A stretch of 64,000 nucleotides of DNA from positions 11,739 through 75,738 of the forward strand of contig CANQJI010000001.1 of NCBI GenBank assembly GCA_947624205.1, written 5' to 3'. Positions 1 to 64,000 of this stretch are shown piece by piece. Made by a program: the position numbers and the translations under genes. Source of the stretch: an uncultured Akkermansia sp. (lineage in GTDB: Bacteria > Verrucomicrobiota > Verrucomicrobiia > Verrucomicrobiales > Akkermansiaceae). The notes beneath the pieces are model-generated. The model saw only the letters and a list, made by a program, of their open reading frames with translations. It did not search any database and was not told where the DNA came from. Within the stretch, counting starts at the first letter, position 1, and every line of letters starts with the position of its first letter.

Positions 1-1
1 T

Positions 2-1033
2 GCGGATGCGATGGAGGCGGCTCTGGAGAATCCTTACATCCTCATCTTTGAGAAGAAGATCAGCAACCTGAAGGATTTCCTGCCAATCCTCGAGAAGGTG
101 GCCAAGAGCGGCAAGCCCTTCCTCATCATCGCTGAGGATATTGAGGGCGAAGCGCTGGCTGCTCTCGTGGTGAACCGCTTGCGCGGTACGCTCAATGTGT
201 GCGCGGTGAAGGCTCCCGGTTTCGGCGATCGCCGCAAAGCCATGCTGCAGGATATCGCTATCCTGACAGGCGGACAGTGCATCTCTGAGGACCTCGGTCT
301 GAAGCTTGAGAATGTGGAAATCTCCCAGCTTGGCATCGCCAAACGCGTGGTGGTTACCAAAGACACGACCGTGATCATTGAGGGCGCCGGCAAGTCCGCG
401 GATATCTCTGCTCGCGTCTCTCAGATTCGCAAGCAGATTGAGGATACTACGAGTGACTACGATCGTGAGAAACTCCAGGAGCGCCTCGCAAAACTCGCCG
501 GCGGCGTGGCTGTCATCAAGGTGGGCGCTGCGACTGAGACTGAAATGAAGGAGAAGAAGGATCGCGTGGATGATGCTTTGCATGCCACTCGCGCTGCTGT
601 GGAAGAGGGTATCGTGCCGGGCGGCGGCGTGGCGCTCATTCGTGCCCAGAAGGCCATTGCGAAACTTAAGCTTACGGGCGACGAGAAGACCGGCGCTGAT
701 ATCGTGTACCGCGCGGTGGAATCTCCGCTGCGCCAGCTGGTGGAAAATGCCGGTCGCGAATCTGCCCTCATCGTGGAGAAGGTGAAGGGACTCAAGTCCG
801 CTACCGAAGGTTACAACGTGGTGACGGATGAGTACGAAGACCTGCTCACCAGCGGTGTCGTGGATCCGACCAAGGTTGCTCGCACAGCTTTGCAGAATGC
901 AGCTTCCATTGCGGGTCTCATGTTGACCACCGAGTGTCTCATCACCGAACTGCCGGAGAAGAAGTGCTCCTGCAACCACGGCGGTGGTGGAGCCGACATG
1001 GGAGGCATGGGCGGTATGGGCGGCATGATGTAA
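2..1033 (+). CDS. groL: Chaperonin GroEL, C-terminal ~340 aa; the 5' end lies upstream of the window
   Basis: The ORF is open from the window edge. It contains GroEL blocks [52 protein letters not shown] and [20 protein letters not shown], plus the Gly-Met tail [10 protein letters not shown]. Confidence 0.97.
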
Positions 1034-1072
1034 AAAATTCTCTACCTAAGAGAAATAGAGCCTCGATAGCCC

Positions 1073-1108
1073 CCGGCGCGTTTGTCTTTTCCAAGGCAGG
1101 CGCGCCGG
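1073..1108. terminator. GC-rich hairpin between convergent groL and the EEP-family gene; possible bidirectional terminator
   Basis: Arms CCGGCGCG (1073-1080) and CGCGCCGG (1101-1108) are perfectly complementary with a 20-nt loop. There is no clear U-tract on either strand. Confidence 0.3.
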
Positions 1109-1177
1109 CCTCGTTGGGGGGAAGAGGGTGTTTCTCAAGGTGTAACTACCAGGATTCCATCCAATATACAGGAAATG

Positions 1178-2101
1178 TTACGGCAGGTCACACCAGACAG
1201 CACGGTGGTCACTGCCGGAGCTATGGCGGGGCTTTTCGACAATACCTTTTTTTGCTCTATGGTTCATGATATTTTGCAGAGCCGGACTGACGTATATCTG
1301 GTCATAGGCAGAGATTTCGTTGAGGGAGGTGTAGGAGACTGTCCATGCTTCACCGTGTGGGTCAACCGCTTTGACGTGGTGTAGAGCCATTTGCTTATTA
1401 CGAGGCTGCGTGAGGGAACGAAAGATGGGATCCTCCGGGCCGGTATTCCAATCACCGAAGACGAGCAAGGGGAGTTTTGGCTCTTTTTGCAGTGCGTGCT
1501 GCACGTGCTGCGCCAGCGTGTGCATTTCCCGCTCGCGCTGGATAGCTGCAGCGTCCTGATCATTTGTTTTGCGAGATTTGAGGTGTACACCGATAATGCG
1601 CCACTGGCGGGAGTCCGGGGCACGGAGGGTGATATCGAGAATCCCACGTAACATGCGTCGGTTAGTTTTTTCTCCCACGAGACGGTAGTTTGCCCGGGAT
1701 TGGTTGCGGACGATGGGGATATCCGATAAAATACCGAGGGCTCGGTCTTCCCCGTGACGCTCCAGCACGAACATATGCTCATAGTGCAGTCCTCGTTTTT
1801 CAAGGCGTGCGGCGAGATCTCTCAATGCCGCTTGCCCGCCGATTTCAATAAGACCCACCACATTCGGGTGCACGGAGGCTATATCGCGAGCCACTGCTTC
1901 TCGTTCTCCGACCGACTTAATTGGACGTGGATAGGGTGCGCGCTGGACATCCTCCGCGACGAAATAATTGCGGACATTCAGCATCAGAAAACGTACAGGC
2001 TGTCGTATATCTGTCGCATTCTCAACGGCGGTAGCTAAGGGCAGGATGAGCAGCCCCAACCATCCAAGGAGGAGGCGTAAGCAGGAGGAAAAAGTTCTCA
2101 T
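1178..2101 (-). CDS. Endonuclease/exonuclease/phosphatase (EEP) family protein, secreted
   Basis: C-terminal EEP signature ...GDWNTGPED... and ...SGSDHRAVWCDLP. I chose the ATG at 2101 (MRTFSSCLRLLLGWLGLLILPLA, signal-peptide-like) because the longer ORF start at 2167 would overlap the upstream gene. Confidence 0.8.
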   Translation of the reverse strand: MRTFSSCLRLLLGWLGLLILPLATAVENATDIRQPVRFLMLNVRNYFVAEDVQRAPYPRPIKSVGEREAVARDIASVHPNVVGLIEIGGQAALRDLAARLEKRGLHYEHMFVLERHGEDRALGILSDIPIVRNQSRANYRLVGEKTNRRMLRGILDITLRAPDSRQWRIIGVHLKSRKTNDQDAAAIQREREMHTLAQHVQHALQKEPKLPLLVFGDWNTGPEDPIFRSLTQPRNKQMALHHVKAVDPHGEAWTVSYTSLNEISAYDQIYVSPALQNIMNHRAKKGIVEKPRHSSGSDHRAVWCDLP

Positions 2102-2115
2102 AAAAGCAATAAAGT

Positions 2116-3000
2116 TTATTTGCGATTGAGGTGCCGAGGATCCACTTCCTCCATCCTCTTCTCCCATGCGGCGGCTTCCTGATCGTTTTTGTCCGTGAAT
2201 TTTCCGCTGCGCAGAAAGTCGATGAGTAAAGCGATGGCAGGGACATGGTTTTGCCCGGCGGCGAGGCGTAGATAACGGATGCCCTCATCGGTGTTTTTCT
2301 CCACTTGCTCGCCTTGCAGCAGAAGAAGCGCATAGACAAGTTGGGAGCGGGCATCGCCCCCATTGGCGGCGATTTCGTACCATTGGGCGGCTTCTTTCAT
2401 GTTGCGAGGAATGCTCCCTCGTCCGGTGGCGTAGAGGTTTCCTAGAGCGGAGGCTGCAGTGCAGGCAGGGGATGCCACACGCGTCGCAACGGTTCTCTTC
2501 AGCCATTTGACTCCTTCTTGTATACTTTCCGGTCGTTGTATGAGTTCGGCACCGAGGGCCAGGGAGGCATCTGCCACGCCGGCTTCCGCTGCTTGTCGCC
2601 AGAAGGAGAGAGCTTTTTGAGTGTCCTGAGGCACACCTTGTCCCCGTTTGTAGATGAGTCCGATGTAATAGAGGGCCTCTTTGTTGCCCTGATTCGCTGC
2701 GGCGGTAAACCATTTGAGAGCCTCTTTCCCATCCGCTGCAATACCATATTTCCCGCCCTGCAGGTAGATGCCGCCGAGGTCGGTTTGAGCCTGAAGAAAT
2801 CCGCTTTCAGCAGCCCGTCGAAGCCATCGGATCGCCTGATGCGGGTCGGCGGCCGTGTTTGGTGTGCTCGGTTGTAATAACTCACGAACTCGTGCATACA
2901 TCTCCTGAGGTGTATTCGGTTCGTGCTGCTTTTCTTTTCCACAGCCAAGTAAAAATGCTGTTGCTACCACGGTTACCCACCGACTGATGCGTCTCCTCAT
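2116..3000 (-). CDS. Sel1-repeat (TPR-like) lipoprotein
   Basis: N-terminus MRRRISRWVTVVATAFLLGCG has a lipobox (LLGC). The rest is repeated ~36-aa Sel1 units such as AQTDLGGIYLQG, ALYYIGLIYKRGQGVPQD and ALGNLYATG. Confidence 0.85.
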   Translation of the reverse strand: MRRRISRWVTVVATAFLLGCGKEKQHEPNTPQEMYARVRELLQPSTPNTAADPHQAIRWLRRAAESGFLQAQTDLGGIYLQGGKYGIAADGKEALKWFTAAANQGNKEALYYIGLIYKRGQGVPQDTQKALSFWRQAAEAGVADASLALGAELIQRPESIQEGVKWLKRTVATRVASPACTAASALGNLYATGRGSIPRNMKEAAQWYEIAANGGDARSQLVYALLLLQGEQVEKNTDEGIRYLRLAAGQNHVPAIALLIDFLRSGKFTDKNDQEAAAWEKRMEEVDPRHLNRK

Positions 3001-3043
3001 ACCCCTACTTTACCATATCTTGTCTTCTGTGCGCAAGTCCTGT

Positions 3044-3556
3044 TCAATCGCAAATTTGGGATACGATTGGAAAATGTTTTACACTGTTATGCACTGTGTC
3101 GTAGACGGCGAATGAAGGAGATCCAAAGCGGCCTTGAATATCGCCGGGGTTGGCGATAAGGGAGGAGCCCAGCATGTGTTGTTCGGGGAGATGCGTGTGA
3201 CCGAAGAAGAGGGCATCAAACTCCCCGGTGGCGGCAGCAATACGGAGAGATTCGTTCGGTACGTGGGTGAGGTAGAGGTGACGGTTATCGAGGGTGGTAT
3301 CCGTAGAGGAGGAGTGGAAGATTGTATTTGCCCAGGGGTGAGCACAAGCGAGAAATTGCGCGATGGGGTAATCATTATTGCCCGGTACGAGTTCCATGGC
3401 GTGCGGCCAGGCGGCACGCAGAAAACGGAGGGTGTCTGGGGTTGCCAGGTCGCCCAGGAAAATCAGGTGGCGGCAATCGGCAGCCAGGGCTTGTTGTACG
3501 GCGCGGTGCAAATGATCAAGCTCATCGTGAGCGTCTGACATGAGGGCTATGAGCAT
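3044..3556 (-). CDS. Metallophosphoesterase, YfcE/MJ0936-like
   Basis: Calcineurin-like phosphoesterase motifs appear in order: MSDAHD, GDLATP, GNNDYP, GHTH. Confidence 0.85.
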   Translation of the reverse strand: MLIALMSDAHDELDHLHRAVQQALAADCRHLIFLGDLATPDTLRFLRAAWPHAMELVPGNNDYPIAQFLACAHPWANTIFHSSSTDTTLDNRHLYLTHVPNESLRIAAATGEFDALFFGHTHLPEQHMLGSSLIANPGDIQGRFGSPSFAVYDTVHNSVKHFPIVSQICD

Positions 3557-3568
3557 GGGCAGGAAAGA

Positions 3569-5689
3569 TCAATCGACAAAGATGGGGGAGAGGGGAGCAG
3601 GAGACCGTAAGGGCGAACCGGCAGGGGAATCGACGAGTTTACCGTCGGAGAAGTACCGCAGCGTCTTACCCGGGGGTGGCGGGGAATCTTTGAAATGCGG
3701 TGTTCCTGTGGTGTCCACATAGCCGATGTAGCCCGCAGGTTCTTTGAGAATGGCAGAAAAATTACACCGAATTTCTTCGGTGTAGGGACGGTTGGCATGT
3801 TGCCGAAACCACTCTGAGAAAGATTTTTCCGCCTGCCCAGCATGTGGGGAGTGGCTTAGCCAACAAGTGACATTGAGCGGAAATTCAAGACGGCGGCACA
3901 GGGCGTGGAAGGAGTCGGAATCTTCTTTTAATGCGGGGGAGAAAGTGTGGCAGAGCTTTTCTTGTTCCGGCAGATTATGCAGGACTTCCATCAGGGTGCT
4001 GTACAGGTATGCCCGTGCGAGAGCCGGCGTGGCATCGAGTTTTGAGGAAGTGAGAACGCCGAGAAGTTTCGGCACATTCGCCTGCAAGAAGAAGGTGGAG
4101 CGGTCGATTCCGGTGGCATCCAGAATAGGCGCGGCATTCAGCAGGCGGGAGCCGGCGTAGGCGAAAGATTTGAGCGTCATGGCAGAGGCGGTGTGAACCG
4201 TGGGATCCATGGTGGAGAGTTCGAAAGACACACTGCCATCCTGCTCCATCTTCGGCGCTTTCTCGGTGTAAAAGGTGCGACCATCATGAGTATCTACGGT
4301 GTAGACTGGGCGTCGCAAGGTGGCGGAGGTGAAGACATCTTCCATGAGTTGTAGATGACGTTGGTTTGCCGGAAGTGCCGGACCGAAAGAGGGACCATTC
4401 TGCAGCAGCGCCCGAATGATGTGCGGGGGAATGGAGGTGGGCAGTCCGTGTCGAACAGCACGCAGTTGTTCCAGCATGGTAGTTGGTTCCGGCAAGTGGC
4501 GAAGCGTATTTGCTACCGCCTGGGCAGGGTTGTATGCTCCCGGGACGAAACCTTTCACTCCCTTGAGGTACTCTTCATAATTACGTGCGGTGCTTACCAG
4601 TACGGTGATACGGTGGAAAGCTTCAATGTCGTGCAAAAGTGCATTGACGGTTTCCATCTCTTCCCGCAGGGGGAGAATTAATAGTGGATCAAGAGTGAAA
4701 GTTTCCCGAGCGTCATCGAATTCATCGCAGATTTTGACCAATTCTTTACGTAGGGAGAGTAGAGCCTCTCGATCACTCAGAGGGTCACCGGTGAGCGTCG
4801 GTGTGCGTCGTGCCCGGGAGATGCGAGAGATAACCTCCTCTTTCTGTCGCTCCAGCGTCACTTGCTCAGGGCGACAGAGAGCATCCCATTCTGCCAGCAG
4901 TTTTCCGGAGTACGGCATAGGAAGCTTCCGGATGGTGCGCAGGAAAGAGCCACGTTCCTCAACACTCAGCGTGGAAACGGCATGAAGACGCTTGTATACC
5001 TCCAGACGCCGGGAGAGTTCATGGAAGGAGGCGAGAACCTGCTGCTGCCAGGCGCGTGTCCGCCTGGTGAGGGAAATCACCGAGGGAAGCAGCAGGTGGT
5101 TGATGCCGGTGTCCACCGCATCCAGTAGTGATTGAGTCCTATCCCATTCATTTGCTTCCATCGCATTTTCCAGACGGATAGAGAGGGAGGAGGCTCGCTC
5201 TCGTAGTACCAAAACGACGCAGCTCGTAATGATTACGATAAAAATCAGAACGACGATTACGCGCCGCGTCCAGTTCGAAGTTTTCCTTCTCCTCTGCTTC
5301 AGTTCACACGCCAGCTTGGAAAGCAGAGCCGAAGTGCCGGGCGGGGCCGGAGTCTTCCGTCGCTTCAGGGTAGAGATATGATCGCGCAGGACGCGCTGGA
5401 GTGAGCGGAGTTCGGAGGTGGTGACGGTGTCGAAGGCTTCGCCAATCGGCCATTTTTCGAGGAGATGAGCGATGGCGTAGTGCGCCTCTTTTCCTTCTCG
5501 GATGCCGCGTTCTTTTTCGTTTTCTGTGCAGCGGAGACGCTTACCTGCCTTGAGTCGCGCCAACTCAGCAGCGACTGATTGATCTTGTGGGTTTTTGGAG
5601 AGAAGATCTTCAAGCAATGCACGCACTTCTGACGTCCTGCCGGAGAGAGCGAGACGCCTGATGCGGCGCCATGGAGGGAGTGAACTCAT
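3569..5689 (-). CDS. Hypothetical single-pass membrane protein (706 aa)
   Basis: Long ORF with coding-like composition. It has one strongly hydrophobic segment (VIVVLIFIVIITSCVVLVLR) after a basic N-terminal region. I recognised no catalytic motif. Confidence 0.7.
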   Translation of the reverse strand: MSSLPPWRRIRRLALSGRTSEVRALLEDLLSKNPQDQSVAAELARLKAGKRLRCTENEKERGIREGKEAHYAIAHLLEKWPIGEAFDTVTTSELRSLQRVLRDHISTLKRRKTPAPPGTSALLSKLACELKQRRRKTSNWTRRVIVVLIFIVIITSCVVLVLRERASSLSIRLENAMEANEWDRTQSLLDAVDTGINHLLLPSVISLTRRTRAWQQQVLASFHELSRRLEVYKRLHAVSTLSVEERGSFLRTIRKLPMPYSGKLLAEWDALCRPEQVTLERQKEEVISRISRARRTPTLTGDPLSDREALLSLRKELVKICDEFDDARETFTLDPLLILPLREEMETVNALLHDIEAFHRITVLVSTARNYEEYLKGVKGFVPGAYNPAQAVANTLRHLPEPTTMLEQLRAVRHGLPTSIPPHIIRALLQNGPSFGPALPANQRHLQLMEDVFTSATLRRPVYTVDTHDGRTFYTEKAPKMEQDGSVSFELSTMDPTVHTASAMTLKSFAYAGSRLLNAAPILDATGIDRSTFFLQANVPKLLGVLTSSKLDATPALARAYLYSTLMEVLHNLPEQEKLCHTFSPALKEDSDSFHALCRRLEFPLNVTCWLSHSPHAGQAEKSFSEWFRQHANRPYTEEIRCNFSAILKEPAGYIGYVDTTGTPHFKDSPPPPGKTLRYFSDGKLVDSPAGSPLRSPAPLSPIFVD

Positions 5690-5708
5690 GCGGCAAGTGT
5701 TTCCAATG

Positions 5709-5739
5709 CGAAAACGGCGCGGATCAAAGTCCGCGCCGG
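5709..5739 (-). terminator. Intrinsic terminator downstream of pgk
   Basis: On the minus strand, CGGCGCGGA-ctttga-TCCGCGCCG is followed by GTTTTCG. It lies 35 nt after the pgk stop. Confidence 0.55.
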
Positions 5740-5772
5740 TATCTTCGAGTTTCAGGAAAAGAAAGCACGGAA

Positions 5773-6972
5773 TTATTTTTCTGTAAGCGAGCCGATGCCC
5801 GGCAGAACCTTACCTTCCAGTAGTTCCAGGGATGCACCGCCGCCCGTTGAGCAGAAAGAAAGCTTATCCGCCACCTTAAACTTTTTGGCAGCCGTCACAG
5901 AATCTCCACCGCCGACAATAGAGATGCAGTCACTCTCTGCCAGACATTCGGCGATGGCTTTGGTGCCCTTGGAGAAGGAGTCCAGCTCAAAGACGCCAAG
6001 AGGTCCGTTCCAGAGCACGGTCTTTGCTTCCCGAAGGATGGCACAAAACTCTTCGATAGCTTTGTCGCCGATGTCGATACCCATGCCACCCTCGGGAATC
6101 TCGCCACCTTCTGCGATGGGGGCTGTGACGTGGGTTTCGGCCCCCTCTTCGAACTTGAAGGTGTAACGTACGTCTGCGGGCAGTACGAAGCGCACGCCTC
6201 TGGATTTCGCGTCTGCCAAGATTTGGTTGGCCAAGTCCAGCTTATCTGCCTCAATCTTGGAAGAGCCGACCTTATGTCCCTGTGCGGCGAGGAAGGTGTT
6301 GGCCATTGCTCCACCGATGAGGAAGGTTTGGCTCTTCTCCATGAGTTTGGAAAGCACCTGAATTTTGTCCGATACCTTCGCGCCACCCATGATTACCACA
6401 AACGGTTGCGTGGGGGACTCCAGCTTGCCCTCCAGGTACTCCAGCTCGTGCTCAATGAGGAAACCCATGGCGGATTTCTCGGCAAAATGCGTCACGCCCT
6501 CGGTAGAGGCGTGTGCGCGGTGGGCAGAGCCGAAAGCATCATTTACATACAGTTTTGCATGACCGAGTAGCGCCCTCGCAAAATCCGGGTCATTTTTCTT
6601 TTCTTTTTTATCGAAGCGTACGTTGTCCAGCAGCAATACATCCCCATCCTTTAGCGATGCGCGAGCCGCTGTAGCCGCTTCTCCAATGGTCTCTGGCACG
6701 AATGCCACCGGTTTACCCAGCAGCTCGGAGAGGCGCTCCGCTGCCGCCTTCAGAGAGAATTCTGCCTGATATCCCGTGCCTTCCGGACGTCCCAAGTGTG
6801 AGCAGAGCACCAGACGAGCCCCATGCTCCAGCAGATATTTGATCGTGGGCAGAGCCGCCACGATGCGTGCATCGTTGGTGATAACACCATCCTTCATTGG
6901 CACATTGAAATCCACCCGCATGAGGACTTCCTTGCCGGTTACATCGAGATCTCGGACTGTAAGTTTAGCCAT
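5773..6972 (-). CDS. pgk: Phosphoglycerate kinase
   Basis: 399 aa. It begins MAKLTVRDLDVTGKEVLMRVDFNVP and contains the PGK blocks SHLGRP, NDAFGSAHRAHAST and STGGGASLELLEGK. Confidence 0.97.
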   Translation of the reverse strand: MAKLTVRDLDVTGKEVLMRVDFNVPMKDGVITNDARIVAALPTIKYLLEHGARLVLCSHLGRPEGTGYQAEFSLKAAAERLSELLGKPVAFVPETIGEAATAARASLKDGDVLLLDNVRFDKKEKKNDPDFARALLGHAKLYVNDAFGSAHRAHASTEGVTHFAEKSAMGFLIEHELEYLEGKLESPTQPFVVIMGGAKVSDKIQVLSKLMEKSQTFLIGGAMANTFLAAQGHKVGSSKIEADKLDLANQILADAKSRGVRFVLPADVRYTFKFEEGAETHVTAPIAEGGEIPEGGMGIDIGDKAIEEFCAILREAKTVLWNGPLGVFELDSFSKGTKAIAECLAESDCISIVGGGDSVTAAKKFKVADKLSFCSTGGGASLELLEGKVLPGIGSLTEK

Positions 6973-7074
6973 AGTTTGATTGAGTTTCGCTGTGAAAAAT
7001 TTCCCGGGGATGCCCGGCGCGTGCGCATTATAGTCTATTCACAAGAAATGTCAAGATTGGGAAGAGAACCATTA

Positions 7075-7386
7075 GGGCAAAAGCATTAGAAAATGCGTCT
7101 GCCTATGTACGAGGTACAACACGCACGACGGTGGTAAGTGCGGATGGACAACGCGGATGCGTTGCCTCGCAGGGGCGAACCGCCGATGGGGCGGCGGTGA
7201 GTCAACTTTCGACGTACGATTTGGGGAGTTCCCGCGCTTGCGCGCGAATCTGGCGAACGAGAGGGGAGCTTCAGAGTCATCAGCATGATGACCGCTCGTT
7301 GTCATGATTTTTGATGCGTTTAAACAATAACATCAGTCAATAAGGGCATTCCTTTGTTGATTAACTTCTCCTCAAATGCGTTTGCC
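7075..7386 (+). repeat. Modular palindromic MITE-like element, copy 1
   Basis: Left hairpin GGGCAAAAGCATTAGAAAATGCGTCTGCC, TACGA heptads, the 87-nt double-hairpin module (7118-7204), the GAGTTCCCGCGCTTGCGCGCGAAT palindrome, and a right arm ending CTCAAATGCGTTTGCC. Confidence 0.85.
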
Positions 7387-7765
7387 TTGATCCCATGTAG
7401 TTCACGTGGCAGCTGAGCGCACGCAGATTTGTCGCCACATTGCCCGTACCTCCCGGCATCTTTTCTTGACGGGTAATCTCGAAAATCGGCACAGATGCTT
7501 CCGGGGAAATGCGCTCTCCCCGTCTTATTGTACGGGCGACAGGGTTTGAATATGCTTTTACTCTCGTGGTAAAAGCCGTTTTTCTCCTTACGAGAGCGCA
7601 ACATTCTGTGCTTATGGCGTGCTTTTATGATGTTCCCAATGCTTCCTTATCTATTGCCTGTATTTGCGATATAGATTTATGGTGCGCCCTTTTTGTCCGC
7701 ATGGGCATCACGGAGAACGAATTTTCGTTGTTTTTCGGAAAAGTTCCTGATAATATGAGCGGAGA

Positions 7766-8161
7766 ATGGCTGAGCTTTGTGCAGAACAGGACGATGCACC
7801 GCGTTTTTCAGATGCGCTGCTCATTCTCTGTATCCTCGTGTTGCCGTTGCTTTTTTTCTTAGGCGTCATCTTCTCGTGCGGGGTGGTGTTTCTTGGGATG
7901 GTCCCCGCCGCTCTAGTGTACTTGCTGTTGCGACATAGGTGCACACGCTGTCGCTGTGCGTACTATGCGAGCGGGGCAGGAATTGCCGTGCCGTGGCTCC
8001 TATTCATGTTGTTTGCTGTGACTTTTAACGGGGCCTATTCTCTGTTGGATGTTGGGTTGTGTGTCATATATACTTTGTGTGTGATAGCGGTGCATGGGGT
8101 TGCTTTTTTGATATTCTACGCTCTGTGGAGATGGAACCGTGCGGGGCATCTGCAACCATAG
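7766..8161 (+). CDS. Hypothetical small polytopic membrane protein (131 aa)
   Basis: GGAG lies 4 nt upstream of the ATG. The product has about four hydrophobic helices. No homology recognised. Confidence 0.4.
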   Translation: MAELCAEQDDAPRFSDALLILCILVLPLLFFLGVIFSCGVVFLGMVPAALVYLLLRHRCTRCRCAYYASGAGIAVPWLLFMLFAVTFNGAYSLLDVGLCVIYTLCVIAVHGVAFLIFYALWRWNRAGHLQP

Positions 8162-8283
8162 CCGAACCTCCTTCTCGATGCGTCCACGCGTAACATACCT
8201 GATGGTGTTCCCGTCATGCGAAGATTTGAATCTTTCTCCTTTCGGTTCCCTCACTTTCTCGGAGCCTTTCATCAGTCCGGGAC

Positions 8284-8524
8284 AGGGCAAACGCATTAGG
8301 CAATGCGTTTGCCTATGTACGACGTACGATGTTGGATGTACGATTTATTAATAATGTGCGCGTTGCGCAGATTTTTTCGGATCATTAATGTATGCTGAGA
8401 TTCCTCTAGAGCCATCATCATGATGACTGCTGGTTGTCATGATTTTTGATGTGTATAAACATGGATATCAGTTAATAACGGCATTTTCTCTGTTGATTGG
8501 CTTCCCTCAAATGCGGTTACCCTA
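8284..8524 (+). repeat. MITE-like element, copy 2 (short subfamily), flanked by an 11-bp direct repeat
   Basis: Starts AGGGCAAACGCATTAGG and ends CAAATGCGGTTACCCTA. CAGTCCGGGAC is present at 8273-8283 and again at 8525-8535. Confidence 0.85.
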
Positions 8525-8694
8525 CAGTCCGGGACGCGAGCGTTGCTTCCGTCACGACAGTCTGATAAGATACAGCTTCACGGAGGCGCCTCGTGCCGTC
8601 CAGGATGCCATGCGAGGGCTGTAAGGCGCGATGACGTCGTATCCTGGTAATTTGTCTTTTCTCTTGGGGAAAGATGCTGTAGAATAGCGGCGTT

Positions 8695-9816
8695 ATGTTG
8701 CAAGCAGGTATTGTAGGATTGCCGAATGTTGGGAAGTCGACTTTGTTCAATGCGGTGACTCGTTCTCGCAAGGCGGAGGCTGCGAATTATCCATTCTGTA
8801 CGATTGATCCCAATGTGGGGGTGGTGGAGGTGCCGGATGCACGGCTGGCGGTGCTGGCGGAGATGAGTAAGAGCGCGCAGATTGTGCCTGCTGCCATTGA
8901 ATTTGTGGATATCGCCGGTCTGGTGAAGGGAGCGGCAGAGGGGGCAGGGCTCGGCAATAAGTTCCTTTCCCACATCCGGGAGACAGACGCCATCGTGCAG
9001 GTGGTGCGCTGTTTTGAAGATGCAGACATCATCCATGAGTTGGGGAGTGTGGATCCCGTGCGTGACATAGAGATCATCAATAACGAACTTATTCTGGCTG
9101 ACCTGGCATCGCTGGAAAAACGCAAAGAAACGCGCGTGAAGAAAGCGAAGAGCGGGGATAAGGAGGCGAAGGAAGAAGTGGCGCTCATTGACAAACTCAT
9201 GCCTCATTTGGACGCGGGGAACCCGGCAATTACGCTGGAGTTGAGTGAGGCAGAGCGTAAGTTGTTGAAGTCTTTTTTCCTGCTGTCGGACAAAAAGAGC
9301 ATTTTTGCCTGCAATGTAAGTGAGTCCGAATTGGCGGCAGTGTTGGCAGATCCGGATGCGCATCCTTTTGTGGGAGCTGTGAGGCGGTATGTTGCGGCGC
9401 AGCACCACGCTGAGGCGGTGGTAATTTCCGCGCGCATCGAAGAGGAGCTTGCCGAGCTGCCGGAGGAGGAAGCACGGGAATATCTGCAGGCCCTCGGTGT
9501 GGAGGATTCGGGCGTAAGTTTGCTTATTCGTGCCGTGTACCATCTGCTTGGTTTGCGCACGTACCTGACAACTGGTCCGAAGGAAACGCGGGCATGGACT
9601 ATCCCTGCCGGGGCAAAAGCGCCGCAGGCAGCCGGGGTTATTCATACGGACTTTGAACGGGGATTCATCGCGGCTCAGGTGGTGGCGTATGAGGATCTGG
9701 TAGCGTGCGGTTCATTGCTCAAGGCGAAGGAAAATGCCAAGCTGCGCATTGAAGGAAAGGACTACGTCGTACAGGATGGGGATGTGGTTGAATTCCGCTT
9801 CAATGTTTCCAAGTAA
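8695..9816 (+). CDS. ychF: Ribosome-binding ATPase YchF
   Basis: N-terminal [17 protein letters not shown]-loop, [11 protein letters not shown], and a C-terminal TGS-like ...HTDFERGFI...[13 protein letters not shown]. Confidence 0.95.
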
Positions 9817-9930
9817 GGCGTATTTTCCATTTGGCTTCCTGTGAGGATCAGCATCATCTCTTATCTCCTTGAAAGAGGTGTATAGTGGAGAGTCCTCCAT
9901 TTGAAGCATTCCTCCCCTCATGCCCTTCGA

Positions 9931-10470
9931 TCAGATTTTCTTCAGAGAGCGGATGCCCGTAATAGCGGCGATCCATTGCGCACCCGGGGCGTGAAGCGCA
10001 GTGTTGAAATTGCCGACACACCGGTTGTACATGAGCGCGAGTTCATCCTGGCGGAAGAGAGCGTGAGACACGTCATTGATTAACTCGCGAAGCTCGATAT
10101 CGTCCTGCATCTCTGGTATCTTCTCCATGGTTTCAACCGCGTTGAGTAGAATGAAACGCAGGTCTTTTTCCATACGGCTCAAATTTGTTGCGTCGTCTGC
10201 ATCCGGCGGTGGCATACTCCTCAGAGCCAGTATCCGTTGTGAGTCGTCTGCAAGGCATCGCAGGCGTCGAGGGCGTACGTCTCCCCGCGGGAGGAAGCCA
10301 GAGTAACGTAGAGTGAAATCGACAAGTCGTTCATTGCGAGTGCGTGTGCCTTCTCCCCAACTATACCAGGCGTCTTCCGCCGCGCGCAGAAGACGCTGCA
10401 GGCGCACCCATGTACCGACTCCCCACGCCAGCACTGCAACGAGAATCCCTAACGGAACTGCATATTCCAT
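9931..10470 (-). CDS. LemA-family protein (divergent)
   Basis: N-terminal TM helix followed by W-RLQRLLRAAEDAW, and a C-terminal MYNRCVGNFNTAL..PG..IA motif. This matches the LemA pattern YN.L..L...V..AW ... YN..V..YN..I..FP. Confidence 0.55.
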   Translation of the reverse strand: MEYAVPLGILVAVLAWGVGTWVRLQRLLRAAEDAWYSWGEGTRTRNERLVDFTLRYSGFLPRGDVRPRRLRCLADDSQRILALRSMPPPDADDATNLSRMEKDLRFILLNAVETMEKIPEMQDDIELRELINDVSHALFRQDELALMYNRCVGNFNTALHAPGAQWIAAITGIRSLKKI

Positions 10471-10586
10471 ATCCGACCATTTTTACGTACGCCTTTGTCC
10501 GGTACAAGGAAATAGAACCAACCGTTAGCCCCATGGAAGAGGAAAATCCAAATTTATCCAAAGTAAGAAAAATCTGTATTTTGGGC

Positions 10587-10614
10587 TTGCAAAACGGACA
10601 GATAGGTGTATATT
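10587..10614 (+). promoter_or_regulatory. Candidate sigma70-type promoter for rpsM-rpsK-rpsD
   Basis: TTGCAA (10587-10592), a 16-nt spacer, then TATATT (10609-10614). This would give a leader of roughly 80 nt before the rpsM ATG. Confidence 0.4.
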
Positions 10615-10692
10615 TCCCCTGCTCCGTTGGTGCCGACGCTCAGCACGGTTCACGGAGAAACCACCACAACGAACACTAAGAAAACCAGAAGT

Positions 10693-11064
10693 ATGGCACG
10701 TCTTTTCGGTATAGAGATACCCAATGAGAAGAGGGTGGAGGCTTCCCTGCGCTACATATACGGCATCGGGGCGTCCACCGCCAAGAGGGTGCTGGAGCAG
10801 GCCGGTGTTTCTCCGGACTTGCGCACCGGCACGCTGTCGGATGCACAGCTGACCAAAATTGTGCAGGCAATTACGAGCAACAATATCCTCATCGAGGGTG
10901 ACCTGAGACGCGAGAAGCAGATGGCGCTCAAGCGACTCACGAGCATCAACTGTCTGCGGGGAATACGTCATCGCAAGGGATTGCCGGTGCGTGGGCAGCG
11001 TACCCGTACCAATGCTCGTACCCGAAAGGGACGCAAAAAGACGGTGGGCGCTAAGAAGTCCTGA
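10693..11064 (+). CDS. rpsM: 30S ribosomal protein S13
   Basis: MARLFGIEIPNEKRVEASLRYIYGIG... is a canonical S13 N-terminus. The ORF-track start at 10606 is a spurious upstream extension. Confidence 0.95.
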   Translation: MARLFGIEIPNEKRVEASLRYIYGIGASTAKRVLEQAGVSPDLRTGTLSDAQLTKIVQAITSNNILIEGDLRREKQMALKRLTSINCLRGIRHRKGLPVRGQRTRTNARTRKGRKKTVGAKKS

Positions 11065-11110
11065 TCTCTGAAGCACAACGCATGAAAATCTAAAACGTAG
11101 AAAGCGAATT

Positions 11111-11662
11111 ATGGCAGACGAAATAAAAGAAGAGACGACGCCCACGGCTGAGAAAGTTGCGACTCCGCTTCCTGAAGTGGTAGCAACACCGATTGAGGAG
11201 TCCGCGGAGGAGTCGATGCAGCGCAAAACCGAGCAGAGGCGCGATATTTTCGCGGAGCTTGGTTTGGCTGAAGATGAGACAAAGGTCAAGATCCTCAAAG
11301 CGAAAGGTAGTAAAAACATTACCACCGGCATCGTGCATATTTCCTCCACTTTCAACAACACTGTTGTAAGTGTGACCGATCTGAAGGGGAACGTGATAGG
11401 CTGGTCCTCTGCCGGTAAGCTGAATTTCAAGGGAAGCCGCAAGAGCACGGCGTACGCCGGGCAGGTGGTTTGCCAGGATGCGTGTCGCCAGGCCATGGGT
11501 CATGGACTGAAGGAAGTGGAAGTTCGCGTGAAGGGACCCGGTTCCGGTCGCGAATCTGCCGTGCGTGCTGTGCAGGCTATGGGACTTGAGATTTCCTCCA
11601 TTGCAGATGTGACTCCCATTCCGCACAATGGGTGCCGTCCCCCCAAGGCTCGCCGCGCTTGA
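11111..11662 (+). CDS. rpsK: 30S ribosomal protein S11 with an acidic N-terminal extension
   Basis: The conserved core [12 protein letters not shown]...GSRKST..A....C...[18 protein letters not shown]...[18 protein letters not shown] starts at residue ~74. Start codon choice is uncertain. Confidence 0.9.
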
Positions 11663-11703
11663 TGCCTCTCATTTTACAACATTGAACATATCGTAGAAAA
11701 ATT

Positions 11704-12315
11704 ATGGCTCGTTACACTGGACCTACTGCCAAGATCAGCCGCCGTTACGGAGTGGAGCTTTTTGGTGTCAGTAAATCATTCACGCGTCGCCCCTTTCCTC
11801 CCGGACAGCATGGCGCTCGCGCCGGTCGCAAGAAGAAGTCGGACTACGGCGTGATGCTTGCTGAAAAGCAAAAGTTGCGTTATATGTACGGCGTGCTGGA
11901 GGGACAATTCCGTCGTTACTACCATGAGGCTTCTCGCCGTCGTGGCGTGACAGGCGATATCCTTCTGCAGCTTCTTGAGCAGCGTTTGGATAATGTGATC
12001 TTCCGTTCCAATTTTGCCAATACTCGTGCAGCTGCGCGCCAGATGGTCTCCCACGGTCACGTGTTGGTGAATGGCAAGAAGGTGGACATTCCTTCCTATC
12101 ATTGCAAGCCGGGTGACGTGGTGAGTGTGGCCGCTAAAACGCGTTCACAGGCTCTCGCCAACCGTTTTGTGGAGTTGAACACGGATGCTACTACCCCGGA
12201 TTGGCTGAGGGTTGATACAGCTAAGTTGACCACCGAAGTATTGCGTGTTCCCACGGCGGAAGAGATTGCTCCTATCGTGAATGTACAGCTCATCGTAGAG
12301 TTTTATTCCCGATAA
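11704..12315 (+). CDS. rpsD: 30S ribosomal protein S4
   Basis: MARYTGPTAKISRRYGVELFG..., an S4 domain with VSHGHVLVNGKKVDIPSY, 203 aa. Confidence 0.96.
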   Translation: MARYTGPTAKISRRYGVELFGVSKSFTRRPFPPGQHGARAGRKKKSDYGVMLAEKQKLRYMYGVLEGQFRRYYHEASRRRGVTGDILLQLLEQRLDNVIFRSNFANTRAAARQMVSHGHVLVNGKKVDIPSYHCKPGDVVSVAAKTRSQALANRFVELNTDATTPDWLRVDTAKLTTEVLRVPTAEEIAPIVNVQLIVEFYSR

Positions 12316-12349
12316 AGAGCAAAGGTCTTACCACACAAACTGTTTTCCA

Positions 12350-12385
12350 AGGTTCGCGGTTCTCATTACCGCGGACCTTTTTTTC
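12350..12385 (+). terminator. Rho-independent terminator after rpsD
   Basis: GGTTCGCGGT-tctcatt-ACCGCGGACC (one G-U pair) is followed by TTTTTTT. Confidence 0.85.
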
Positions 12386-12521
12386 GATGCGATAGGCTTG
12401 CTGTGTGAACGGAGTAAAGTGCCTCATAGAAGTCCCATGATTCATGTAGAGTTAGAGTCCGGATTTTTTGAAGGCGTCGATGGGTACCAACAAACTGAGG
12501 GGAAAAGGAAGGCAGAGGTTA

Positions 12522-12730
12522 GGGCAAACGCATTTGAGAGAAGTTGATCAGCAGAGGGAAATGACCTTATTGACCGATATTATCGTTGATACGCATCAAA
12601 ACTCACGACATCAAGCGTTCATCATGTTGATAGCTCTAAAGCAGTCTTCTCATTCGCCAAATTCCCGCGCCTCTGGCGCGCTATAATTCAAAGCATACAC
12701 CGAAAATCGAACATCGTACATGGGCAAACC
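12522..12730 (-). repeat. MITE-like element, copy 3 (inverted orientation; left hairpin truncated)
   Basis: Begins GGGCAAACGCATTTGAGAGAAGTTGATCA, the reverse complement of the right arm. It contains the CCCGCGCCTCTGGCGCG palindrome and TCGTACA heptads, and ends in the half hairpin GGGCAAACC. Confidence 0.8.
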
Positions 12731-12902
12731 CCGCCCCCGCACATCGCTCTAACGATTCATTTAGCCTCGCATTCGCTCTGCAAAACAAATACATGCAACA
12801 ATGCGGCATTTGCCCTTTTGCGTGATATCGTTCCAATACGTTTGGTCGGGGGTGAAGGTGGGTAGGGATTTCCTTCGATGCCTTTAGTTATCGATTTTAT
12901 GA

Positions 12903-14378
<1,476 letters not shown>

Positions 14379-14405
14379 GCTGTTCCTTTTGATCGGATCC
14401 ATAAT

Positions 14406-14440
14406 CCCCGGACTTCCCGATTGGAGTCCGGGGTTTTTTG
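14406..14440 (+). terminator. Rho-independent terminator after gdhA
   Basis: CCCCGGACT-tcccgattgg-AGTCCGGGG is followed by TTTTTT. Confidence 0.9.
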
Positions 14441-14539
14441 GGTGCGTCAGGCATGACATGCAACTGGGGTGAAAGTCCCCAAGAGCCGCTGACAGGGCGG
14501 AATCAAATAGCCAGAGGCAACTGCGTCACTGTGACGTGG

Positions 14540-14639
14540 GATGCGGGGGCAGGGCATGCGCGTTGTCCATCCGCATTTACCGCCGTCGTGCGTGTTGTAC
14601 ATCGTACATAGGCAAACGCATTTCCTAATGCGTTTGCCC
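14540..14639 (-). repeat. MITE-like element, copy 4 (partial, inverted)
   Basis: Contains the hairpin GGCAAACGCATTTCCTAATGCGTTTGCC, TCGTACA heptads and the first part of the 87-nt module (reverse complement AACACGCACGACGGCGGTAAATGCGGATGGACAACGCGCATGCC). Confidence 0.8.
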
Positions 14640-14727
14640 TGAGGTCCATATTTTTTCTTGACGCAGCGTGCAGAACGTGTCAGGATGAGGATAATCATTA
14701 GGAGGAAAAAGCGCTATAAAAACGGAT

Positions 14728-15075
14728 TTGCTTAATAAATTGCACGAGTTTCTCAAAGACACGCCGGCTTTTGAGCCACGGCGGCGTATGGGGGAAGTGA
14801 TTCGCGCCGCCGCAGCAGCAGGCAATAACATCCGACCGGATGGTGGGCTGCCGAGTTTTAAAGTGGGGGAGGTCGCTTCGGGTGTGAATGGCGGTGGTTT
14901 CAGCGGCACGCGGTCATTTGAGATTCCATATGGTGAGGATGAGAATGGTAACAAGGTCGAATTAACAGCCATTTGTTCTGTTTCCCTGTCGGTTGATGAT
15001 TGGGGTAGCGTGCAGGTGGGTGGGGTAGGAAAAGGCATGCCAATGGGAGCAATGTTAGACATATGGCACATATGA
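14728..15075 (+). CDS. Hypothetical Gly-rich small protein (<=115 aa); start codon uncertain
   Basis: The frame is open from 14695. The track start is TTG at 14728, and an internal ATG lies at 14788. Its stop overlaps the next gene's ATG (ATGA at 15072-15075). No family recognised. Confidence 0.4.
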   Translation: MLNKLHEFLKDTPAFEPRRRMGEVIRAAAAAGNNIRPDGGLPSFKVGEVASGVNGGGFSGTRSFEIPYGEDENGNKVELTAICSVSLSVDDWGSVQVGGVGKGMPMGAMLDIWHI

Positions 15076-16007
15076 AAAGACACATTTCATCGACGTTGTT
15101 TGTGCTGCTGCTCTACTGTCTCCTGACTTGGCCGGGGGCTCGGTTCATCAGTGCACCGCATAGCAATCTTTCACCGTTATATGACGTGTGGGTATTCCTT
15201 AGTGGACGATGGGGAAGTACGCTATGCTTCTACGTGGTCGGACTATACATTGCAACGAATTTACGCATGTCTCCTCGATGGCAGAGATGGTGTTATTGGA
15301 TTCCTTTATTATCATGCCTGCTTGCCCCCTTTGTTTATGTATTCCTGACTCCGGAAACAGGGGAAGCGGCAGCATTGACATTTTGGGAGAAGTATTTAAG
15401 CAGACCGAGCATTTGGCTTGCGCCTGCGGCGGCATTAAGTCTGTATATTTTTTACGGACGGAGCAAAAAACGATGTGAAAGACGACTTGGTTCTGCTTGC
15501 TCATCATCGAAACAAGCAGAAGGCTTGCCGTCAAATGAGTTTGGAATTTGTCGGAACGGCGGAGTCATGACGAGAAGGTTAATTTCCTCTCTTTTTGTTT
15601 TTTGCATTTACAGCTTGTCAACGTATCCTTTTTATAAGGGCTTATCTTCGATGTCGTCTGAACCGTACCCAAGCATTCTGATTTGGGAATTTTGGATAAT
15701 TAATGTCCAAGTGGTTTTTATGTATTATGTAGTGCCGCTGTACGTGGCAGAATGTTGGTCGAGGCGGCTCGGAGGCAAAAAATGGGTTTATATTATGCCT
15801 CTTATTGTGGTCATTGCACGACATTTTTTTAAAGCATTTATCGTGTCAAAGATAATCCCTTCGGGTATGTGTGATAGCTGGACTTTCTTATATTGTGTTG
15901 TCCACTGGCCGGAAGGAGTGCTCGTGCCGGCTGTAGCACTTAGCCTATATTTCTTTTACTGGAAGAATCGGGCGTCCCAAAATGAGAAGAATGTACAAGA
16001 GTTATGA
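15072..16007 (+). CDS. Polytopic membrane protein made of two homologous halves
   Basis: Halves of about 150 aa align: KRHISSTLFVLLLYCLLTWP vs TRRLISSLFVFCIYSLSTYP, and PAAALSLYIFYGRSKK vs PAVALSLYFFYWKNRA. Each half has multiple TM helices. Confidence 0.6.
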   Translation: MKRHISSTLFVLLLYCLLTWPGARFISAPHSNLSPLYDVWVFLSGRWGSTLCFYVVGLYIATNLRMSPRWQRWCYWIPLLSCLLAPFVYVFLTPETGEAAALTFWEKYLSRPSIWLAPAAALSLYIFYGRSKKRCERRLGSACSSSKQAEGLPSNEFGICRNGGVMTRRLISSLFVFCIYSLSTYPFYKGLSSMSSEPYPSILIWEFWIINVQVVFMYYVVPLYVAECWSRRLGGKKWVYIMPLIVVIARHFFKAFIVSKIIPSGMCDSWTFLYCVVHWPEGVLVPAVALSLYFFYWKNRASQNEKNVQEL

Positions 16008-16058
16008 AAAAGATACCAATTACCTCACTTTTCTCATTGTATTCTTAGCTCCTATAAT

Positions 16059-16505
16059 ATGCAACCGTGTTTGGTCATCAATGCGTTTGGGTATTCTACT
16101 TTCTCCAAGTACGACCTGAGAAACCGCAAGGTAGCCGAATATGGTACGGGCACGCAACCCGCGACCTTCGGCTACGATGATGCGGATCATCTCACCCGCC
16201 TCACCACATACCGAGCCACAGGCAAGGTGATTTCCACCGATCCGAGCGGACTGAAGGGCGACACGACCACGTGGGAGTGCGATTTAGCTACGGGGTTGAA
16301 GCTTCGCAAGACCTACGCCGATGGCAAGGGGACGATGAAGACCTATGACGCGTACAACAATCTCGCCACCGTGACGGATGCACGTGGGGTGGTAGCCACT
16401 TACACGTGCAATCTGAATCGCGGCTTGCTCACGGGCATCAACTTTAGTGACGATAAAACACCTATTCTGTTACAAACTTTGAATTGGGGCTTTGGTACTC
16501 TATAA
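16059..16505 (+). pseudogene. Rhs/YD-repeat core fragment (148 aa), no N-terminal or C-terminal domains
   Basis: YD-type repeats FGYDDADHLTRL, TYADGKGTMKTYDAYNNL and VTDARGVVATY. It ends abruptly where the 317-bp tandem repeat begins. Confidence 0.7.
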
Positions 16506-17003
16506 TCTGCTTTTTAACTAAAAAGATGTCGACGTTACTGAGAAATATAGCGATGACCTTAGCCATAGTATGGATGGCGGTGGTCGCAGTCTTACCCTTT
16601 TTTAACATAGATTTCCATACCTCCTTTGGAGTTTTTGCACTGTTCATGGCAGGGATGCTTTTCTTTGTTGTGATTAACTGGTCGGAGGTCTTGCCTCAAG
16701 TTGTCGATGACACTATTACGTTGTATGGGTTAAGCGTATTTTGGCTTATCGAAGTACAGAATCCACCAGATAAGACACCTATTTATTTGCAAGCTTTGAA
16801 TTGGGGGCTTTGGTACTGTATAATCTGCTTCTTAACTAAAAAGGTATCGACGTTACTGAGAAATATAGCAATAACCTTAGCCACAGTATGGATGGCTGCG
16901 GTCGCAGTCTTACCCTTTTTTAACATAGATTTTCATATCTTTGGAATATACTTTCAATTTTGCACACTGTTCATAGCAGGGATACTTTTCCTTGTGAATT
17001 GCA
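16452..17003 (+). repeat. Tandem duplication with a 317-bp period (about 1.7 copies)
   Basis: GATAAAACACCTATTCTGTTACAAACTTTGAATTGGGG... at 16452 recurs as GATAAGACACCTATTTATTTGCAAGCTTTGAATTGGGG... at 16769. Similarity continues through TTTTTTAACATAGATTT and ...CTGTTCAT.GCAGGGAT. Confidence 0.85.
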
Positions 17004-17023
17004 GGGAAAGGTGCACCAAATGA
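16526..17023 (+). CDS. Small membrane protein ORF spanning both copies of the 317-bp repeat (possible orphan immunity gene)
   Basis: The ATG at 16526 gives MSTLLRNIAMTLAIVWMAVVAVLPFF.... The second copy has GTA in place of ATG. The stop TGA overlaps the ATG at 17020. Confidence 0.35.
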   Translation: MSTLLRNIAMTLAIVWMAVVAVLPFFNIDFHTSFGVFALFMAGMLFFVVINWSEVLPQVVDDTITLYGLSVFWLIEVQNPPDKTPIYLQALNWGLWYCIICFLTKKVSTLLRNIAITLATVWMAAVAVLPFFNIDFHIFGIYFQFCTLFIAGILFLVNCRERCTK

Positions 17024-18468
17024 GAGATAGCGTGATGATCTACCTAAACCACAAAGCCAAGCGCGAGCTGCTCGCTGAGATGCTCTACAAGCGGCTCAAT
17101 GGTGCGGGGAATAAGGTGGAGGTGACGCGCCGCGGGTATGCGTACGATGCGCTGGGACGTCCGACTTCCCGCACGCAGGCGTACCCGCAGCAGAGCGTCA
17201 GCAGAGATGATTCCTTCGACTATAACAGACGCTCGGAACTCACCGGCGCGAAGCTCGGGGAGGCTCCTTATGCGTACTCCTACGACAACATCGGCAACCG
17301 CATCACGGCGCAGGAGGATGCGGAGCACATCACCTACGCGGCGAACAATCTGAACCAGTACACGCAGATTGACACGGACGGCACGGTGTTCGTTCCGGAG
17401 TACGATGAGGACGGCAACCAGACGCGCGTGCGGACGGGCACGGGCATCTGGAAGGTGCAGTACAATGGACAGAACCGCGCCATTCGTTACGAGTCTGAGG
17501 CGGATTCCACGCACATCATCACGTGCGTGTACGACTCGCAGGGACGCCGGGTGGAGAAGAAGGAGGAGAAAGAAGGCGCAGCCATCAGTCACGTGCGCTA
17601 TGTGTACCGGGGCTATCTGCAAGTAGCGGCCTACGATTTGCTCGCGGAGGGACTGCCCTCATTGTGGCAGATTATCTGGGATCCGACGCAGGAAATAGCC
17701 ACACGCCCGCTGGCCATACGAGCGGACGGGGCATATTCCACGTACGGTTGGGACTTGACGAAGAACATCTGCGAGACTTATGCCGGGGCCACGGGCTCCC
17801 TCATGCACCGCTACGCCTACTCCCCATACGGCTTAGTTTCTCTTGAAGGTGACACCTCTTACCAACCTCTCCAATGGAGCAGCGAGGTGTATGACGCTGA
17901 GCTTGGACTCGTTTACTACAACTACCGCTACTATAATCCCACCGATGGCAGACGGATAAATCGAGATATATTGTTCAGCATAAATCAAATTGCTCTATAT
18001 AATTATTTGTCTAATAATCCGATTTTAATGAAAGATATCTTGGGACTTAGTGCGGATGGTGTTTTAGAAGCCTTGGCAATATTAGAGAAAGAAATAAAAA
18101 AATTATCAGGCAGAGTGCTAGGCAATATACTAGAAGCCATCAATATAGGGCAGTCTGTTTACCAAGGCTTTGAAGCGTTGATGGATGTGCCCGAGTGCGT
18201 TAAGGATGAACGGAGCCTGGGTATTTGGATGGAAAAACGCAGACAATTAGCTAGAAGCTCCTTATCAAATTTTGTTAGTGCCGTACTAGTACTTGCAGCA
18301 ACATATCTCAGTGGAGGATGGGCGGCTCTTGCAGCTTCATTTGTGCTTGGCGAGATACGCGAATTTCTGGAATCTCTCGTAAGTGATGAATTCATAGATC
18401 GTATTATAAATGCTGTAAATGATGATGTACCGCCCGTGAAATGCGATTGCACATACGAAGTCAGCTAA
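17020..18468 (+). CDS. Orphan Rhs C-terminal cassette 1: partial YD-repeat core plus a variable C-terminal toxin domain
   Basis: YD repeats YAYDALGRPT, YSYDNIGNRIT and VYDSQGRRVEK. The core end is YYNYRYYNPTDGRRINRD...NNPILMKDILGL, followed by a unique ~150-aa tail with a hydrophobic segment FVSAVLVLAATYLSGGWAALAASFVLG. There is no N-terminal trafficking domain, and the start is uncertain. Confidence 0.75.
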   Translation: MRDSVMIYLNHKAKRELLAEMLYKRLNGAGNKVEVTRRGYAYDALGRPTSRTQAYPQQSVSRDDSFDYNRRSELTGAKLGEAPYAYSYDNIGNRITAQEDAEHITYAANNLNQYTQIDTDGTVFVPEYDEDGNQTRVRTGTGIWKVQYNGQNRAIRYESEADSTHIITCVYDSQGRRVEKKEEKEGAAISHVRYVYRGYLQVAAYDLLAEGLPSLWQIIWDPTQEIATRPLAIRADGAYSTYGWDLTKNICETYAGATGSLMHRYAYSPYGLVSLEGDTSYQPLQWSSEVYDAELGLVYYNYRYYNPTDGRRINRDILFSINQIALYNYLSNNPILMKDILGLSADGVLEALAILEKEIKKLSGRVLGNILEAINIGQSVYQGFEALMDVPECVKDERSLGIWMEKRRQLARSSLSNFVSAVLVLAATYLSGGWAALAASFVLGEIREFLESLVSDEFIDRIINAVNDDVPPVKCDCTYEVS

Positions 18469-18485
18469 AACAATATAAATCAGGC

Positions 18486-18881
18486 ATGTATATGTGGAAT
18501 TACATATATAGAAACAAGATTGATGAGCTAGGATTACCCGATTCCCGTGCATCCAAAAGACTTGTAGCATTTTTTTGTATAGGAGGCTTGATAGGTTGCT
18601 TATTAGGGACCAGTCCATGGATTGTAATATATTTATATGCCCGCTACCACTGGTATAAATTAGGATATAACATTCCTGGAATTTGCTGCGTTGCTAATTC
18701 TATTTATCATATTTGGTTTATGTATTGGATATTTAAGTATTATCGAGGTAAGGATAACCATATAGCTTACGGGGATATTCTTACGATGTTTATAAGCCTA
18801 GCGTATCAAATCGCCTTTTATTTTATATTGGCGAGACCTATAATGAGTAAGTTAATGAGTAAGTTAGAGATGCTCACTTGA
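18486..18881 (+). CDS. Small 3-TM membrane protein; candidate immunity protein for cassette 1
   Basis: The ATG lies 18 nt after the toxin stop. The region is AT-rich and the product has hydrophobic helices (LVAFFCIGGLIGCLLG, ICCVANSIYHIWFMYWIF, MFISLAYQIAFYFILA). Confidence 0.5.
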   Translation: MYMWNYIYRNKIDELGLPDSRASKRLVAFFCIGGLIGCLLGTSPWIVIYLYARYHWYKLGYNIPGICCVANSIYHIWFMYWIFKYYRGKDNHIAYGDILTMFISLAYQIAFYFILARPIMSKLMSKLEMLT

Positions 18882-19027
18882 TTACAGACCGAAGCAAACT
18901 ATTATTTTCAATTAATCCATCCAGCTCAGATTTTTCTATCATAGATTGGTCGTGGCAAGTAAGCTATACTTGGTCAAGCACGTAAACGTGTGGAAAAATA
19001 TGCGCAATGCATGGCTAGAGCGAAGAA

Positions 19028-19840
19028 ATGAAACAGAAAATACCCAGGCATTTGAGAAAGGAACTGAAGATGTTCAATCGAACTCTGCAGGATCGCACCC
19101 AGTGGGAGAAGAGGGACTGGCCTCTTCGCGCGCGGGAGAGTACGGATGAGATCCTCAAAGAGCTCAAAATGGAGATTGTGGAGGCATTCGCCGGGGTGAC
19201 GTGTCACACGGAATACACGGTTTTCAATGTAACATTTGCAAGAGAATGGGGAGGGATTATGTATTCCGATGAATTTTATGATTACCTATCTGCCAATGAG
19301 GAACGGGATAATTGGCACAGCTTTGATCCTTATGTTTTGATGGCAGGAGATGATGCTTTGTACACGTTGTTTGGCGATGCCTTTCGTTTTATTGCTCCGG
19401 CCTTCATGCTATGCTCTCTGGAAAGGATCATCCATGAAGGTGTGATGCTTGAAAACATATTGAGACCATTTGTTATCAGCCTTTCTCACGATAATGCTTA
19501 TGAGAATAAGAAGAATTATGATTACTATGGGAAAAAATACAGTTCGTTCACACCGCGACAAAAGGAAGTGACGACGCGCTGGGTAGCGTACTGGCGTGAG
19601 GAGTTAAAATTACTGGAAGATGACCTGCCTGACTATGTAATGTGCCCGTGGGAATGGGAGGAGTATAAGCTTGCGGGAAATGAAATCCCAAGTAGTCAAG
19701 CATTTGATTCGTTTGGGATTTTGGAAAAGTTTCTGCCCTATGAAAATTATATGATAAGTAAGAATACGTCTTTATTCAACGCTTTACTTGAAGAAGCGAA
19801 GCAACGCCGGACGAACAGCGGTCTCCCGAAAAATGACTAA
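19028..19840 (+). CDS. Hypothetical cytoplasmic protein (270 aa); distant paralog of 29163-30119
   Basis: Clean ORF with no signal peptide. The block LFGDAFRFIAPAFMLCSL...FTPRQKEVTTRW resembles SFLAPAGLLYAIPAYLLM...LTREQVMALESY in the other ORF. Confidence 0.55.
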   Translation: MKQKIPRHLRKELKMFNRTLQDRTQWEKRDWPLRARESTDEILKELKMEIVEAFAGVTCHTEYTVFNVTFAREWGGIMYSDEFYDYLSANEERDNWHSFDPYVLMAGDDALYTLFGDAFRFIAPAFMLCSLERIIHEGVMLENILRPFVISLSHDNAYENKKNYDYYGKKYSSFTPRQKEVTTRWVAYWREELKLLEDDLPDYVMCPWEWEEYKLAGNEIPSSQAFDSFGILEKFLPYENYMISKNTSLFNALLEEAKQRRTNSGLPKND

Positions 19841-19906
19841 TGCCTATTGAACCTGTGCTTTCAGTAACAAATGTAAATCGCGAGACCAAAAGCGACAAAT
19901 GGAAAT

Positions 19907-28000: not shown

Positions 28001-28934
28001 GTGTTTAGGATAAAAATCACACAGGATGAATCCATGGTGAGTTTACCCTTTGCAGAATCCTTTTCGTCGATGAGCGCGGCAACCTCACGACTTCTTGGGT
28101 TGGAACACGAATATTGCGGAGCCCTCACCAATCAGCTAGCCACGCAGATCACCGATGCGAACGGTCGCCGCATCTACGCTTACGATCAGTACGGCTCTCT
28201 GAACTATGAGCGCAGTTTTTATGGGGATAACACCTTTGCGGTGAATGAGAAATGGGACAAGTTCGGACGCAGCGTCGGCTATCAGTCACGCAAGAGCGGC
28301 TCAACAATCACAGAGGTGAACATCGGCTATGCAGAGGATGGACGCATCGAATCGGCGAGCTTCCGGCACGGCGGGGCGGAGAGGAAATTCACGTACGGGT
28401 ATCTGGCGGGCAGCAATCTGCTGCAATCGCTCGCCATGCCCAATAAGGTGACGCTGACGCAGACGTGGGAGGAGAAGCGAGACCTGCATCGAAGAGATGC
28501 TCTACACGCGGCTCAATGATGCGGGGAAGAAGGTGGAGGTGACGCGCCGCGGGTATGCGTACGATGCGCTGGTACGTCCGACTGCCCGCACGCAGGCGTA
28601 CCCGCAGCAGAAGAGTTTGCGCGGGAGGATTCCCTCGACTATAACAAGACGCTCTGAAAGCGCCCGACGGCTGGCAGGGCGCTTGGACAAAAGCGCAACT
28701 TTTGCCCCGAAGGGGCGAGGCATCGATGGGGCGAAGCCGAGGCAACTCAACGGCGCTACAACTCGGGGAGGCTCCCTACGCGTACTCCTGCGACAACATC
28801 GGCAACCGCATCACGGCGCAGGAGGATGCGGAGAGTGTCACCTACGAGGCGAACAATTTGAACCAGTACACGCAGATTGACACGGAAGGCACGGCGTTTG
28901 TTTCGGAGTACGATGCGGATGGCAACCAGATGCG
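28001..28934 (+). pseudogene. Rhs/YD core fragment with frameshifts and one 87-nt palindromic-module insertion, truncated by an IS right-end remnant
   Basis: YD repeats (IYAYDQYGSL, FGRSVGYQ, YAEDGRIESA). A 1-nt indel follows LTQTWEEKRDL. The reading frame switches between the track ORFs 28001, 28497 and 28702. Confidence 0.8.
28658..28744 (+). repeat. 87-nt double-hairpin module inside the Rhs fragment
   Basis: AAGCGCCCGACGGCTGGCAGGGCGCTTGGACAAAAGCGCAACTTTTGCCCCGAAGGGGCGAGGCATCGATGGGGCGAAGCCGAGGCA lies between ...CGCTCTGA and ACTCAACGGCGC. This is the same host position as at 38.3 kb. Confidence 0.85.
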
Positions 28935-29092
28935 CTACTCCACTCGCTCCGCAGCGCCTACGCTACAAAATCGCGTCAAAAATGGATTGACATCCGAGGT
29001 GCCGGATGATATAGCAAAGATACACGCCTGATGTACGCAAAAAAAGGGGCTTAAATAAGCTTCCGGAGTGTCGAAAGATGGGCGCCAGTTTA
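28935..29092 (+). mobile_element. IS3-family right-end remnant (158 bp)
   Basis: CTACTCCACTCGCTCCGCAGCGCCTACGCTACAAAATCGCGTCAAAAATGGATTGACATCCGAGG...GGGGCTTAAATAAGCTTCC...GGGCGCCAGTTTA. Confidence 0.85.
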
Positions 29093-29162
29093 CGTAGTCA
29101 AAATAGGAACGGCTATGGCAAATTGCCAAAATTTAGCAAGACAACAGAATTGCAAATAAATT

Positions 29163-30119
29163 ATGTTTGAGAACCTTTCCAAGAACCAGGGAGTTTTAGA
29201 CATTACACATGCTTTTGCCGATGTGGAGCATCCGGGGGATGAAGCCTTGACTTTCCCCGTTCCGAACGGATGGTATGAGTGTGATATAGAGTATTTTTAT
29301 TCATGGAAGCAAAGCAACTGGACTGAATTGAGGTGGAATAGGTTGCGCCGGGAGGCATCCTCTTTAAGCTTTCTCGCCCCTGCAGGCTTATTGTACGCGA
29401 TTCCGGCCTACTTACTCATGATTTATGTAACCGAGTCTGTGAAAAGGGAAATCAAGCGAATATGGGAAGAATTGTATGCTGGAGAGGTTTGCCCTATCGA
29501 TGATTTCATTCCTGATGTCAACGATTTCTGGTGTGTTGACCGGATCTTGTTGAGGCTAGCAGCTTCCGGGAAGAAAAATCGACCGGCTTTAACGCGTGAA
29601 CAAGTCATGGCGCTTGAATCCTATTTTCTTTCGGAAATAAGTTCCACGATGGGCAGGGAAAAAGGAGATATATTAGACAAAACATACGATCATTACGTGA
29701 GCAGAGTGCGGAGAAATTATCGAATTGAAACATCAATGGAAACCCAGACTACGATATGTTGCAAAGGGGCGGATTTTTCGCGGGAAATGATGCAGTTGCC
29801 GTCGCCATTGGCAGAATATCTTTCCAAATATACACGGATGCGGGTTGCCGGAGAGGAATTTAAAGAATTGTTGTCACTGTGGGATGCCGCTCAATTTGTA
29901 TATTCACCACGACAAGAAGACTTTACCAATCACCTCGATCCGAACAAGGCAGGAGTAAGTTCACGCGTGCGTGAAGAACTGACATCGGATGTGCTCCATA
30001 CTCTGTCAAATACTCAATTAAAGCTCGTTTACCGCTTTTTCCTGCAATATGAACTTCAGGAGAAGGAAGAGTGGATGAATGAAAAAAACATCAGAGACTT
30101 TTGCAAGATTGTATTGTGA
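29163..30119 (+). CDS. Hypothetical cytoplasmic protein (318 aa); distant paralog of 19028-19840
   Basis: Clean ORF with no signal peptide. It shares the motif block listed for 19028-19840. Confidence 0.55.
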   Translation: MFENLSKNQGVLDITHAFADVEHPGDEALTFPVPNGWYECDIEYFYSWKQSNWTELRWNRLRREASSLSFLAPAGLLYAIPAYLLMIYVTESVKREIKRIWEELYAGEVCPIDDFIPDVNDFWCVDRILLRLAASGKKNRPALTREQVMALESYFLSEISSTMGREKGDILDKTYDHYVSRVRRNYRIETSMETQTTICCKGADFSREMMQLPSPLAEYLSKYTRMRVAGEEFKELLSLWDAAQFVYSPRQEDFTNHLDPNKAGVSSRVREELTSDVLHTLSNTQLKLVYRFFLQYELQEKEEWMNEKNIRDFCKIVL

Positions 30120-30157
30120 ATCGCAAAAACACATGCAATAGAGGATGAAAGAAGCCC

Positions 30158-30392
30158 AGGGCAAACGCATTAGAAAATGCGTTTGCCTATGTACGATGTT
30201 GGATGTACGATTTATTAATAATGTGCGCATTGCGCAGTTTTTTTCGAATCATTAACGCATGCAGAGGAGGTCTTAGAGCCATCATCGTGATGATCGTTTG
30301 TCGTCGTGATTCTTGATGCGTATAAAACGGTAATACCAGTCAATAAGAGTATTTCCTCTGTTGATTAACTTCTCCCCAAATGCCTTTGCTTT
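30158..30392 (+). repeat. MITE-like element, copy 6 (short subfamily, like copy 2)
   Basis: GGGCAAACGCATTAGAAAATGCGTTTGCC hairpin, heptads, TTATTAATAATGTGCGCATTGCGCAG, and a right arm ending CCCAAATGCCTTTGC. Confidence 0.85.
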
Positions 30393-30469
30393 GGGCGGGG
30401 CGTTGTCGTCGGTTGGACGGTATTCGACTCCGCTCCCGGATCTTTGCTCCGGCACATTGGCGCCGATGG

Positions 30470-31666
30470 TTACAGAGTGTCGCTCCACTGTGGCGGAGGC
30501 TGGGGGGCAGAGATGGCGCAAATGTTGTGAATGAGTCGGTTCCACTCTTCTTTTCCCTGAGTGATTTGGATGCTGATGCGGAGGAAATAAATCGGCACAT
30601 CCATTTCATCCGGTTTCATGAAACGAACGGCGTCTTTTTCCGTAGTGACGATGAGATCGATGGCGCGATCGGCGCACCGCTGCACAAAGGCATCCATTTC
30701 AGTCTGGTCAAACCAATGATGATCAGGGTAGCGGCGGCGTATTTCAATTTTTGCTCCCTGCCGCTCGACGAGTTTTTCAAAGCTTTCCGGGCGGGCGATT
30801 CCGCTGAGGCAGGCCACGTATTTGCCACGTAAAAATTCAAGGGGTTTGCGTTCGCCGGTGAATGCGTTTTCCAAGTAATCCGGTGCATGATTGGTGACAA
30901 TGATGTCCGCGAGCTTGTTGTAGCGTCGAATGATGGCAATGAGATTATCCTGCGGTTTTCCATCGCTCTTCGTGAGGATGATGTAGCCGGCGCGCGCCAG
31001 GCTCGCTCGTGGCTCTCTCATGGTTCCGCGGGGTAGTAGCGCGCCCGTGCCGAAAGGAAAGCCGCAGTCCACCAGTACGATGTCAATCTCGTGTTTGAGC
31101 TTGAGGTACTGCATGCCATCATCCAGGATCAAGGTGTTACTGCCCAATTGTTCAATGGCGAAGATACCCGATTTGACGCGGTCCTTGTCGACGAGAACAG
31201 CCACGCCGTCTAGGTTCCGGGCAAGCATGAAAGGTTCGTCTCCGGCGTAGAGTGGTGAGAGGTAGCGAGTGTTCCCATCACTCGCTATTTTCGGCAAATG
31301 ACGCACTTTCTTGCCCTGCGCGTTTTTCCATTCCTGAGGCAGGGGAAGATCTGCGCTCTTGTACCCGCGCGTGAGGATGGCGCATTTTCTTCCTCGCTCG
31401 GTCAGTGTGCGTGCCAATAGCTCTACTACCGGCGTTTTCCCCGTGCCTCCCGCCGTGATGTTCCCGACGCTTACCACGAAGGTACCGAGGTAGTGCACCG
31501 TGCGCAGTCGCCGACGAAATAAAAAAAGACGCACCTTAATCAACAGGTAGAAGAACCAGGATGCGACTCTCAGCATGCAGCGCATTGCCCACGCTCTGAA
31601 GCCATGAGCTCGACCGAATATCACATCCATCCCCCATTCCTCCAGTTCTTCCATGCGCGACTTCAT
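30470..31666 (-). CDS. lpxK: Tetraacyldisaccharide 4'-kinase
   Basis: [23 protein letters not shown]-loop, [24 protein letters not shown]. The start is set at ATG 31666 because the longer ORF (to 31888) reads through MITE-like copy 7. Confidence 0.9.
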
Positions 31667-31707
31667 GCTGCCTTCATGATAGCGCACGTCTTCGGTGGTG
31701 TCAAGGT

Positions 31708-31990
31708 TGGCAAACGAATTAGGAAATGCGTTTGTCTCTGTTACGACGTACGATGTTGGATGTACCGACGGTGGCGCCTGGCGGCGCCTATGTACGGGGT
31801 ACGAAGTACGATGTACGATTTGGATCATAGCGCGCGTTGCGCGGGGATGCGAAGAACGCTGGTTGTCATGATTTTTGATGCGTATCAACGATGGTATCGG
31901 TCAATAAGGGCATTCCTCTGTTGATTAACTTCTCCTCAAATGCGTTTGCCCTGGGAATTCGGTGGCTACGTCGCGAGTTTGGCGAAGCAG
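31708..31990 (+). repeat. MITE-like element, copy 7
   Basis: TGGCAAACGAATTAGGAAATGCGTTTGTC hairpin, heptads, GGCGCCTGGCGGCGCC palindrome, and a right arm ...TTGATTAACTTCTCCTCAAATGCGTTTGCCC. An extra GAATTCGGTGGCTACGTCGCGAGTTTGGCGAAG module lies beyond it. Confidence 0.85.
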
Positions 31991-32187
31991 AATATGCTCG
32001 TTTCTTTTCTTCCTTTTTCTTTTTGTCGGCGAACGACAAGGTGATCTTTTTTTATCATGCGCCCGAGAATAAGCTTGCAAATAGGTACCGGTACGGCTAG
32101 ACTGACCATGGCGTATGCTTTGCTTTTCTCTGCCTCAGTGTGTGATAGAGCGAGACAGCAAGCGCCTATTCATTTCCGATCTATCTC

Positions 32188-33693
32188 ATGAAAAGACATC
32201 ACATCATCAGCAGCATATTCGCGTTTTTCATGGTACAGTACTGTGGAGGCGCTCCCTGTGTAGAAATGAAGTATGAGGAGCAGGCGCTTCTTGAAAAGAA
32301 GGCAGAAGGAGGAGATGCAACGGCAGCTGCAGAATTGGCAGAAAGGTACTCCCGTGGGGAGGGGTGTACGACCGATTACGAGAAAGTTTACATGTGGGCT
32401 AAAAAAGCAGCAGAAACTGGAGATGCGCGAGGACAACGACTTCTTGGAAGTTGTTATATGTTAGGTGTTGGTGGGGTAGAAAAGGATGCCAAAAAGGCGG
32501 CAGAATTGTACAGGAGAGCGGCTGAGGGGGGAAATGTAGAGGCGATGGAATCCTTGGCGTTTTGTTATTCAAAAGGAGAAGGAGTACCGAAGGATGAGTC
32601 CTTGGCAGTCCTATGGACAAAAAGGGCGGCGGAGGGAGGTGCTGCGGCTGCACAGTATAGGTTAGGAATCATGTATGCCCAAGGACACACAGACGTGCCA
32701 AAAGATACGATCGCAGCAAGGCATTGGTTAAAAAAAGCGGCAGCACAAGGACACGAGGGAGCTGTCACCGCTTTGGTAACAGTGATATTTTCTGAAGGAG
32801 GGGCAGAGGCACAAAAGGAATTGGAAGATGCGGCAGCAAAAGGAGATCGACAAGCCAAAGCATTGTTAGGAGCTCTGTATTTAAGAGGACTTCAAACAGG
32901 TAAGGCAACGGAGGGCGATGTTTCGTTTGAGATAAAAAAAGATATAGAAAAAGGAGTAAAGTTTACACGCGAAGCGGCTGAGGAAGGAGATGTTTATGCG
33001 ATGGGAAATATGGGAGAACTGTACTGGGTGGGACTGGTGGTAGGACGAGACCCGTCGGAAGCTGTTAAGTGGTGGAAGAGGGCGGCGGCGGCTGGTGGCA
33101 AAGTGAATCAAACAACATTGGCAATTGCTCTCATGCAATCTTCCCAAGAAAACGAGAGGGAGGAAGGATTGCGGTGGCTGGAGAAATCTGCGGCAACTGG
33201 CAACACAGAAGCGCAATGCATGCTCGGCAGTTTTTATTTGAATGGACGGAATGTAAAAAAAGATACGCAGTATGGACTTTCCTTGATAATCACAGCGGCG
33301 AAGGCTGAAAATAAAGGTGCACAAAAAATGTTAGTTCTACTCTATTACTACGGATACGATGGCATGTCGCCCAACTACGATGAAGCACGGGAATGGGCGG
33401 AAATAGCAGTGAGTGACGGAGATCGTGATATTCAAAAATTGTTGGGTCTCATGATGGTGAGAGCGGAGGGAGGGCCAAGAGATATCAAGAGAGGCGTCGA
33501 GTTAATAAAGAAATCGGCAGATCAGGGAGAAGTCGAGGCTCAGTTACTGTTTGGATCATTTGTGTATGTAGGATGTGGGGTAGAAAAAAATGAGGATCTC
33601 GGCAGGGCATATTTGAAAAAAGCGGCGGATGCCGGAAATGAAAAAGCTAAGGAGTTGTATGAGGAAGTTACGAAAGGAGATAAAGGAGAATGA
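32188..33693 (+). CDS. Sel1-repeat protein, secreted (501 aa)
   Basis: Signal-like N-terminus and more than 10 Sel1 units (AAELAERYSRGEG, GQRLLGSCYMLGVGGVEKD, AMESLAFCYSKGEGVPKD, AQYRLGIMYAQG...). Confidence 0.85.
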   Translation: MKRHHIISSIFAFFMVQYCGGAPCVEMKYEEQALLEKKAEGGDATAAAELAERYSRGEGCTTDYEKVYMWAKKAAETGDARGQRLLGSCYMLGVGGVEKDAKKAAELYRRAAEGGNVEAMESLAFCYSKGEGVPKDESLAVLWTKRAAEGGAAAAQYRLGIMYAQGHTDVPKDTIAARHWLKKAAAQGHEGAVTALVTVIFSEGGAEAQKELEDAAAKGDRQAKALLGALYLRGLQTGKATEGDVSFEIKKDIEKGVKFTREAAEEGDVYAMGNMGELYWVGLVVGRDPSEAVKWWKRAAAAGGKVNQTTLAIALMQSSQENEREEGLRWLEKSAATGNTEAQCMLGSFYLNGRNVKKDTQYGLSLIITAAKAENKGAQKMLVLLYYYGYDGMSPNYDEAREWAEIAVSDGDRDIQKLLGLMMVRAEGGPRDIKRGVELIKKSADQGEVEAQLLFGSFVYVGCGVEKNEDLGRAYLKKAADAGNEKAKELYEEVTKGDKGE

Positions 33694-33782
33694 GTCTTTA
33701 CAGGTAAGAATATTGCGGAATCTTTATATGGATCAGAAAGGAGTCTGATAACAGAGCACATTAAAAGTATACATCAAAACTT

Positions 33783-34475
33783 ATGAAATTATATCTAATT
33801 ATCCTTTTGTTCTTATGGGGCGTATGTACAGGCGCGGCTGTAGAAGATGCCCAGGAGCGCACCCTTGTTCTCCATTCGGAAGGAGGGATGTCTGTGACTC
33901 GGCAGAGCGCTACTCAGGGAGGTAGTTTTGAGTATCATGTAACAGTGCTTAAAAAGAACGATTCTCAAATTGAGGAGAAAGACATTCGATTTGTCAGCAA
34001 GATCGATTACAAAGACGGGTATGCGAACAATGATTACGTTATTCTAACCAACAACGGAGGAGATATTGAGGAGCTGGCGTGGCTTGTCATTGATATTCAA
34101 AAATGTCGGGCAACTGAATTCCAAATACCGATACAGGAAATTAATAAAACGGAAGTATTTCATTATACACAAACAAGTTATATCACAACAACAGGAGGGT
34201 GTTTCCAACGAAAGCTTGTGGTTTGGCATCAAAATGATTGGGGAAGTGGGGAACAAGTCATCGGTCTTCGACTCGGAGATAGTATCCCTAACAGGTGCCG
34301 TATCCTTTGGGAATATGATGCTAGAGCGGATAGATGTATTCTAAAAGAAACCGTTGTCAAGCAGAATAGCGAAGATTCCTCTTGGACTGATCACACAACT
34401 GTGACAGGAGAGGAGAAAATAAAGAAAACCGTAGTGCCGGTTACGTCAGATTCTGTTATTTACCAAAGAAAATAA
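33783..34475 (+). CDS. Hypothetical secreted protein (230 aa)
   Basis: Signal peptide MKLYLIILLFLWGVCTGAAVE. No recognised domain. Confidence 0.55.
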   Translation: MKLYLIILLFLWGVCTGAAVEDAQERTLVLHSEGGMSVTRQSATQGGSFEYHVTVLKKNDSQIEEKDIRFVSKIDYKDGYANNDYVILTNNGGDIEELAWLVIDIQKCRATEFQIPIQEINKTEVFHYTQTSYITTTGGCFQRKLVVWHQNDWGSGEQVIGLRLGDSIPNRCRILWEYDARADRCILKETVVKQNSEDSSWTDHTTVTGEEKIKKTVVPVTSDSVIYQRK

Positions 34476-34583
34476 TGTATTTCAATGATTAACAAAGGTA
34501 AAGTAGCGGAAAACAATAATCGCAAAGCCCTGCAAATGCCGACTAAAATGCTGTGCGGCCAGGTGACCGTTCCTTTTGAGACA

Positions 34584-35774
34584 ATGCGGAGGAAAAGAAA
34601 ACCCGACAAAAGTTACCGTATCATGAAGACACTGCTTGCCCTAGTTTTTTTCCTCATGCTGTGTGGGGGATGCACTACACAGAAATATGAGCATATCCCG
34701 CGTGTGTACGGCTACAACAGTGCGGTGTTTAAAAGTTGGTTGCTTTTCGACAGCCTCGATAATTACTATGCGCCGCCTCGATTAAGTCGAGCCGGGTATT
34801 TAAGGCGGTTACGTATCAAAAAGGGACTTAAAATTACTGGAAAAGAATTGGAGCGTGAGGCTCCGGACAGGGATTCCTATGTATGTTCAAAGGAGGGTGA
34901 AGGAGTGGGAAGGTATTCCCTTATGGATATAGAGGAGCGACTGAAAACGACGGATCGGGAGACTCTCCATATGCCTTGGGCAATAGATTACAGTCACGAT
35001 ATCAATGCGTTTACAGAGAGCCTTAATTTGGAACAGCTGGCTAAGGCATGTTATGAAGGGAAGGTCGGTGAAATTTGGTTCATACCGGGCAGACGGGATA
35101 TTCTAGAAGATGAGTACACGGGAGAAATATTCGGGAAGTTTAGAACAGGTCTGTCACCTCGTAAATGGGTAGGGTGGCAACCGGCTCGTTTTGTTACACC
35201 GGACGGCTTGGATCTGAGCGTACTCATGGACAATATATGGCTGCTGTGGCAACTTGCGCGCGATGGTTGGGTAGAAACAGCTAATGATGGTACGTGGAAC
35301 TGGACGCAAAAAGCAAAACAGATAAAGAACTCATCGAAAGGGACGACATTGGCAACGTTATCCCCCGAATTACGCAAGCGCTTTGCAATTTTAGATTTAA
35401 TACGAGGTTGGGAGGGAGAACTGCCTGCTATTCCGTGTACTGTCCGTCCAACGTGTGAAGGACAACGCTTTGAGGATGATGAATTGAGACTCATGCGGCA
35501 AAACGAAGGATGTAAGCCTAGACGTCTTTGGAATACAACACTATTCATTGCTCCAAAGCATCCTGATATGGGTGTATACAACGGGAACGAATTACACATT
35601 GGGGAGAAGAAATACATCGCTATGCAGAAGGATCCTGAATACAGGGGAAATAGCGCGATTGCGCAATATGAGGATTTCGCCGTTTCTAAAGGGATTCAAA
35701 CTTTTTGTGGTATGTGGTACAGAGAGGAACCGTATAGGGAGCGTCGTGCCCGTCTCATTTATTCCGTGCGTTGA
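34584..35774 (+). CDS. Lipoprotein, paralog family A (about 380-aa mature protein); the start could also be 34623
   Basis: MRRKRKPDKSYRIMKTLLALVFFLMLCGGC has a lipobox. It aligns throughout with 38755-39888 (FKSWLLF..D.YY.PP, DIN.F.E.L.L...AK, LS.LM.NI.LL.QL.RDGW, LP.IPC......CE, LRLMR.NEGC). Confidence 0.65.
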   Translation: MRRKRKPDKSYRIMKTLLALVFFLMLCGGCTTQKYEHIPRVYGYNSAVFKSWLLFDSLDNYYAPPRLSRAGYLRRLRIKKGLKITGKELEREAPDRDSYVCSKEGEGVGRYSLMDIEERLKTTDRETLHMPWAIDYSHDINAFTESLNLEQLAKACYEGKVGEIWFIPGRRDILEDEYTGEIFGKFRTGLSPRKWVGWQPARFVTPDGLDLSVLMDNIWLLWQLARDGWVETANDGTWNWTQKAKQIKNSSKGTTLATLSPELRKRFAILDLIRGWEGELPAIPCTVRPTCEGQRFEDDELRLMRQNEGCKPRRLWNTTLFIAPKHPDMGVYNGNELHIGEKKYIAMQKDPEYRGNSAIAQYEDFAVSKGIQTFCGMWYREEPYRERRARLIYSVR

Positions 35775-35789
35775 ATGCGGATGTTTAAC

Positions 35790-36530
35790 CTGTGAATTGC
35801 AAGGACGAAAGCAACAACTGAAAGATCAAATGCGCACCGGTTCCGCCTCGTTTCTGCACAAAGGCGCACAGCATCAGTTCCGCTACGGTTACCTTGCAGG
35901 CAGCAACCTGCTGCAATCGCTCGCCATGCCGAATGGCGAGAACTTTACGCCGGAGTGCGATGCGGACGGCAACCAGACACTCATCCAGACAAGCACAGGC
36001 CTCTGGAAGGTGCAGTACAACGGATAAAACCGAGCTGTACGCTTTGAAAGCGAGGACGGTCGTACCGTCATCACCTGCGGCTGCGATTACATGGGACGCC
36101 GGTTTGAGAAGAAAGTAGTCACCAATGGCACAACAACCCTGCACGAACGTTACATTTATCGAGGTTACCTGCAAGTTGCAGCTTATGACCTGTGCGAGGG
36201 ACACGCCGAGCACCCGGATTTGCGCTTCATCATTTGGGATCCGACACAAGAAGTCGCCACGCGACCGCTTGCCATTCGCGAGAACGGCGTGTTGTACACC
36301 TACGGCTGGGATCTCACCAAAAACATCTGCGAGCTGTACGGGCAGGAAGGGTTCATCCGTACCATCTACACCTACTCACCCTATGAACAGGTGACAGCAG
36401 AGGGAGACGTCACCCAGCCCATTCAATGGAGCAGCGAGTTCTATGATGAGTAGTTAGGACTAACGTATTACAACTATAGATATTTCAATATGTCATTTGA
36501 GGAAGTCAGGCAGTTTATTCTTGACACTGA
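35790..36530 (+). pseudogene. Rhs C-terminal cassette remnant with an internal deletion, an in-frame stop (36025-36027, with a frame change before reading resumes at 36091) and a TAG (36451-36453) replacing a codon just before the YYNYRY motif
   Basis: FRYGYLAGSNLLQSLAMPNGENFTPECDADGNQT...WKVQYNG*; then GRRFEKK...YIYRGYLQVAAYDL...WDPTQEVATRPLAIRENG...QWSSEFYDE*LGLTYYNYRYFN. Confidence 0.8.
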
Positions 36531-36565
36531 TTCAAAGACGGTAAAGAATGCCCAAGGAGGAGAGT

Positions 36566-36871
36566 ATGTATACTATGGGATTTTGGAAGTTACTGCAGAA
36601 TAGCTTCATATTTATTCTGAGGTTATTTGTTAGATTGGCGCTTTGTTTTTTTGCAGCATTACTCACAACGCTAGTTTTGGCACGAATCATTCCTGGTACA
36701 TGGAAGGTTCCGGTTCGCATAGTAGAATACATAGTAAGAGTTTATTTCCCTTCTATAGTTATGAATATAGAAATAGCTACTGATATTGAAGTCACAGATT
36801 TTATAGTTTTTTATGGTGGGATCGCTTTTCTATGTTATTTGTTTCTTTCATACAAGATACAAAAGCGATAG
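36566..36871 (+). CDS. Small membrane protein (101 aa); candidate orphan immunity protein
   Basis: A strong SD (AAGGAGG) lies 5 nt upstream of the ATG at 36566. The product has three hydrophobic helices. Confidence 0.55.
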   Translation: MYTMGFWKLLQNSFIFILRLFVRLALCFFAALLTTLVLARIIPGTWKVPVRIVEYIVRVYFPSIVMNIEIATDIEVTDFIVFYGGIAFLCYLFLSYKIQKR

Positions 36872-36875
36872 GCAA

Positions 36876-37406
36876 TATAATGGTGCCGGAATTTAAGACA
36901 GTGGGTTAAGCCCCCTTTAGCTTGTGCAACCCAACAGGCGTGTGTATCATTCAAACCAACACACGCACATGCAAAACGAAAACATACATAAGAGAGGGTG
37001 CTACAGCGCCGAGTCCAAGGAAAAGGTGGCGTTGGAAGCCCTGAGAGGAGCAAAGACTCATGTTCGGATAGCTTCGGAGTATGGCCATTAGTTCGGATTT
37101 GGTGAAAGACTGGAAGAAGCTAAGGAGGTGACGACAGAATGGCTGGAATACTGCAACAAAGAACGGTCTCACTGGCGTTGGGTTACCGGAATCCTGAGAT
37201 GAACTGGGAATCTGCCGAGTCCCCGATAGCGGCAAATTTTTGGCGCGATTTTTTCGCTCCGTCACGGCTCGCGGCGCTACAAATCGCGCCAAAAATGGAT
37301 TGACATTCGAGGTTACCGAATGATATAAGGAAGCTACACGCCTGATGTACACAAAAAAGGGGGCTTAAATAAGCTTCCAATGTGTCGAAAAATGGGCACC
37401 AGTTTA
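36876..37406 (+). mobile_element. Internally deleted derivative of the IS3-family element (531 bp)
   Basis: Both IS ends are present (TATAATGGTGCCGGAATTTAAGACAGTGGG... and ...GGGGGCTTAAATAAGCTTCCAATGTGTCGAAAAATGGGCACCAGTTTA). The orfA 5' part is fused to the orfB 3' end. Confidence 0.85.
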
Positions 37407-37497
37407 TTTAATATGCGCAACAAATAAATATACTTATTCTAAGAGTAGAGAAAGTCATAGGATTAAAAGTGTAACATAGTAGAAAGGATGTTGTTTT

Positions 37498-38043
37498 ATG
37501 ATGAATAAGTTTATTTTCTCGATAGCGGTGATTCTTACTGCAATGCTTGGGCAGCAATGTTCACGGACTGACATAGAAGAGGAGCTTCCGCTACGTGATT
37601 TCCTGGAGGGGGGTGATAGGGTGATCTACATAGAGGGGAACATCTTTCTTGATATGTACGAAAAGGACGATCAGCTTAAACGCAAGCATGAACGCGCGAT
37701 TGGGATGCCGGTAGAAGAGAGGTATTATAGGTATAGGGAAGAAATAACGGGGGCACGATTGAAACAATTGAGGGAATTTCTTTTAGGTTACTCTTGCATA
37801 ACACGACGTGAAACACCGATTGAAAAAGAACAAATCATTCATATAGTAGACCGCTTTCGTCCCACTGATGGCAGCTATTTGAAATTGCTGATACCCGGGA
37901 AGAAGGGAAAAGAAGTAATTATATGGTTGGAAACAGAAGAAGAGGCTGAGAAGTTTTATATGACAGTAGGTCGGGAAGGTACGGCGAGAGATAGGCGTCA
38001 GTTACGTTTGATGAGGGAGCGGGAAAAAGGGAAAAAGCAGTGA
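37498..38043 (+). CDS. Secreted or membrane-anchored hypothetical protein (181 aa); paralog of 25395-25916
   Basis: MMNKFIFSIAVILTAMLGQQCS. Its upstream leader (AGTAGAAAGGATGTT.TTTTATGATGAATAAGTT) and its position next to an IS right end are also shared with the paralog. Confidence 0.6.
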   Translation: MMNKFIFSIAVILTAMLGQQCSRTDIEEELPLRDFLEGGDRVIYIEGNIFLDMYEKDDQLKRKHERAIGMPVEERYYRYREEITGARLKQLREFLLGYSCITRRETPIEKEQIIHIVDRFRPTDGSYLKLLIPGKKGKEVIIWLETEEEAEKFYMTVGREGTARDRRQLRLMREREKGKKQ

Positions 38044-38744
38044 CGAATATAGAGAGGTCTGTGAATTGCAGAACAAAAGCAACGGGTGAAGGACAGACTG
38101 AGATGCTTAACCCAAGCCACAAAGTCAGCCGCGACCTGCTTGCGGGCATGGATTATGTGCGTGGCAATGGTCTCATCACGCAACGCCAGTACAACTACGG
38201 TGCGCTTGGGAGACCGATGACGCGCGATACGCGCTACCCGAATAAGGCGATTCATCATGCTGATACCTTCGCTTACAACAAGAGGGGTGAAAGCCCACGA
38301 GGGCTCGGAGTGGGATTGGACAACGCGCAAGCGTTGTCCGCAGGGCGAACCTCCGATGGGGCGGTGGTGAGTCAAAGCGCCCGACGGCTGGCAGGGCGAT
38401 TGGACAAAAGCGCAGCTTTTACCCCGAAGGGGCGAAGCATCGATGGGGCGATGCTGAGTCAACTCACGGGTGCGCTACTTGATGAGAATGCCTACGCCTA
38501 TGCCTACGACAACATAGGCAACCGTGAAATCGCCCAGGAGGTAACTGAGGGCATTACCTATGCCGCCAACGACCTGAACCAGTATACGCGCATCAGCATG
38601 AATAGCGAATCTATGAGAAGAGGGAAGAAGTTGAGATCGAGTTCGGAAAATTCTAATCATGTGATAAAAAAACTGGTAGTTAAATGGGACTGCTCTTGCA
38701 TTCCTAAAAAGAGTGAAGGAAGTCTGAGTATTAGCAATTCATAA
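38040..38744 (+). pseudogene. Rhs core fragment carrying two tandem 87-nt modules in frame, with an unrelated short tail
   Basis: YNYGALGRPMTRDTRYP...FAYNKRG, then 58 inserted aa, then LTGALLDENAYAYAYDNIGNREIAQE..ITYAANDLNQYTRI. After this the Rhs similarity ends, and there is no core-end motif. Confidence 0.7.
38288..38461 (+). repeat. Two tandem 87-nt double-hairpin modules embedded in the Rhs fragment
   Basis: Unit 1 is ...GGATTGGACAACGCGCAAGCGTTGTCCGCAGGGCGAACCTCCGATGGGGCGGTGGTGAGTCA. Unit 2 (38375-38461) is AAGCGCCCGACGG...TTGGACAAAAGCGCAGCTTTTACCCCGAAGGGGCGAAGCATCGATGGGGCGATGCTGAGTCA. Confidence 0.85.
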
Positions 38745-38754
38745 TTCCGGAGAT

Positions 38755-39888
38755 ATGTTAATGATACACACCTCGAGAACGAAGTTATCACATGGATTGA
38801 TGTTGATAACGAGCATATTTTTCTGTTTCGCAGGTTGCACATCAGTAAAAGAGGCAAACTTTGAAATAAGAGAGTACAAAGAGGCATCCTTCAGGAGCTG
38901 GTTATTCTTCAAGGAAAGGGACACCTATTATTCGCCACCAGCAATAAACCGAGCCATTTTTTTGCGTCCTATGCCGGAGGAGGTCAAGAAAGAAATTGGT
39001 GGTGATACAAAAGCGATAAGGTGTTTTGGGGATAGATACTACGCCATACCCGGTCGAGAACCCGGCATCTGGTATCCCCCTAACGCATGGGTCGGCTATC
39101 AGGGCAATCTAACGAGCCGGAAACCAACGAATTATCCTTGGGAAACAGATACGTCCCAAGATATCAATCTCTTCATGGAAAAGCTTGATTTGAAAAAGTT
39201 TGCTAAATTGATTTACGGCAATCAGCTGGGTCGGATCTTTTTCATGAAGGGGGAAAGAGAGATAAGCTTTTATGCACGCCTTATAGTGGGATATGTTCCC
39301 CCAAGCGTGTATGTTCCTGCACGTCTTATAACGGAATCGGACTTAAATCTTTCGATGTTGATGAATAATATCGCTCTTCTCTTCCAACTTGAAAGGGACG
39401 GTTGGATTACTAAAACGGGGAGGGATTCGTGGCGATGGACAGCTCAGGCAAGGGCGTTGAAAAAGGGTGAACAATCCACCCTCTCAGATATGGATATGCA
39501 GACACGGAATTATTTCAAAGCCCTGACACTGATCAAGGATGGTAATGAGTCACTGCCGCCCATACCCTGTCGAATTATCAAAACGTGTGAGACGGTGGGT
39601 ATGATTGATGCTGAGGTACGACTTATGAGGAAAAATGAGGGTTGCAACATGGGCCCGATGCCAAAGAAAAGATATTTTACCGTGGATGAGGAGGTCGGGT
39701 ACTGTGTTTTATTGGGGGCAACCCTTCGCTTACAATCGGAGGGAAAGAAGCAGAGTTACGTCCAGTTGAGAGTTTTTGCAACGGACGGGGATATAAGAAG
39801 AACCCACGGCGTCAACTTGGAGAGAATCCTTCAGGAAGGAGGAATGCCCAAACGCATATGCCGCGTTATTTATGACAGGAAACGGTGA
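38755..39888 (+). CDS. Lipoprotein, paralog family A (377 aa)
   Basis: LMLITSIFFCFAGC has a lipobox. It is homologous to 34584-35774 over its full length. Confidence 0.65.
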   Translation: MLMIHTSRTKLSHGLMLITSIFFCFAGCTSVKEANFEIREYKEASFRSWLFFKERDTYYSPPAINRAIFLRPMPEEVKKEIGGDTKAIRCFGDRYYAIPGREPGIWYPPNAWVGYQGNLTSRKPTNYPWETDTSQDINLFMEKLDLKKFAKLIYGNQLGRIFFMKGEREISFYARLIVGYVPPSVYVPARLITESDLNLSMLMNNIALLFQLERDGWITKTGRDSWRWTAQARALKKGEQSTLSDMDMQTRNYFKALTLIKDGNESLPPIPCRIIKTCETVGMIDAEVRLMRKNEGCNMGPMPKKRYFTVDEEVGYCVLLGATLRLQSEGKKQSYVQLRVFATDGDIRRTHGVNLERILQEGGMPKRICRVIYDRKR

Positions 39889-40024
39889 GTGTAAATCGTA
39901 AGAATAGATGTAACAGTTGAAAGATAGACGGAGATGCTCAACTTAAGCCACAGAGCCAGGCGCGACCTGCTTACAAAGATATGTGTTGCCTTAGACCATA
40001 ACCATTGACTGATCTTTATACAGT

Positions 40025-40633
40025 ATGAAAAACATAAAAATGAACAAGAAGGTGAGAGTTTTGATTTTGAGTGTGATTTTGCTTCTGAATCTTTTTTCAT
40101 GTGGAACAAACTCTCAGCCTCATATGGATTATTCTCAATTTCAACTGATGTATTCGTACGCACCGCCTCTTCCGGCTGGAGATAGAAAGTATTATAAAAT
40201 AATAAAATATTTATCCGCGCAATGGGCGGTAAGTCTCAAAGAGAATCACTATGTATATTTTCACAACGGGGATTATTATGTATTCCACCGTTATCCTGTT
40301 ACCGATAGAAGGGCGGGATATCCCACAATTATTTCGGAGGATGAAGCAGAGAGAATGATGGCGACGAATTTCCCTTTTGAAATGGATTATTCTCAATTTC
40401 AACCAGTGTATTCATACAAATTTTATTCTCGAAAAGGAGATAAGAAGTATCATAAAATAATAAAATATCTGACTTCACGGTACAGAGTTAGTCCTAGTGA
40501 GAATCTCTATATATATTTTTATGATGGATATTATTACATATTCCGCGACTTCCCTGTTACTGATAGAAAAGTATTACCTCCCATAACTATTTCAAAAGAT
40601 CGAGCAGAAGAGATCATGGCGGCAATTCCGTAG
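40025..40633 (+). CDS. Lipoprotein with an internal tandem duplication of a ~84-aa domain
   Basis: VLILSVILLLNLFSCG has a lipobox. MDYSQFQLMYSYAPP...KYYKIIKYLSAQW...YVYFHNGDYYVFHRYPVTDR repeats as MDYSQFQPVYSYKFY...KYHKIIKYLTSRY...YIYFYDGYYYIFRDFPVTDR. Confidence 0.6.
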   Translation: MKNIKMNKKVRVLILSVILLLNLFSCGTNSQPHMDYSQFQLMYSYAPPLPAGDRKYYKIIKYLSAQWAVSLKENHYVYFHNGDYYVFHRYPVTDRRAGYPTIISEDEAERMMATNFPFEMDYSQFQPVYSYKFYSRKGDKKYHKIIKYLTSRYRVSPSENLYIYFYDGYYYIFRDFPVTDRKVLPPITISKDRAEEIMAAIP

Positions 40634-40704
40634 CGAAGCGATCGATTATTAGGCAAGATGTGTGAAGTGTAAGAACAGAGGTAATAGGAGAAAGACAGAA
40701 GGAG

Positions 40705-41019
40705 ATGGGCAGCTCAAACCATAAAGTCAAACGCTACCTGTTTACAAAGATGTGTTCCATCCGTAACACGGACGGCGGACTCGTGGTGCAGCGCAGTTAC
40801 ACGTACGACAAGCTCGGACGTCCTCTCACGCGGCAGACGCTTTGCAGTGGCGGCACCATGAATGAGACGTTTGATTACAATGACCGCTCTGAAGGCGCCC
40901 ACGTCACGCGCACGGTGGGTGCTTCTAAGAAGAAATGTTCTGACCTCTATGATGCTTGTATACTTGGATGTAGAGGAGGCAAATGGCCCACGGAAACTCC
41001 AGGTGTTAGATTATATTGA
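40705..41019 (+). pseudogene. Short Rhs-junction fragment with a Cys-rich tail (104 aa)
   Basis: SYTYDKLGRPLTRQT...FDYNDRSE matches the cassette 5' region. The following 40-aa tail is unrelated. The upstream sequence at 40660-40740 resembles other cassette junctions (39893-39980). Confidence 0.55.
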
Positions 41020-41031
41020 GAGCTTGATTGT

Positions 41032-41889
41032 ATGTTAGATTACATATTTGATACGAATCTGTATTACTATGCGGAAGGAACAGGCGAGCTGTGTACCGCG
41101 AGAATTGCATTGACCTATCCGTGGAAAAGTCCTCATACTCGTGATGACTTACGATGGATATGCTTCGACCATACGTGCTTTCCTCCGTTCTTTGGAATAC
41201 ATCCCCTAACCCTTTTAAGACAGGCGTGTACCATATTAAGCATGGAACTCAGCGAAAGAGCATACTTTTTTAAATATGAGGATGCTGTCTCTCGTGATAT
41301 GAGCAAATCTTTTCACAGTGAAAGATACATTTCCGTATACAAGCAAATAAAGATCGCAGTAAGAGAACGAATCAGGAGCTTGGAAAAGAAGCAAAAACAG
41401 ATGGGAACTGCTCCGACTGTTCATCAAACAGAAGAAAAATGTGAAAAACTATTAAAACGAGAGGAATACCAAAATCATTTACAGAAGTATCCGAATGCAC
41501 AGAGAAGAAAGATGGAGTTTTATTACTATACGCCCAAAAAGGGAATATGTACGTTGAGCGCACGCGAATGGGCTCCTGTAGAACTTAAAGCAGGACTTTG
41601 GGCATACAAGCCTTGTGTCATAGAGGGAAGTTCCTCCTCCCGTTTAGAAGGAGGAGAGACGACAGATCCGCTTCACGCATTGATCAATTCTTTGCAAAGC
41701 ATTACTCAATATTTAGTGACCTATGCAGAGGAACACGGTATTCTCCAGTATTTTGTTGTGAAGGAAGGAGGCGTTGCAACTGCAGGGAATTCTTTAGATG
41801 TATCCTTCCTCAAATATACATTGAAAGCTCCCGTATTATGGGGATTAGCGCTTAGGATGGAACCTTCAGGTGATCTAATTATGGATTGA
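41032..41889 (+). CDS. Hypothetical cytoplasmic protein (285 aa)
   Basis: Clean AT-rich ORF starting 13 nt after the preceding fragment. No signal peptide and no recognised domain. Confidence 0.5.
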   Translation: MLDYIFDTNLYYYAEGTGELCTARIALTYPWKSPHTRDDLRWICFDHTCFPPFFGIHPLTLLRQACTILSMELSERAYFFKYEDAVSRDMSKSFHSERYISVYKQIKIAVRERIRSLEKKQKQMGTAPTVHQTEEKCEKLLKREEYQNHLQKYPNAQRRKMEFYYYTPKKGICTLSAREWAPVELKAGLWAYKPCVIEGSSSSRLEGGETTDPLHALINSLQSITQYLVTYAEEHGILQYFVVKEGGVATAGNSLDVSFLKYTLKAPVLWGLALRMEPSGDLIMD

Positions 41890-42349
41890 CTTGGCAACAG
41901 ACGCGGAACAAAAAATGAAAAAGTTATTCTTAAGTGCTATTTTCCCGTGTTCTTGTCATCCGGTATTGGAAGAAAAAATTATGTTGTATCCGGCAAAAAA
42001 TTGTAGATTGGAATTTACTGCATGCAAAAGAGACGTGGCTGCAACAGAGTTTGCTCCCGGAGTTTGTGTATATAAGGGTGAACTTTATGGTAGAGTGGGA
42101 AATATATAAGGGTAAGTCTGTAAGAACAGCAATAAAATCACTCAATGATGTTGGGGAATAGGTTGATGAATCCTTGATTCCGTTTCCATCGGGCGTTGCT
42201 GTCCGGATTCTAGTGAGGATGACACCGTTTCAACAACAGGCTATTCATGAAGTGCGCGCGCGTGGTGCGGATTCTACGAAAAGTTATGTGGATGCTTTAA
42301 ACGGCATGTTGTTGACTCAGCTCTTCGAGAGGTGTACAATGAAGAGAGA

Positions 42350-44026
42350 ATGATGCGGATAGAGCGATTATGGCAATTTTGGATAGGCGCAGCGCTTTGC
42401 TTCGGCATGCTCAGCTGTAGCGTGTCGCCATTGCCGTCGCCGAAGCTCCCTCGTGTCAGCCGGCAATCAATGCCGGATTCGTCTCTCGTCGCGCGTCTCC
42501 GTGAATCATGGCTCATGCTGGGGCAGGTTGATCTCCCCGCGGAGAAGAGGCAGGAAGTCATCCGTTGCTACAATGCGGACTTACTCTGTCTGCTGCGCCG
42601 TCTGCGCCATGATGCCGTCCGGGAGGGAGCCATCACCCCATATCCCCTCTTCATGGATGGAGCGTCGGGAAAGAATCTTTGCGGGAAATTGGCGCAGACG
42701 TACGATGACATTGTGCCGGCGGCGGATGTGAGTCTCGACATGCTGAAGGAGAGATACCTCTCTCCCGGTCTCGGGGTGCCGATTGTCGGGGTGATTCCGC
42801 ATGCCAAGTTGCGCGAGCGCGTAGCGACTTTTCAAGCGCGCGGCACGGTGCATACCATGACTGCACTGCTGGAGTTTCGCGGTACGCATGCATCGCCTGT
42901 CATCCGTTTCATCCCGCAGCAGAAGGCTTCCAGGGTGCGCATCGGCAGAATGCTGTACCAGTTGGCAGAAGATTATTCTGCCCCCATCGAGCTGTACTGG
43001 GCGCTCAGCGGGGTGGATCGCGATCGATTCCTCGGTCTTCTGCGTCCCCAGAATGTGCGTAACCAACGGGGACTTGTCTGCATGGAACCCTGCGATCCCG
43101 ACCGCATTCCCGTCATCTTCGTGCATGGACTTGCTTCCAGCGCCGCAACCTTTGCGAACCTTGTGAATCGCCTGAGGAGTTATCCCGATTTGCGCAAGCG
43201 GTACCAATTCTGGTACTTCAACTATCCCACCGGTGTGGCGTGGACGCTCTCTGCCGCCGCCTACCGCAAGGCTCTGGAAGAGGCTCGTGCGGAGTTTGAC
43301 CCGAACCATCGCAATGCCAACTGGGATCATCTCGTTGCAGTCGGTCATTCCATGGGCGGACTTATCACGCACTACAGTCAGTGTACGGAACCGTGGAAGT
43401 TGCTGGAAGCCGTGCCGCGGGATCGTACCCTCTTCGGCGATTTGCTCCACGGTCGCTACACGGATGCGCCACCCGTCGCGGCGCGCAAGAACGGTCTGCA
43501 GGATTTGTTCTATTTCAAACCTGTGAAAGCCGGCATGGTGGTCTACATGGCCACGCCGCACAAGGGGGCTCCTATCGCGCGTAATCGTTTTGTGATCATG
43601 CTCACGCATCTCATCTACCTGCCGCAAAGCGTTATCTCTGAGACGCTGAATGTCGCCACTCTGCAGCGTGACAATGTGATCACGGATCCGCGGCGACTCA
43701 CGCGCTGGTTCACGAGTATCCGACAGCTCTCGCCGGACAGCTACGCCATTCGCGGGCTGGCTCCTCTCGCCGTTCGCGATGTGCCCATCCATTCCATCAT
43801 CGGTGATCGCGGACGCGGCAACACCCCGCGTAGCTCCGACGGCGTCGTGCCATATTGGTCAAGCCATTTGCCGTTTGGTACGGAGACGATCGTACCGGCG
43901 GATCACTCGGTGCAGGATGCGCAGGAGACGGCAGATGACCTGGCACGGCTACTGCAAGACAATTTGAGGAGGCGAAGGGCGTCAGCGATGCAAGAACTCA
44001 GAGCTCGTAGTAAGTGTAGCCGTTGA
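42350..44026 (+). CDS. Alpha/beta-hydrolase (lipase/esterase-like) lipoprotein
   Basis: MMRIERLWQFWIGAALCFGMLSC has a lipobox. IFVHGLASSAATF, the nucleophile elbow VGHSMGG, and a late DGVVPYWSSHL...H are present. Confidence 0.8.
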   Translation: MMRIERLWQFWIGAALCFGMLSCSVSPLPSPKLPRVSRQSMPDSSLVARLRESWLMLGQVDLPAEKRQEVIRCYNADLLCLLRRLRHDAVREGAITPYPLFMDGASGKNLCGKLAQTYDDIVPAADVSLDMLKERYLSPGLGVPIVGVIPHAKLRERVATFQARGTVHTMTALLEFRGTHASPVIRFIPQQKASRVRIGRMLYQLAEDYSAPIELYWALSGVDRDRFLGLLRPQNVRNQRGLVCMEPCDPDRIPVIFVHGLASSAATFANLVNRLRSYPDLRKRYQFWYFNYPTGVAWTLSAAAYRKALEEARAEFDPNHRNANWDHLVAVGHSMGGLITHYSQCTEPWKLLEAVPRDRTLFGDLLHGRYTDAPPVAARKNGLQDLFYFKPVKAGMVVYMATPHKGAPIARNRFVIMLTHLIYLPQSVISETLNVATLQRDNVITDPRRLTRWFTSIRQLSPDSYAIRGLAPLAVRDVPIHSIIGDRGRGNTPRSSDGVVPYWSSHLPFGTETIVPADHSVQDAQETADDLARLLQDNLRRRRASAMQELRARSKCSR

Positions 44027-45938
44027 GACCGTCGCGGTAGGCTTCCAGGGCTTCGCGGCGTTGTCGCGGGGTGATGCGTTCGCCCTCCACTGCTTGTTCT
44101 GCCAGGATACGGAAGCGTTGCACCAGCTCCTTGGGGTCATATTTTTCGTAAGAAAGGACATCCGCCACGCAATCGCCTTCCTCCTCGTCGGTGAAGACCG
44201 GACGCCCATTCTCCAAGTGTACACTCACCACATTCGTGTCACCCAGCAGGTTGTGAAGATCGCCGAGCGTTTCCTGGTAAGCGCCCACGAGGAAGACTGC
44301 GACGTAGTACTGTTCATCTCCTTCCACCTCGTGCAGCGGCAGGGAACGCGCCACGTCCTCGCGATCGATATATTGCGCCACTTTGCCATCGCAGTCGCAG
44401 GTGATGTCCACGAGCACGCACTTCTGCGTGGGGCGCTCACAGAGACGCTGGATGGGCATGACCGGGAAGAGCTGGTCGATAGCCCAGGAATCCGGCAGAC
44501 TCTGGAAGAGCGAGAAATTGCCGTAATAAAAATCCACCATATTGTCGGAGACCTCTTTGAGGTCCTCGGGGATTTCACTCATCTCTGCGATGCGGTGAGC
44601 GATGAGACCCATGATGCGCCAGTAGATAGCCTCCCCGATGCCGCGTTCGCGCAAGCTCACGTTGCCGTAGGAGAATTGCATGCGCAGTGTATCGCGGTAA
44701 TAGTTTGCGTCGTTGTAGCTCTCCTGGATGTTTTTGCGGGTGAGCATGCGGTATGTTTCATCCAGCGCCTGGAGCACCTCGCTCGCGTTGTCCGGCAGCT
44801 TTGGCAGCGCCCCGTTGTAGCCTTGTGTGCTGGTCACATCCAGGATGTTGAAGACGAGCACCGAGTGGTATGCCGACACAGCTCGTCCACTCTCCGTCAC
44901 CAGTGTGGGGTGCGCCACGCCACTGCGCGTGCACATCTCTCCAACGATTTCCACCACGTCGCGCGCGTACTCCTCCACCGTGTAGTTGCAGGAGGAGTGG
45001 AAATTCGTCTGCGAGCCATCGTAGTCCACCGCCAGCCCTCCGCCCATGTCCAGCGTACCCATGGGGGCGCCTTCGCGTACGAGATCGATGTACATGCGGC
45101 AGGCTTCGGAGAGACCCTCGCGGATGATGGAGATATTCGGAATTTGTGAGCCCTGGTGGTAGTGCAGCACCTTGAGGCAATGTAGTTTGTTGACCTCCTT
45201 GAGATGATCCACGACTTCGATGACCTGGGCCGTGTTCAGCCCGAAGACGGACTTGTCGCCGGCGGATTCACTCCAGTGACCGGCGCCTTTGGCGGAGAGG
45301 CGCACGCGCACACCCAGATTGGGCTCGATGCCCAGCTTTTCCGCGCGTTTCAGGATGGCGGGCAATTCGTTGGGCATCTCCAGAATCAGGTGGATGTTCA
45401 ATCCCATGCGTTGCCCCATGAGCGCCAAGTCGATGAATTCATCGTCCTTGTATCCGTTGCACATGAGGAAGGCTTCGGCATCCTGCATGTACGCCATCGC
45501 AGCGATGAGTTCAGGTTTGGAGCCGGCTTCCAGACCGTAGTGGTATCGGGCGCCGTAGGAAACGATTTCCTCGACGATATGCCGCTGCTGGTTCACCTTG
45601 ATGGGGTAAACGCCTCGGTATTTGCCCTGGTAATCCAGCTTGCGGATGGCGCCGGAAAAACTGCGGTTCAACTCGTCCACCCGGGCGCGAAGTAGATCTC
45701 GAAAGCGCAGAAGTACAGGTGCTTCCATTCCGCGTTCTGCCAGCTCTTTCATCAGGGTTACCAAGCTCACATGCCGCGGTTCACCACTGCTGTCGATGAG
45801 TCGTACGGTCGTCTCACCGTTGCGTGATACGTCGAAGAAGTCATTGCCCCAATCCGGCACGCAGTAAAGTTCAGCAGAGTCGGCGGCTGTCCAATTCTTG
45901 ACTTTGCGACGGATGGTCTGTGTCTTGCGTTGAGGCAT
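43998..45938 (-). CDS. speA: Biosynthetic arginine decarboxylase
   Basis: 646 aa: W.AADSAELYCVPDWGNDFFDV..NG, YPIKVNQQRHIVEEI, LEAGSKPEL, HYHQGSQI, GGGLAVDYDG. The 3' end overlaps the convergent hydrolase gene by 29 nt. Confidence 0.96.
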   Translation of the reverse strand: MPQRKTQTIRRKVKNWTAADSAELYCVPDWGNDFFDVSRNGETTVRLIDSSGEPRHVSLVTLMKELAERGMEAPVLLRFRDLLRARVDELNRSFSGAIRKLDYQGKYRGVYPIKVNQQRHIVEEIVSYGARYHYGLEAGSKPELIAAMAYMQDAEAFLMCNGYKDDEFIDLALMGQRMGLNIHLILEMPNELPAILKRAEKLGIEPNLGVRVRLSAKGAGHWSESAGDKSVFGLNTAQVIEVVDHLKEVNKLHCLKVLHYHQGSQIPNISIIREGLSEACRMYIDLVREGAPMGTLDMGGGLAVDYDGSQTNFHSSCNYTVEEYARDVVEIVGEMCTRSGVAHPTLVTESGRAVSAYHSVLVFNILDVTSTQGYNGALPKLPDNASEVLQALDETYRMLTRKNIQESYNDANYYRDTLRMQFSYGNVSLRERGIGEAIYWRIMGLIAHRIAEMSEIPEDLKEVSDNMVDFYYGNFSLFQSLPDSWAIDQLFPVMPIQRLCERPTQKCVLVDITCDCDGKVAQYIDREDVARSLPLHEVEGDEQYYVAVFLVGAYQETLGDLHNLLGDTNVVSVHLENGRPVFTDEEEGDCVADVLSYEKYDPKELVQRFRILAEQAVEGERITPRQRREALEAYRDGLNGYTYYEL

Positions 45939-46006
45939 GGTATGGGTCGGTTGTGAATGAATGGAAGAGGTGTGTGTATGCCCTTGCCTTGAGGCAATCG
46001 AAGAAA

Positions 46007-46034
46007 GGCAAACGCATCAGAAAACGCGTTTGCC
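46007..46034 (-). terminator. Solo left-end hairpin of the repeat family, positioned as the rplY terminator
   Basis: GGCAAACGC-atcagaaaac-GCGTTTGCC. On the minus strand it is followed by TTTCTTCG. One TACGA-heptad remnant (CACGATTTACGATG) lies next to it. Confidence 0.55.
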
Positions 46035-46061
46035 TTTCACGATTTACGATGTTCCCCGGGA

Positions 46062-46616
46062 TCAGGGTTTCACCACGGAAGCCAACACGACGGTCCCGTT
46101 GAATGGTGTGGTCACCTTCTCGGGCAGCGTCACTTGAGACAGACGAAGAGACTGTCCGAGATCCACGGCGCTGATATCCGCCACGACTTCCTCCGGGATG
46201 TCCTTCACCTTGCAGCGCACCGGAAGCTGGTGCACCAGCTGCTGCACTTGTCCACCCATGGCCACACCCACGGGCGTGCCCTTCAGGTGTACCGGCACCT
46301 TCACCAGAACTACAGAATCCGGCGTGATTGCTTGAAAATCAACGTGCGTAGTGTTGTCGGTCAGATGGTTGTGCTGCACATTCTTGATGAGGCAGAGAAG
46401 CTTCTCTCCCTCCAGATCCAACTCCACGGGAAGGCTGTCCGTCTCGTCCAATCCCAGCAGCACGCGCAGATCCGCTGCGCGAGTCTGGATGTTAATGTTC
46501 TCCTTCACGGTATGCCCGTAAATCACACCCGGTACTAGTCCCTGGGCGCGCAGGCTGTTCAGTTTTCCTGTGCCGACGAGCTCGCGCTTGCTCACGCTCA
46601 ACGTTTTCGTTTTCAT
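46062..46616 (-). CDS. rplY: 50S ribosomal protein L25 / general stress protein Ctc
   Basis: LSVSKRELVGTGKLNSLRAQGLVPGVIYG... and two-domain Ctc length (184 aa). Confidence 0.9.
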   Translation of the reverse strand: MKTKTLSVSKRELVGTGKLNSLRAQGLVPGVIYGHTVKENINIQTRAADLRVLLGLDETDSLPVELDLEGEKLLCLIKNVQHNHLTDNTTHVDFQAITPDSVVLVKVPVHLKGTPVGVAMGGQVQQLVHQLPVRCKVKDIPEEVVADISAVDLGQSLRLSQVTLPEKVTTPFNGTVVLASVVKP

Positions 46617-46917
46617 ATTATATCGTTCTAAAAATGAGGTTTGTTTCAGGATGATTCCGACGTCGGTGCGCTTACGTCACCCGCCGAGTGTACGCGCCCA
46701 CGCCCGCGAGGCATGAGCGGACGCGCAGGATGCCACAGAACTCCTCCTTTGTCAAGGAAAAACAAATTTTTTACGACATGATTTCCTCTGGCTGCGACCA
46801 GGGACAACCACATGAAAAAAATGCGGCTGTTATCTACGATTTATTGAATACGATGCGTTACGCAGATTTTCCGGATAAGCAATGCATGAGAGAGGATGGG
46901 AAAAGAGAAATGCCGCT

Positions 46918-47562
46918 CTACGATGAGGGAAGTTCTTGCGATTGCTGCAAATTGGGGGGTGATTGGTTTGCATCTGGTCTTTCCGGAGGATCCGTTGATT
47001 TTTCCTGCGGGCGATTAACGATGTTGGCGGCGGCTTGGAAACCTCGGGTGAGGCAGATGCCGATGCCGTCCACCGCGCGGTTGAGGGCATCCTGCAGAAT
47101 TTGCTGTTGTTCCGGGGGGAAGTTGCCGAGGACGTGACCGACGAGTGAGCCGGAGCCGTGCGAACCGATGCCGACACGGAGGCGAGGGAAGCGGTCTGTG
47201 CCGAGATGGGCAATGATGGATTTCATGCCGTTGTGTCCGCCGGCGCTGCCGCCTTCGCGCAGGCGCAGGGTACCGAGCGGCAGGGCGATGTCGTCGTACA
47301 CGACGAGAAGCTCAGACGGCGCGATTTTGAAGTAGCGGGAAAGGGAGCCCACGCACTCGCCGGAGTCGTTCATGAAAGTTTGCGGCTTGGCGAGAAGAAA
47401 ACCTCTTGAACCCGATACGAGGGCGCGATGGGTGCGATCTTTCTTCCAGCTCGCGCTCATCTTGTCGGACAGGAGGTCAAGCACCATGAAACCCGCGTTG
47501 TGGCGCGTGTTCACGTATTGGTCGCCCGGGTTGCCGAGACCGACGATGAGACGCAGGGACAT
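46918..47562 (-). CDS. pth: Peptidyl-tRNA hydrolase
   Basis: MSLRLIVGLGNPGDQYVNTRHNAGFMVLD, DDIALPLGTLRLR..GS.GGHNG.KSI. It has a C-terminal low-complexity extension of about 25 aa. Confidence 0.93.
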   Translation of the reverse strand: MSLRLIVGLGNPGDQYVNTRHNAGFMVLDLLSDKMSASWKKDRTHRALVSGSRGFLLAKPQTFMNDSGECVGSLSRYFKIAPSELLVVYDDIALPLGTLRLREGGSAGGHNGMKSIIAHLGTDRFPRLRVGIGSHGSGSLVGHVLGNFPPEQQQILQDALNRAVDGIGICLTRGFQAAANIVNRPQEKSTDPPERPDANQSPPNLQQSQELPSS

Positions 47563-47586
47563 AGGCAGGAAAAGTTGGCAGGAGTA

Positions 47587-49137
47587 TTACTCGCTCAGCA
47601 TGATACTGCGGTTGACGGCGTTGAGGTAGGCGCGCGCGCTCGCTTCAATCACATCGCTTGCCGCGCCTTTGCCGCTCACCGGGCGCGAACAGGTCTCCGA
47701 ACCCTCGCCGAAGATCACCTTCACCGAAACCTCTCCCAATGCATCCTGTCCTGCCGTGGTGGAGCGCACAGCGTAGTCCACAAGCTCGCCGCGGGTGCGG
47801 GTGATGCGGTCGATGGCCTTGAAGCAGGCATTCACCGGACCGTTGCCGATGGCGCAGTCGGTGTAGGGGCGGCCCTCCTTTTCCAGGGTTACGGTAGCGG
47901 TCGGTTTCGTGTTACTGCCGGCGGTGAATTGGATCATCACCATCTTCCATTTGCCGTGGTGCGTGTCCAGGGAATCATTTACCAGTGCCGAAAGATCGTC
48001 ATCGTACACGAATTTCTTGCTGTCTCCAATGTGCTTGAAGCGTTCGAAGACCTGTGCCAACTCCTCTTCGGAAAGTACGTGCCCCAGTTTTTCCAGCCTG
48101 GCTTTCACCGCCGCGCGACCGGAGTGCTTTGTAAGCGGCAGCTCAGTTTCGCCCCAGCCCACTTCAGCGGGATCCAGCACTTCATAAGTTTCGCGCTTGG
48201 AGAGAATACCGTGCTGATGGATGCCCGAGCTGTGCGCGAAGGCGTTTTCGCCGACGATAGCCTTGGAGCGTTGCACGGCGAGACCACTCATGCGGGAGAC
48301 TGTGCGACTTGTCTTCACGAGCTCGCGCGTGTTCACGGTGAGCACCCGGGCATCTTTCTCGAACCCGAAGGAATCCGGCCGCAACCGCAGCGCCATGATG
48401 ATTTCCTCGAGTGCAGCATTGCCGGCGCGTTCGCCGATGCCGTTGATGGCGCCTTCCACTTGGCGCGCGCCCGCCCCCACAGCCGCGAGGGAGTTTGCCA
48501 CGGCGAGTCCGATATCGTTGTGGCAGTGTACGGAGATGATGGCGCGCTCAATGTTGGAGACGTTCTTGCGCAGGTAGGTGATAAGATTGGCGAATTCGGT
48601 AGGAGTGCTGTAGCCGACGGTATCCGGGATGTTCACGGTGGTCGCTCCGGCATCGATGACGGCCTCCACCACTTGCGCGAGGAAGTCCCACTCCGTGCGG
48701 CTGGCGTCTTCAGCCGAGAATTCGACGTCCTTCACGAGGCTGCAGGCGAGTTTCACATGGCGCACGGCGAGATCCAGCACTTCTTCCTTTGTCTTGTGGA
48801 GTTTGAACTCGCGGTGCAGGGGACTTGTGGCGAGGAAGGTGTGGATGCGTCCTCGTTCGCCCGCTGCCGCTACGGCTGCAGCCGCCTGACGGATGTCATT
48901 CTCCACGCAGCGTGCCAGGCCGGCGATGACGCAACTTTTCACCGTGCGAGCGATGGAGGACACAGATTCAAAATCCCCGTCTGAGATGCAGGGGAAGCCC
49001 GCCTCGATGATGTCGACTCCCAGCTTTTCCAGTTGGCGGGCCACTTCGAGTTTCTGCCGCAGGTTCATCGATGCTCCGGGGCATTGTTCTCCGTCTCGTA
49101 AGGTGGTGTCAAAGATGCGTACGTGGTCAGTTTTCAT
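47587..49137 (-). CDS. leuA: 2-isopropylmalate synthase
   Basis: VRIFDTTLRDGEQCPGASM, HCHNDIGLAVANSLAAV.AGA..VEG.INGIGERAGN, and a C-terminal LeuA dimerisation/regulatory domain. I chose the ATG at 49137 (MKTDHVRIF...) over the longer ORF. Confidence 0.95.
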   Translation of the reverse strand: MKTDHVRIFDTTLRDGEQCPGASMNLRQKLEVARQLEKLGVDIIEAGFPCISDGDFESVSSIARTVKSCVIAGLARCVENDIRQAAAAVAAAGERGRIHTFLATSPLHREFKLHKTKEEVLDLAVRHVKLACSLVKDVEFSAEDASRTEWDFLAQVVEAVIDAGATTVNIPDTVGYSTPTEFANLITYLRKNVSNIERAIISVHCHNDIGLAVANSLAAVGAGARQVEGAINGIGERAGNAALEEIIMALRLRPDSFGFEKDARVLTVNTRELVKTSRTVSRMSGLAVQRSKAIVGENAFAHSSGIHQHGILSKRETYEVLDPAEVGWGETELPLTKHSGRAAVKARLEKLGHVLSEEELAQVFERFKHIGDSKKFVYDDDLSALVNDSLDTHHGKWKMVMIQFTAGSNTKPTATVTLEKEGRPYTDCAIGNGPVNACFKAIDRITRTRGELVDYAVRSTTAGQDALGEVSVKVIFGEGSETCSRPVSGKGAASDVIEASARAYLNAVNRSIMLSE

Positions 49138-49190
49138 AGTAGTGCCCCCCATGTTATTCCCTCGTTTCCTCCGGGTCAAGAAAAAAGTGA

Positions 49191-49239
49191 ATCCTCACGC
49201 ACGCGCGCTTTGAGCGGGCGTGCGCGAGGGACATGATTT
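49191..49239 (-). promoter_or_regulatory. Terminator-like hairpin plus T-run in the leuA leader (possible attenuator)
   Basis: Minus strand: CCTCGCGCACGC-ccgctcaaagcgc-GCGTGCGTGAGG (one G-U pair), then attcac-TTTTTT, about 50 nt upstream of the leuA ATG. Confidence 0.35.
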
Positions 49240-49444
49240 TCTATGTTGTTGAACCGTATAAAATATTCTGAAATTCAGAAGTTTACAGAAATATTCATAC
49301 ATGTGCCAACGTCGTGAAAAAAAGGATTAGATTTTCCCTGCATACACGGAGATTGAACTGCCAAAAACGTGGAAGAAGGCGTCGAATCTTCCAGAAAGTG
49401 CGCAGGCGAAAACGATCAAACGAAGGCACGAGGAAGAGGAACAA

Positions 49445-49800
49445 GGCAAACGCATTTCTAATGCGTTTGCCTATGTACGATGTATGATTTTCGATGTACA
49501 ACACGCACGACGGCCCCGTAGAGGGCGCACGCGTTAGCGGGCGGCGGTGGCAGGCGGGGCCTGCCTATGTACGATGTGCGATTTACGATGTGCGATTTGG
49601 GGAGTTCCCGCGCTTGCGCGCGAATTCGGCGGACTACGGCGGGGCGTGGAATGCGGCGCTGAGGCTGGGAGTTCCCGCGCTTGCGCGCGAATTCGGCGGA
49701 GGGCATTTGTCGTCATGATTTATGATGTGTATCAACGATCATATCAGTCAACAAGAGCATTTCATCTGTTGATTAACTTCTCCTCAAACGCGTTTGCCCT
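49445..49800 (+). repeat. MITE-like element, copy 9
   Basis: GGCAAACGCATTTCTAATGCGTTTGCC hairpin, two heptad tracts, a variant GC-rich module (GGCAGGCGGGGCCTGCC), two copies of GGAGTTCCCGCGCTTGCGCGCGAATTCGGCGGA, and a right arm ending CTCAAACGCGTTTGCCC. Confidence 0.85.
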
Positions 49801-49883
49801 GGAGAACAATGCGGAAGTCGGCTGTGTTCTCATTTTGAATATCAAATCTTGCCATGCGCGCGTGTGCATGGTAGGATCCTCCT

Positions 49884-52055
49884 ATGAAACGGCTTCTCTG
49901 CTGCATGATGTTGCTTGTCGGTCTGTTGTCGGGCGCAGCTCCGGGACAGGAAGGGGACACGTCCTTTCGTGCCGCTGTTGAGGCAAGCGTAGGCAGTTTT
50001 ACCCCAGGACAGAGCTTCTACATCGCCATGCGTGGCGCGATCCCCGAGGGGCTGCATGCCTATTACCGCAATCCCGGCAGTGTCGGAGAAGCGGTATCGG
50101 CTCAGCTCCGGCTCCCGGAAGGTTTTTCGGCTGAGGGGCCGTTTTGGGAGGTTCCGCACAGGATGAGTTCGTCCGGCGGCAGTATCCTGGCGTACGGGTA
50201 TGAGAAAGAAGTGGTGGCCGTCTGGCGTGTGCAGGCTCCGCAGAATTATTCCGAGTCCGGCGCTGATTTCGTGATTGATGCCACGGCGCAGCTCTGTTCC
50301 GACGAGGGCTGTCTTCCTACGCAGGAGGTTGGCGCTTCCCTCCGGCTGTCACGCGGGGATGGCACTGCTTCTTCGGCGTGGAATCAGGTTGAGCAGCGGG
50401 TGGAGACGCTCGGCGACGTTTCTCTTTCGCAGCTCTCCGCTTCCCGAGGGACAGGCGGTGCGATCGATCTTCGCTTTACCTCTCCCGTCAATCAGCAGGA
50501 AGCGTATTTTTTCAGCGATGACAACAGCGTCGCTCCCGATGCTCCTCAGACTGTCCGCCGTGAGGGCGATGCGTGGCTCCTCTCCCTGCCGTGCAACGAT
50601 GGCAAGAATCTCCTCTATCCCGCCCCTGAGAGACGTCCGAAAACGATCAGCGGCAATCTCGTGTTTGCCGATGGGTCGCACGCACGCATTGTTGACCTGC
50701 CGATCGAGTGGAATAACGGCTCCCGGTGGGTTGTCCCCGCGGGGTTGTGGGGTGTTGTTGCCGGCCTCTTCCTCGGGGGATTTCTGCTGAACCTGATGCC
50801 CTGCGTGTTCCCCGTTCTTGGACTGAAAGTGATGGGGTTTGTCGAGCTAAGCGGTGGCAGTCGGGGCAAGGTGGTGGCGCATTCTCTGGCGTTCACGGTG
50901 GGGATTCTGGTAAGCTTCTGGGTGCTCGGGTTAATCCTCGTGGGGGTGAGCCAGGCGCAGGCTCTGTTATCTTCCCCGTGGCAGGATTGGGCGAGTATCC
51001 TCCTCTGGGGGGATGAGGGAGGCGCGGATCGCAGTTGGGCTTCGTGGATGGAGAATCAATGGGTGGTGTACGGGATCGTGGTGCTGCTGATGGTGCTCGG
51101 GCTCTGGATGTACGGGGTCTTTGAGTTCGGGGCCCGTGCCACGGGCATCGGCGGCGAATTACAGCGTCGCGGCGGTATGATTGGCAGCTTCCTGCAGGGT
51201 TTGCTCGTCACGGTGGTCGCTACCCCTTGCAGCGGACCCTTCCTCGGCGCCGCCATGGCTCCGGCGATGTCGATGCCGGGACTCTGGTTGCTCGTGGCGC
51301 TCAGCGCGATGGCTGTGGGGCTCGCCTTGCCGTATCTCGTGCTCGGCATCTTCCCCGGGTTAGTCGCTATTCTGCCGCGTCCGGGGGCGTGGATGGAATC
51401 CCTGCGCCAGGCTTTTTCCTTTTTCATGCTGGCAGCGGCGGCGTGGATGCTGGATGTGTACCTGACCTTCGTCGATGGCGGGGCAGGTGTGATGATCGGT
51501 CTCGTGGTGGTGGCAGCCGGCTGCTGGGTGTTCGGTCGTTGGTGTCCGCTGTGGCGCAGCCGGCTGAGTCGTTGGCTGGGTGGATTTGTCGCTCTCTGTC
51601 TCGTGGGTGCCGGGGTGTTCTGGTCAATGCCGCGGAACCAGGAGGAAAATGCCGCTGTCGATTGGGTTGATTGGTCGCCCGCCGCCATGGCGGAAGCGCT
51701 CGAGGATGGCTCTCCGGTTTTCGTGGATTTTACCGCCAAATGGTGCGCTACCTGCCAGGGGAATAAATTGGTGGCGTACTCTGACGAGGTCATGCAATTG
51801 TTGGAGGAGCGTGGAGTCGTGCTCATGCGGGCGGACAAAACCAAGCCCAACGCAAAAATCGATGCTGAGTTGCGGCGTCTCAATCGCAGTGCCGTGCCGA
51901 CAAATGCTCTCTACCTGCCGGGCAAAGAACCCATCGTCACGCGTGAGTTGCTCACCCCGGATTATCTGTTGGATTTCCTCCGGGAAAATCTCCCCTCTGA
52001 GGAAGGACAGAATGAGGATCCTGCGGATGATTCCAATACGGAGAATGACGGCTAG
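49884..52055 (+). CDS. dsbD: Thiol:disulfide interchange protein DsbD
   Basis: Signal peptide and an N-terminal periplasmic domain. The central TM domain carries LNLMPCVFPVL and VATPCSGPF, and the C-terminal thioredoxin fold carries FTAKWCATCQ. Confidence 0.93.
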   Translation: MKRLLCCMMLLVGLLSGAAPGQEGDTSFRAAVEASVGSFTPGQSFYIAMRGAIPEGLHAYYRNPGSVGEAVSAQLRLPEGFSAEGPFWEVPHRMSSSGGSILAYGYEKEVVAVWRVQAPQNYSESGADFVIDATAQLCSDEGCLPTQEVGASLRLSRGDGTASSAWNQVEQRVETLGDVSLSQLSASRGTGGAIDLRFTSPVNQQEAYFFSDDNSVAPDAPQTVRREGDAWLLSLPCNDGKNLLYPAPERRPKTISGNLVFADGSHARIVDLPIEWNNGSRWVVPAGLWGVVAGLFLGGFLLNLMPCVFPVLGLKVMGFVELSGGSRGKVVAHSLAFTVGILVSFWVLGLILVGVSQAQALLSSPWQDWASILLWGDEGGADRSWASWMENQWVVYGIVVLLMVLGLWMYGVFEFGARATGIGGELQRRGGMIGSFLQGLLVTVVATPCSGPFLGAAMAPAMSMPGLWLLVALSAMAVGLALPYLVLGIFPGLVAILPRPGAWMESLRQAFSFFMLAAAAWMLDVYLTFVDGGAGVMIGLVVVAAGCWVFGRWCPLWRSRLSRWLGGFVALCLVGAGVFWSMPRNQEENAAVDWVDWSPAAMAEALEDGSPVFVDFTAKWCATCQGNKLVAYSDEVMQLLEERGVVLMRADKTKPNAKIDAELRRLNRSAVPTNALYLPGKEPIVTRELLTPDYLLDFLRENLPSEEGQNEDPADDSNTENDG

Positions 52056-52290
52056 GGCCAACGCATTAGGAAATGCGTTGGCCTATGTACGATGGACGAT
52101 TTACGATGTACGATTTGAATTATAGCGCGCCAGAGGCGCGGGAATTTGGCAGAGCAAGTGCGGATGGACAACGCGCATGCGTTGCCCCGACAGGGGCGAA
52201 CCGGCAGTGTGGTGCTGGTGAGTCAATTTGGAAAGTTCGCGCGCCTGCGGCGCGGGCGCGCGTAGCAAACGCGGGAGCTGAAATCGTGAA
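52054..52290 (+). repeat. MITE-like element, copy 10 (left part only; no recognisable right arm)
   Basis: AGGGCCAACGCATTAGGAAATGCGTTGGCC hairpin with compensatory A-to-C and T-to-G changes, four heptads, the GCGCGCCAGAGGCGCGGG palindrome, and a variant 87-nt module ending GGTGAGTCAA. The dsbD TAG stop overlaps its first bases. Confidence 0.8.
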
Positions 52291-52495
52291 GTGTCGATCG
52301 GATGCGGTTACAAAGCGACAGAGAAGCAGGTGGTGCTCGAGGGCGGCAAACAGGGTTTGCGGGTTGTCGCAGACCCGTGCCATTGTTTTGATACGGTTGA
52401 TGGGTTGATTATTGTTCCCGGACTTGACAGAAAGGGGGAGAATATGGTAGAAAGAGGAGCGTCTGCGGGGAGCGGAAACTTTTCAATAGGATTCT

Positions 52496-54664
52496 ATGAC
52501 ACCGTTTATCATCTCTGGACAAGAAAACATTGTGACTCCCGGTTTTTACATGCCGAACAGATTGAGCATTCGCTCCGGAAAAGCTCTACATCACCTTTTG
52601 GACGGGAAAGTTTGTTACCTGGTCGATTCTACTTTTCCGCCGGCGCCGGAGATTATGGATTATCTCAAGACGAAGGACATCACCATTGAGTACTTCGACT
52701 TTCGTCACACGACATCCCGTGCTGTGCGTGAGCAGATTTTGACGCACATGGACGAGGGAAAGAGCGTGGTCTTTCTGCCGGGGCAGGTGGCGAAGGTGCG
52801 CGGTGCTTTGGCGGATGTACCGTCTCCGTTTCTGCGTCATCTGGGTAGCTTGCATATCGCACCTGTACCGGTATTTTTGGGGTATTATGGGGACAAGATT
52901 ACGAACTTGTACCGCGAAAGAGAAGAGGCGGAATGCTGTGAAATTTTTCACATACTGCCAAAGTTAGCGGCCGGGCCGCAGACGGGTGAGCGTCTTCTGG
53001 ATGCGTGGCTGCAGAGAGGGGAGGAATTATTTTCGGCACGTCCGCTGCTGCAAGGATCGCTTACGACGCAGATTGTATTTGCTCTCCGGGCAAAACCGAA
53101 TGTGGAGACAATTGACGGGATGAGTGGGGCTGTCTTGCCGAATTACAAGGCGTTGGGCATAGCGATGACTGTGGCGCGAGCGTTGCGCAAGCGGGATGCG
53201 AAGCGTGTTGGGGTGATATTGCCGCCAGGTCCCGGGGGATTGATTGCCATTTTATCTTGCTTGCTGGCTGGGGTGACACCGGTAATCATCAACTATGCCA
53301 GCTCGCGCCCTGCATTTGAGAGCACTGTGCGCCAGGCAGGGCTCACCTGTTTCATCACTGCGCGCAAATTCATGCAGAAGTTACCTTCTTTCCCGTGGCC
53401 GGGGGAGGATCAGCTTATCCTCGTGGAGGATCTTATCAGGATGCTTTCCAAGGCGGCGCTCATCAGCAATATCCTTTTGGCTAAAGCCGCTCCTGCATCC
53501 ATGATCTGCAAGATGTTTGATACCGATCTGCACAGAGGGGATGACGAGGCAGTGTTGTTGTTCACCTCCGGCTCTTCCGGCGAACCCAAAGGCGTGGCAC
53601 TTTCCCATCGCATGCTCTTAGCGAATGTGGCCCAGTGTTCCTGCCGGATACCGCTGACAGAGGAACGCTTTCTCGGTAGCTTGCCAATCTTCCACAGCTT
53701 CGGGCTCACGGTGACACTGATGCTGCCGCTCCTTTGCGGGTACCCCATCTGCGCTTACCCGAATCCCACAGATGCTCGCACGCTCTGCGATTTGGTGAAG
53801 GAGTACAAACTTACACTTTTAGCCACTACCCCGACCTTTGCGCGCGCCATGTTGCGTCGAGCCGAGAAGGATACCTTTTCTTCCATTCACCATTTCATTG
53901 TGGGAGCGGAAAAGCTGCAGCCGGATCTGGAAGAGGAATACAAGCGTAAGTGCGGTGTCACTCTCCTGGAGGGCTATGGACTCACCGAAGCTACCCCTGT
54001 TTGTTCGTTGAATGTCAAAGATGCGCCCATGGTGCCAGGCTCCGCCTTCTACGTGCCGGGGAAGGTGGCGCGCAGTATTGGAACACCCTTGCCGGGTATT
54101 GCCGTGCGTATCACGGATGTGGAGGATGATACGAGGGAGCTTCCTCTCACCGAACGCGGTATGATTTGGTTCCGTGGTGCCAATGTCTTCCATGGTTACA
54201 TCGGTAAGCCGGAGCTCAACGATTCCATCTTTCACGATGGTTGGTTTAAGAGCGGCGATATTGGTCAGCTCGATCTCAACGGCTTCATCACCCTGGGCGG
54301 TCGCCTTTCTCGCTTCTCTAAAATCGGTGGCGAAATGGTTCCGCACGAGGGTATTGAAATGGCCATTACGCAAATTCTGCAGATTCCGCCGGAGGAAGGG
54401 GTGCAGATTGCCGTCACCGGTGTGGTGGATGAGCAGAAAGGCGAGGCTCTCGTGCTGCTCTCTTCTCTTCCTGCCCATCAGCGCAGCTCCAAGGAACACG
54501 AGATTCTTTCCATGATTCGTCTCGAGCTTGCTAAGCGAGGTCTCCCCAATCTCTGGGCTCCCCGCTATCTCGTGCCTGTGGAAGCTATCCCCGTACTCGC
54601 CACAGGTAAGCTCGATCTCCGTGGTTGTCGCCTTCTCGCTGAAGAAGCTCTCATGGAGGAGTAG
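52496..54664 (+). CDS. aas: Aas-like bifunctional-architecture protein: N-terminal acyltransferase-like domain plus acyl-ACP/acyl-CoA synthetase (AMP-binding)
   Basis: LLFTSGSSGEPKGVALSHRMLLAN, LPIFHSFGLTVTLMLPLLCG, VGAEKLQ, LLEGYGLTEATPVCSLNV, SRFSKIGGEMV, QKGEALVLL. The size (722 aa) and block order match my recollection of E. coli Aas. I did not find the N-terminal HX4D block. Confidence 0.75.
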   Translation: MTPFIISGQENIVTPGFYMPNRLSIRSGKALHHLLDGKVCYLVDSTFPPAPEIMDYLKTKDITIEYFDFRHTTSRAVREQILTHMDEGKSVVFLPGQVAKVRGALADVPSPFLRHLGSLHIAPVPVFLGYYGDKITNLYREREEAECCEIFHILPKLAAGPQTGERLLDAWLQRGEELFSARPLLQGSLTTQIVFALRAKPNVETIDGMSGAVLPNYKALGIAMTVARALRKRDAKRVGVILPPGPGGLIAILSCLLAGVTPVIINYASSRPAFESTVRQAGLTCFITARKFMQKLPSFPWPGEDQLILVEDLIRMLSKAALISNILLAKAAPASMICKMFDTDLHRGDDEAVLLFTSGSSGEPKGVALSHRMLLANVAQCSCRIPLTEERFLGSLPIFHSFGLTVTLMLPLLCGYPICAYPNPTDARTLCDLVKEYKLTLLATTPTFARAMLRRAEKDTFSSIHHFIVGAEKLQPDLEEEYKRKCGVTLLEGYGLTEATPVCSLNVKDAPMVPGSAFYVPGKVARSIGTPLPGIAVRITDVEDDTRELPLTERGMIWFRGANVFHGYIGKPELNDSIFHDGWFKSGDIGQLDLNGFITLGGRLSRFSKIGGEMVPHEGIEMAITQILQIPPEEGVQIAVTGVVDEQKGEALVLLSSLPAHQRSSKEHEILSMIRLELAKRGLPNLWAPRYLVPVEAIPVLATGKLDLRGCRLLAEEALMEE

Positions 54665-54939
54665 AGGAAGCAAGGAAGAAGATATTTTGGGATTTGGCTA
54701 ATTTTAGCCGATCCTGGCGATATCTTTGTTCTTGTGGTTTGTTCTCGCTTTGCAATTGCGTCCGTAGGTGATATCAATGATTTTTCACACAGCTTTGTCG
54801 AAGGCTGAACATAGTGTTTGATCTTCAAACCGTAAATCTAATTTATTGATAAATGCGACTTCTTGCGAGATTGTTCTAATCGTCGAATTTTGGTGTTTGC
54901 CAGGCGGAGGAAAATGTGATACGATGGGTCCAGACGCGT

Positions 54940-56310
54940 ATGAAGGGACAGAATTATATCGCTTGGACGGCAGTTATGTTATGTTTGGGAGTTGGAGTGC
55001 CGACCCCTGCACAGGAAGAAGATGAGGCTGTGACGGCAAACGAGACAGAGGCAGTCGCCCCGGCGGAGGGGGCGTCGGAAGAGGCCGGAGGGGAAAAGGA
55101 TCCATCGATGAAGATGGTGCAGGATATAGCGAAAATGCGTGCGGAAATTGAGGAGATCGTGAAGGAGTTTAGGGAGATCAAAGAGCCGACAAAATCGAAG
55201 GTTAGCCACTTTGAGCGCAGCAAAGAAGTAGCTGAAGAAAATTTTAAAAACGCCGAGAAGTACATCGAATCGATACGCAGTCTCAACGAGACTCTTACCG
55301 AGCTCACTTCCAAGGAATATGCACTTCAGAGAATTTCCCATGAACAATTGGATGTCTTTTTGGCCGAGGCCGACGCTGCTTTGAATGATGCTCTCCGTGC
55401 GATGGGTAAAAAATCGGATGAGATAAAACTGACGGGGCTTGAACTGTTTGAAAAAGCTGCTGACAAGTACCGTGGGTCCGGCATGTTTGGTTATGCGCTT
55501 CGAAAGTATCGCAGTATTGTAACCAAATTTGAAAAAGAGTGGTTGCGCACAAAAGGGGTTCTTGAACGTAATCGACTCAAACTTCTTGATTCGGTTCGAG
55601 AAAAGGCTGAGGCTTCGGAAAAAATTCAGCTTGCCAAGCTTGAACAACGGATGAAGTCGGCTGATAAGGATTTTAACAAGGATTGGTTTATTCCCCGTCC
55701 CAACAGCAATCTATTGATGTTGGAGCAGGCCTGTGAGCATGCCAAGAAGGCTTTGGCTGCGCTGGAACGCGTCGAGGGAGATGAGGGGATGGGACAATTG
55801 CCCCAGCTGCTGGAGGATTACTGGAATACGATTAACAGGGGAATCAACCTCATGCGTTCCGGGGAATTTGAATCTGCCGAATCTTTGCTCAAGGATGCGG
55901 AGGTCTTCCAAAATATCTCTCACTTGTCAGAGCCATGTCTCTCTATGGAGATGCGACGAATGCTCTCTGAGCAGGTGCGTGATCTCAATTCAGAGATTCG
56001 CAATCGTCGCAATGAGGTGCGGCGTAGCAAGCAGAGGATCGAGCGTGACGAGACGAATGTTCAACGTGCGCTGGATGTGGCAGCAAGCGCCATTGAGCGT
56101 ATGCGCGACGATGTAGCCGATATGCAGGAGGATGCCAAGAGACGCGAGGAGGAGGAAGCTCGCCGCCGAGAGGAGGAAGAGGAGCGTGCAGCTCTCGAGG
56201 AGGAGGAAGAAGAAGAGGAAGAGGTGAAGCCGGGAGATCAAGAAAGAAGCAGCGGAAAGGGGAAGAAGAAAACGCCTTCAAGGAAATCGAAAAAAGCGGA
56301 GGAAAAGTGA
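54940..56310 (+). CDS. Secreted coiled-coil protein with a highly charged Glu/Arg/Lys tail
   Basis: Signal peptide MKGQNYIAWTAVMLCLGVGVPTPAQ, long heptad-like helical sequence, and the C-terminus EEEARRREEEEERAALEEEEEEEEEVKPG...KKKTPSRKSKKAEEK. Confidence 0.6.
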   Translation: MKGQNYIAWTAVMLCLGVGVPTPAQEEDEAVTANETEAVAPAEGASEEAGGEKDPSMKMVQDIAKMRAEIEEIVKEFREIKEPTKSKVSHFERSKEVAEENFKNAEKYIESIRSLNETLTELTSKEYALQRISHEQLDVFLAEADAALNDALRAMGKKSDEIKLTGLELFEKAADKYRGSGMFGYALRKYRSIVTKFEKEWLRTKGVLERNRLKLLDSVREKAEASEKIQLAKLEQRMKSADKDFNKDWFIPRPNSNLLMLEQACEHAKKALAALERVEGDEGMGQLPQLLEDYWNTINRGINLMRSGEFESAESLLKDAEVFQNISHLSEPCLSMEMRRMLSEQVRDLNSEIRNRRNEVRRSKQRIERDETNVQRALDVAASAIERMRDDVADMQEDAKRREEEEARRREEEEERAALEEEEEEEEEVKPGDQERSSGKGKKKTPSRKSKKAEEK

Positions 56311-56346
56311 GGATAATTTCTTGCCGATATGATCTGCATAGAGAAG

Positions 56347-64000: not shown

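Follow-up and report, generated by a model that had tools for sequence, protein, structure and literature searches.

The repeats that lie between genes in the analysed DNA, a window of 64,000 nucleotides from an uncultured Akkermansia sp., very probably constitute a high-copy family of non-autonomous DNA transposons (miniature inverted-repeat transposable elements, MITEs) with ISAs1-type ends and a mobility supplied in trans. A sequence-only reading had described them as a BIME-style mosaic of palindromes with MITE-like termini. The termini proved to be genuine inverted repeats of 15-16 bp (left CAGGGCAAACGCATT, right AATGCGTTTGCCCTG) and are accompanied by a 10-bp target-site duplication. Because of this duplication and the full CAGGG termini, a MITE is a better reading of the family than a BIME-like mosaic.

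The modal element measures 236 bp from the base of the outer hairpin to the right terminus, or 242 bp including the terminal trinucleotides, and contains no transposase gene. At the left end an inverted second copy of the repeat follows 4 nt inward, and this end therefore forms a hairpin of 28 nt (27 nt in the 49445 copy) and not of 29 nt as given before. Inside the hairpin lies a tract of two to six heptads of the form T-N-N-A-C-G-A, which is followed by one GC-rich hairpin, a T run and a conserved right arm of about 120 nt. Compensatory changes, to which the preserved pairing of the left hairpin had been attributed, are real but modest: double changes were found in three of the 12 pairs and stem mostly from one A-T to C-G subfamily. 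The family is modular, but of the supposedly interchangeable modules some, the GC palindromes, represent subfamily variants at a single hairpin position, and others, the four-hairpin cassettes, are independent nested insertions.

All ten copies and five modules reported earlier were recovered, and none is expected by chance. The left-hairpin pattern gave 12 strand-matches at eight positions of the window (none expected from shuffles), the right-arm terminus four matches and the GC palindrome four exact matches (none expected for either). A profile made from 37 complete elements of 214-245 bp from the window and related Akkermansia loci, with 205-250 bp between hairpin base and right terminus, likewise found 10 of the 10 copies. 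The family is genuine, multi-copy, hairpin-rich and located between genes, with the following members in the window:

7073..7389, + strand: copy 1, 317 bp, GC-palindrome subtype with one four-hairpin cassette at 7115-7217; no recognisable target duplication.
8283..8524, + strand: copy 2, canonical, 236 bp, or 242 bp with the end triplets CAG and CTA; perfect 10-bp duplication CAGTCCGGGA at 8273-8282 and 8525-8534.
12520..~12745, - strand: copy 3, right arm intact and left hairpin degenerate; between the rpsD terminator and gdhA.
14529..14641, - strand: copy 4, truncated left end with hairpin, heptads and the first half of the cassette; downstream of gdhA's own terminator.
26347..26801, + strand: copy 5, composite, 455 bp, cassette at 26529-26630; perfect 10-bp duplication CCTTACTCCA at 26337-26346 and 26802-26811.
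30157..30393, + strand: copy 6, canonical, 237 bp; between the convergent ORF 29163-30119 and lpxK.
31706..31953, + strand: copy 7, behind which a piece of the GC-palindrome region of another copy extends to about 31990; in the divergent lpxK / 32188 promoter region.
46004..46054, + strand: copy 8, left-end fragment of about 50 bp with hairpin and two heptads; between rplY and speA.
49442..49801, + strand: copy 9, 360 bp, with an internal variant hairpin besides its two GC palindromes; within the divergent leuA-like / dsbD-like region.
52053..~52300, + strand: copy 10, left end with cassette at 52119-52238, no right arm; compensated left hairpin GGCCAACGC...GCGTTGGCC; the copy's first three bases, TAG, form the stop codon of the dsbD-like ORF.

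Copy 8 had been taken for a solo hairpin at 46007. The repeats had also been said to occupy most intergenic gaps, which was overstated: by rough gene calls they fill 10 of the about 35 window gaps of at least 50 bp, and with 2,548 bp they make up 4% of the window.

A genome scan, as the sequence-only reading had suggested, revealed copies at no fewer than 97 loci in at least 10 Akkermansia genome bins, and among the matches listed the family is limited to a single Akkermansia subclade. Rfam held no match for the repeats or the cassette, even at E<=1, nor did the plasmid and phage records searched match the repeat family. A literature search turned up nothing on Akkermansia MITEs or REPs, and to our knowledge no MITE of ISAs1 type has been described.

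The target-site duplication was assessed in 53 complete elements, where it lies at a fixed offset directly outside CAG...CTG. It is perfect (10/10 bases) in 14 of them and agrees in at least eight of ten bases in 22, while none of 159 comparisons at shifted offsets had fewer than four mismatches. The terminal trinucleotide is CAG at 27 left ends and CTG at 23 right ends of the 53. No duplication could be recognised in about half of the complete copies, and the mean pairwise identity of the copies is only about 78%; much of the family is old. Empty sites were identified within the window and in another species. The paralogous stretch 25088-25296 has a single CCTTATTCCA where the 26347-26801 element is inserted, and locus L079 gives an uninterrupted 498-bp match spanning the point at which the L038 element (3539-3780) is inserted. 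Dispersed copies in L051 and L003, which occupy separate loci of one genome bin and each have their own duplication, share 99.6% identity and demonstrate recent movement.

Concerning the mode of transposition, a DDE transposase supplied in trans would cut at the CAGGG ends and the element would insert by a 10-bp staggered cut. Ends and duplication length point to an enzyme of the ISAs1 family. ISAs1 inverted repeats are 14-22 bp long, start with CAGGG and go along with a 10-bp direct repeat (PMC11946415), and ISArsp11 combines a 10-bp direct repeat with CAGGGCTGATGCAAAGTCG ends (PMC6305408); the MITE agrees in the length of its repeats, its CAGGG start and its 10-bp duplication. E. coli H-rpt, the gene of which is an ISAs1 family transposase by NCBI naming, has the ends CAGGGAAAGA and CAGGGCAAGA, and the first eight bases of the MITE terminus, CAGGGCAA, are those at its right end. 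Unlike the members of this family (ISAs1, IS1358, ISEc1/H-rpt, ISArsp11), which measure about 1.2-1.5 kb, the MITE has no transposase gene, an extra inverted repeat copy at the left end, subterminal heptad repeats and nested hairpin cassettes. Neither an autonomous element nor an ISAs1-type transposase with MITE ends was found in the window and the loci (747 kb), tblastn with E. coli YhhI against the window and 97 loci gave no match, and the right arms without a partner were all degenerate MITEs. Since no transposase was found, the ISAs1 assignment is drawn from end sequence and duplication length.

The MITEs could also belong to another transposase family with long duplications, e.g. IS4 or IS231-like, as some IS4-family groups make duplications of 9-12 bp too and the search for an ISAs1 transposase was negative. 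We regard this as unlikely, because the termini are of the CAGGG type, their first eight bases are identical to the right end of the ISAs1-family H-rpt, and CAGGG together with a 10-bp duplication is the ISAs1 signature (PMC6305408, PMC11946415).

The nested unit of the MITEs is a cassette of 84-87 nt, of which 81 copies are present in 747 kb. It had been described as an 87-nt double-hairpin module; the module exists, but it comprises four hairpins, is separable and also occurs outside the family:

28654..28757, + strand: one four-hairpin cassette that is inserted into an Rhs-like cassette and belongs to no MITE.
38287..38474, + strand: two tandem four-hairpin cassettes at the same position of another Rhs-like paralogue.

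The Rhs-like paralogues at 17150-17290 and 20019-20159 lack the cassette at exactly the insertion point of 28654-28757; the Rhs paralogues carry zero, one or two cassettes at one point without duplication. In one genome, elements of 320 and 236 bp are nearly identical, the cassette being the sole difference. The cassette is a separate, independent inserted unit that makes no target duplication. Its structure covaries: a plain MAFFT alignment showed double-sided change in 12 of 25 pairs (covariation score 0.327; shuffles 0.137, slid controls no higher than 0.08), and a model-based alignment of the 81 copies in 21 of 25 (0.459 vs 0.147 for shuffles). The stems covary strongly while loops and linkers are conserved, which is not explained by a purely selfish-DNA reading.

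We considered whether the repeats could mainly be functional cis-acting RNA (terminators, mRNA stabilisers or a small-RNA family) that is selected at gene ends, mobility being secondary. The covarying cassette stems with their conserved loops and their preference for G.T over A.C would fit, and single strands are predicted to fold well (z-score -5.4 for the canonical element, -3.5 for the cassette). Furthermore, the internal GC hairpin is trailed by a T run and is flagged by a terminator scan (8355-8369 in copy 2), and some copies (6 and 10) begin within a few bases of a stop codon. However, the complete elements of up to 520 bp that have called genes to their left and right were tandem co-oriented in 10 cases, tandem anti-oriented in 14, divergent in 17 and convergent in six, so that by crude gene calls (longest-ORF heuristic) there is no orientation preference. 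The same is true of the cassettes (15 vs 20), which are also present in a degenerate coding region and can lie either way round in the elements. The supposed effect on transcript ends is thus not supported; rpsD and gdhA have their own strong, canonical terminators between stop codon and repeat. Covariation is all but absent from the element body outside the terminal hairpin (3 of 38 predicted pairs), and the Rfam search was negative. A mainly cis-acting function is accordingly very unlikely.

Palindromes spread by a REP-associated tyrosine (HUH Y1) transposase and built into mosaics, the apparent inverted-repeat termini being merely one of the palindromes, would account for the modular architecture, the many distinct hairpins and the short GNA-type loops. 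The cassette has neither inverted ends nor a target duplication, and in 35 of 81 copies its own strand reads TAC just before it, in both orientations relative to the heptads; the Rhs-region insertion, however, is not after TAC. Its 3' end ...GAGTCAA is reminiscent of the IS608 rules (TTAC as target, TCAA as right end), and 41 G.T vs 16 A.C stem mismatches suggest a strand-specific single-stranded form, but the cassettes are not biased with respect to local GC skew (37 vs 44). A GTAG-type REP head is absent, tblastn with E. coli RayT against the window and the first 97 loci (747 kb) gave no match, and among the sequences analysed a Y1_Tnp gene occurs only in Akkermansia loci without repeats, with no homologue in the repeat-bearing ones. 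This REP/BIME-type system is highly improbable, and for the framework element such an origin is ruled out by its true terminal inverted repeats and 10-bp duplications, as HUH elements never produce such a duplication.

As a MITE family the repeats share with enterobacterial BIMEs/REPs and BOX of Streptococcus pneumoniae the character of extragenic mosaics from a repertoire of palindromic units, and with BOX the variable number of internal modules (cf. boxB number). REPs and BIMEs lack terminal inverted repeats and duplications and depend on a RAYT transposase, whereas the framework here is a cut-and-paste style transposon with hairpin units in direct, not alternating, order and with conserved loops. 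Correia (Neisseria), RUP (pneumococcus) and MIC231 (Bacillus cereus) elements are likewise small, non-coding, high-copy, intergenic and clade-confined, with terminal inverted repeats, target duplication, length subtypes and hairpin folding. They differ in end sequence, duplication length and presumed parent family (Correia elements have a TA duplication and 26-bp repeats), and only the Akkermansia MITE nests a second mobile hairpin unit. The cassette alone resembles PATEs (IS200/IS605-derived palindrome-associated elements), which also lack inverted ends and a target duplication, have hairpins near both ends and tend to insert after a short motif on one strand (TAC for the cassette). It differs in packing four hairpins into 84-87 nt, in the high conservation of its loops and in its tandem chains, by the Rhs insertion that breaks the target rule and by the lack of a replication-strand bias; no Y1 transposase was found near it.

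The mosaics seem to grow by several routes. New copies would insert at the ends of older ones, either beside or within them: in L067 a new copy exactly abuts an older one, L074 has the older copy only, and an end-like motif lies within 30 nt in 5 of 22 elements with a good duplication (background 4.7%). The cassette may enter the heptad tract, or elsewhere, without target duplication. Heptad number would shift by whole units through slippage, and indels of exactly 7 nt were seen in the element alignment. Finally, whole composite units would amplify in tandem, as in L049, where 3.0 units of a 217-bp composite follow one another at 99% identity. The family is spread through the intergenic gaps in a group of rabbit-gut Akkermansia, and the effects of its MITEs on host genes are probably incidental.

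The repeat family noticed in the sequence-only reading is confirmed. Its left hairpin pattern gave 12 strand-matches at eight positions of the window and none in 100 shuffles, and the patterns for the right terminus and for the GC palindrome each matched four times with none expected. All ten copies that had been proposed were recovered with a profile built from 37 complete elements (214–245 bp) of the window and of related Akkermansia loci. The copies are as follows.

7073-7389: copy 1
8283-8524: copy 2, with the 10-bp direct repeat CAGTCCGGGA
12520-~12745, (-) strand: copy 3
14529-14641, (-) strand: copy 4
26347-26801: copy 5, with the 10-bp direct repeat CCTTACTCCA
30157-30393: copy 6
31706-31953: copy 7, with debris to ~31990
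46004-46054: copy 8, a left-end fragment
49442-49801: copy 9
52053-~52300: copy 10

Copy 8 had been taken for a solo hairpin; two heptads (TNNACGA repeats) are still attached to it and it is therefore a left-end fragment. The family had also been said to occupy most intergenic gaps. Rough gene calls give about 35 gaps of 50 bp or more, and the family is found in 10 of them; its copies add up to 2,548 bp (4% of the window), at a density of about one per 6 kb. Copies do exist elsewhere, as the hairpin pattern matched at least 97 loci in Akkermansia bins.

The borders of the element were determined from the window and the first 97 of these loci (747 kb in total). In this sequence 86 right arms, the conserved 3' part of the element, were found with a profile HMM, and pairing them with left hairpins resulted in 53 complete elements, whose lengths peak sharply at 236 bp. 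The elements end in terminal inverted repeats, CAGGGCAAACGCATT at the left and AATGCGTTTGCCCTG at the right end, which are conserved across 37 aligned elements. The full termini read CAG-GGCAAACGCATT... and ...AATGCGTTTGCC-CTG, the terminal trinucleotide being CAG at 27 of the 53 left ends and CTG at 23 of the 53 right ends. Immediately outside the termini a 10-bp direct repeat is present, perfect in 14 of the 53 elements and with at most two mismatches in 22, whereas none of 159 control comparisons at shifted offsets had fewer than four mismatches. The consensus order is the left hairpin, two to six heptads, a GC-rich hairpin followed by a T-run, and the right arm of about 120 nt. The 28-nt left hairpin consists of the left inverted repeat and a second, inward inverted copy of it, and the number of heptads varies by exact 7-nt gaps in the alignment. 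The GC palindromes had been described as interchangeable modules; they are present, not as a separate module but as subfamily variants of the TGCGC-GTT-GCGCA hairpin found at the same position of the 236-bp form. Direct inspection of the right arm revealed no conserved open frame, and the listing of elements showed no consistent coupling between left-end and right-end variants.

Empty sites carry a single copy of the target. The stretch 25088-25296 of the window is a paralogue of the sequences flanking copy 5 (26347-26801) and contains a single CCTTATTCCA. In a second case, the site at which the element of locus L038 is inserted is spanned by an uninterrupted alignment (498 bp, 82% identity) with locus L079 from another species bin. 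The family thus consists of small, multi-copy, noncoding elements with inverted repeats, a duplication of fixed length and single-target empty sites, which are the features of a MITE. REP and BIME sequences are marked by the lack of terminal inverted repeats and duplications; the framework element has both, and only the nested cassette, taken alone, lacks both.

We considered to which insertion sequence family the MITE could belong. Members of the ISAs1 family have inverted repeats of 14–22 bp beginning with CAGGG and a 10-bp direct repeat (PMC11946415); ISArsp11, for example, is 1,306 bp long, has the ends CAGGGCTGATGCAAAGTCG and is flanked by the 10-bp direct repeat GGAACAGCAC (PMC6305408). 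The MITE shows the same combination of inverted repeat length, CAGGG start and 10-bp direct repeat. In E. coli K-12 the H-rpt element around yhhI has the left end CAGGGAAAGA and, 10 nt past the stop codon, the right end CAGGGCAAGA (reverse complement). The first eight bases of this right end are also those with which the Akkermansia MITE starts (CAGGGCAA), and close relatives of the H-rpt transposase YhhI are named "ISAs1 family transposase" by NCBI. Judged by its ends and its duplication, the MITE most likely works like, and derives from, an ISAs1-family insertion sequence, and it would be mobilised by an ISAs1-type transposase (DDE_Tnp_1 plus DDE_Tnp_1_assoc).

No match to E. coli YhhI was obtained by tblastn, and no cognate autonomous element with the ends of the MITE was found, in the window and the 97 loci (747 kb, about 3% of ten genome bins). 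Repeats are usually missing from such bin assemblies. A protein search with YhhI returned enterobacterial relatives only. End motifs not assigned to a MITE and right arms without a partner were inspected as possible traces of the parent insertion sequence, and all proved to be degenerate MITEs. A "912-bp element" in locus L009 was likewise rejected as parent, being two elements on either side of a fucU/rbsD-like gene. Searches of the literature for an Akkermansia MITE, REP, ISAs1 or ISfinder entry found nothing relevant. The present MITE would, to our knowledge, be the first that can be linked to the ISAs1 family, which is itself little studied.

The family had originally been read as a BIME-style mosaic with MITE-like termini. 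The termini are borne out by the inverted repeats and the 10-bp duplication; the BIME-like part is replaced, in our refined reading, by an ISAs1-type MITE from which mosaics develop and in which a four-hairpin cassette of conserved structure is nested. An end-like motif lies within 30 nt of the flanks in 5 of the 22 elements with good duplications, compared with a background of 4.7%, and several target sites are pieces of the terminal repeat. In a third pair of filled and empty sites, locus L074 contains one element at the place where locus L067 has two, and the duplication of the extra copy directly abuts the terminus of the older element. These observations suggest that the element targets its own ends. 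Insertion at its own ends would yield tandem and nested composites, and would explain BIME-like mosaics from an ordinary element of the cut-and-paste style. Two copies at different loci of one bin (L051 and L003; Lapin-024 bin76), with different duplications, are 99.6% identical, while the mean identity across the family is about 78%. The family is therefore old and has recently been active in at least one lineage. In locus L049 (2916-3569) a 217-bp composite unit of hairpin, heptads, GC palindrome and cassette is present in 3.0 tandem repeats at 99% identity, which indicates a very recent amplification.

The cassette nested in many of the MITEs, an 84–87-nt unit, had been counted as a double hairpin; it has four hairpins. 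H1 (loop GACGGCTGTAAG) is followed by the linker TTGGAC, H2, H3 (CCC-GNA-GGG), H4 and the tail GAGTCAA. H4 includes a tandem G.A and has the loop ATGGGG or GGGTGG. Written as RNA, the constant loops and linkers are GACGGCUGUAAG, UUGGAC, the GNA triloop hairpin, AUGGGG and GAGUCAA. In a MAFFT alignment made without regard to structure, 12 of the 25 pairs show double-sided changes and the covariation score is 0.327, compared with 0.137 for shuffled alignments (0 of 500 reach the cassette score) and at most 0.08 for slid controls. A covariance model, of the kind proposed in the sequence-only reading for each module, was run for the cassette and detected seven copies in the window and 81 in the 747 kb. 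In the alignment fitted to this model, which leans towards the structure, covariation is seen for 21 of the 25 pairs; the score is 0.459 versus 0.147 for shuffled alignments, slid controls remaining at or below 0.075. Stem mismatches are more often G.T (41) than A.C (16), a modest sign that one strand of the cassette matters. Folded as single-stranded DNA the cassette forms the same four hairpins (z -3.5).

At the base of H4 (e.g. window 7180-7210) 47 of 78 distinct copies have a tandem G.A/A.G mismatch and the others Watson–Crick pairs. GNA triloops with a C-G closing pair are frequent in H2 and H3; this motif is known from very stable DNA mini-hairpins. A known RNA family was rejected, as Rfam had no match in the window at gathering score, nor at E<=1 in 7000-8600, a region with two elements and one cassette; no tRNA or tmRNA was found. 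By its statistics the cassette looks like a functional structure, and it has no known relative.

The cassette also occurs outside the MITE.

28654-28757: cassette outside a MITE, inside the Rhs-like region
38287-38474: cassettes outside a MITE, inside the Rhs-like region

The Rhs-like region (16000-39000) is an array of Rhs-like (YD-repeat) cassettes with many internal repeats (families D1-D6, D9, D12, D17, D18) and broken reading frames, and looks like a graveyard of toxin/immunity cassettes. A separate repeat of 54–146 nt, AAAAAGGGGGCTTAAATAAGCTTCC...GGGCACCAGTTTA, which is unrelated to the MITE, lies five times between ORFs of this region (22401, 25246, 26908, 29040, 37354).

Two of four Rhs-like paralogues carry the four-hairpin cassette. 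The paralogues have zero, zero, one and two cassettes at exactly one point, with a boundary ambiguity of at most 2 nt and no duplication. Within one bin, 320-bp and 236-bp MITEs are nearly identical and the cassette is the sole difference; another cassette subtype lies in the opposite orientation. Cassettes chain head to tail, occur in both orientations relative to the heptads, and are preceded on their own strand by TAC in 35 of 81 cases; the insertion in the Rhs region is preceded by CTG or CGG, not TAC. There is no replication-strand bias by GC skew for the cassettes (37 versus 44), and that of the MITEs is borderline (35 versus 18, p=0.075).

The cassette may move by a single-strand mechanism like that of IS200/IS605, as is the case for palindrome-associated elements (PATEs), which have subterminal hairpins and insert 3' of a fixed tetra- or pentanucleotide without a duplication. 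The lack of a duplication, the hairpins near both ends and the frequent TAC would fit such a mechanism; the Rhs target, the absence of a GC-skew bias and the lack of a Y1 transposase match in the 747 kb do not. A tblastn search with the E. coli REP-associated tyrosine transposase RayT found no real match in the 747 kb; one match in locus L088 was at chance level and fell in a MITE region without an ORF. Among the Akkermansia loci sampled, Y1_Tnp genes were seen only in two that are free of the repeat family (L112 and L113), adjoining gdhA and flanked by unrelated repeats. These genes (L112 2486-3496, L113 8655-9692) encode 336–345-aa Y1_Tnp proteins (PF01797) that are 71% identical, lie directly upstream of gdhA and have TTGGGGTCAGAT-type repeats on both sides; they look like a domesticated or REP-associated tyrosine transposase. 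The contexts into which the cassette has inserted without a duplication include a coding region. That it represents a mobile element with conserved structure of a kind not described before is, in our view, rather unlikely. In this reading it could be recognised as single-stranded DNA or as RNA by a dedicated putative protein; candidates would be an enzyme of the HUH type whose target choice is directed by TAC, or a factor that binds RNA or is guided by it. The MITE is of a known kind, and if a part of the system proves to be new it would be the cassette.

An origin of the family from a plasmid or phage was discarded, the canonical element having no blastn match in PLSDB or INPHARED; likewise the canonical element and the hairpin and cassette patterns had no match in IMG/VR.

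Another reading was that the copies act on transcript ends as terminators or mRNA elements. The T-run hairpin at 8355-8369 resembles a weak terminator. The orientation of the elements relative to neighbouring genes is random, however: in tandem contexts 10 are co-oriented and 14 anti-oriented, 17 lie in divergent contexts, and of the cassettes 15 are co-oriented and 20 anti-oriented. Divergent (promoter) regions are the commonest insertion site. Moreover, rpsD and gdhA each have a strong canonical intrinsic terminator of their own (12349-12379 and 14406-14433, 11–12-bp GC-rich stems followed by a T-run), located after the stop codon and before the MITE next to it. On the orientation counts and these separate terminators we reject the terminator or mRNA-element reading. 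In the element body three pairs covary in the terminal hairpin and none elsewhere. Because of the random orientation, the genes' own terminators and the absence of body covariation, we regard effects of the MITE on transcripts as incidental overall; in individual cases they are plausible.

The left end of copy 1 lies 19 nt from a perfect promoter of the sigma-70 type (TTGACA, 16 nt, TATAAT), which is located at 7027-7054 on the (-) strand and directed towards pgk. A dsbD-like ORF (49884-52055) takes its TAG stop codon (52053-52055) from copy 10, which starts with TAG in place of CAG. Insertion of copy 10 may have reshaped the C-terminus of the dsbD-like protein.

The hairpin-pattern scan covered one genome per species, and all of the listed loci belong to ten bins that are labelled "uncultured Akkermansia sp." and stem from gut metagenomes of rabbits ("Lapin"). 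For a survey of the genus, other Akkermansia were chosen by GdhA homologues of decreasing identity and the surroundings of their gdhA genes (up to 21 kb) were examined. At 90% GdhA identity, L110 (ENA sample ERZ27249386, in the accession range of the contigs that encode the window's GdhA) has at least five copies or fragments, and at 87% L114 has one degenerate fragment. Five loci with 86–81% identity (L115, L111, L116, L112 and L113; 92 kb in total) have no copies, with about 14 expected at the density of the window; L111, L113, L115 and L116 are free of the cassette. Among JGI metagenome contigs the cassette pattern had no match and the hairpin pattern one lone match. The absence from the 86–81% loci and the JGI results confine the family, for the loci sampled and the matches listed, to one Akkermansia subclade. 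The lone JGI match (L108 1040-1067, WBZO01000223.1) is a single GGCAAACGCATTTCAAAATGCGTTTGCC hairpin between convergent ORFs on an unrelated 143-kb metagenome contig, with neither heptads nor right arm; it is probably unrelated to the family and may resemble it by coincidence, as a palindrome of the terminator type.

The exact GdhA protein of the window is also encoded on contigs from the ENA assemblies ERZ272490xx-ERZ272493xx and from Logan runs. The short gdhA contigs stop where the MITEs lie, about 350 bp upstream of gdhA and about 100 bp downstream of it; for L105-L107 from Logan the upstream distance is about 320–358 bp. Independent short-read assemblies thus break at the copies around gdhA, which means that the family fragments assemblies. 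A possible use of the MITEs is as markers for typing within the rabbit-associated clade. Many promoter regions contain a copy, and a copy can supply a stop codon. With their density and the assembly breaks, this makes it likely that the MITEs contribute to regulatory and structural differences between strains of Akkermansia, a genus of medical interest.

Follow-up and report, generated by a model that had tools for sequence, protein, structure and literature searches.

How a short intergenic segment at 7118-7204 folds, whether that fold is under selection and how related segments came to lie around it are the questions raised by the window analysed here, meaning the whole 64,000-nt stretch of Akkermansia DNA. 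A sequence-only reading had described the segment as an 87-nt module of two hairpins, stems A and B, co-varying between copies. Covariation and a covariance model confirmed both stems and revealed two further hairpins in the unit: one strand folds into four consecutive hairpins, and into six in a long form. The hairpins of this copy are listed below.

7118-7204, + strand: full copy of the element (cmsearch 92.3 bits), coordinates recovered exactly
7122-7142, + strand: P1 hairpin, CGCAC/GTGCG; an inner C-G pair closes its GGUG loop, and it has G.A/A.A mismatches
7149-7164, + strand: P2 hairpin (stem A), CAACGC GGAU GCGUUG
7165-7176, + strand: P3 hairpin, CCUC GCA GGGG, with one U.G pair in this copy and a C-G-closed GNA triloop
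7179-7198, + strand: P4 hairpin (stem B), ACCGCCG AUGGGG CGGCGGU, with C-GA...GA-G brackets

A UCAA tail (7199-7205) lies 3' of P4. The forms of stem A in the earlier description were all present, namely CAACGC/GCGTTG at 7.15, 38.31 and 52.15 kb, CAGCGC/GCGCTG at 26.56 kb, CAAAAG/CTTTTG at 28.69 kb and AAAAGC/GCTTTT at 38.40 kb, as were those of stem B (ACCGCC/GGCGGT, AGCATC/GATGCT and ACCGGC/GCTGGT with one G-T pair) and the single mismatches in the other copies. The blocks it regarded as conserved and unpaired do recur: the pattern TGGACA, GGGCGA, TG.GG.G, GAG.CAA gave 6 matches in the window, all on the + strand, and 0 in 100 dinucleotide-preserving shuffles. The 5' block, however, is itself the co-varying hairpin P1 (CGCAC/GTGCG, CGCCC/GGGCG, CCCAC/GTGGG), the region between stems A and B contains the fourth hairpin, GCCC(C)-GNA-(G)GGGC, whose arms change length together, and stem B extends from the 6 bp listed to 7 bp with an AUGGGG loop.

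To assess the fold in larger samples, we used two alignments. The first was a MAFFT alignment of 46 distinct short copies, made without reference to structure and covering P1, P3 and P4 only; the second, a model alignment of 128 distinct copies from the best 150 of at least 210, was fitted to the model and so leans towards the structure. The results showed that 94.3% of cells pair in the MAFFT alignment, compared to 34-42% when the 3' partners are slid by 1-3 columns, and 96.4% in the model alignment, compared to 33-42%. Sliding preserves relatedness, and pairing still collapses in both alignments. Changes on both sides were found in 12 of 19 pairs (MAFFT) and 16 of 22 pairs (model), and none of 500 shuffles reached the covariation score in either case. 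P1, P2 and P4 covary strongly, and in P3 the two arms grow or shrink in step; in P4 all 7 pairs covary, with up to four Watson-Crick types at a single position (model alignment). The earlier claim that selection acts on a single-stranded structure, RNA or ssDNA, beyond shared ancestry, thus held in both larger alignments (94.3-96.4% pairing versus 33-42% slid). Among non-Watson-Crick cells, G.T occurred 36 times and A.C 15 times (binomial p ~0.005, with cells that are non-independent and a model that itself rewards G.U); since G.T exceeds A.C, the count is suggestive of the strand shown being the one that folds.

The variants recorded for each hairpin describe the same anatomy across the family. 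The unit is laid out as AA-P1-UA/UU-UGGACA-P2-P3-CGA-P4-GAGUCA(A), with purine-rich conserved linkers, and measures 84-88 nt in the short form and 84-116 nt overall. P1 occurs as CGCAC/GTGCG, CGCCC/GGGCG, CCCAC/GTGGG, CCCCC/GGGGG and CTGCC/GGCAG, its inner pair around a GGCU-type loop being C-G, G-C or A-U by copy; its pairs 5-25 to 9-21 and 12-17 covary (alignment A3), and it also appears in MFE folds. The 5' arm of P2 reads CAGCGC, CAACGC, CAATGC, CAAAAGC, CAAAGGC, CAAAACC or CAAACAC, and the 3' arm matches each time. P3 is 99% paired and occurs with CCC/GGG or CCCC/GGGG arms that lengthen jointly (GCCC-GAA-GGGC and GCCCC-GCA-GGGGC), the joint gain or loss of a base pair holding across nearly all 57 listed variants. 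P4 showed 13 fully Watson-Crick stem and loop combinations among the 110 copies listed. In the long form (110-116 nt), two extra hairpins lie inside the P1 loop, so that P1 becomes a three-way junction and the unit has six hairpins; RNAalifold, run independently on this form, returned the same helices plus two more, and one pair of the second extra hairpin exchanges C-G for U-A. A pseudoknot between the GGGG of the P4 loop and the CCCC of the P3 arm was unsupported, the loop changing to GUGUGG with P3 unchanged.

Arrays of a 60-61-nt sub-unit, P1-P2-P3 with the linker UUGGCCA, were also observed in 2-4 repeats (L033 2710-2980, L050 1530-1765, L041 370-575 and L057 6669-6843). They terminate in a variant P4, GGAGUCG UGGGG CGACUCC GAAGCAA, and the hairpins therefore act as separable modules.

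We located the element throughout the window, which holds five full copies, all on the + strand, and two truncated copies; six of the seven lie on the G-rich strand. In addition to the copy at 7118-7204, these are:

26532-26617, + strand: full copy (cmsearch 88.5 bits), intergenic, between two + genes, within TGTACGAT repeats
28657-28744, + strand: full copy (cmsearch 87 bits), in a frameshifted Rhs core fragment, at the site CGCTCGG-AA-CTCACC
38290-38374, + strand: full copy (cmsearch 97.9 bits), the first of a head-to-tail pair in the Rhs ORF 38040-38744
38374-38461, + strand: full copy (cmsearch 81.1 bits), the second member of that pair, from another subfamily; net gain of 87 nt with the frame kept
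52154-52225, + strand: 5'-truncated copy (nhmmer model positions 17-85; cmsearch 63 bits), P1 replaced
14547-14596, - strand: 3'-truncated copy with P1 and P2 only (cmsearch 25.3 bits, E 2e-4; nhmmer positions 1-50)

In translation, the 38290-38374 copy is read through in frame with a net addition of 84 nt, and an empty paralogue exists in L009. The 17.2- and 20.1-kb Rhs cassettes carry ...CGCTCGGAACTCACC... uninterrupted and are empty paralogues of the 28.7-kb site; at the same point of the Rhs sequence, the 28.7-kb cassette has one copy and the 38.3-kb cassette two head-to-tail copies. The 52154-52225 copy sits downstream of a DsbD-like gene, and the 14547-14596 copy comes after a GGCAAACGCATT...AATGCGTTTGCC hairpin and TGTACGAT repeats.

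The surroundings of these copies were inspected as well. Rhs core fragments and orphan C-terminal cassettes are arrayed across positions 16000-41900, and small ORFs resembling immunity genes lie downstream of them; the GC content of this region (41-47%) is below that of the rest of the window, it contains large duplications (17.1/20.0/28.6 kb and 22.3/37.3 kb), and an IS3-type two-ORF element interrupts the array at 21090-22375. Just downstream of the 26.5-kb copy are two tandem paralogous 132-aa ORFs (26987-27385 and 27593-27991, ~92% DNA identity), a homologue of which adjoins an Rhs gene in L009.

The intergenic copy at 7118-7204 is nested among TGTACGAT repeats that form part of a larger intergenic mosaic at 7063-7390. 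This modular mosaic recurs in the window at 8273-8526, 26337-26804, 30147-30394, 31709-31954, 49431-49802 and 52043-52230, and also at 14611-14643 and 46007-46039. Its parts are a hairpin GGCAAACGCATT-loop-AATGCGTTTGCC, tandem 8-mers TGTACGAT/TTTACGAT, a GGGGAGTTCCCGCGCTTGCGCGCGAA hairpin block and a block of ~100 nt ending in TTGATTAACTTCTCCTCAAATGCGTTTGCC, an end that reads as the first hairpin arm in inverted complement. It is in the 8-mer part that the four-hairpin element is found, many intergenic copies lying directly 3' of the ...TAC of the TGTACGAT 8-mers, and paralogous mosaics that lack the element are found in the window and in other MAGs. On the minus strand of the mosaic (7271-7324, with repeats at 8406, 26684 and 30273), a short ORF start, ATGAC(A/G)AC.AGC(G/A)GTCATC.., is conserved; it encodes MTTSGHH/R.DD.., has a TTGAC-type hexamer upstream, and may specify a leader peptide or have arisen by chance.

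To determine the extent of the family, species-representative genomes were scanned by pattern, which gave at least 93 loci, almost all in uncultured Akkermansia MAGs (~13 assemblies); many source assemblies among the matches listed came from rabbit samples. The covariance model gave at least 210 matches at E <= 1e-3 in the 684 kb of listed loci from ~13 MAGs, and copy number differed widely between related MAGs. One contig listed is binned as Acetatifactor, an assignment that is probably wrong. That contig aside, the only copy outside Akkermansia bins among the matches listed was at L070 2090-2176, binned as Haloferula. This copy is single and intergenic, with P1, P3 and P4 intact and P2 degenerate, and it adjoins a small ORF that is putatively RelE/ParE-like. 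The JGI metagenomes yielded three matches (L097, L098 and L099), all identical to the Haloferula copy, while no match was found among phage contigs (IMG/VR) or plasmids (PLSDB).

The comparison with structured-RNA databases that the sequence-only reading had suggested returned no family: Rfam 15 gave no matches across the whole window at gathering thresholds, nor anything relevant under permissive settings, whether in the region of the copy (E <= 10) or in five other loci (E <= 0.1). The literature searched on Akkermansia repeats and RNA motifs contained no description of the element. The family of structured repeats is real and strongly supported, and it is uncatalogued in Rfam and in the literature searched.

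To examine mobility, we assembled 10 filled/empty comparisons, nine of them between aligned paralogous Rhs genes or intergenic mosaics and one with the empty site inferred from coding context. At least seven distinct Rhs-gene sites carry the element, with paralogues existing both filled and empty, and the net gain at filled sites was 84, 87 or 114 nt. The element moves between sites, although many of the filled/empty differences in mosaic regions could reflect recombination between repeats rather than transposition. The core was preceded by AA in 160 of 160 copies listed, and A followed GAGTCA in 157 of 160. Empty sites showed the dinucleotides AA, AG, TA or GA, or in one case a single A, and AA-core-AA takes their place; exact cut sites are ambiguous by 1-2 nt at A in all 10 pairs. 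No terminal inverted repeats were found, the 5' end (AAAGCCCC or AACACGCA) being non-complementary to the 3' end (GGTGAGTCAA), and no target duplication longer than 2 nt was detected: the flanks are AA whatever the empty site contains, and because empty sites vary while the flanks are constant, no duplication copies the target.

Array structure was assessed in the same copies. The results showed that 51 of 141 arrays listed contain 2-5 copies, with mixed strands in only 3 arrays. Some array neighbours are identical, a sign of local duplication. In other cases the similarity between neighbours is 70-77% and that to copies at other places 79-99%, a sign of independent juxtaposition. For the 38.3-kb head-to-tail pair, in which the 38290-38374 copy is 77% similar to its neighbour and 99% similar to a copy in L057, the sequence comparison indicates a probable independent juxtaposition, not local duplication. 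In the 8-kb blocks around the copies, no transposase, HUH nuclease or recombinase adjoined any copy listed, no RAYT was present among flanking genes, and no flanking gene family other than Rhs was enriched. Candidates for an autonomous parent, with 5' and 3' halves split by a gene, were rejected, as the partial matches were sub-repeat arrays, long forms or truncations.

We further compared copies inside genes with those between genes. All 16 listed copies lying well within long ORFs were in Rhs/YD-repeat genes, all in the sense orientation, and Pfam RHS_repeat confirmed four of the host ORFs. The length of the net insert was divisible by 3 in 16 of 16 intragenic copies versus 66 of 144 elsewhere (Fisher p = 1.5e-5), a rule that argues for translation of the element and against its removal from the mRNA; intragenic copies are accordingly not introns or bypass elements, a possibility rejected because they follow the multiple-of-3 and stop-free rule. 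Judged from the reading frames, they would be translated as loops of 28-38 residues in Rhs shell proteins. Both stop-free sense frames are used by the intragenic copies, and in our own reading of the consensus two antisense frames are stop-free too; the all-sense outcome has p = 0.008 to 0.001, assuming 7-10 independent events. A protein-coding repeat was also rejected, since intergenic lengths span all three mod-3 classes and the peptides differ where stems covary. Candidates for an antisense intragenic insertion were all spurious, their frames consisting of the repeat alone. GC-rich head-to-tail arrays give stop-free antisense frames of 200-450 codons (L024 3270-3700 and 4728-4956, L038 3577-4008, L088 2140-3103), which gene callers may annotate as Arg/Pro-rich hypothetical proteins.

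One intragenic site allowed the element to be compared with its surroundings. At TTQ^PIQWSSE, the element is identical at 85 of 85 positions in five Rhs genes from four MAGs (L006, L009, L031 with two copies, and L084), while identity in the adjoining 120 nt of coding sequence is 88-97% on the upstream side and 71-84% on the downstream side. The element thus either evolves more slowly than the surrounding synonymous sites, as under purifying selection, or is kept uniform by gene conversion; both possibilities, selection in place and gene conversion, speak against neutral decay of selfish copies.

Intergenic copies showed no comparable polarity. Among the copies listed, the upstream gene was co-oriented in 50 cases and opposed in 52, and the downstream gene in 51 and 47, respectively, which argues against a cis-acting RNA with a set polarity. 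The 5' flanks of the 160 copies listed shared no conserved promoter-like sequence, and a discrete ~90-nt transcript is unlikely because of this. No intrinsic terminator was seen, P4 being followed by GAGUCAA and then by variable sequence with no U-tract. In the 8-kb blocks, the G-rich strand carried the element in 85 of 138 arrays overall and in 58 of 101 intergenic arrays, the latter not significant (p = 0.16).

Taken as a whole, we give an even chance to the reading that the element is selfish and non-autonomous and travels as a single strand in folded form, more likely ssDNA than RNA by a small margin. We infer a single-stranded intermediate, the choice of ssDNA and a trans-acting enzyme. 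Copies would spread through a single-stranded intermediate of the folding strand, ssDNA by that small margin or else RNA, and the fold, along with the conserved unpaired bases, would be what an enzyme encoded elsewhere recognises. Multiplication would be limited to lineages keeping every helix, a proposal that would account for stems that differ between subfamilies and yet stay paired. On integration, the core becomes flanked by AA on both sides and takes the place of an A-containing target dinucleotide; new copies often come to lie right next to an existing copy or in TAC/GAT repeats, giving head-to-tail arrays, which also enlarge through local duplication. Inside genes, the survivors are only sense, stop-free insertions in multiples of 3 nt, presumably as a result of selection among insertions.

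The preference for ssDNA draws on the loops and on fold energies. P3 loops were GAA, GCA, GTA or GGA with C-G closure in 67 of 75 parsed copies, the rest being mostly GACA/GATA, and many P2 hairpins read GC-GCA-GC. These match the mini-hairpin DNA motifs GCGNAGC and GCGNNAGC, whose stability is reported to be much higher in DNA than in RNA and among which is the CCGAAGG of the ssiA single-strand initiation signal (PMC13037366; PMC3201870). The fold of the window copy had z = -4.4 with DNA parameters versus -2.5 with RNA parameters. Loop motifs and one z-score are circumstantial and would favour ssDNA over RNA only slightly. IS200/IS605-type ssDNA transposition usually leaves a strand bias, and the non-significant G-strand bias of intergenic arrays counts against a selfish ssDNA element. 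Also on that side of the balance are the lack of a transposase, HUH nuclease or recombinase beside any copy in the 8-kb blocks and the lack of split or autonomous versions among the partial matches.

Three other explanations were weighed against this selfish, single-stranded one. The element might instead be a structured RNA module serving the host, its hairpins protecting, processing or insulating mRNAs or binding a protein, with selection acting at each locus and recombination spreading the copies. The element being 100% conserved where flanking coding sequence diverges would suit such a role, as would the tolerance of G.U above A.C, the conserved unpaired motifs (UGGACA, the AUGGGG loop and the C-GA...GA-G tandem G.A pairs) and an RNA MFE fold that reproduces P1, P2 and P4; the uniform sense orientation of intragenic copies could likewise reflect an RNA-level role. 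However, copies have no preferred orientation with respect to neighbouring genes, have no conserved promoter or U-tract terminator, match no Rfam family, vary widely in number between related MAGs, and are scattered over loci that have nothing in common, including coding regions in which they are translated; moreover, GNA triloops are weak in RNA (PMC13037366). We consider a host RNA module unlikely.

We hold it to be quite improbable that the host has domesticated, or tolerates, the element as a chromosomal DNA site of the REP/BIME kind, whose hairpin arrays would extrude, or fold on the lagging-strand template, and be bound by gyrase, nucleoid proteins, primase or a RAYT-like nuclease, with slow spread and vertical inheritance. 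Its mosaic, modular build alongside other intergenic repeat modules, the existence of (P1-P2-P3)n sub-repeat arrays, loop motifs that fit mini-hairpin DNA and ssi-type initiation signals, and the weak excess on the G-rich strand (85/138 arrays) are what such a site would lead one to expect, but it has no GTAG-type head and no inverted REPIN pairing, its copies being almost always direct and also lying inside genes, the intergenic strand bias is non-significant, and no RAYT occurs among flanking genes in the 8-kb blocks. The last explanation, ordinary duplicated DNA whose stems are inherited palindromes under no selection for pairing, can draw on the many near-identical copies, on arrays that are plain tandem duplications and on the fact that related sequences can beat shuffle controls without structure. 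It is highly implausible given up to four Watson-Crick types per position, double changes in 16 of 22 pairs, the fall in pairing from 96% to 33-42% on sliding by 1-3 columns with relatedness preserved, and the joint gain or loss of a base pair by the P3 arms.

To place the element among known systems, we compared it with families of small repeats. RPEs are small hairpin-forming repeats that lie between genes or in frame within genes, where they are translated and tolerated by the host protein (PMC10969869). The Akkermansia element resembles them as a small, non-autonomous hairpin repeat with both intergenic and in-frame translated insertions, its 16 of 16 intragenic copies being stop-free and a multiple of 3. 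It differs in unit length (84-116 nt versus ~150 bp), in host phylum (Verrucomicrobiota), in a presumably unrelated sequence, in having 4-6 serial hairpins versus one long palindrome, in that intragenic copies were seen only in Rhs genes, and in its frequent head-to-tail arrays. RPEs would thus seem to be an analogue, not the family of the Akkermansia element, which host and unit architecture set apart. With REP/BIME sequences it shares GC-rich hairpin repeats in mosaic intergenic arrays, stems that covary between subfamilies, the lack of TIRs and TSDs, and an ssDNA hairpin as the presumed substrate of a trans-acting enzyme. REPs, however, each consist of one 20-40-nt palindrome headed by a conserved GTAG-type motif, and they are strictly extragenic and usually in inverted pairs, whereas the Akkermansia units are direct (3 of 141 arrays mix strands) and multi-hairpin, and 16 copies lie inside ORFs.

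IS200/IS605-derived miniature elements (PATEs) were compared as well. IS608 has a TTAC target and a TCAA right end, which the Akkermansia element resembles: its 3' end is TCAA, and 71 of 160 copies listed follow ...TAC. It also lacks TIRs and TSDs, carries P1 4 nt from its 5' end and P4 6-7 nt from its 3' end, and has a strand-specific fold. On the other hand, its 5' and 3' hairpins are unlike, it has no fixed target (Rhs sites follow GGTG, TCTG, ACTC, TGCG, TGAC, AGAC and others), and in the 8-kb blocks around copies its replication-strand bias appears weak and no TnpA was seen. As for classical MITEs, the element is small, non-coding and dispersed, with presence/absence polymorphism, but has neither TIR nor TSD. 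BOX, NIME and Correia elements are similarly modular and intergenic, with variably repeated sub-units and stable folds, and numerous in one genus; yet TIRs and a TA duplication set Correia elements apart, BOX modules have another sequence and another architecture, and in neither BOX nor NIME/Correia elements do junctions follow the AA rule or insertions occur in Rhs genes. Like attC sites, the element is of a recombination type set by ssDNA structure over sequence and is of similar length; unlike them, its ends do not pair, it has no R''/R', and it shows no cassette boundaries or integron context. In function its nearest parallels are RPEs, for the in-frame translated insertions, and mosaic hairpin repeats of the REP/BIME or BOX type. 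Our best reading is that the element acts like an RPE or a REP/BIME but belongs to no known family.

Akkermansia is among the most studied gut commensals, and its repeat content is undescribed in Rfam or in the papers searched. The ~200 copies, with up to four pair types per stem position, provide an unusually clear natural covariation set, and if the fold is one of ssDNA, complex structures of that kind are rare. An AA junction without TIR or TSD misfits standard transposition chemistries and therefore points to a mobilising enzyme worth seeking; the mechanism of mobilisation has a modest chance of being new in its own right. More speculatively, and with a rather low probability, the element may represent a new class of structure-guided mobile DNA, having no TIR or TSD, moving as a folded single strand and served by an A-site enzyme new to transposition, or else copied from RNA by a bacterial reverse transcriptase, with translated loops that remodel Rhs toxin shells as a by-product. 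In practical terms, the repeats fragment Akkermansia MAG assemblies and create spurious ORFs, and they could serve as strain markers. The in-frame, sense-only Rhs insertions are a second, independent example of the RPE phenomenon, and they may add to the diversity of polymorphic toxins.

Follow-up and report, generated by a model that had tools for sequence, protein, structure and literature searches.

Rhs genes and inserted repeat units in the window

We have analyzed a contiguous stretch of 64,000 nucleotides from an uncultured Akkermansia sp. (referred to below as the window), which contains two Rhs cassettes (cassettes 1 and 2) and, further downstream, two diverged Rhs fragments near 28 and 38 kb. 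The features discussed here are collected in Table 1. PF05593 matches the window ORF 16960-18468, and both PF05593 and PF25023 match the Rhs homologues used for comparison. The host core ends in the motif ...QWSSE..D.E.GL.YYNYRYYNP.DGRW..RD, which is followed by a variable C-terminal toxin, and this organization places the hosts among the Rhs/YD-repeat proteins.

The 38-kb fragment is a single ORF whose translation runs without a stop through an insert that is missing from cassettes 1 and 2. Alignment against these empty-site cassettes gives the insert a length of 171 nt, or 57 codons, flanked by the host residues ...FAYNKRGE and LTGALLDE.... It consists of two units, a and b, that adjoin head to tail, and unit a starts directly 3' of the host GAA (Glu) codon in the Rhs motif YNKRGE/LTGA (the slash marks the insertion point, here and below). 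The predicted junction peptides are ...NKRGE-SPRGLGVGLDNAQAL... and ...RENESTTQ-SPRGIGGGLDNAEALPEGR.... An earlier reading made from the sequence only had described palindromic modules that keep this ORF open, as they do, and had found the site uninterrupted at 17.2 and 20.1 kb, which the alignment bears out. It had counted two modules of 87 nt each (174 nt, 58 codons); two tandem units, each a multiple of three, are indeed present, although the correct sum is 84 + 87 nt, the earlier count having included the host GAA codon, which put its coordinates off by 1-4 nt. An antisense ORF at 37998-38462 was rejected as spurious read-through of the repeat array.

Table 1. Repeat units, host genes and empty sites in the window, and insertion sites of the units in Rhs cassettes. 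Slashes mark insertion points.
Feature	Position or motif	Strand	Details
Intergenic member	7120-7205	+	86 nt; TAA in first-hairpin loop; inside composite repeat
Partial copy, 5' half, intergenic	14546-14597	-	sole minus-strand copy in window
Empty site, Rhs cassette 1	17230-17246	+	CGCTCGGAA/CTCACCGG, boundary 17238/17239
Empty site, Rhs cassette 2	20099-20115	+	CGCTCGGAA/CTCACCGG, boundary 20107/20108
Intergenic member	26534-26618	+	85 nt
Host Rhs fragment, pseudogene	28067-28983	+	frameshifts, frames 2 to 3 to 1
Single b-type unit	28659-28745	+	87 nt; same codon boundary as 38-kb insert, in second diverged Rhs fragment
Host ORF	38040-38744	+	234 aa; Rhs remnant
Unit a	38292-38375	+	84 nt, 28 codons, multi-hairpin repeat; encodes SPRGLGVGLDNAQALSAGRTSDGAVVSQ
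Unit b	38376-38462	+	87 nt, 29 codons; encodes SARRLAGRLDKSAAFTPKGRSIDGAMLSQ
Intergenic member	52148-52226	+	5' end truncated
Site S1 (38-kb/28-kb site)	YNxRSE/LTGA	sense
Site S2	...Q/PIQWSSE	sense	directly before conserved core-end motif
Site S3	GTAIQ/PALFGYDD	sense
Site S4	SYSED/LGRP	sense
Site S5	WDPTQ/PVATRPLAI	sense

The 28-kb fragment carries a single 87-nt unit at the identical host position, as had been proposed, with the coordinates slightly shifted (Table 1). This unit is preceded by ...CTGAA/ and followed by /CTCA..., just as at the 38-kb site. It is identical to unit b at 80 of 87 positions (92%), and the two share a 23-mer for which the expected number of chance matches is 0. The Rhs flanks of the two b units are only 61-64% identical (150 nt on each side). 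Since the identity of the units far exceeds that of their flanks, the window copies do not stem from one inherited event, and this contrast points to repeated insertion at preferred sites, or to short-patch transfer, rather than to inheritance with the host fragment. Thus the two fragments are not simply duplicates of a single insertion, a possibility that the sequence-only reading had raised against itself; in addition, at least four other insertion sites are found in Rhs genes. Between sites the similarity can be higher still: b units at S1 (locus L011) and S2 (L035) are 97.7% identical.

Both window hosts are degenerate, in line with the earlier suspicion of pseudogenes. The 28-kb fragment is frameshifted, and a tblastn map resolves ORF 38040-38744 into Rhs core residues ~212-324 joined to the final 44 aa of a toxin. 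This toxin is intact in locus L043, and the segment 38610-39896 is 94% identical to the L043 toxin end together with its downstream gene. The two hosts are decayed cassette remnants, and the window copies are therefore fossils of the insertion process.

Distribution and structure of the repeat family

The 3' half of the unit recurs in intergenic DNA of the window, in the three intergenic members of Table 1. A 29-nt degenerate pattern of the unit's tail matched 96 DNA stretches in a search of 185,579 species-representative genomes. Among the pattern matches listed, most contigs come from ~12 uncultured Akkermansia metagenome-assembled genomes (MAGs), mostly from rabbit gut ('Lapin') samples. 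The remaining matches lack the unit, except for one contig of an Acutalibacteraceae MAG (L008), whose unit matches a unit from an Akkermansia MAG. The window is accordingly assigned to this Akkermansia clade. A profile search with nhmmer gave 214 copies in the window and the fetched loci; these comparison loci are mostly short-read MAG or metagenome contigs, sampled only through matching the search pattern. No Rfam family matched anywhere in the window, and our literature search turned up no report of repeats like these, either in Akkermansia or in Rhs genes. A scan of JGI metagenomes with a b-type 22-mer gave six chance matches without module or Rhs homology. A profile of the 58-aa dimer peptide gave only four short matches and missed the window's own protein, a result that says nothing about hosts other than Rhs.

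The anatomy of the units, as well as the length and stop counts given below, was taken from an alignment of 78 unique copies (alignment A7). Each unit consists of three or four short hairpins with covarying stems. The 5' start is conserved as A(G/A/C)C. In the first hairpin the stem covaries and the loop is conserved as GACGGCTG.AAG; the second has stems such as AAAAGC/GCTTTT, AACGC/GCGTT and AGCGC/GCGCT, among others. A short CCC(C)/GGG(G) stem is also present, the third hairpin has the conserved loop GATGGGG, and the 3' end is conserved as GAGTCAA or GAAGCAA. In the specified stems 96.8% of the cells pair, compared with 37-47% in controls slid by one to three columns. Compensatory changes on both sides are seen in 11 of 16 stem pairs, and none of 500 shuffles reached the observed covariation score.

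The description of the modules as palindromic holds insofar as hairpins are shown by covariation across the 78 copies. It does not extend to terminal inverted repeats, of which there are none: the scan yields internal hairpins only, and the unit ends AGCSCC... and ...GAGTCAA are not complementary in the alignment. Nor did the folding of single sequences give convincing evidence: of the three units in the window, two did not fold significantly better than their shuffled versions (z = -0.8 and -0.85), and for this reason covariation was used instead as the evidence for structure.

The stems are less well preserved inside Rhs genes, where 91.5% of the cells pair, versus 98.8% in intergenic copies. 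Rhs-borne copies may therefore no longer be mobile, and the weaker pairing fits older or immobilized copies under coding constraint. The b subtype was encountered in Rhs genes alone and is absent from the intergenic copies; this restriction could mean that recombination among cassettes, and not transposition, has spread it.

Copies inside Rhs genes of related genomes

Rhs homology in the comparison loci was mapped by tblastn, independently of ORF calls. In nearly all loci the unit inside Rhs is spanned by a single in-frame tblastn HSP, the exceptions being two frameshifted fragments. There are five or more distinct insertion sites (S1 to S5 in Table 1), and every Rhs-borne unit lies in sense orientation. 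At S1, S2 and S3 the CAA or GAA of the host forms a codon, and the reading frame through the unit is frame 1, as it also is for the S5 peptide. The phase differs at S4, where the unit is read in frame 3 and the TAA of the loop is avoided.

Some of the unit-bearing hosts are open Rhs ORFs of ~560-1000 codons that end in a variety of C-terminal toxin tips and have genes downstream of them (loci L043, L024, L094, L084, L011, L035, L046 and L096; proteins P0020, P0084, P0067, P0094 and P0105). The intragenic copies are thus not limited to obvious pseudogenes, and neither of the two outcomes that the sequence-only reading had named against itself occurred. All hosts are C-terminal cassettes of ~150-1000 aa with small genes upstream, and they begin at recurrent homologous points (MARLH... 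or M...KVISTDPSG...); they are probably orphan cassettes. Full-length Akkermansia Rhs proteins are reported to have at least 1500 aa. The suggestion that a full-length rhs gene might carry the insertion found no example among the loci examined: the longest unit-bearing products have 987-994 aa (P0067, P0094), and the stop-to-stop ORF of L096 has ~1010 codons. No convincing intragenic copy was found outside Rhs in these loci, since ORFs that span units on either strand translate as repeat-array junk; in one non-Rhs case a real gene begins downstream of the units.

An AlphaFold2 model was made for P0084 (607 aa; 91 homologues), in which S1 holds a b unit with another unit nested inside it and S2 holds a unit of a type. 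The YD repeats are modeled as confident beta-hairpins, and both inserts (residues ~63-120 and 329-357) fall in stretches of pLDDT below 50 that are bounded by confidently modeled beta-strands. S1 itself presumably lies in the YDxxGxL turn of a YD repeat, judging from its sequence and from general knowledge of such repeats. The unit would be carried as a Gly/Ala/Arg-rich loop of 28-29 residues between beta-strands of the YD shell.

Conservation of the peptide within subtypes and its constant position between beta-strands would also be expected if the segment of 28-29 aa had originated as a true variable loop of Rhs proteins, with the intergenic copies as debris of Rhs decay or recombination. 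We regard this origin as very improbable. Intergenic copies are about three times as numerous as those in Rhs and have the better hairpins (98.8% paired), they occur in oriented tandem and nested arrays within unrelated composite repeats beside housekeeping genes, and they contain stops and have lengths that are not multiples of three. Moreover, covariation of the stems indicates a constraint on the nucleic acid and not on the protein, and in most Rhs homologues the segment is missing from all of the sites.

Preservation of the reading frame

Copies inside and outside Rhs genes differ in length and in coding potential. Among the unique copies, 20 of 21 in Rhs have a length divisible by three (84 or 87 nt) versus 23 of 57 intergenic ones (Fisher's test, 7e-6), and 19 of 21 versus 4 of 57 are both divisible by three and free of stops in frame 1 (2e-12), although these p-values are overstated because many of the Rhs copies represent one event that was inherited or recombined among paralogues. 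In intergenic DNA, lengths of 84, 85, 86 and 87 nt are all common, and most copies carry an in-frame TAA, located in the first hairpin's loop (CTGTAAG); at the position of this stop the Rhs copies have TGGCAG, TGGAAG or TCGGAG. The length bias among intragenic copies on which the sequence-only reading depended is therefore present, and the signal of selection is unusually clean. The intergenic members of the family, with their random length phase and their stops, provide an internal control by which selection for frame preservation becomes measurable.

To allow for shared ancestry the separate insertions into Rhs were estimated, and they number ~8-10: a and b at S1, a' and b at S2, two at S3, one each at S4 and S5, and the nested unit. 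That eight of eight events should all be divisible by three when drawn from a source pool in which only ~40% are so (~0.4^8) is unlikely. We infer that purifying selection keeps the Rhs reading frame open, and thus either that the cassettes themselves are translated or that recombination brings them into a gene that is expressed. All hosts being C-terminal cassettes that are not demonstrably full length, tolerance at the level of the protein is deduced from this signature of selection, which suggests that Rhs proteins accommodate the units as loops.

These observations are probably best explained by a family of non-coding mobile repeats of 84-87 nt, belonging to a rabbit-gut-type clade of Akkermansia, that enters Rhs cassettes, where copies that keep the frame persist by selection. 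The family is specific to uncultured Akkermansia of a clade encountered mainly in the rabbit gut, and most of its copies are intergenic. Rhs (YD-repeat polymorphic toxin) cassettes have been entered repeatedly, at several [C/G]AA sites, and within them essentially only variants that are divisible by three and lack the loop stop persist, presumably through selection for an open frame.

The same distribution might arise without selection if the host cassettes were unexpressed orphans or pseudogenes and a few stop-poor founders of 84 or 87 nt had spread among them by homologous recombination as neutral passengers. Several facts agree with this: the units are hosted throughout by C-terminal cassettes, not one of which can be shown to be full length, the hosts in the window are both remnants, the S2 copies are near-identical across six loci, the b subtype is missing from intergenic DNA, and the hairpins of Rhs copies show some decay. 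Nevertheless we consider it unlikely. It requires at least eight separate events, all divisible by three, though 60% of the intergenic source pool is not, and the loop stop was lost in different ways among the subtypes (GCA, GAA, CGG) while S4 avoids it by the use of frame 3. In addition, the host ORFs are open for ~560-1000 codons into toxin tips that look intact, with downstream genes present, and the frame-blind tblastn search would have revealed frameshifted hosts, of which only two were seen.

Insertion sites and possible mechanism of mobility

The units follow simple rules of placement. Each of the 78 unique copies follows an NNAA, mainly TGAA, TCAA, ACAA or CGAA, and new copies sit directly 3' of a short N[C/G]AA motif. 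Abutting pairs share the same orientation in 33 of 33 cases, and 23 nested insertions lie at one internal point of the unit. Both arrangements are accounted for by the target motif: the TCAA end of a unit is itself a target, which gives head-to-tail arrays, and the internal GGG[C/T]GAA is another, which gives nested copies. In relatives of the window ORF, for example, a third unit (c) is nested in unit b, where it follows GGG(T/C)GAA and adds exactly 87 nt; intergenic copies are nested likewise. The unit content of S1 varies even among close relatives, which have none, a, b, a+b, b(c) or a+b(c).

Filled and empty sites exist both in Rhs genes and in an intergenic composite repeat, which is made up of a hairpin and GTACGAT tandem repeats. 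These sites are compatible with a 2-bp duplication of AA or with insertion 3' of NNAA of an element ending in ..CAA; in intergenic flanks composed of tandem GTACGAT repeats the exact boundaries of the unit, and any duplication, are ambiguous. A 2-bp AA target duplication produced by a DDE enzyme is possible. All full copies in the window lie on the G-rich strand. At intergenic loci with strong GC skew the orientation agrees with the skew in 59 cases and disagrees in 26, a moderate bias only.

No transposase was found when ~0.7 Mb of window and fetched loci was searched by tblastn with approximate query sequences for RAYT and IS200 TnpA; this is a weak test, and it gave nothing below E = 0.8. 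An HUH/Y1 transposase that acts on single strands, as in the REP/RAYT or IS200/IS605 systems, could carry out strand-specific, hairpin-dependent insertion in trans. Four features are consistent with such an enzyme: terminal inverted repeats are lacking, hairpins lie near both ends, strand specificity is strict, and the right end is TCAA. Against it stand a geometry unlike that of IS608, the lack of a transposase in the ~0.7 Mb searched and the possibility of a 2-bp AA duplication, and we put forward mobilization by an HUH/Y1 enzyme only as a tentative possibility.

A possible role of the units in the recombination of Rhs cassettes

Beyond being tolerated passengers, the units might act as portable hot spots of recombination or insertion that drive the shuffling of Rhs cassettes. 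One and the same unit is found at two conserved positions in the core, S1 and S2. Recombination between S1 and S2 copies, or site-specific action of the mobilizing enzyme, could remove or exchange core segments and toxin tips or join them anew, and the frame would be kept in the process because every unit is a multiple of three. This more far-reaching role seems to us rather improbable. The hints are the ORFs of L046 and L051, in which the upstream flank of S1 is joined to the downstream flank of S2 via a unit and the frame is open into the toxin domain, together with the close identity of S1 and S2 b units (97.7%) and the polymorphic unit content of S1. The chimeras of L046 and L051 could be real deletions or assembly collapses. 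Were the hot-spot role true, the element would contribute to 'rearrangement hot spot' behavior and to the diversification of toxins in Akkermansia.

The two chimeric S1-to-S2 junctions (L046:3140 and L051) bear also on the quality of the comparison data. They could be collapses across identical units, and with contigs that are mostly short-read MAG or metagenome assemblies one might ask whether repeat-induced misjoins created the apparent intragenic copies in general. We find this scarcely credible, since the insertions recur in independent assemblies and samples (P0003, for example, is found on 13 contigs), the S2 insert is present in several different MAGs, insertions occur in the window as well, and the junctions are precise to the nucleotide when compared with empty sites. 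Readings of the units as inteins, introns or DGR-type elements were dropped, as the units are too small, the relevant motifs are absent and most copies lie outside genes.

Comparison with known repeat families

Several known systems share some of the properties of the Akkermansia units. PARCELs are primarily protein-coding, forming 25-residue amphipathic domains of membrane proteins. In both cases the coding repeats have dyad symmetry and form tandem arrays within ORFs, but the Akkermansia units are not repeats of the PARCEL type: they are mainly intergenic, contain stops outside Rhs genes and show covariation at the level of the nucleic acid.

The units resemble classical MITEs in being small, in their high copy number, in the polymorphism of their presence and absence and in their occasional translational fusions. 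They differ in having no terminal inverted repeats, a single orientation and no identified parent IS. Correia elements, for example, are MITEs with occasional in-frame insertions. Other bacterial MITEs of which the same is described are intragenic ERIC elements, Coxiella QMITE1 and the MITEs of Anabaena (PMC10969869).

Hairpin repeats without terminal inverted repeats are also found in the REP/BIME-RAYT and IS200/IS605 systems and in PATEs, although membership of the units in any of these is not established. With REP/BIME-RAYT and IS200/IS605 they further share an arrangement in mosaic arrays with intergenic modules of other kinds, insertion that is strand-specific and lies 3' of a short motif, and a moderate bias of orientation with GC skew. 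IS608 has the right cleavage site TCAA and inserts 3' of a tetranucleotide, and the right end of the Akkermansia unit is TCAA as well. However, the left junction of the unit is separated from the base of its first hairpin by ~2 nt, versus 19 nt in IS608, its target is degenerate in contrast to the fixed tetranucleotide of IS200/IS605 elements, and the alignment shows none of the GTAG/CGTC head of REP sequences.

The closest parallel is with the Rickettsia palindromic elements (RPEs; Ogata et al. 2000), which are summarized in PMC10969869 as small palindromic repeats found in intergenic regions and in frame within protein-coding genes. Like RPEs, the Akkermansia units are small, non-autonomous palindromic repeats that occur both between genes and in frame inside genes, where the ORF stays open; the added peptide appears to be structurally tolerated, and a mobilizing enzyme is identified for neither family. 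The differences are also clear. The units belong to another phylum, Verrucomicrobiota, they measure 84-87 nt versus ~100-150 nt for RPEs, they are built of several short covarying hairpins, and they are strictly of a single orientation, in head-to-tail and nested arrays. Their intragenic copies were seen only in Rhs toxin cassettes and not in a variety of housekeeping genes. Because the organism is an Akkermansia, homology to RPE sequences is unlikely and the likeness is functional only.

The analogy with RPEs that the sequence-only reading had drawn is upheld and considerably reinforced by hosts that are open for ~560-1000 codons, by the bias toward lengths divisible by three (20 of 21), by window copies that were not inherited together and by at least four further sites. 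For the study of Akkermansia the units have practical consequences, as they will confuse gene calling, the typing of Rhs genes and short-read assembly of MAGs from this genus. Their biological setting is of interest too: Rhs polymorphic toxins are implicated in competition between Akkermansia strains, and the inserts add loops of 28-29 residues to the YD shell and may influence the recombination of cassettes. Until now in-frame palindromic selfish DNA in coding genes was essentially a Rickettsia curiosity. The evidence supports the view that the units are a new family of this known phenomenon and its second clear RPE-like case, in a different phylum, and this independent case lies in a genus of gut symbionts of high current interest.

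Rhs fragments and their relatives

The window segment 38610-39896 is 94% identical to positions 1844-3130 of L043, a locus on a related Akkermansia contig. It comprises the last 44 codons of the 234-aa Rhs ORF at 38040-38744 and the next gene (377 aa, 38755-39888), and in L043 it corresponds to the final part of a 738-aa Rhs toxin cassette that is intact, together with the gene downstream. Given this identity, the ORF is an internal-deletion remnant of an L043-like cassette. The IS3-family transposase ORF listed in the table below and several degenerate pieces of it lie scattered among the Rhs fragments; the repeat families concerned are D2, D18 and D20. This arrangement suggests that the Rhs array of the window was fragmented by IS activity. 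A tandem duplication, which yields two 132-aa ORFs, lies immediately upstream of the frameshifted 28-kb Rhs fragment.

Two loci of relatives, L046 and L051, contain open Rhs ORFs in which the upstream flank of insertion site S1 (..YNERS) is directly joined through a unit, the 84-87-nt multi-hairpin repeat, to the downstream flank (PIQWSSE..) of site S2, just before the core-end motif; about 230 core residues are absent. These junctions represent either an in-frame deletion mediated by the unit or an assembly collapse. The 3' end of the unit has its complement in the host flank of S1, in a register that differs between the window and L084, another related locus. Such complementarity is absent at insertion sites other than S1; it may be a coincidence, or may contribute to S1 as a hot spot.

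Coordinates of features at and around the Rhs genes and of the intergenic repeat mosaic
Feature	Position	Detail
S1 complementarity, window	38367-38372 / 38462-38467	GTGAG-TCAA-CTCAC
S1 complementarity, L084	L084:3553-3566	GTCAA|TTGAC
Unit-bridged open Rhs ORFs	L046:3140-3227; L051:1498-1786	related Akkermansia MAG contigs
IS3-family transposase ORF	window 21362-22375	rve integrase
Decayed IS3-family transposase copies	window near 25.1, 26.3 and 37.1 kb	
Tandem duplication	window 26987-27901	615-bp period, 92% identity
Intergenic repeat mosaic	window 7063-7390, 8273-8526, 26337-26804, 30147-30394, 31785-31954, 49431-49802, 52043-52151	

Unit orientation and other intergenic repeats

GC skew is positive throughout the window (1-64000, +0.05 to +0.19). 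Every full-length unit is carried by the G-rich strand; the sole copy on the opposite strand is a half copy (14546-14597).

At 49497-49570, a head identical to that of the intergenic units (GTACAA|CACGCACGACGG) is followed by a different GC-rich body; it may represent a further subfamily, or the element may be a chimera.

Downstream of genes in the window there is a recurrent mosaic of further intergenic repeat modules, distinct from the units. Its parts are a hairpin (GGGCAAACGCATTAG.AAATGCGTTTGCC), a run of GTACGAT(G/T) 8-mers, blocks of TTATTAATAATGTGCGCGTTGCGCAG or GGGGAGTTCCCGCGCTTGCGCGCGAAT, and a block TCATCA..GATGAC...GTCATGATTTTTGATG; the GTACGAT run is the place where the units are inserted. 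In its overall organisation this mosaic resembles BIMEs.
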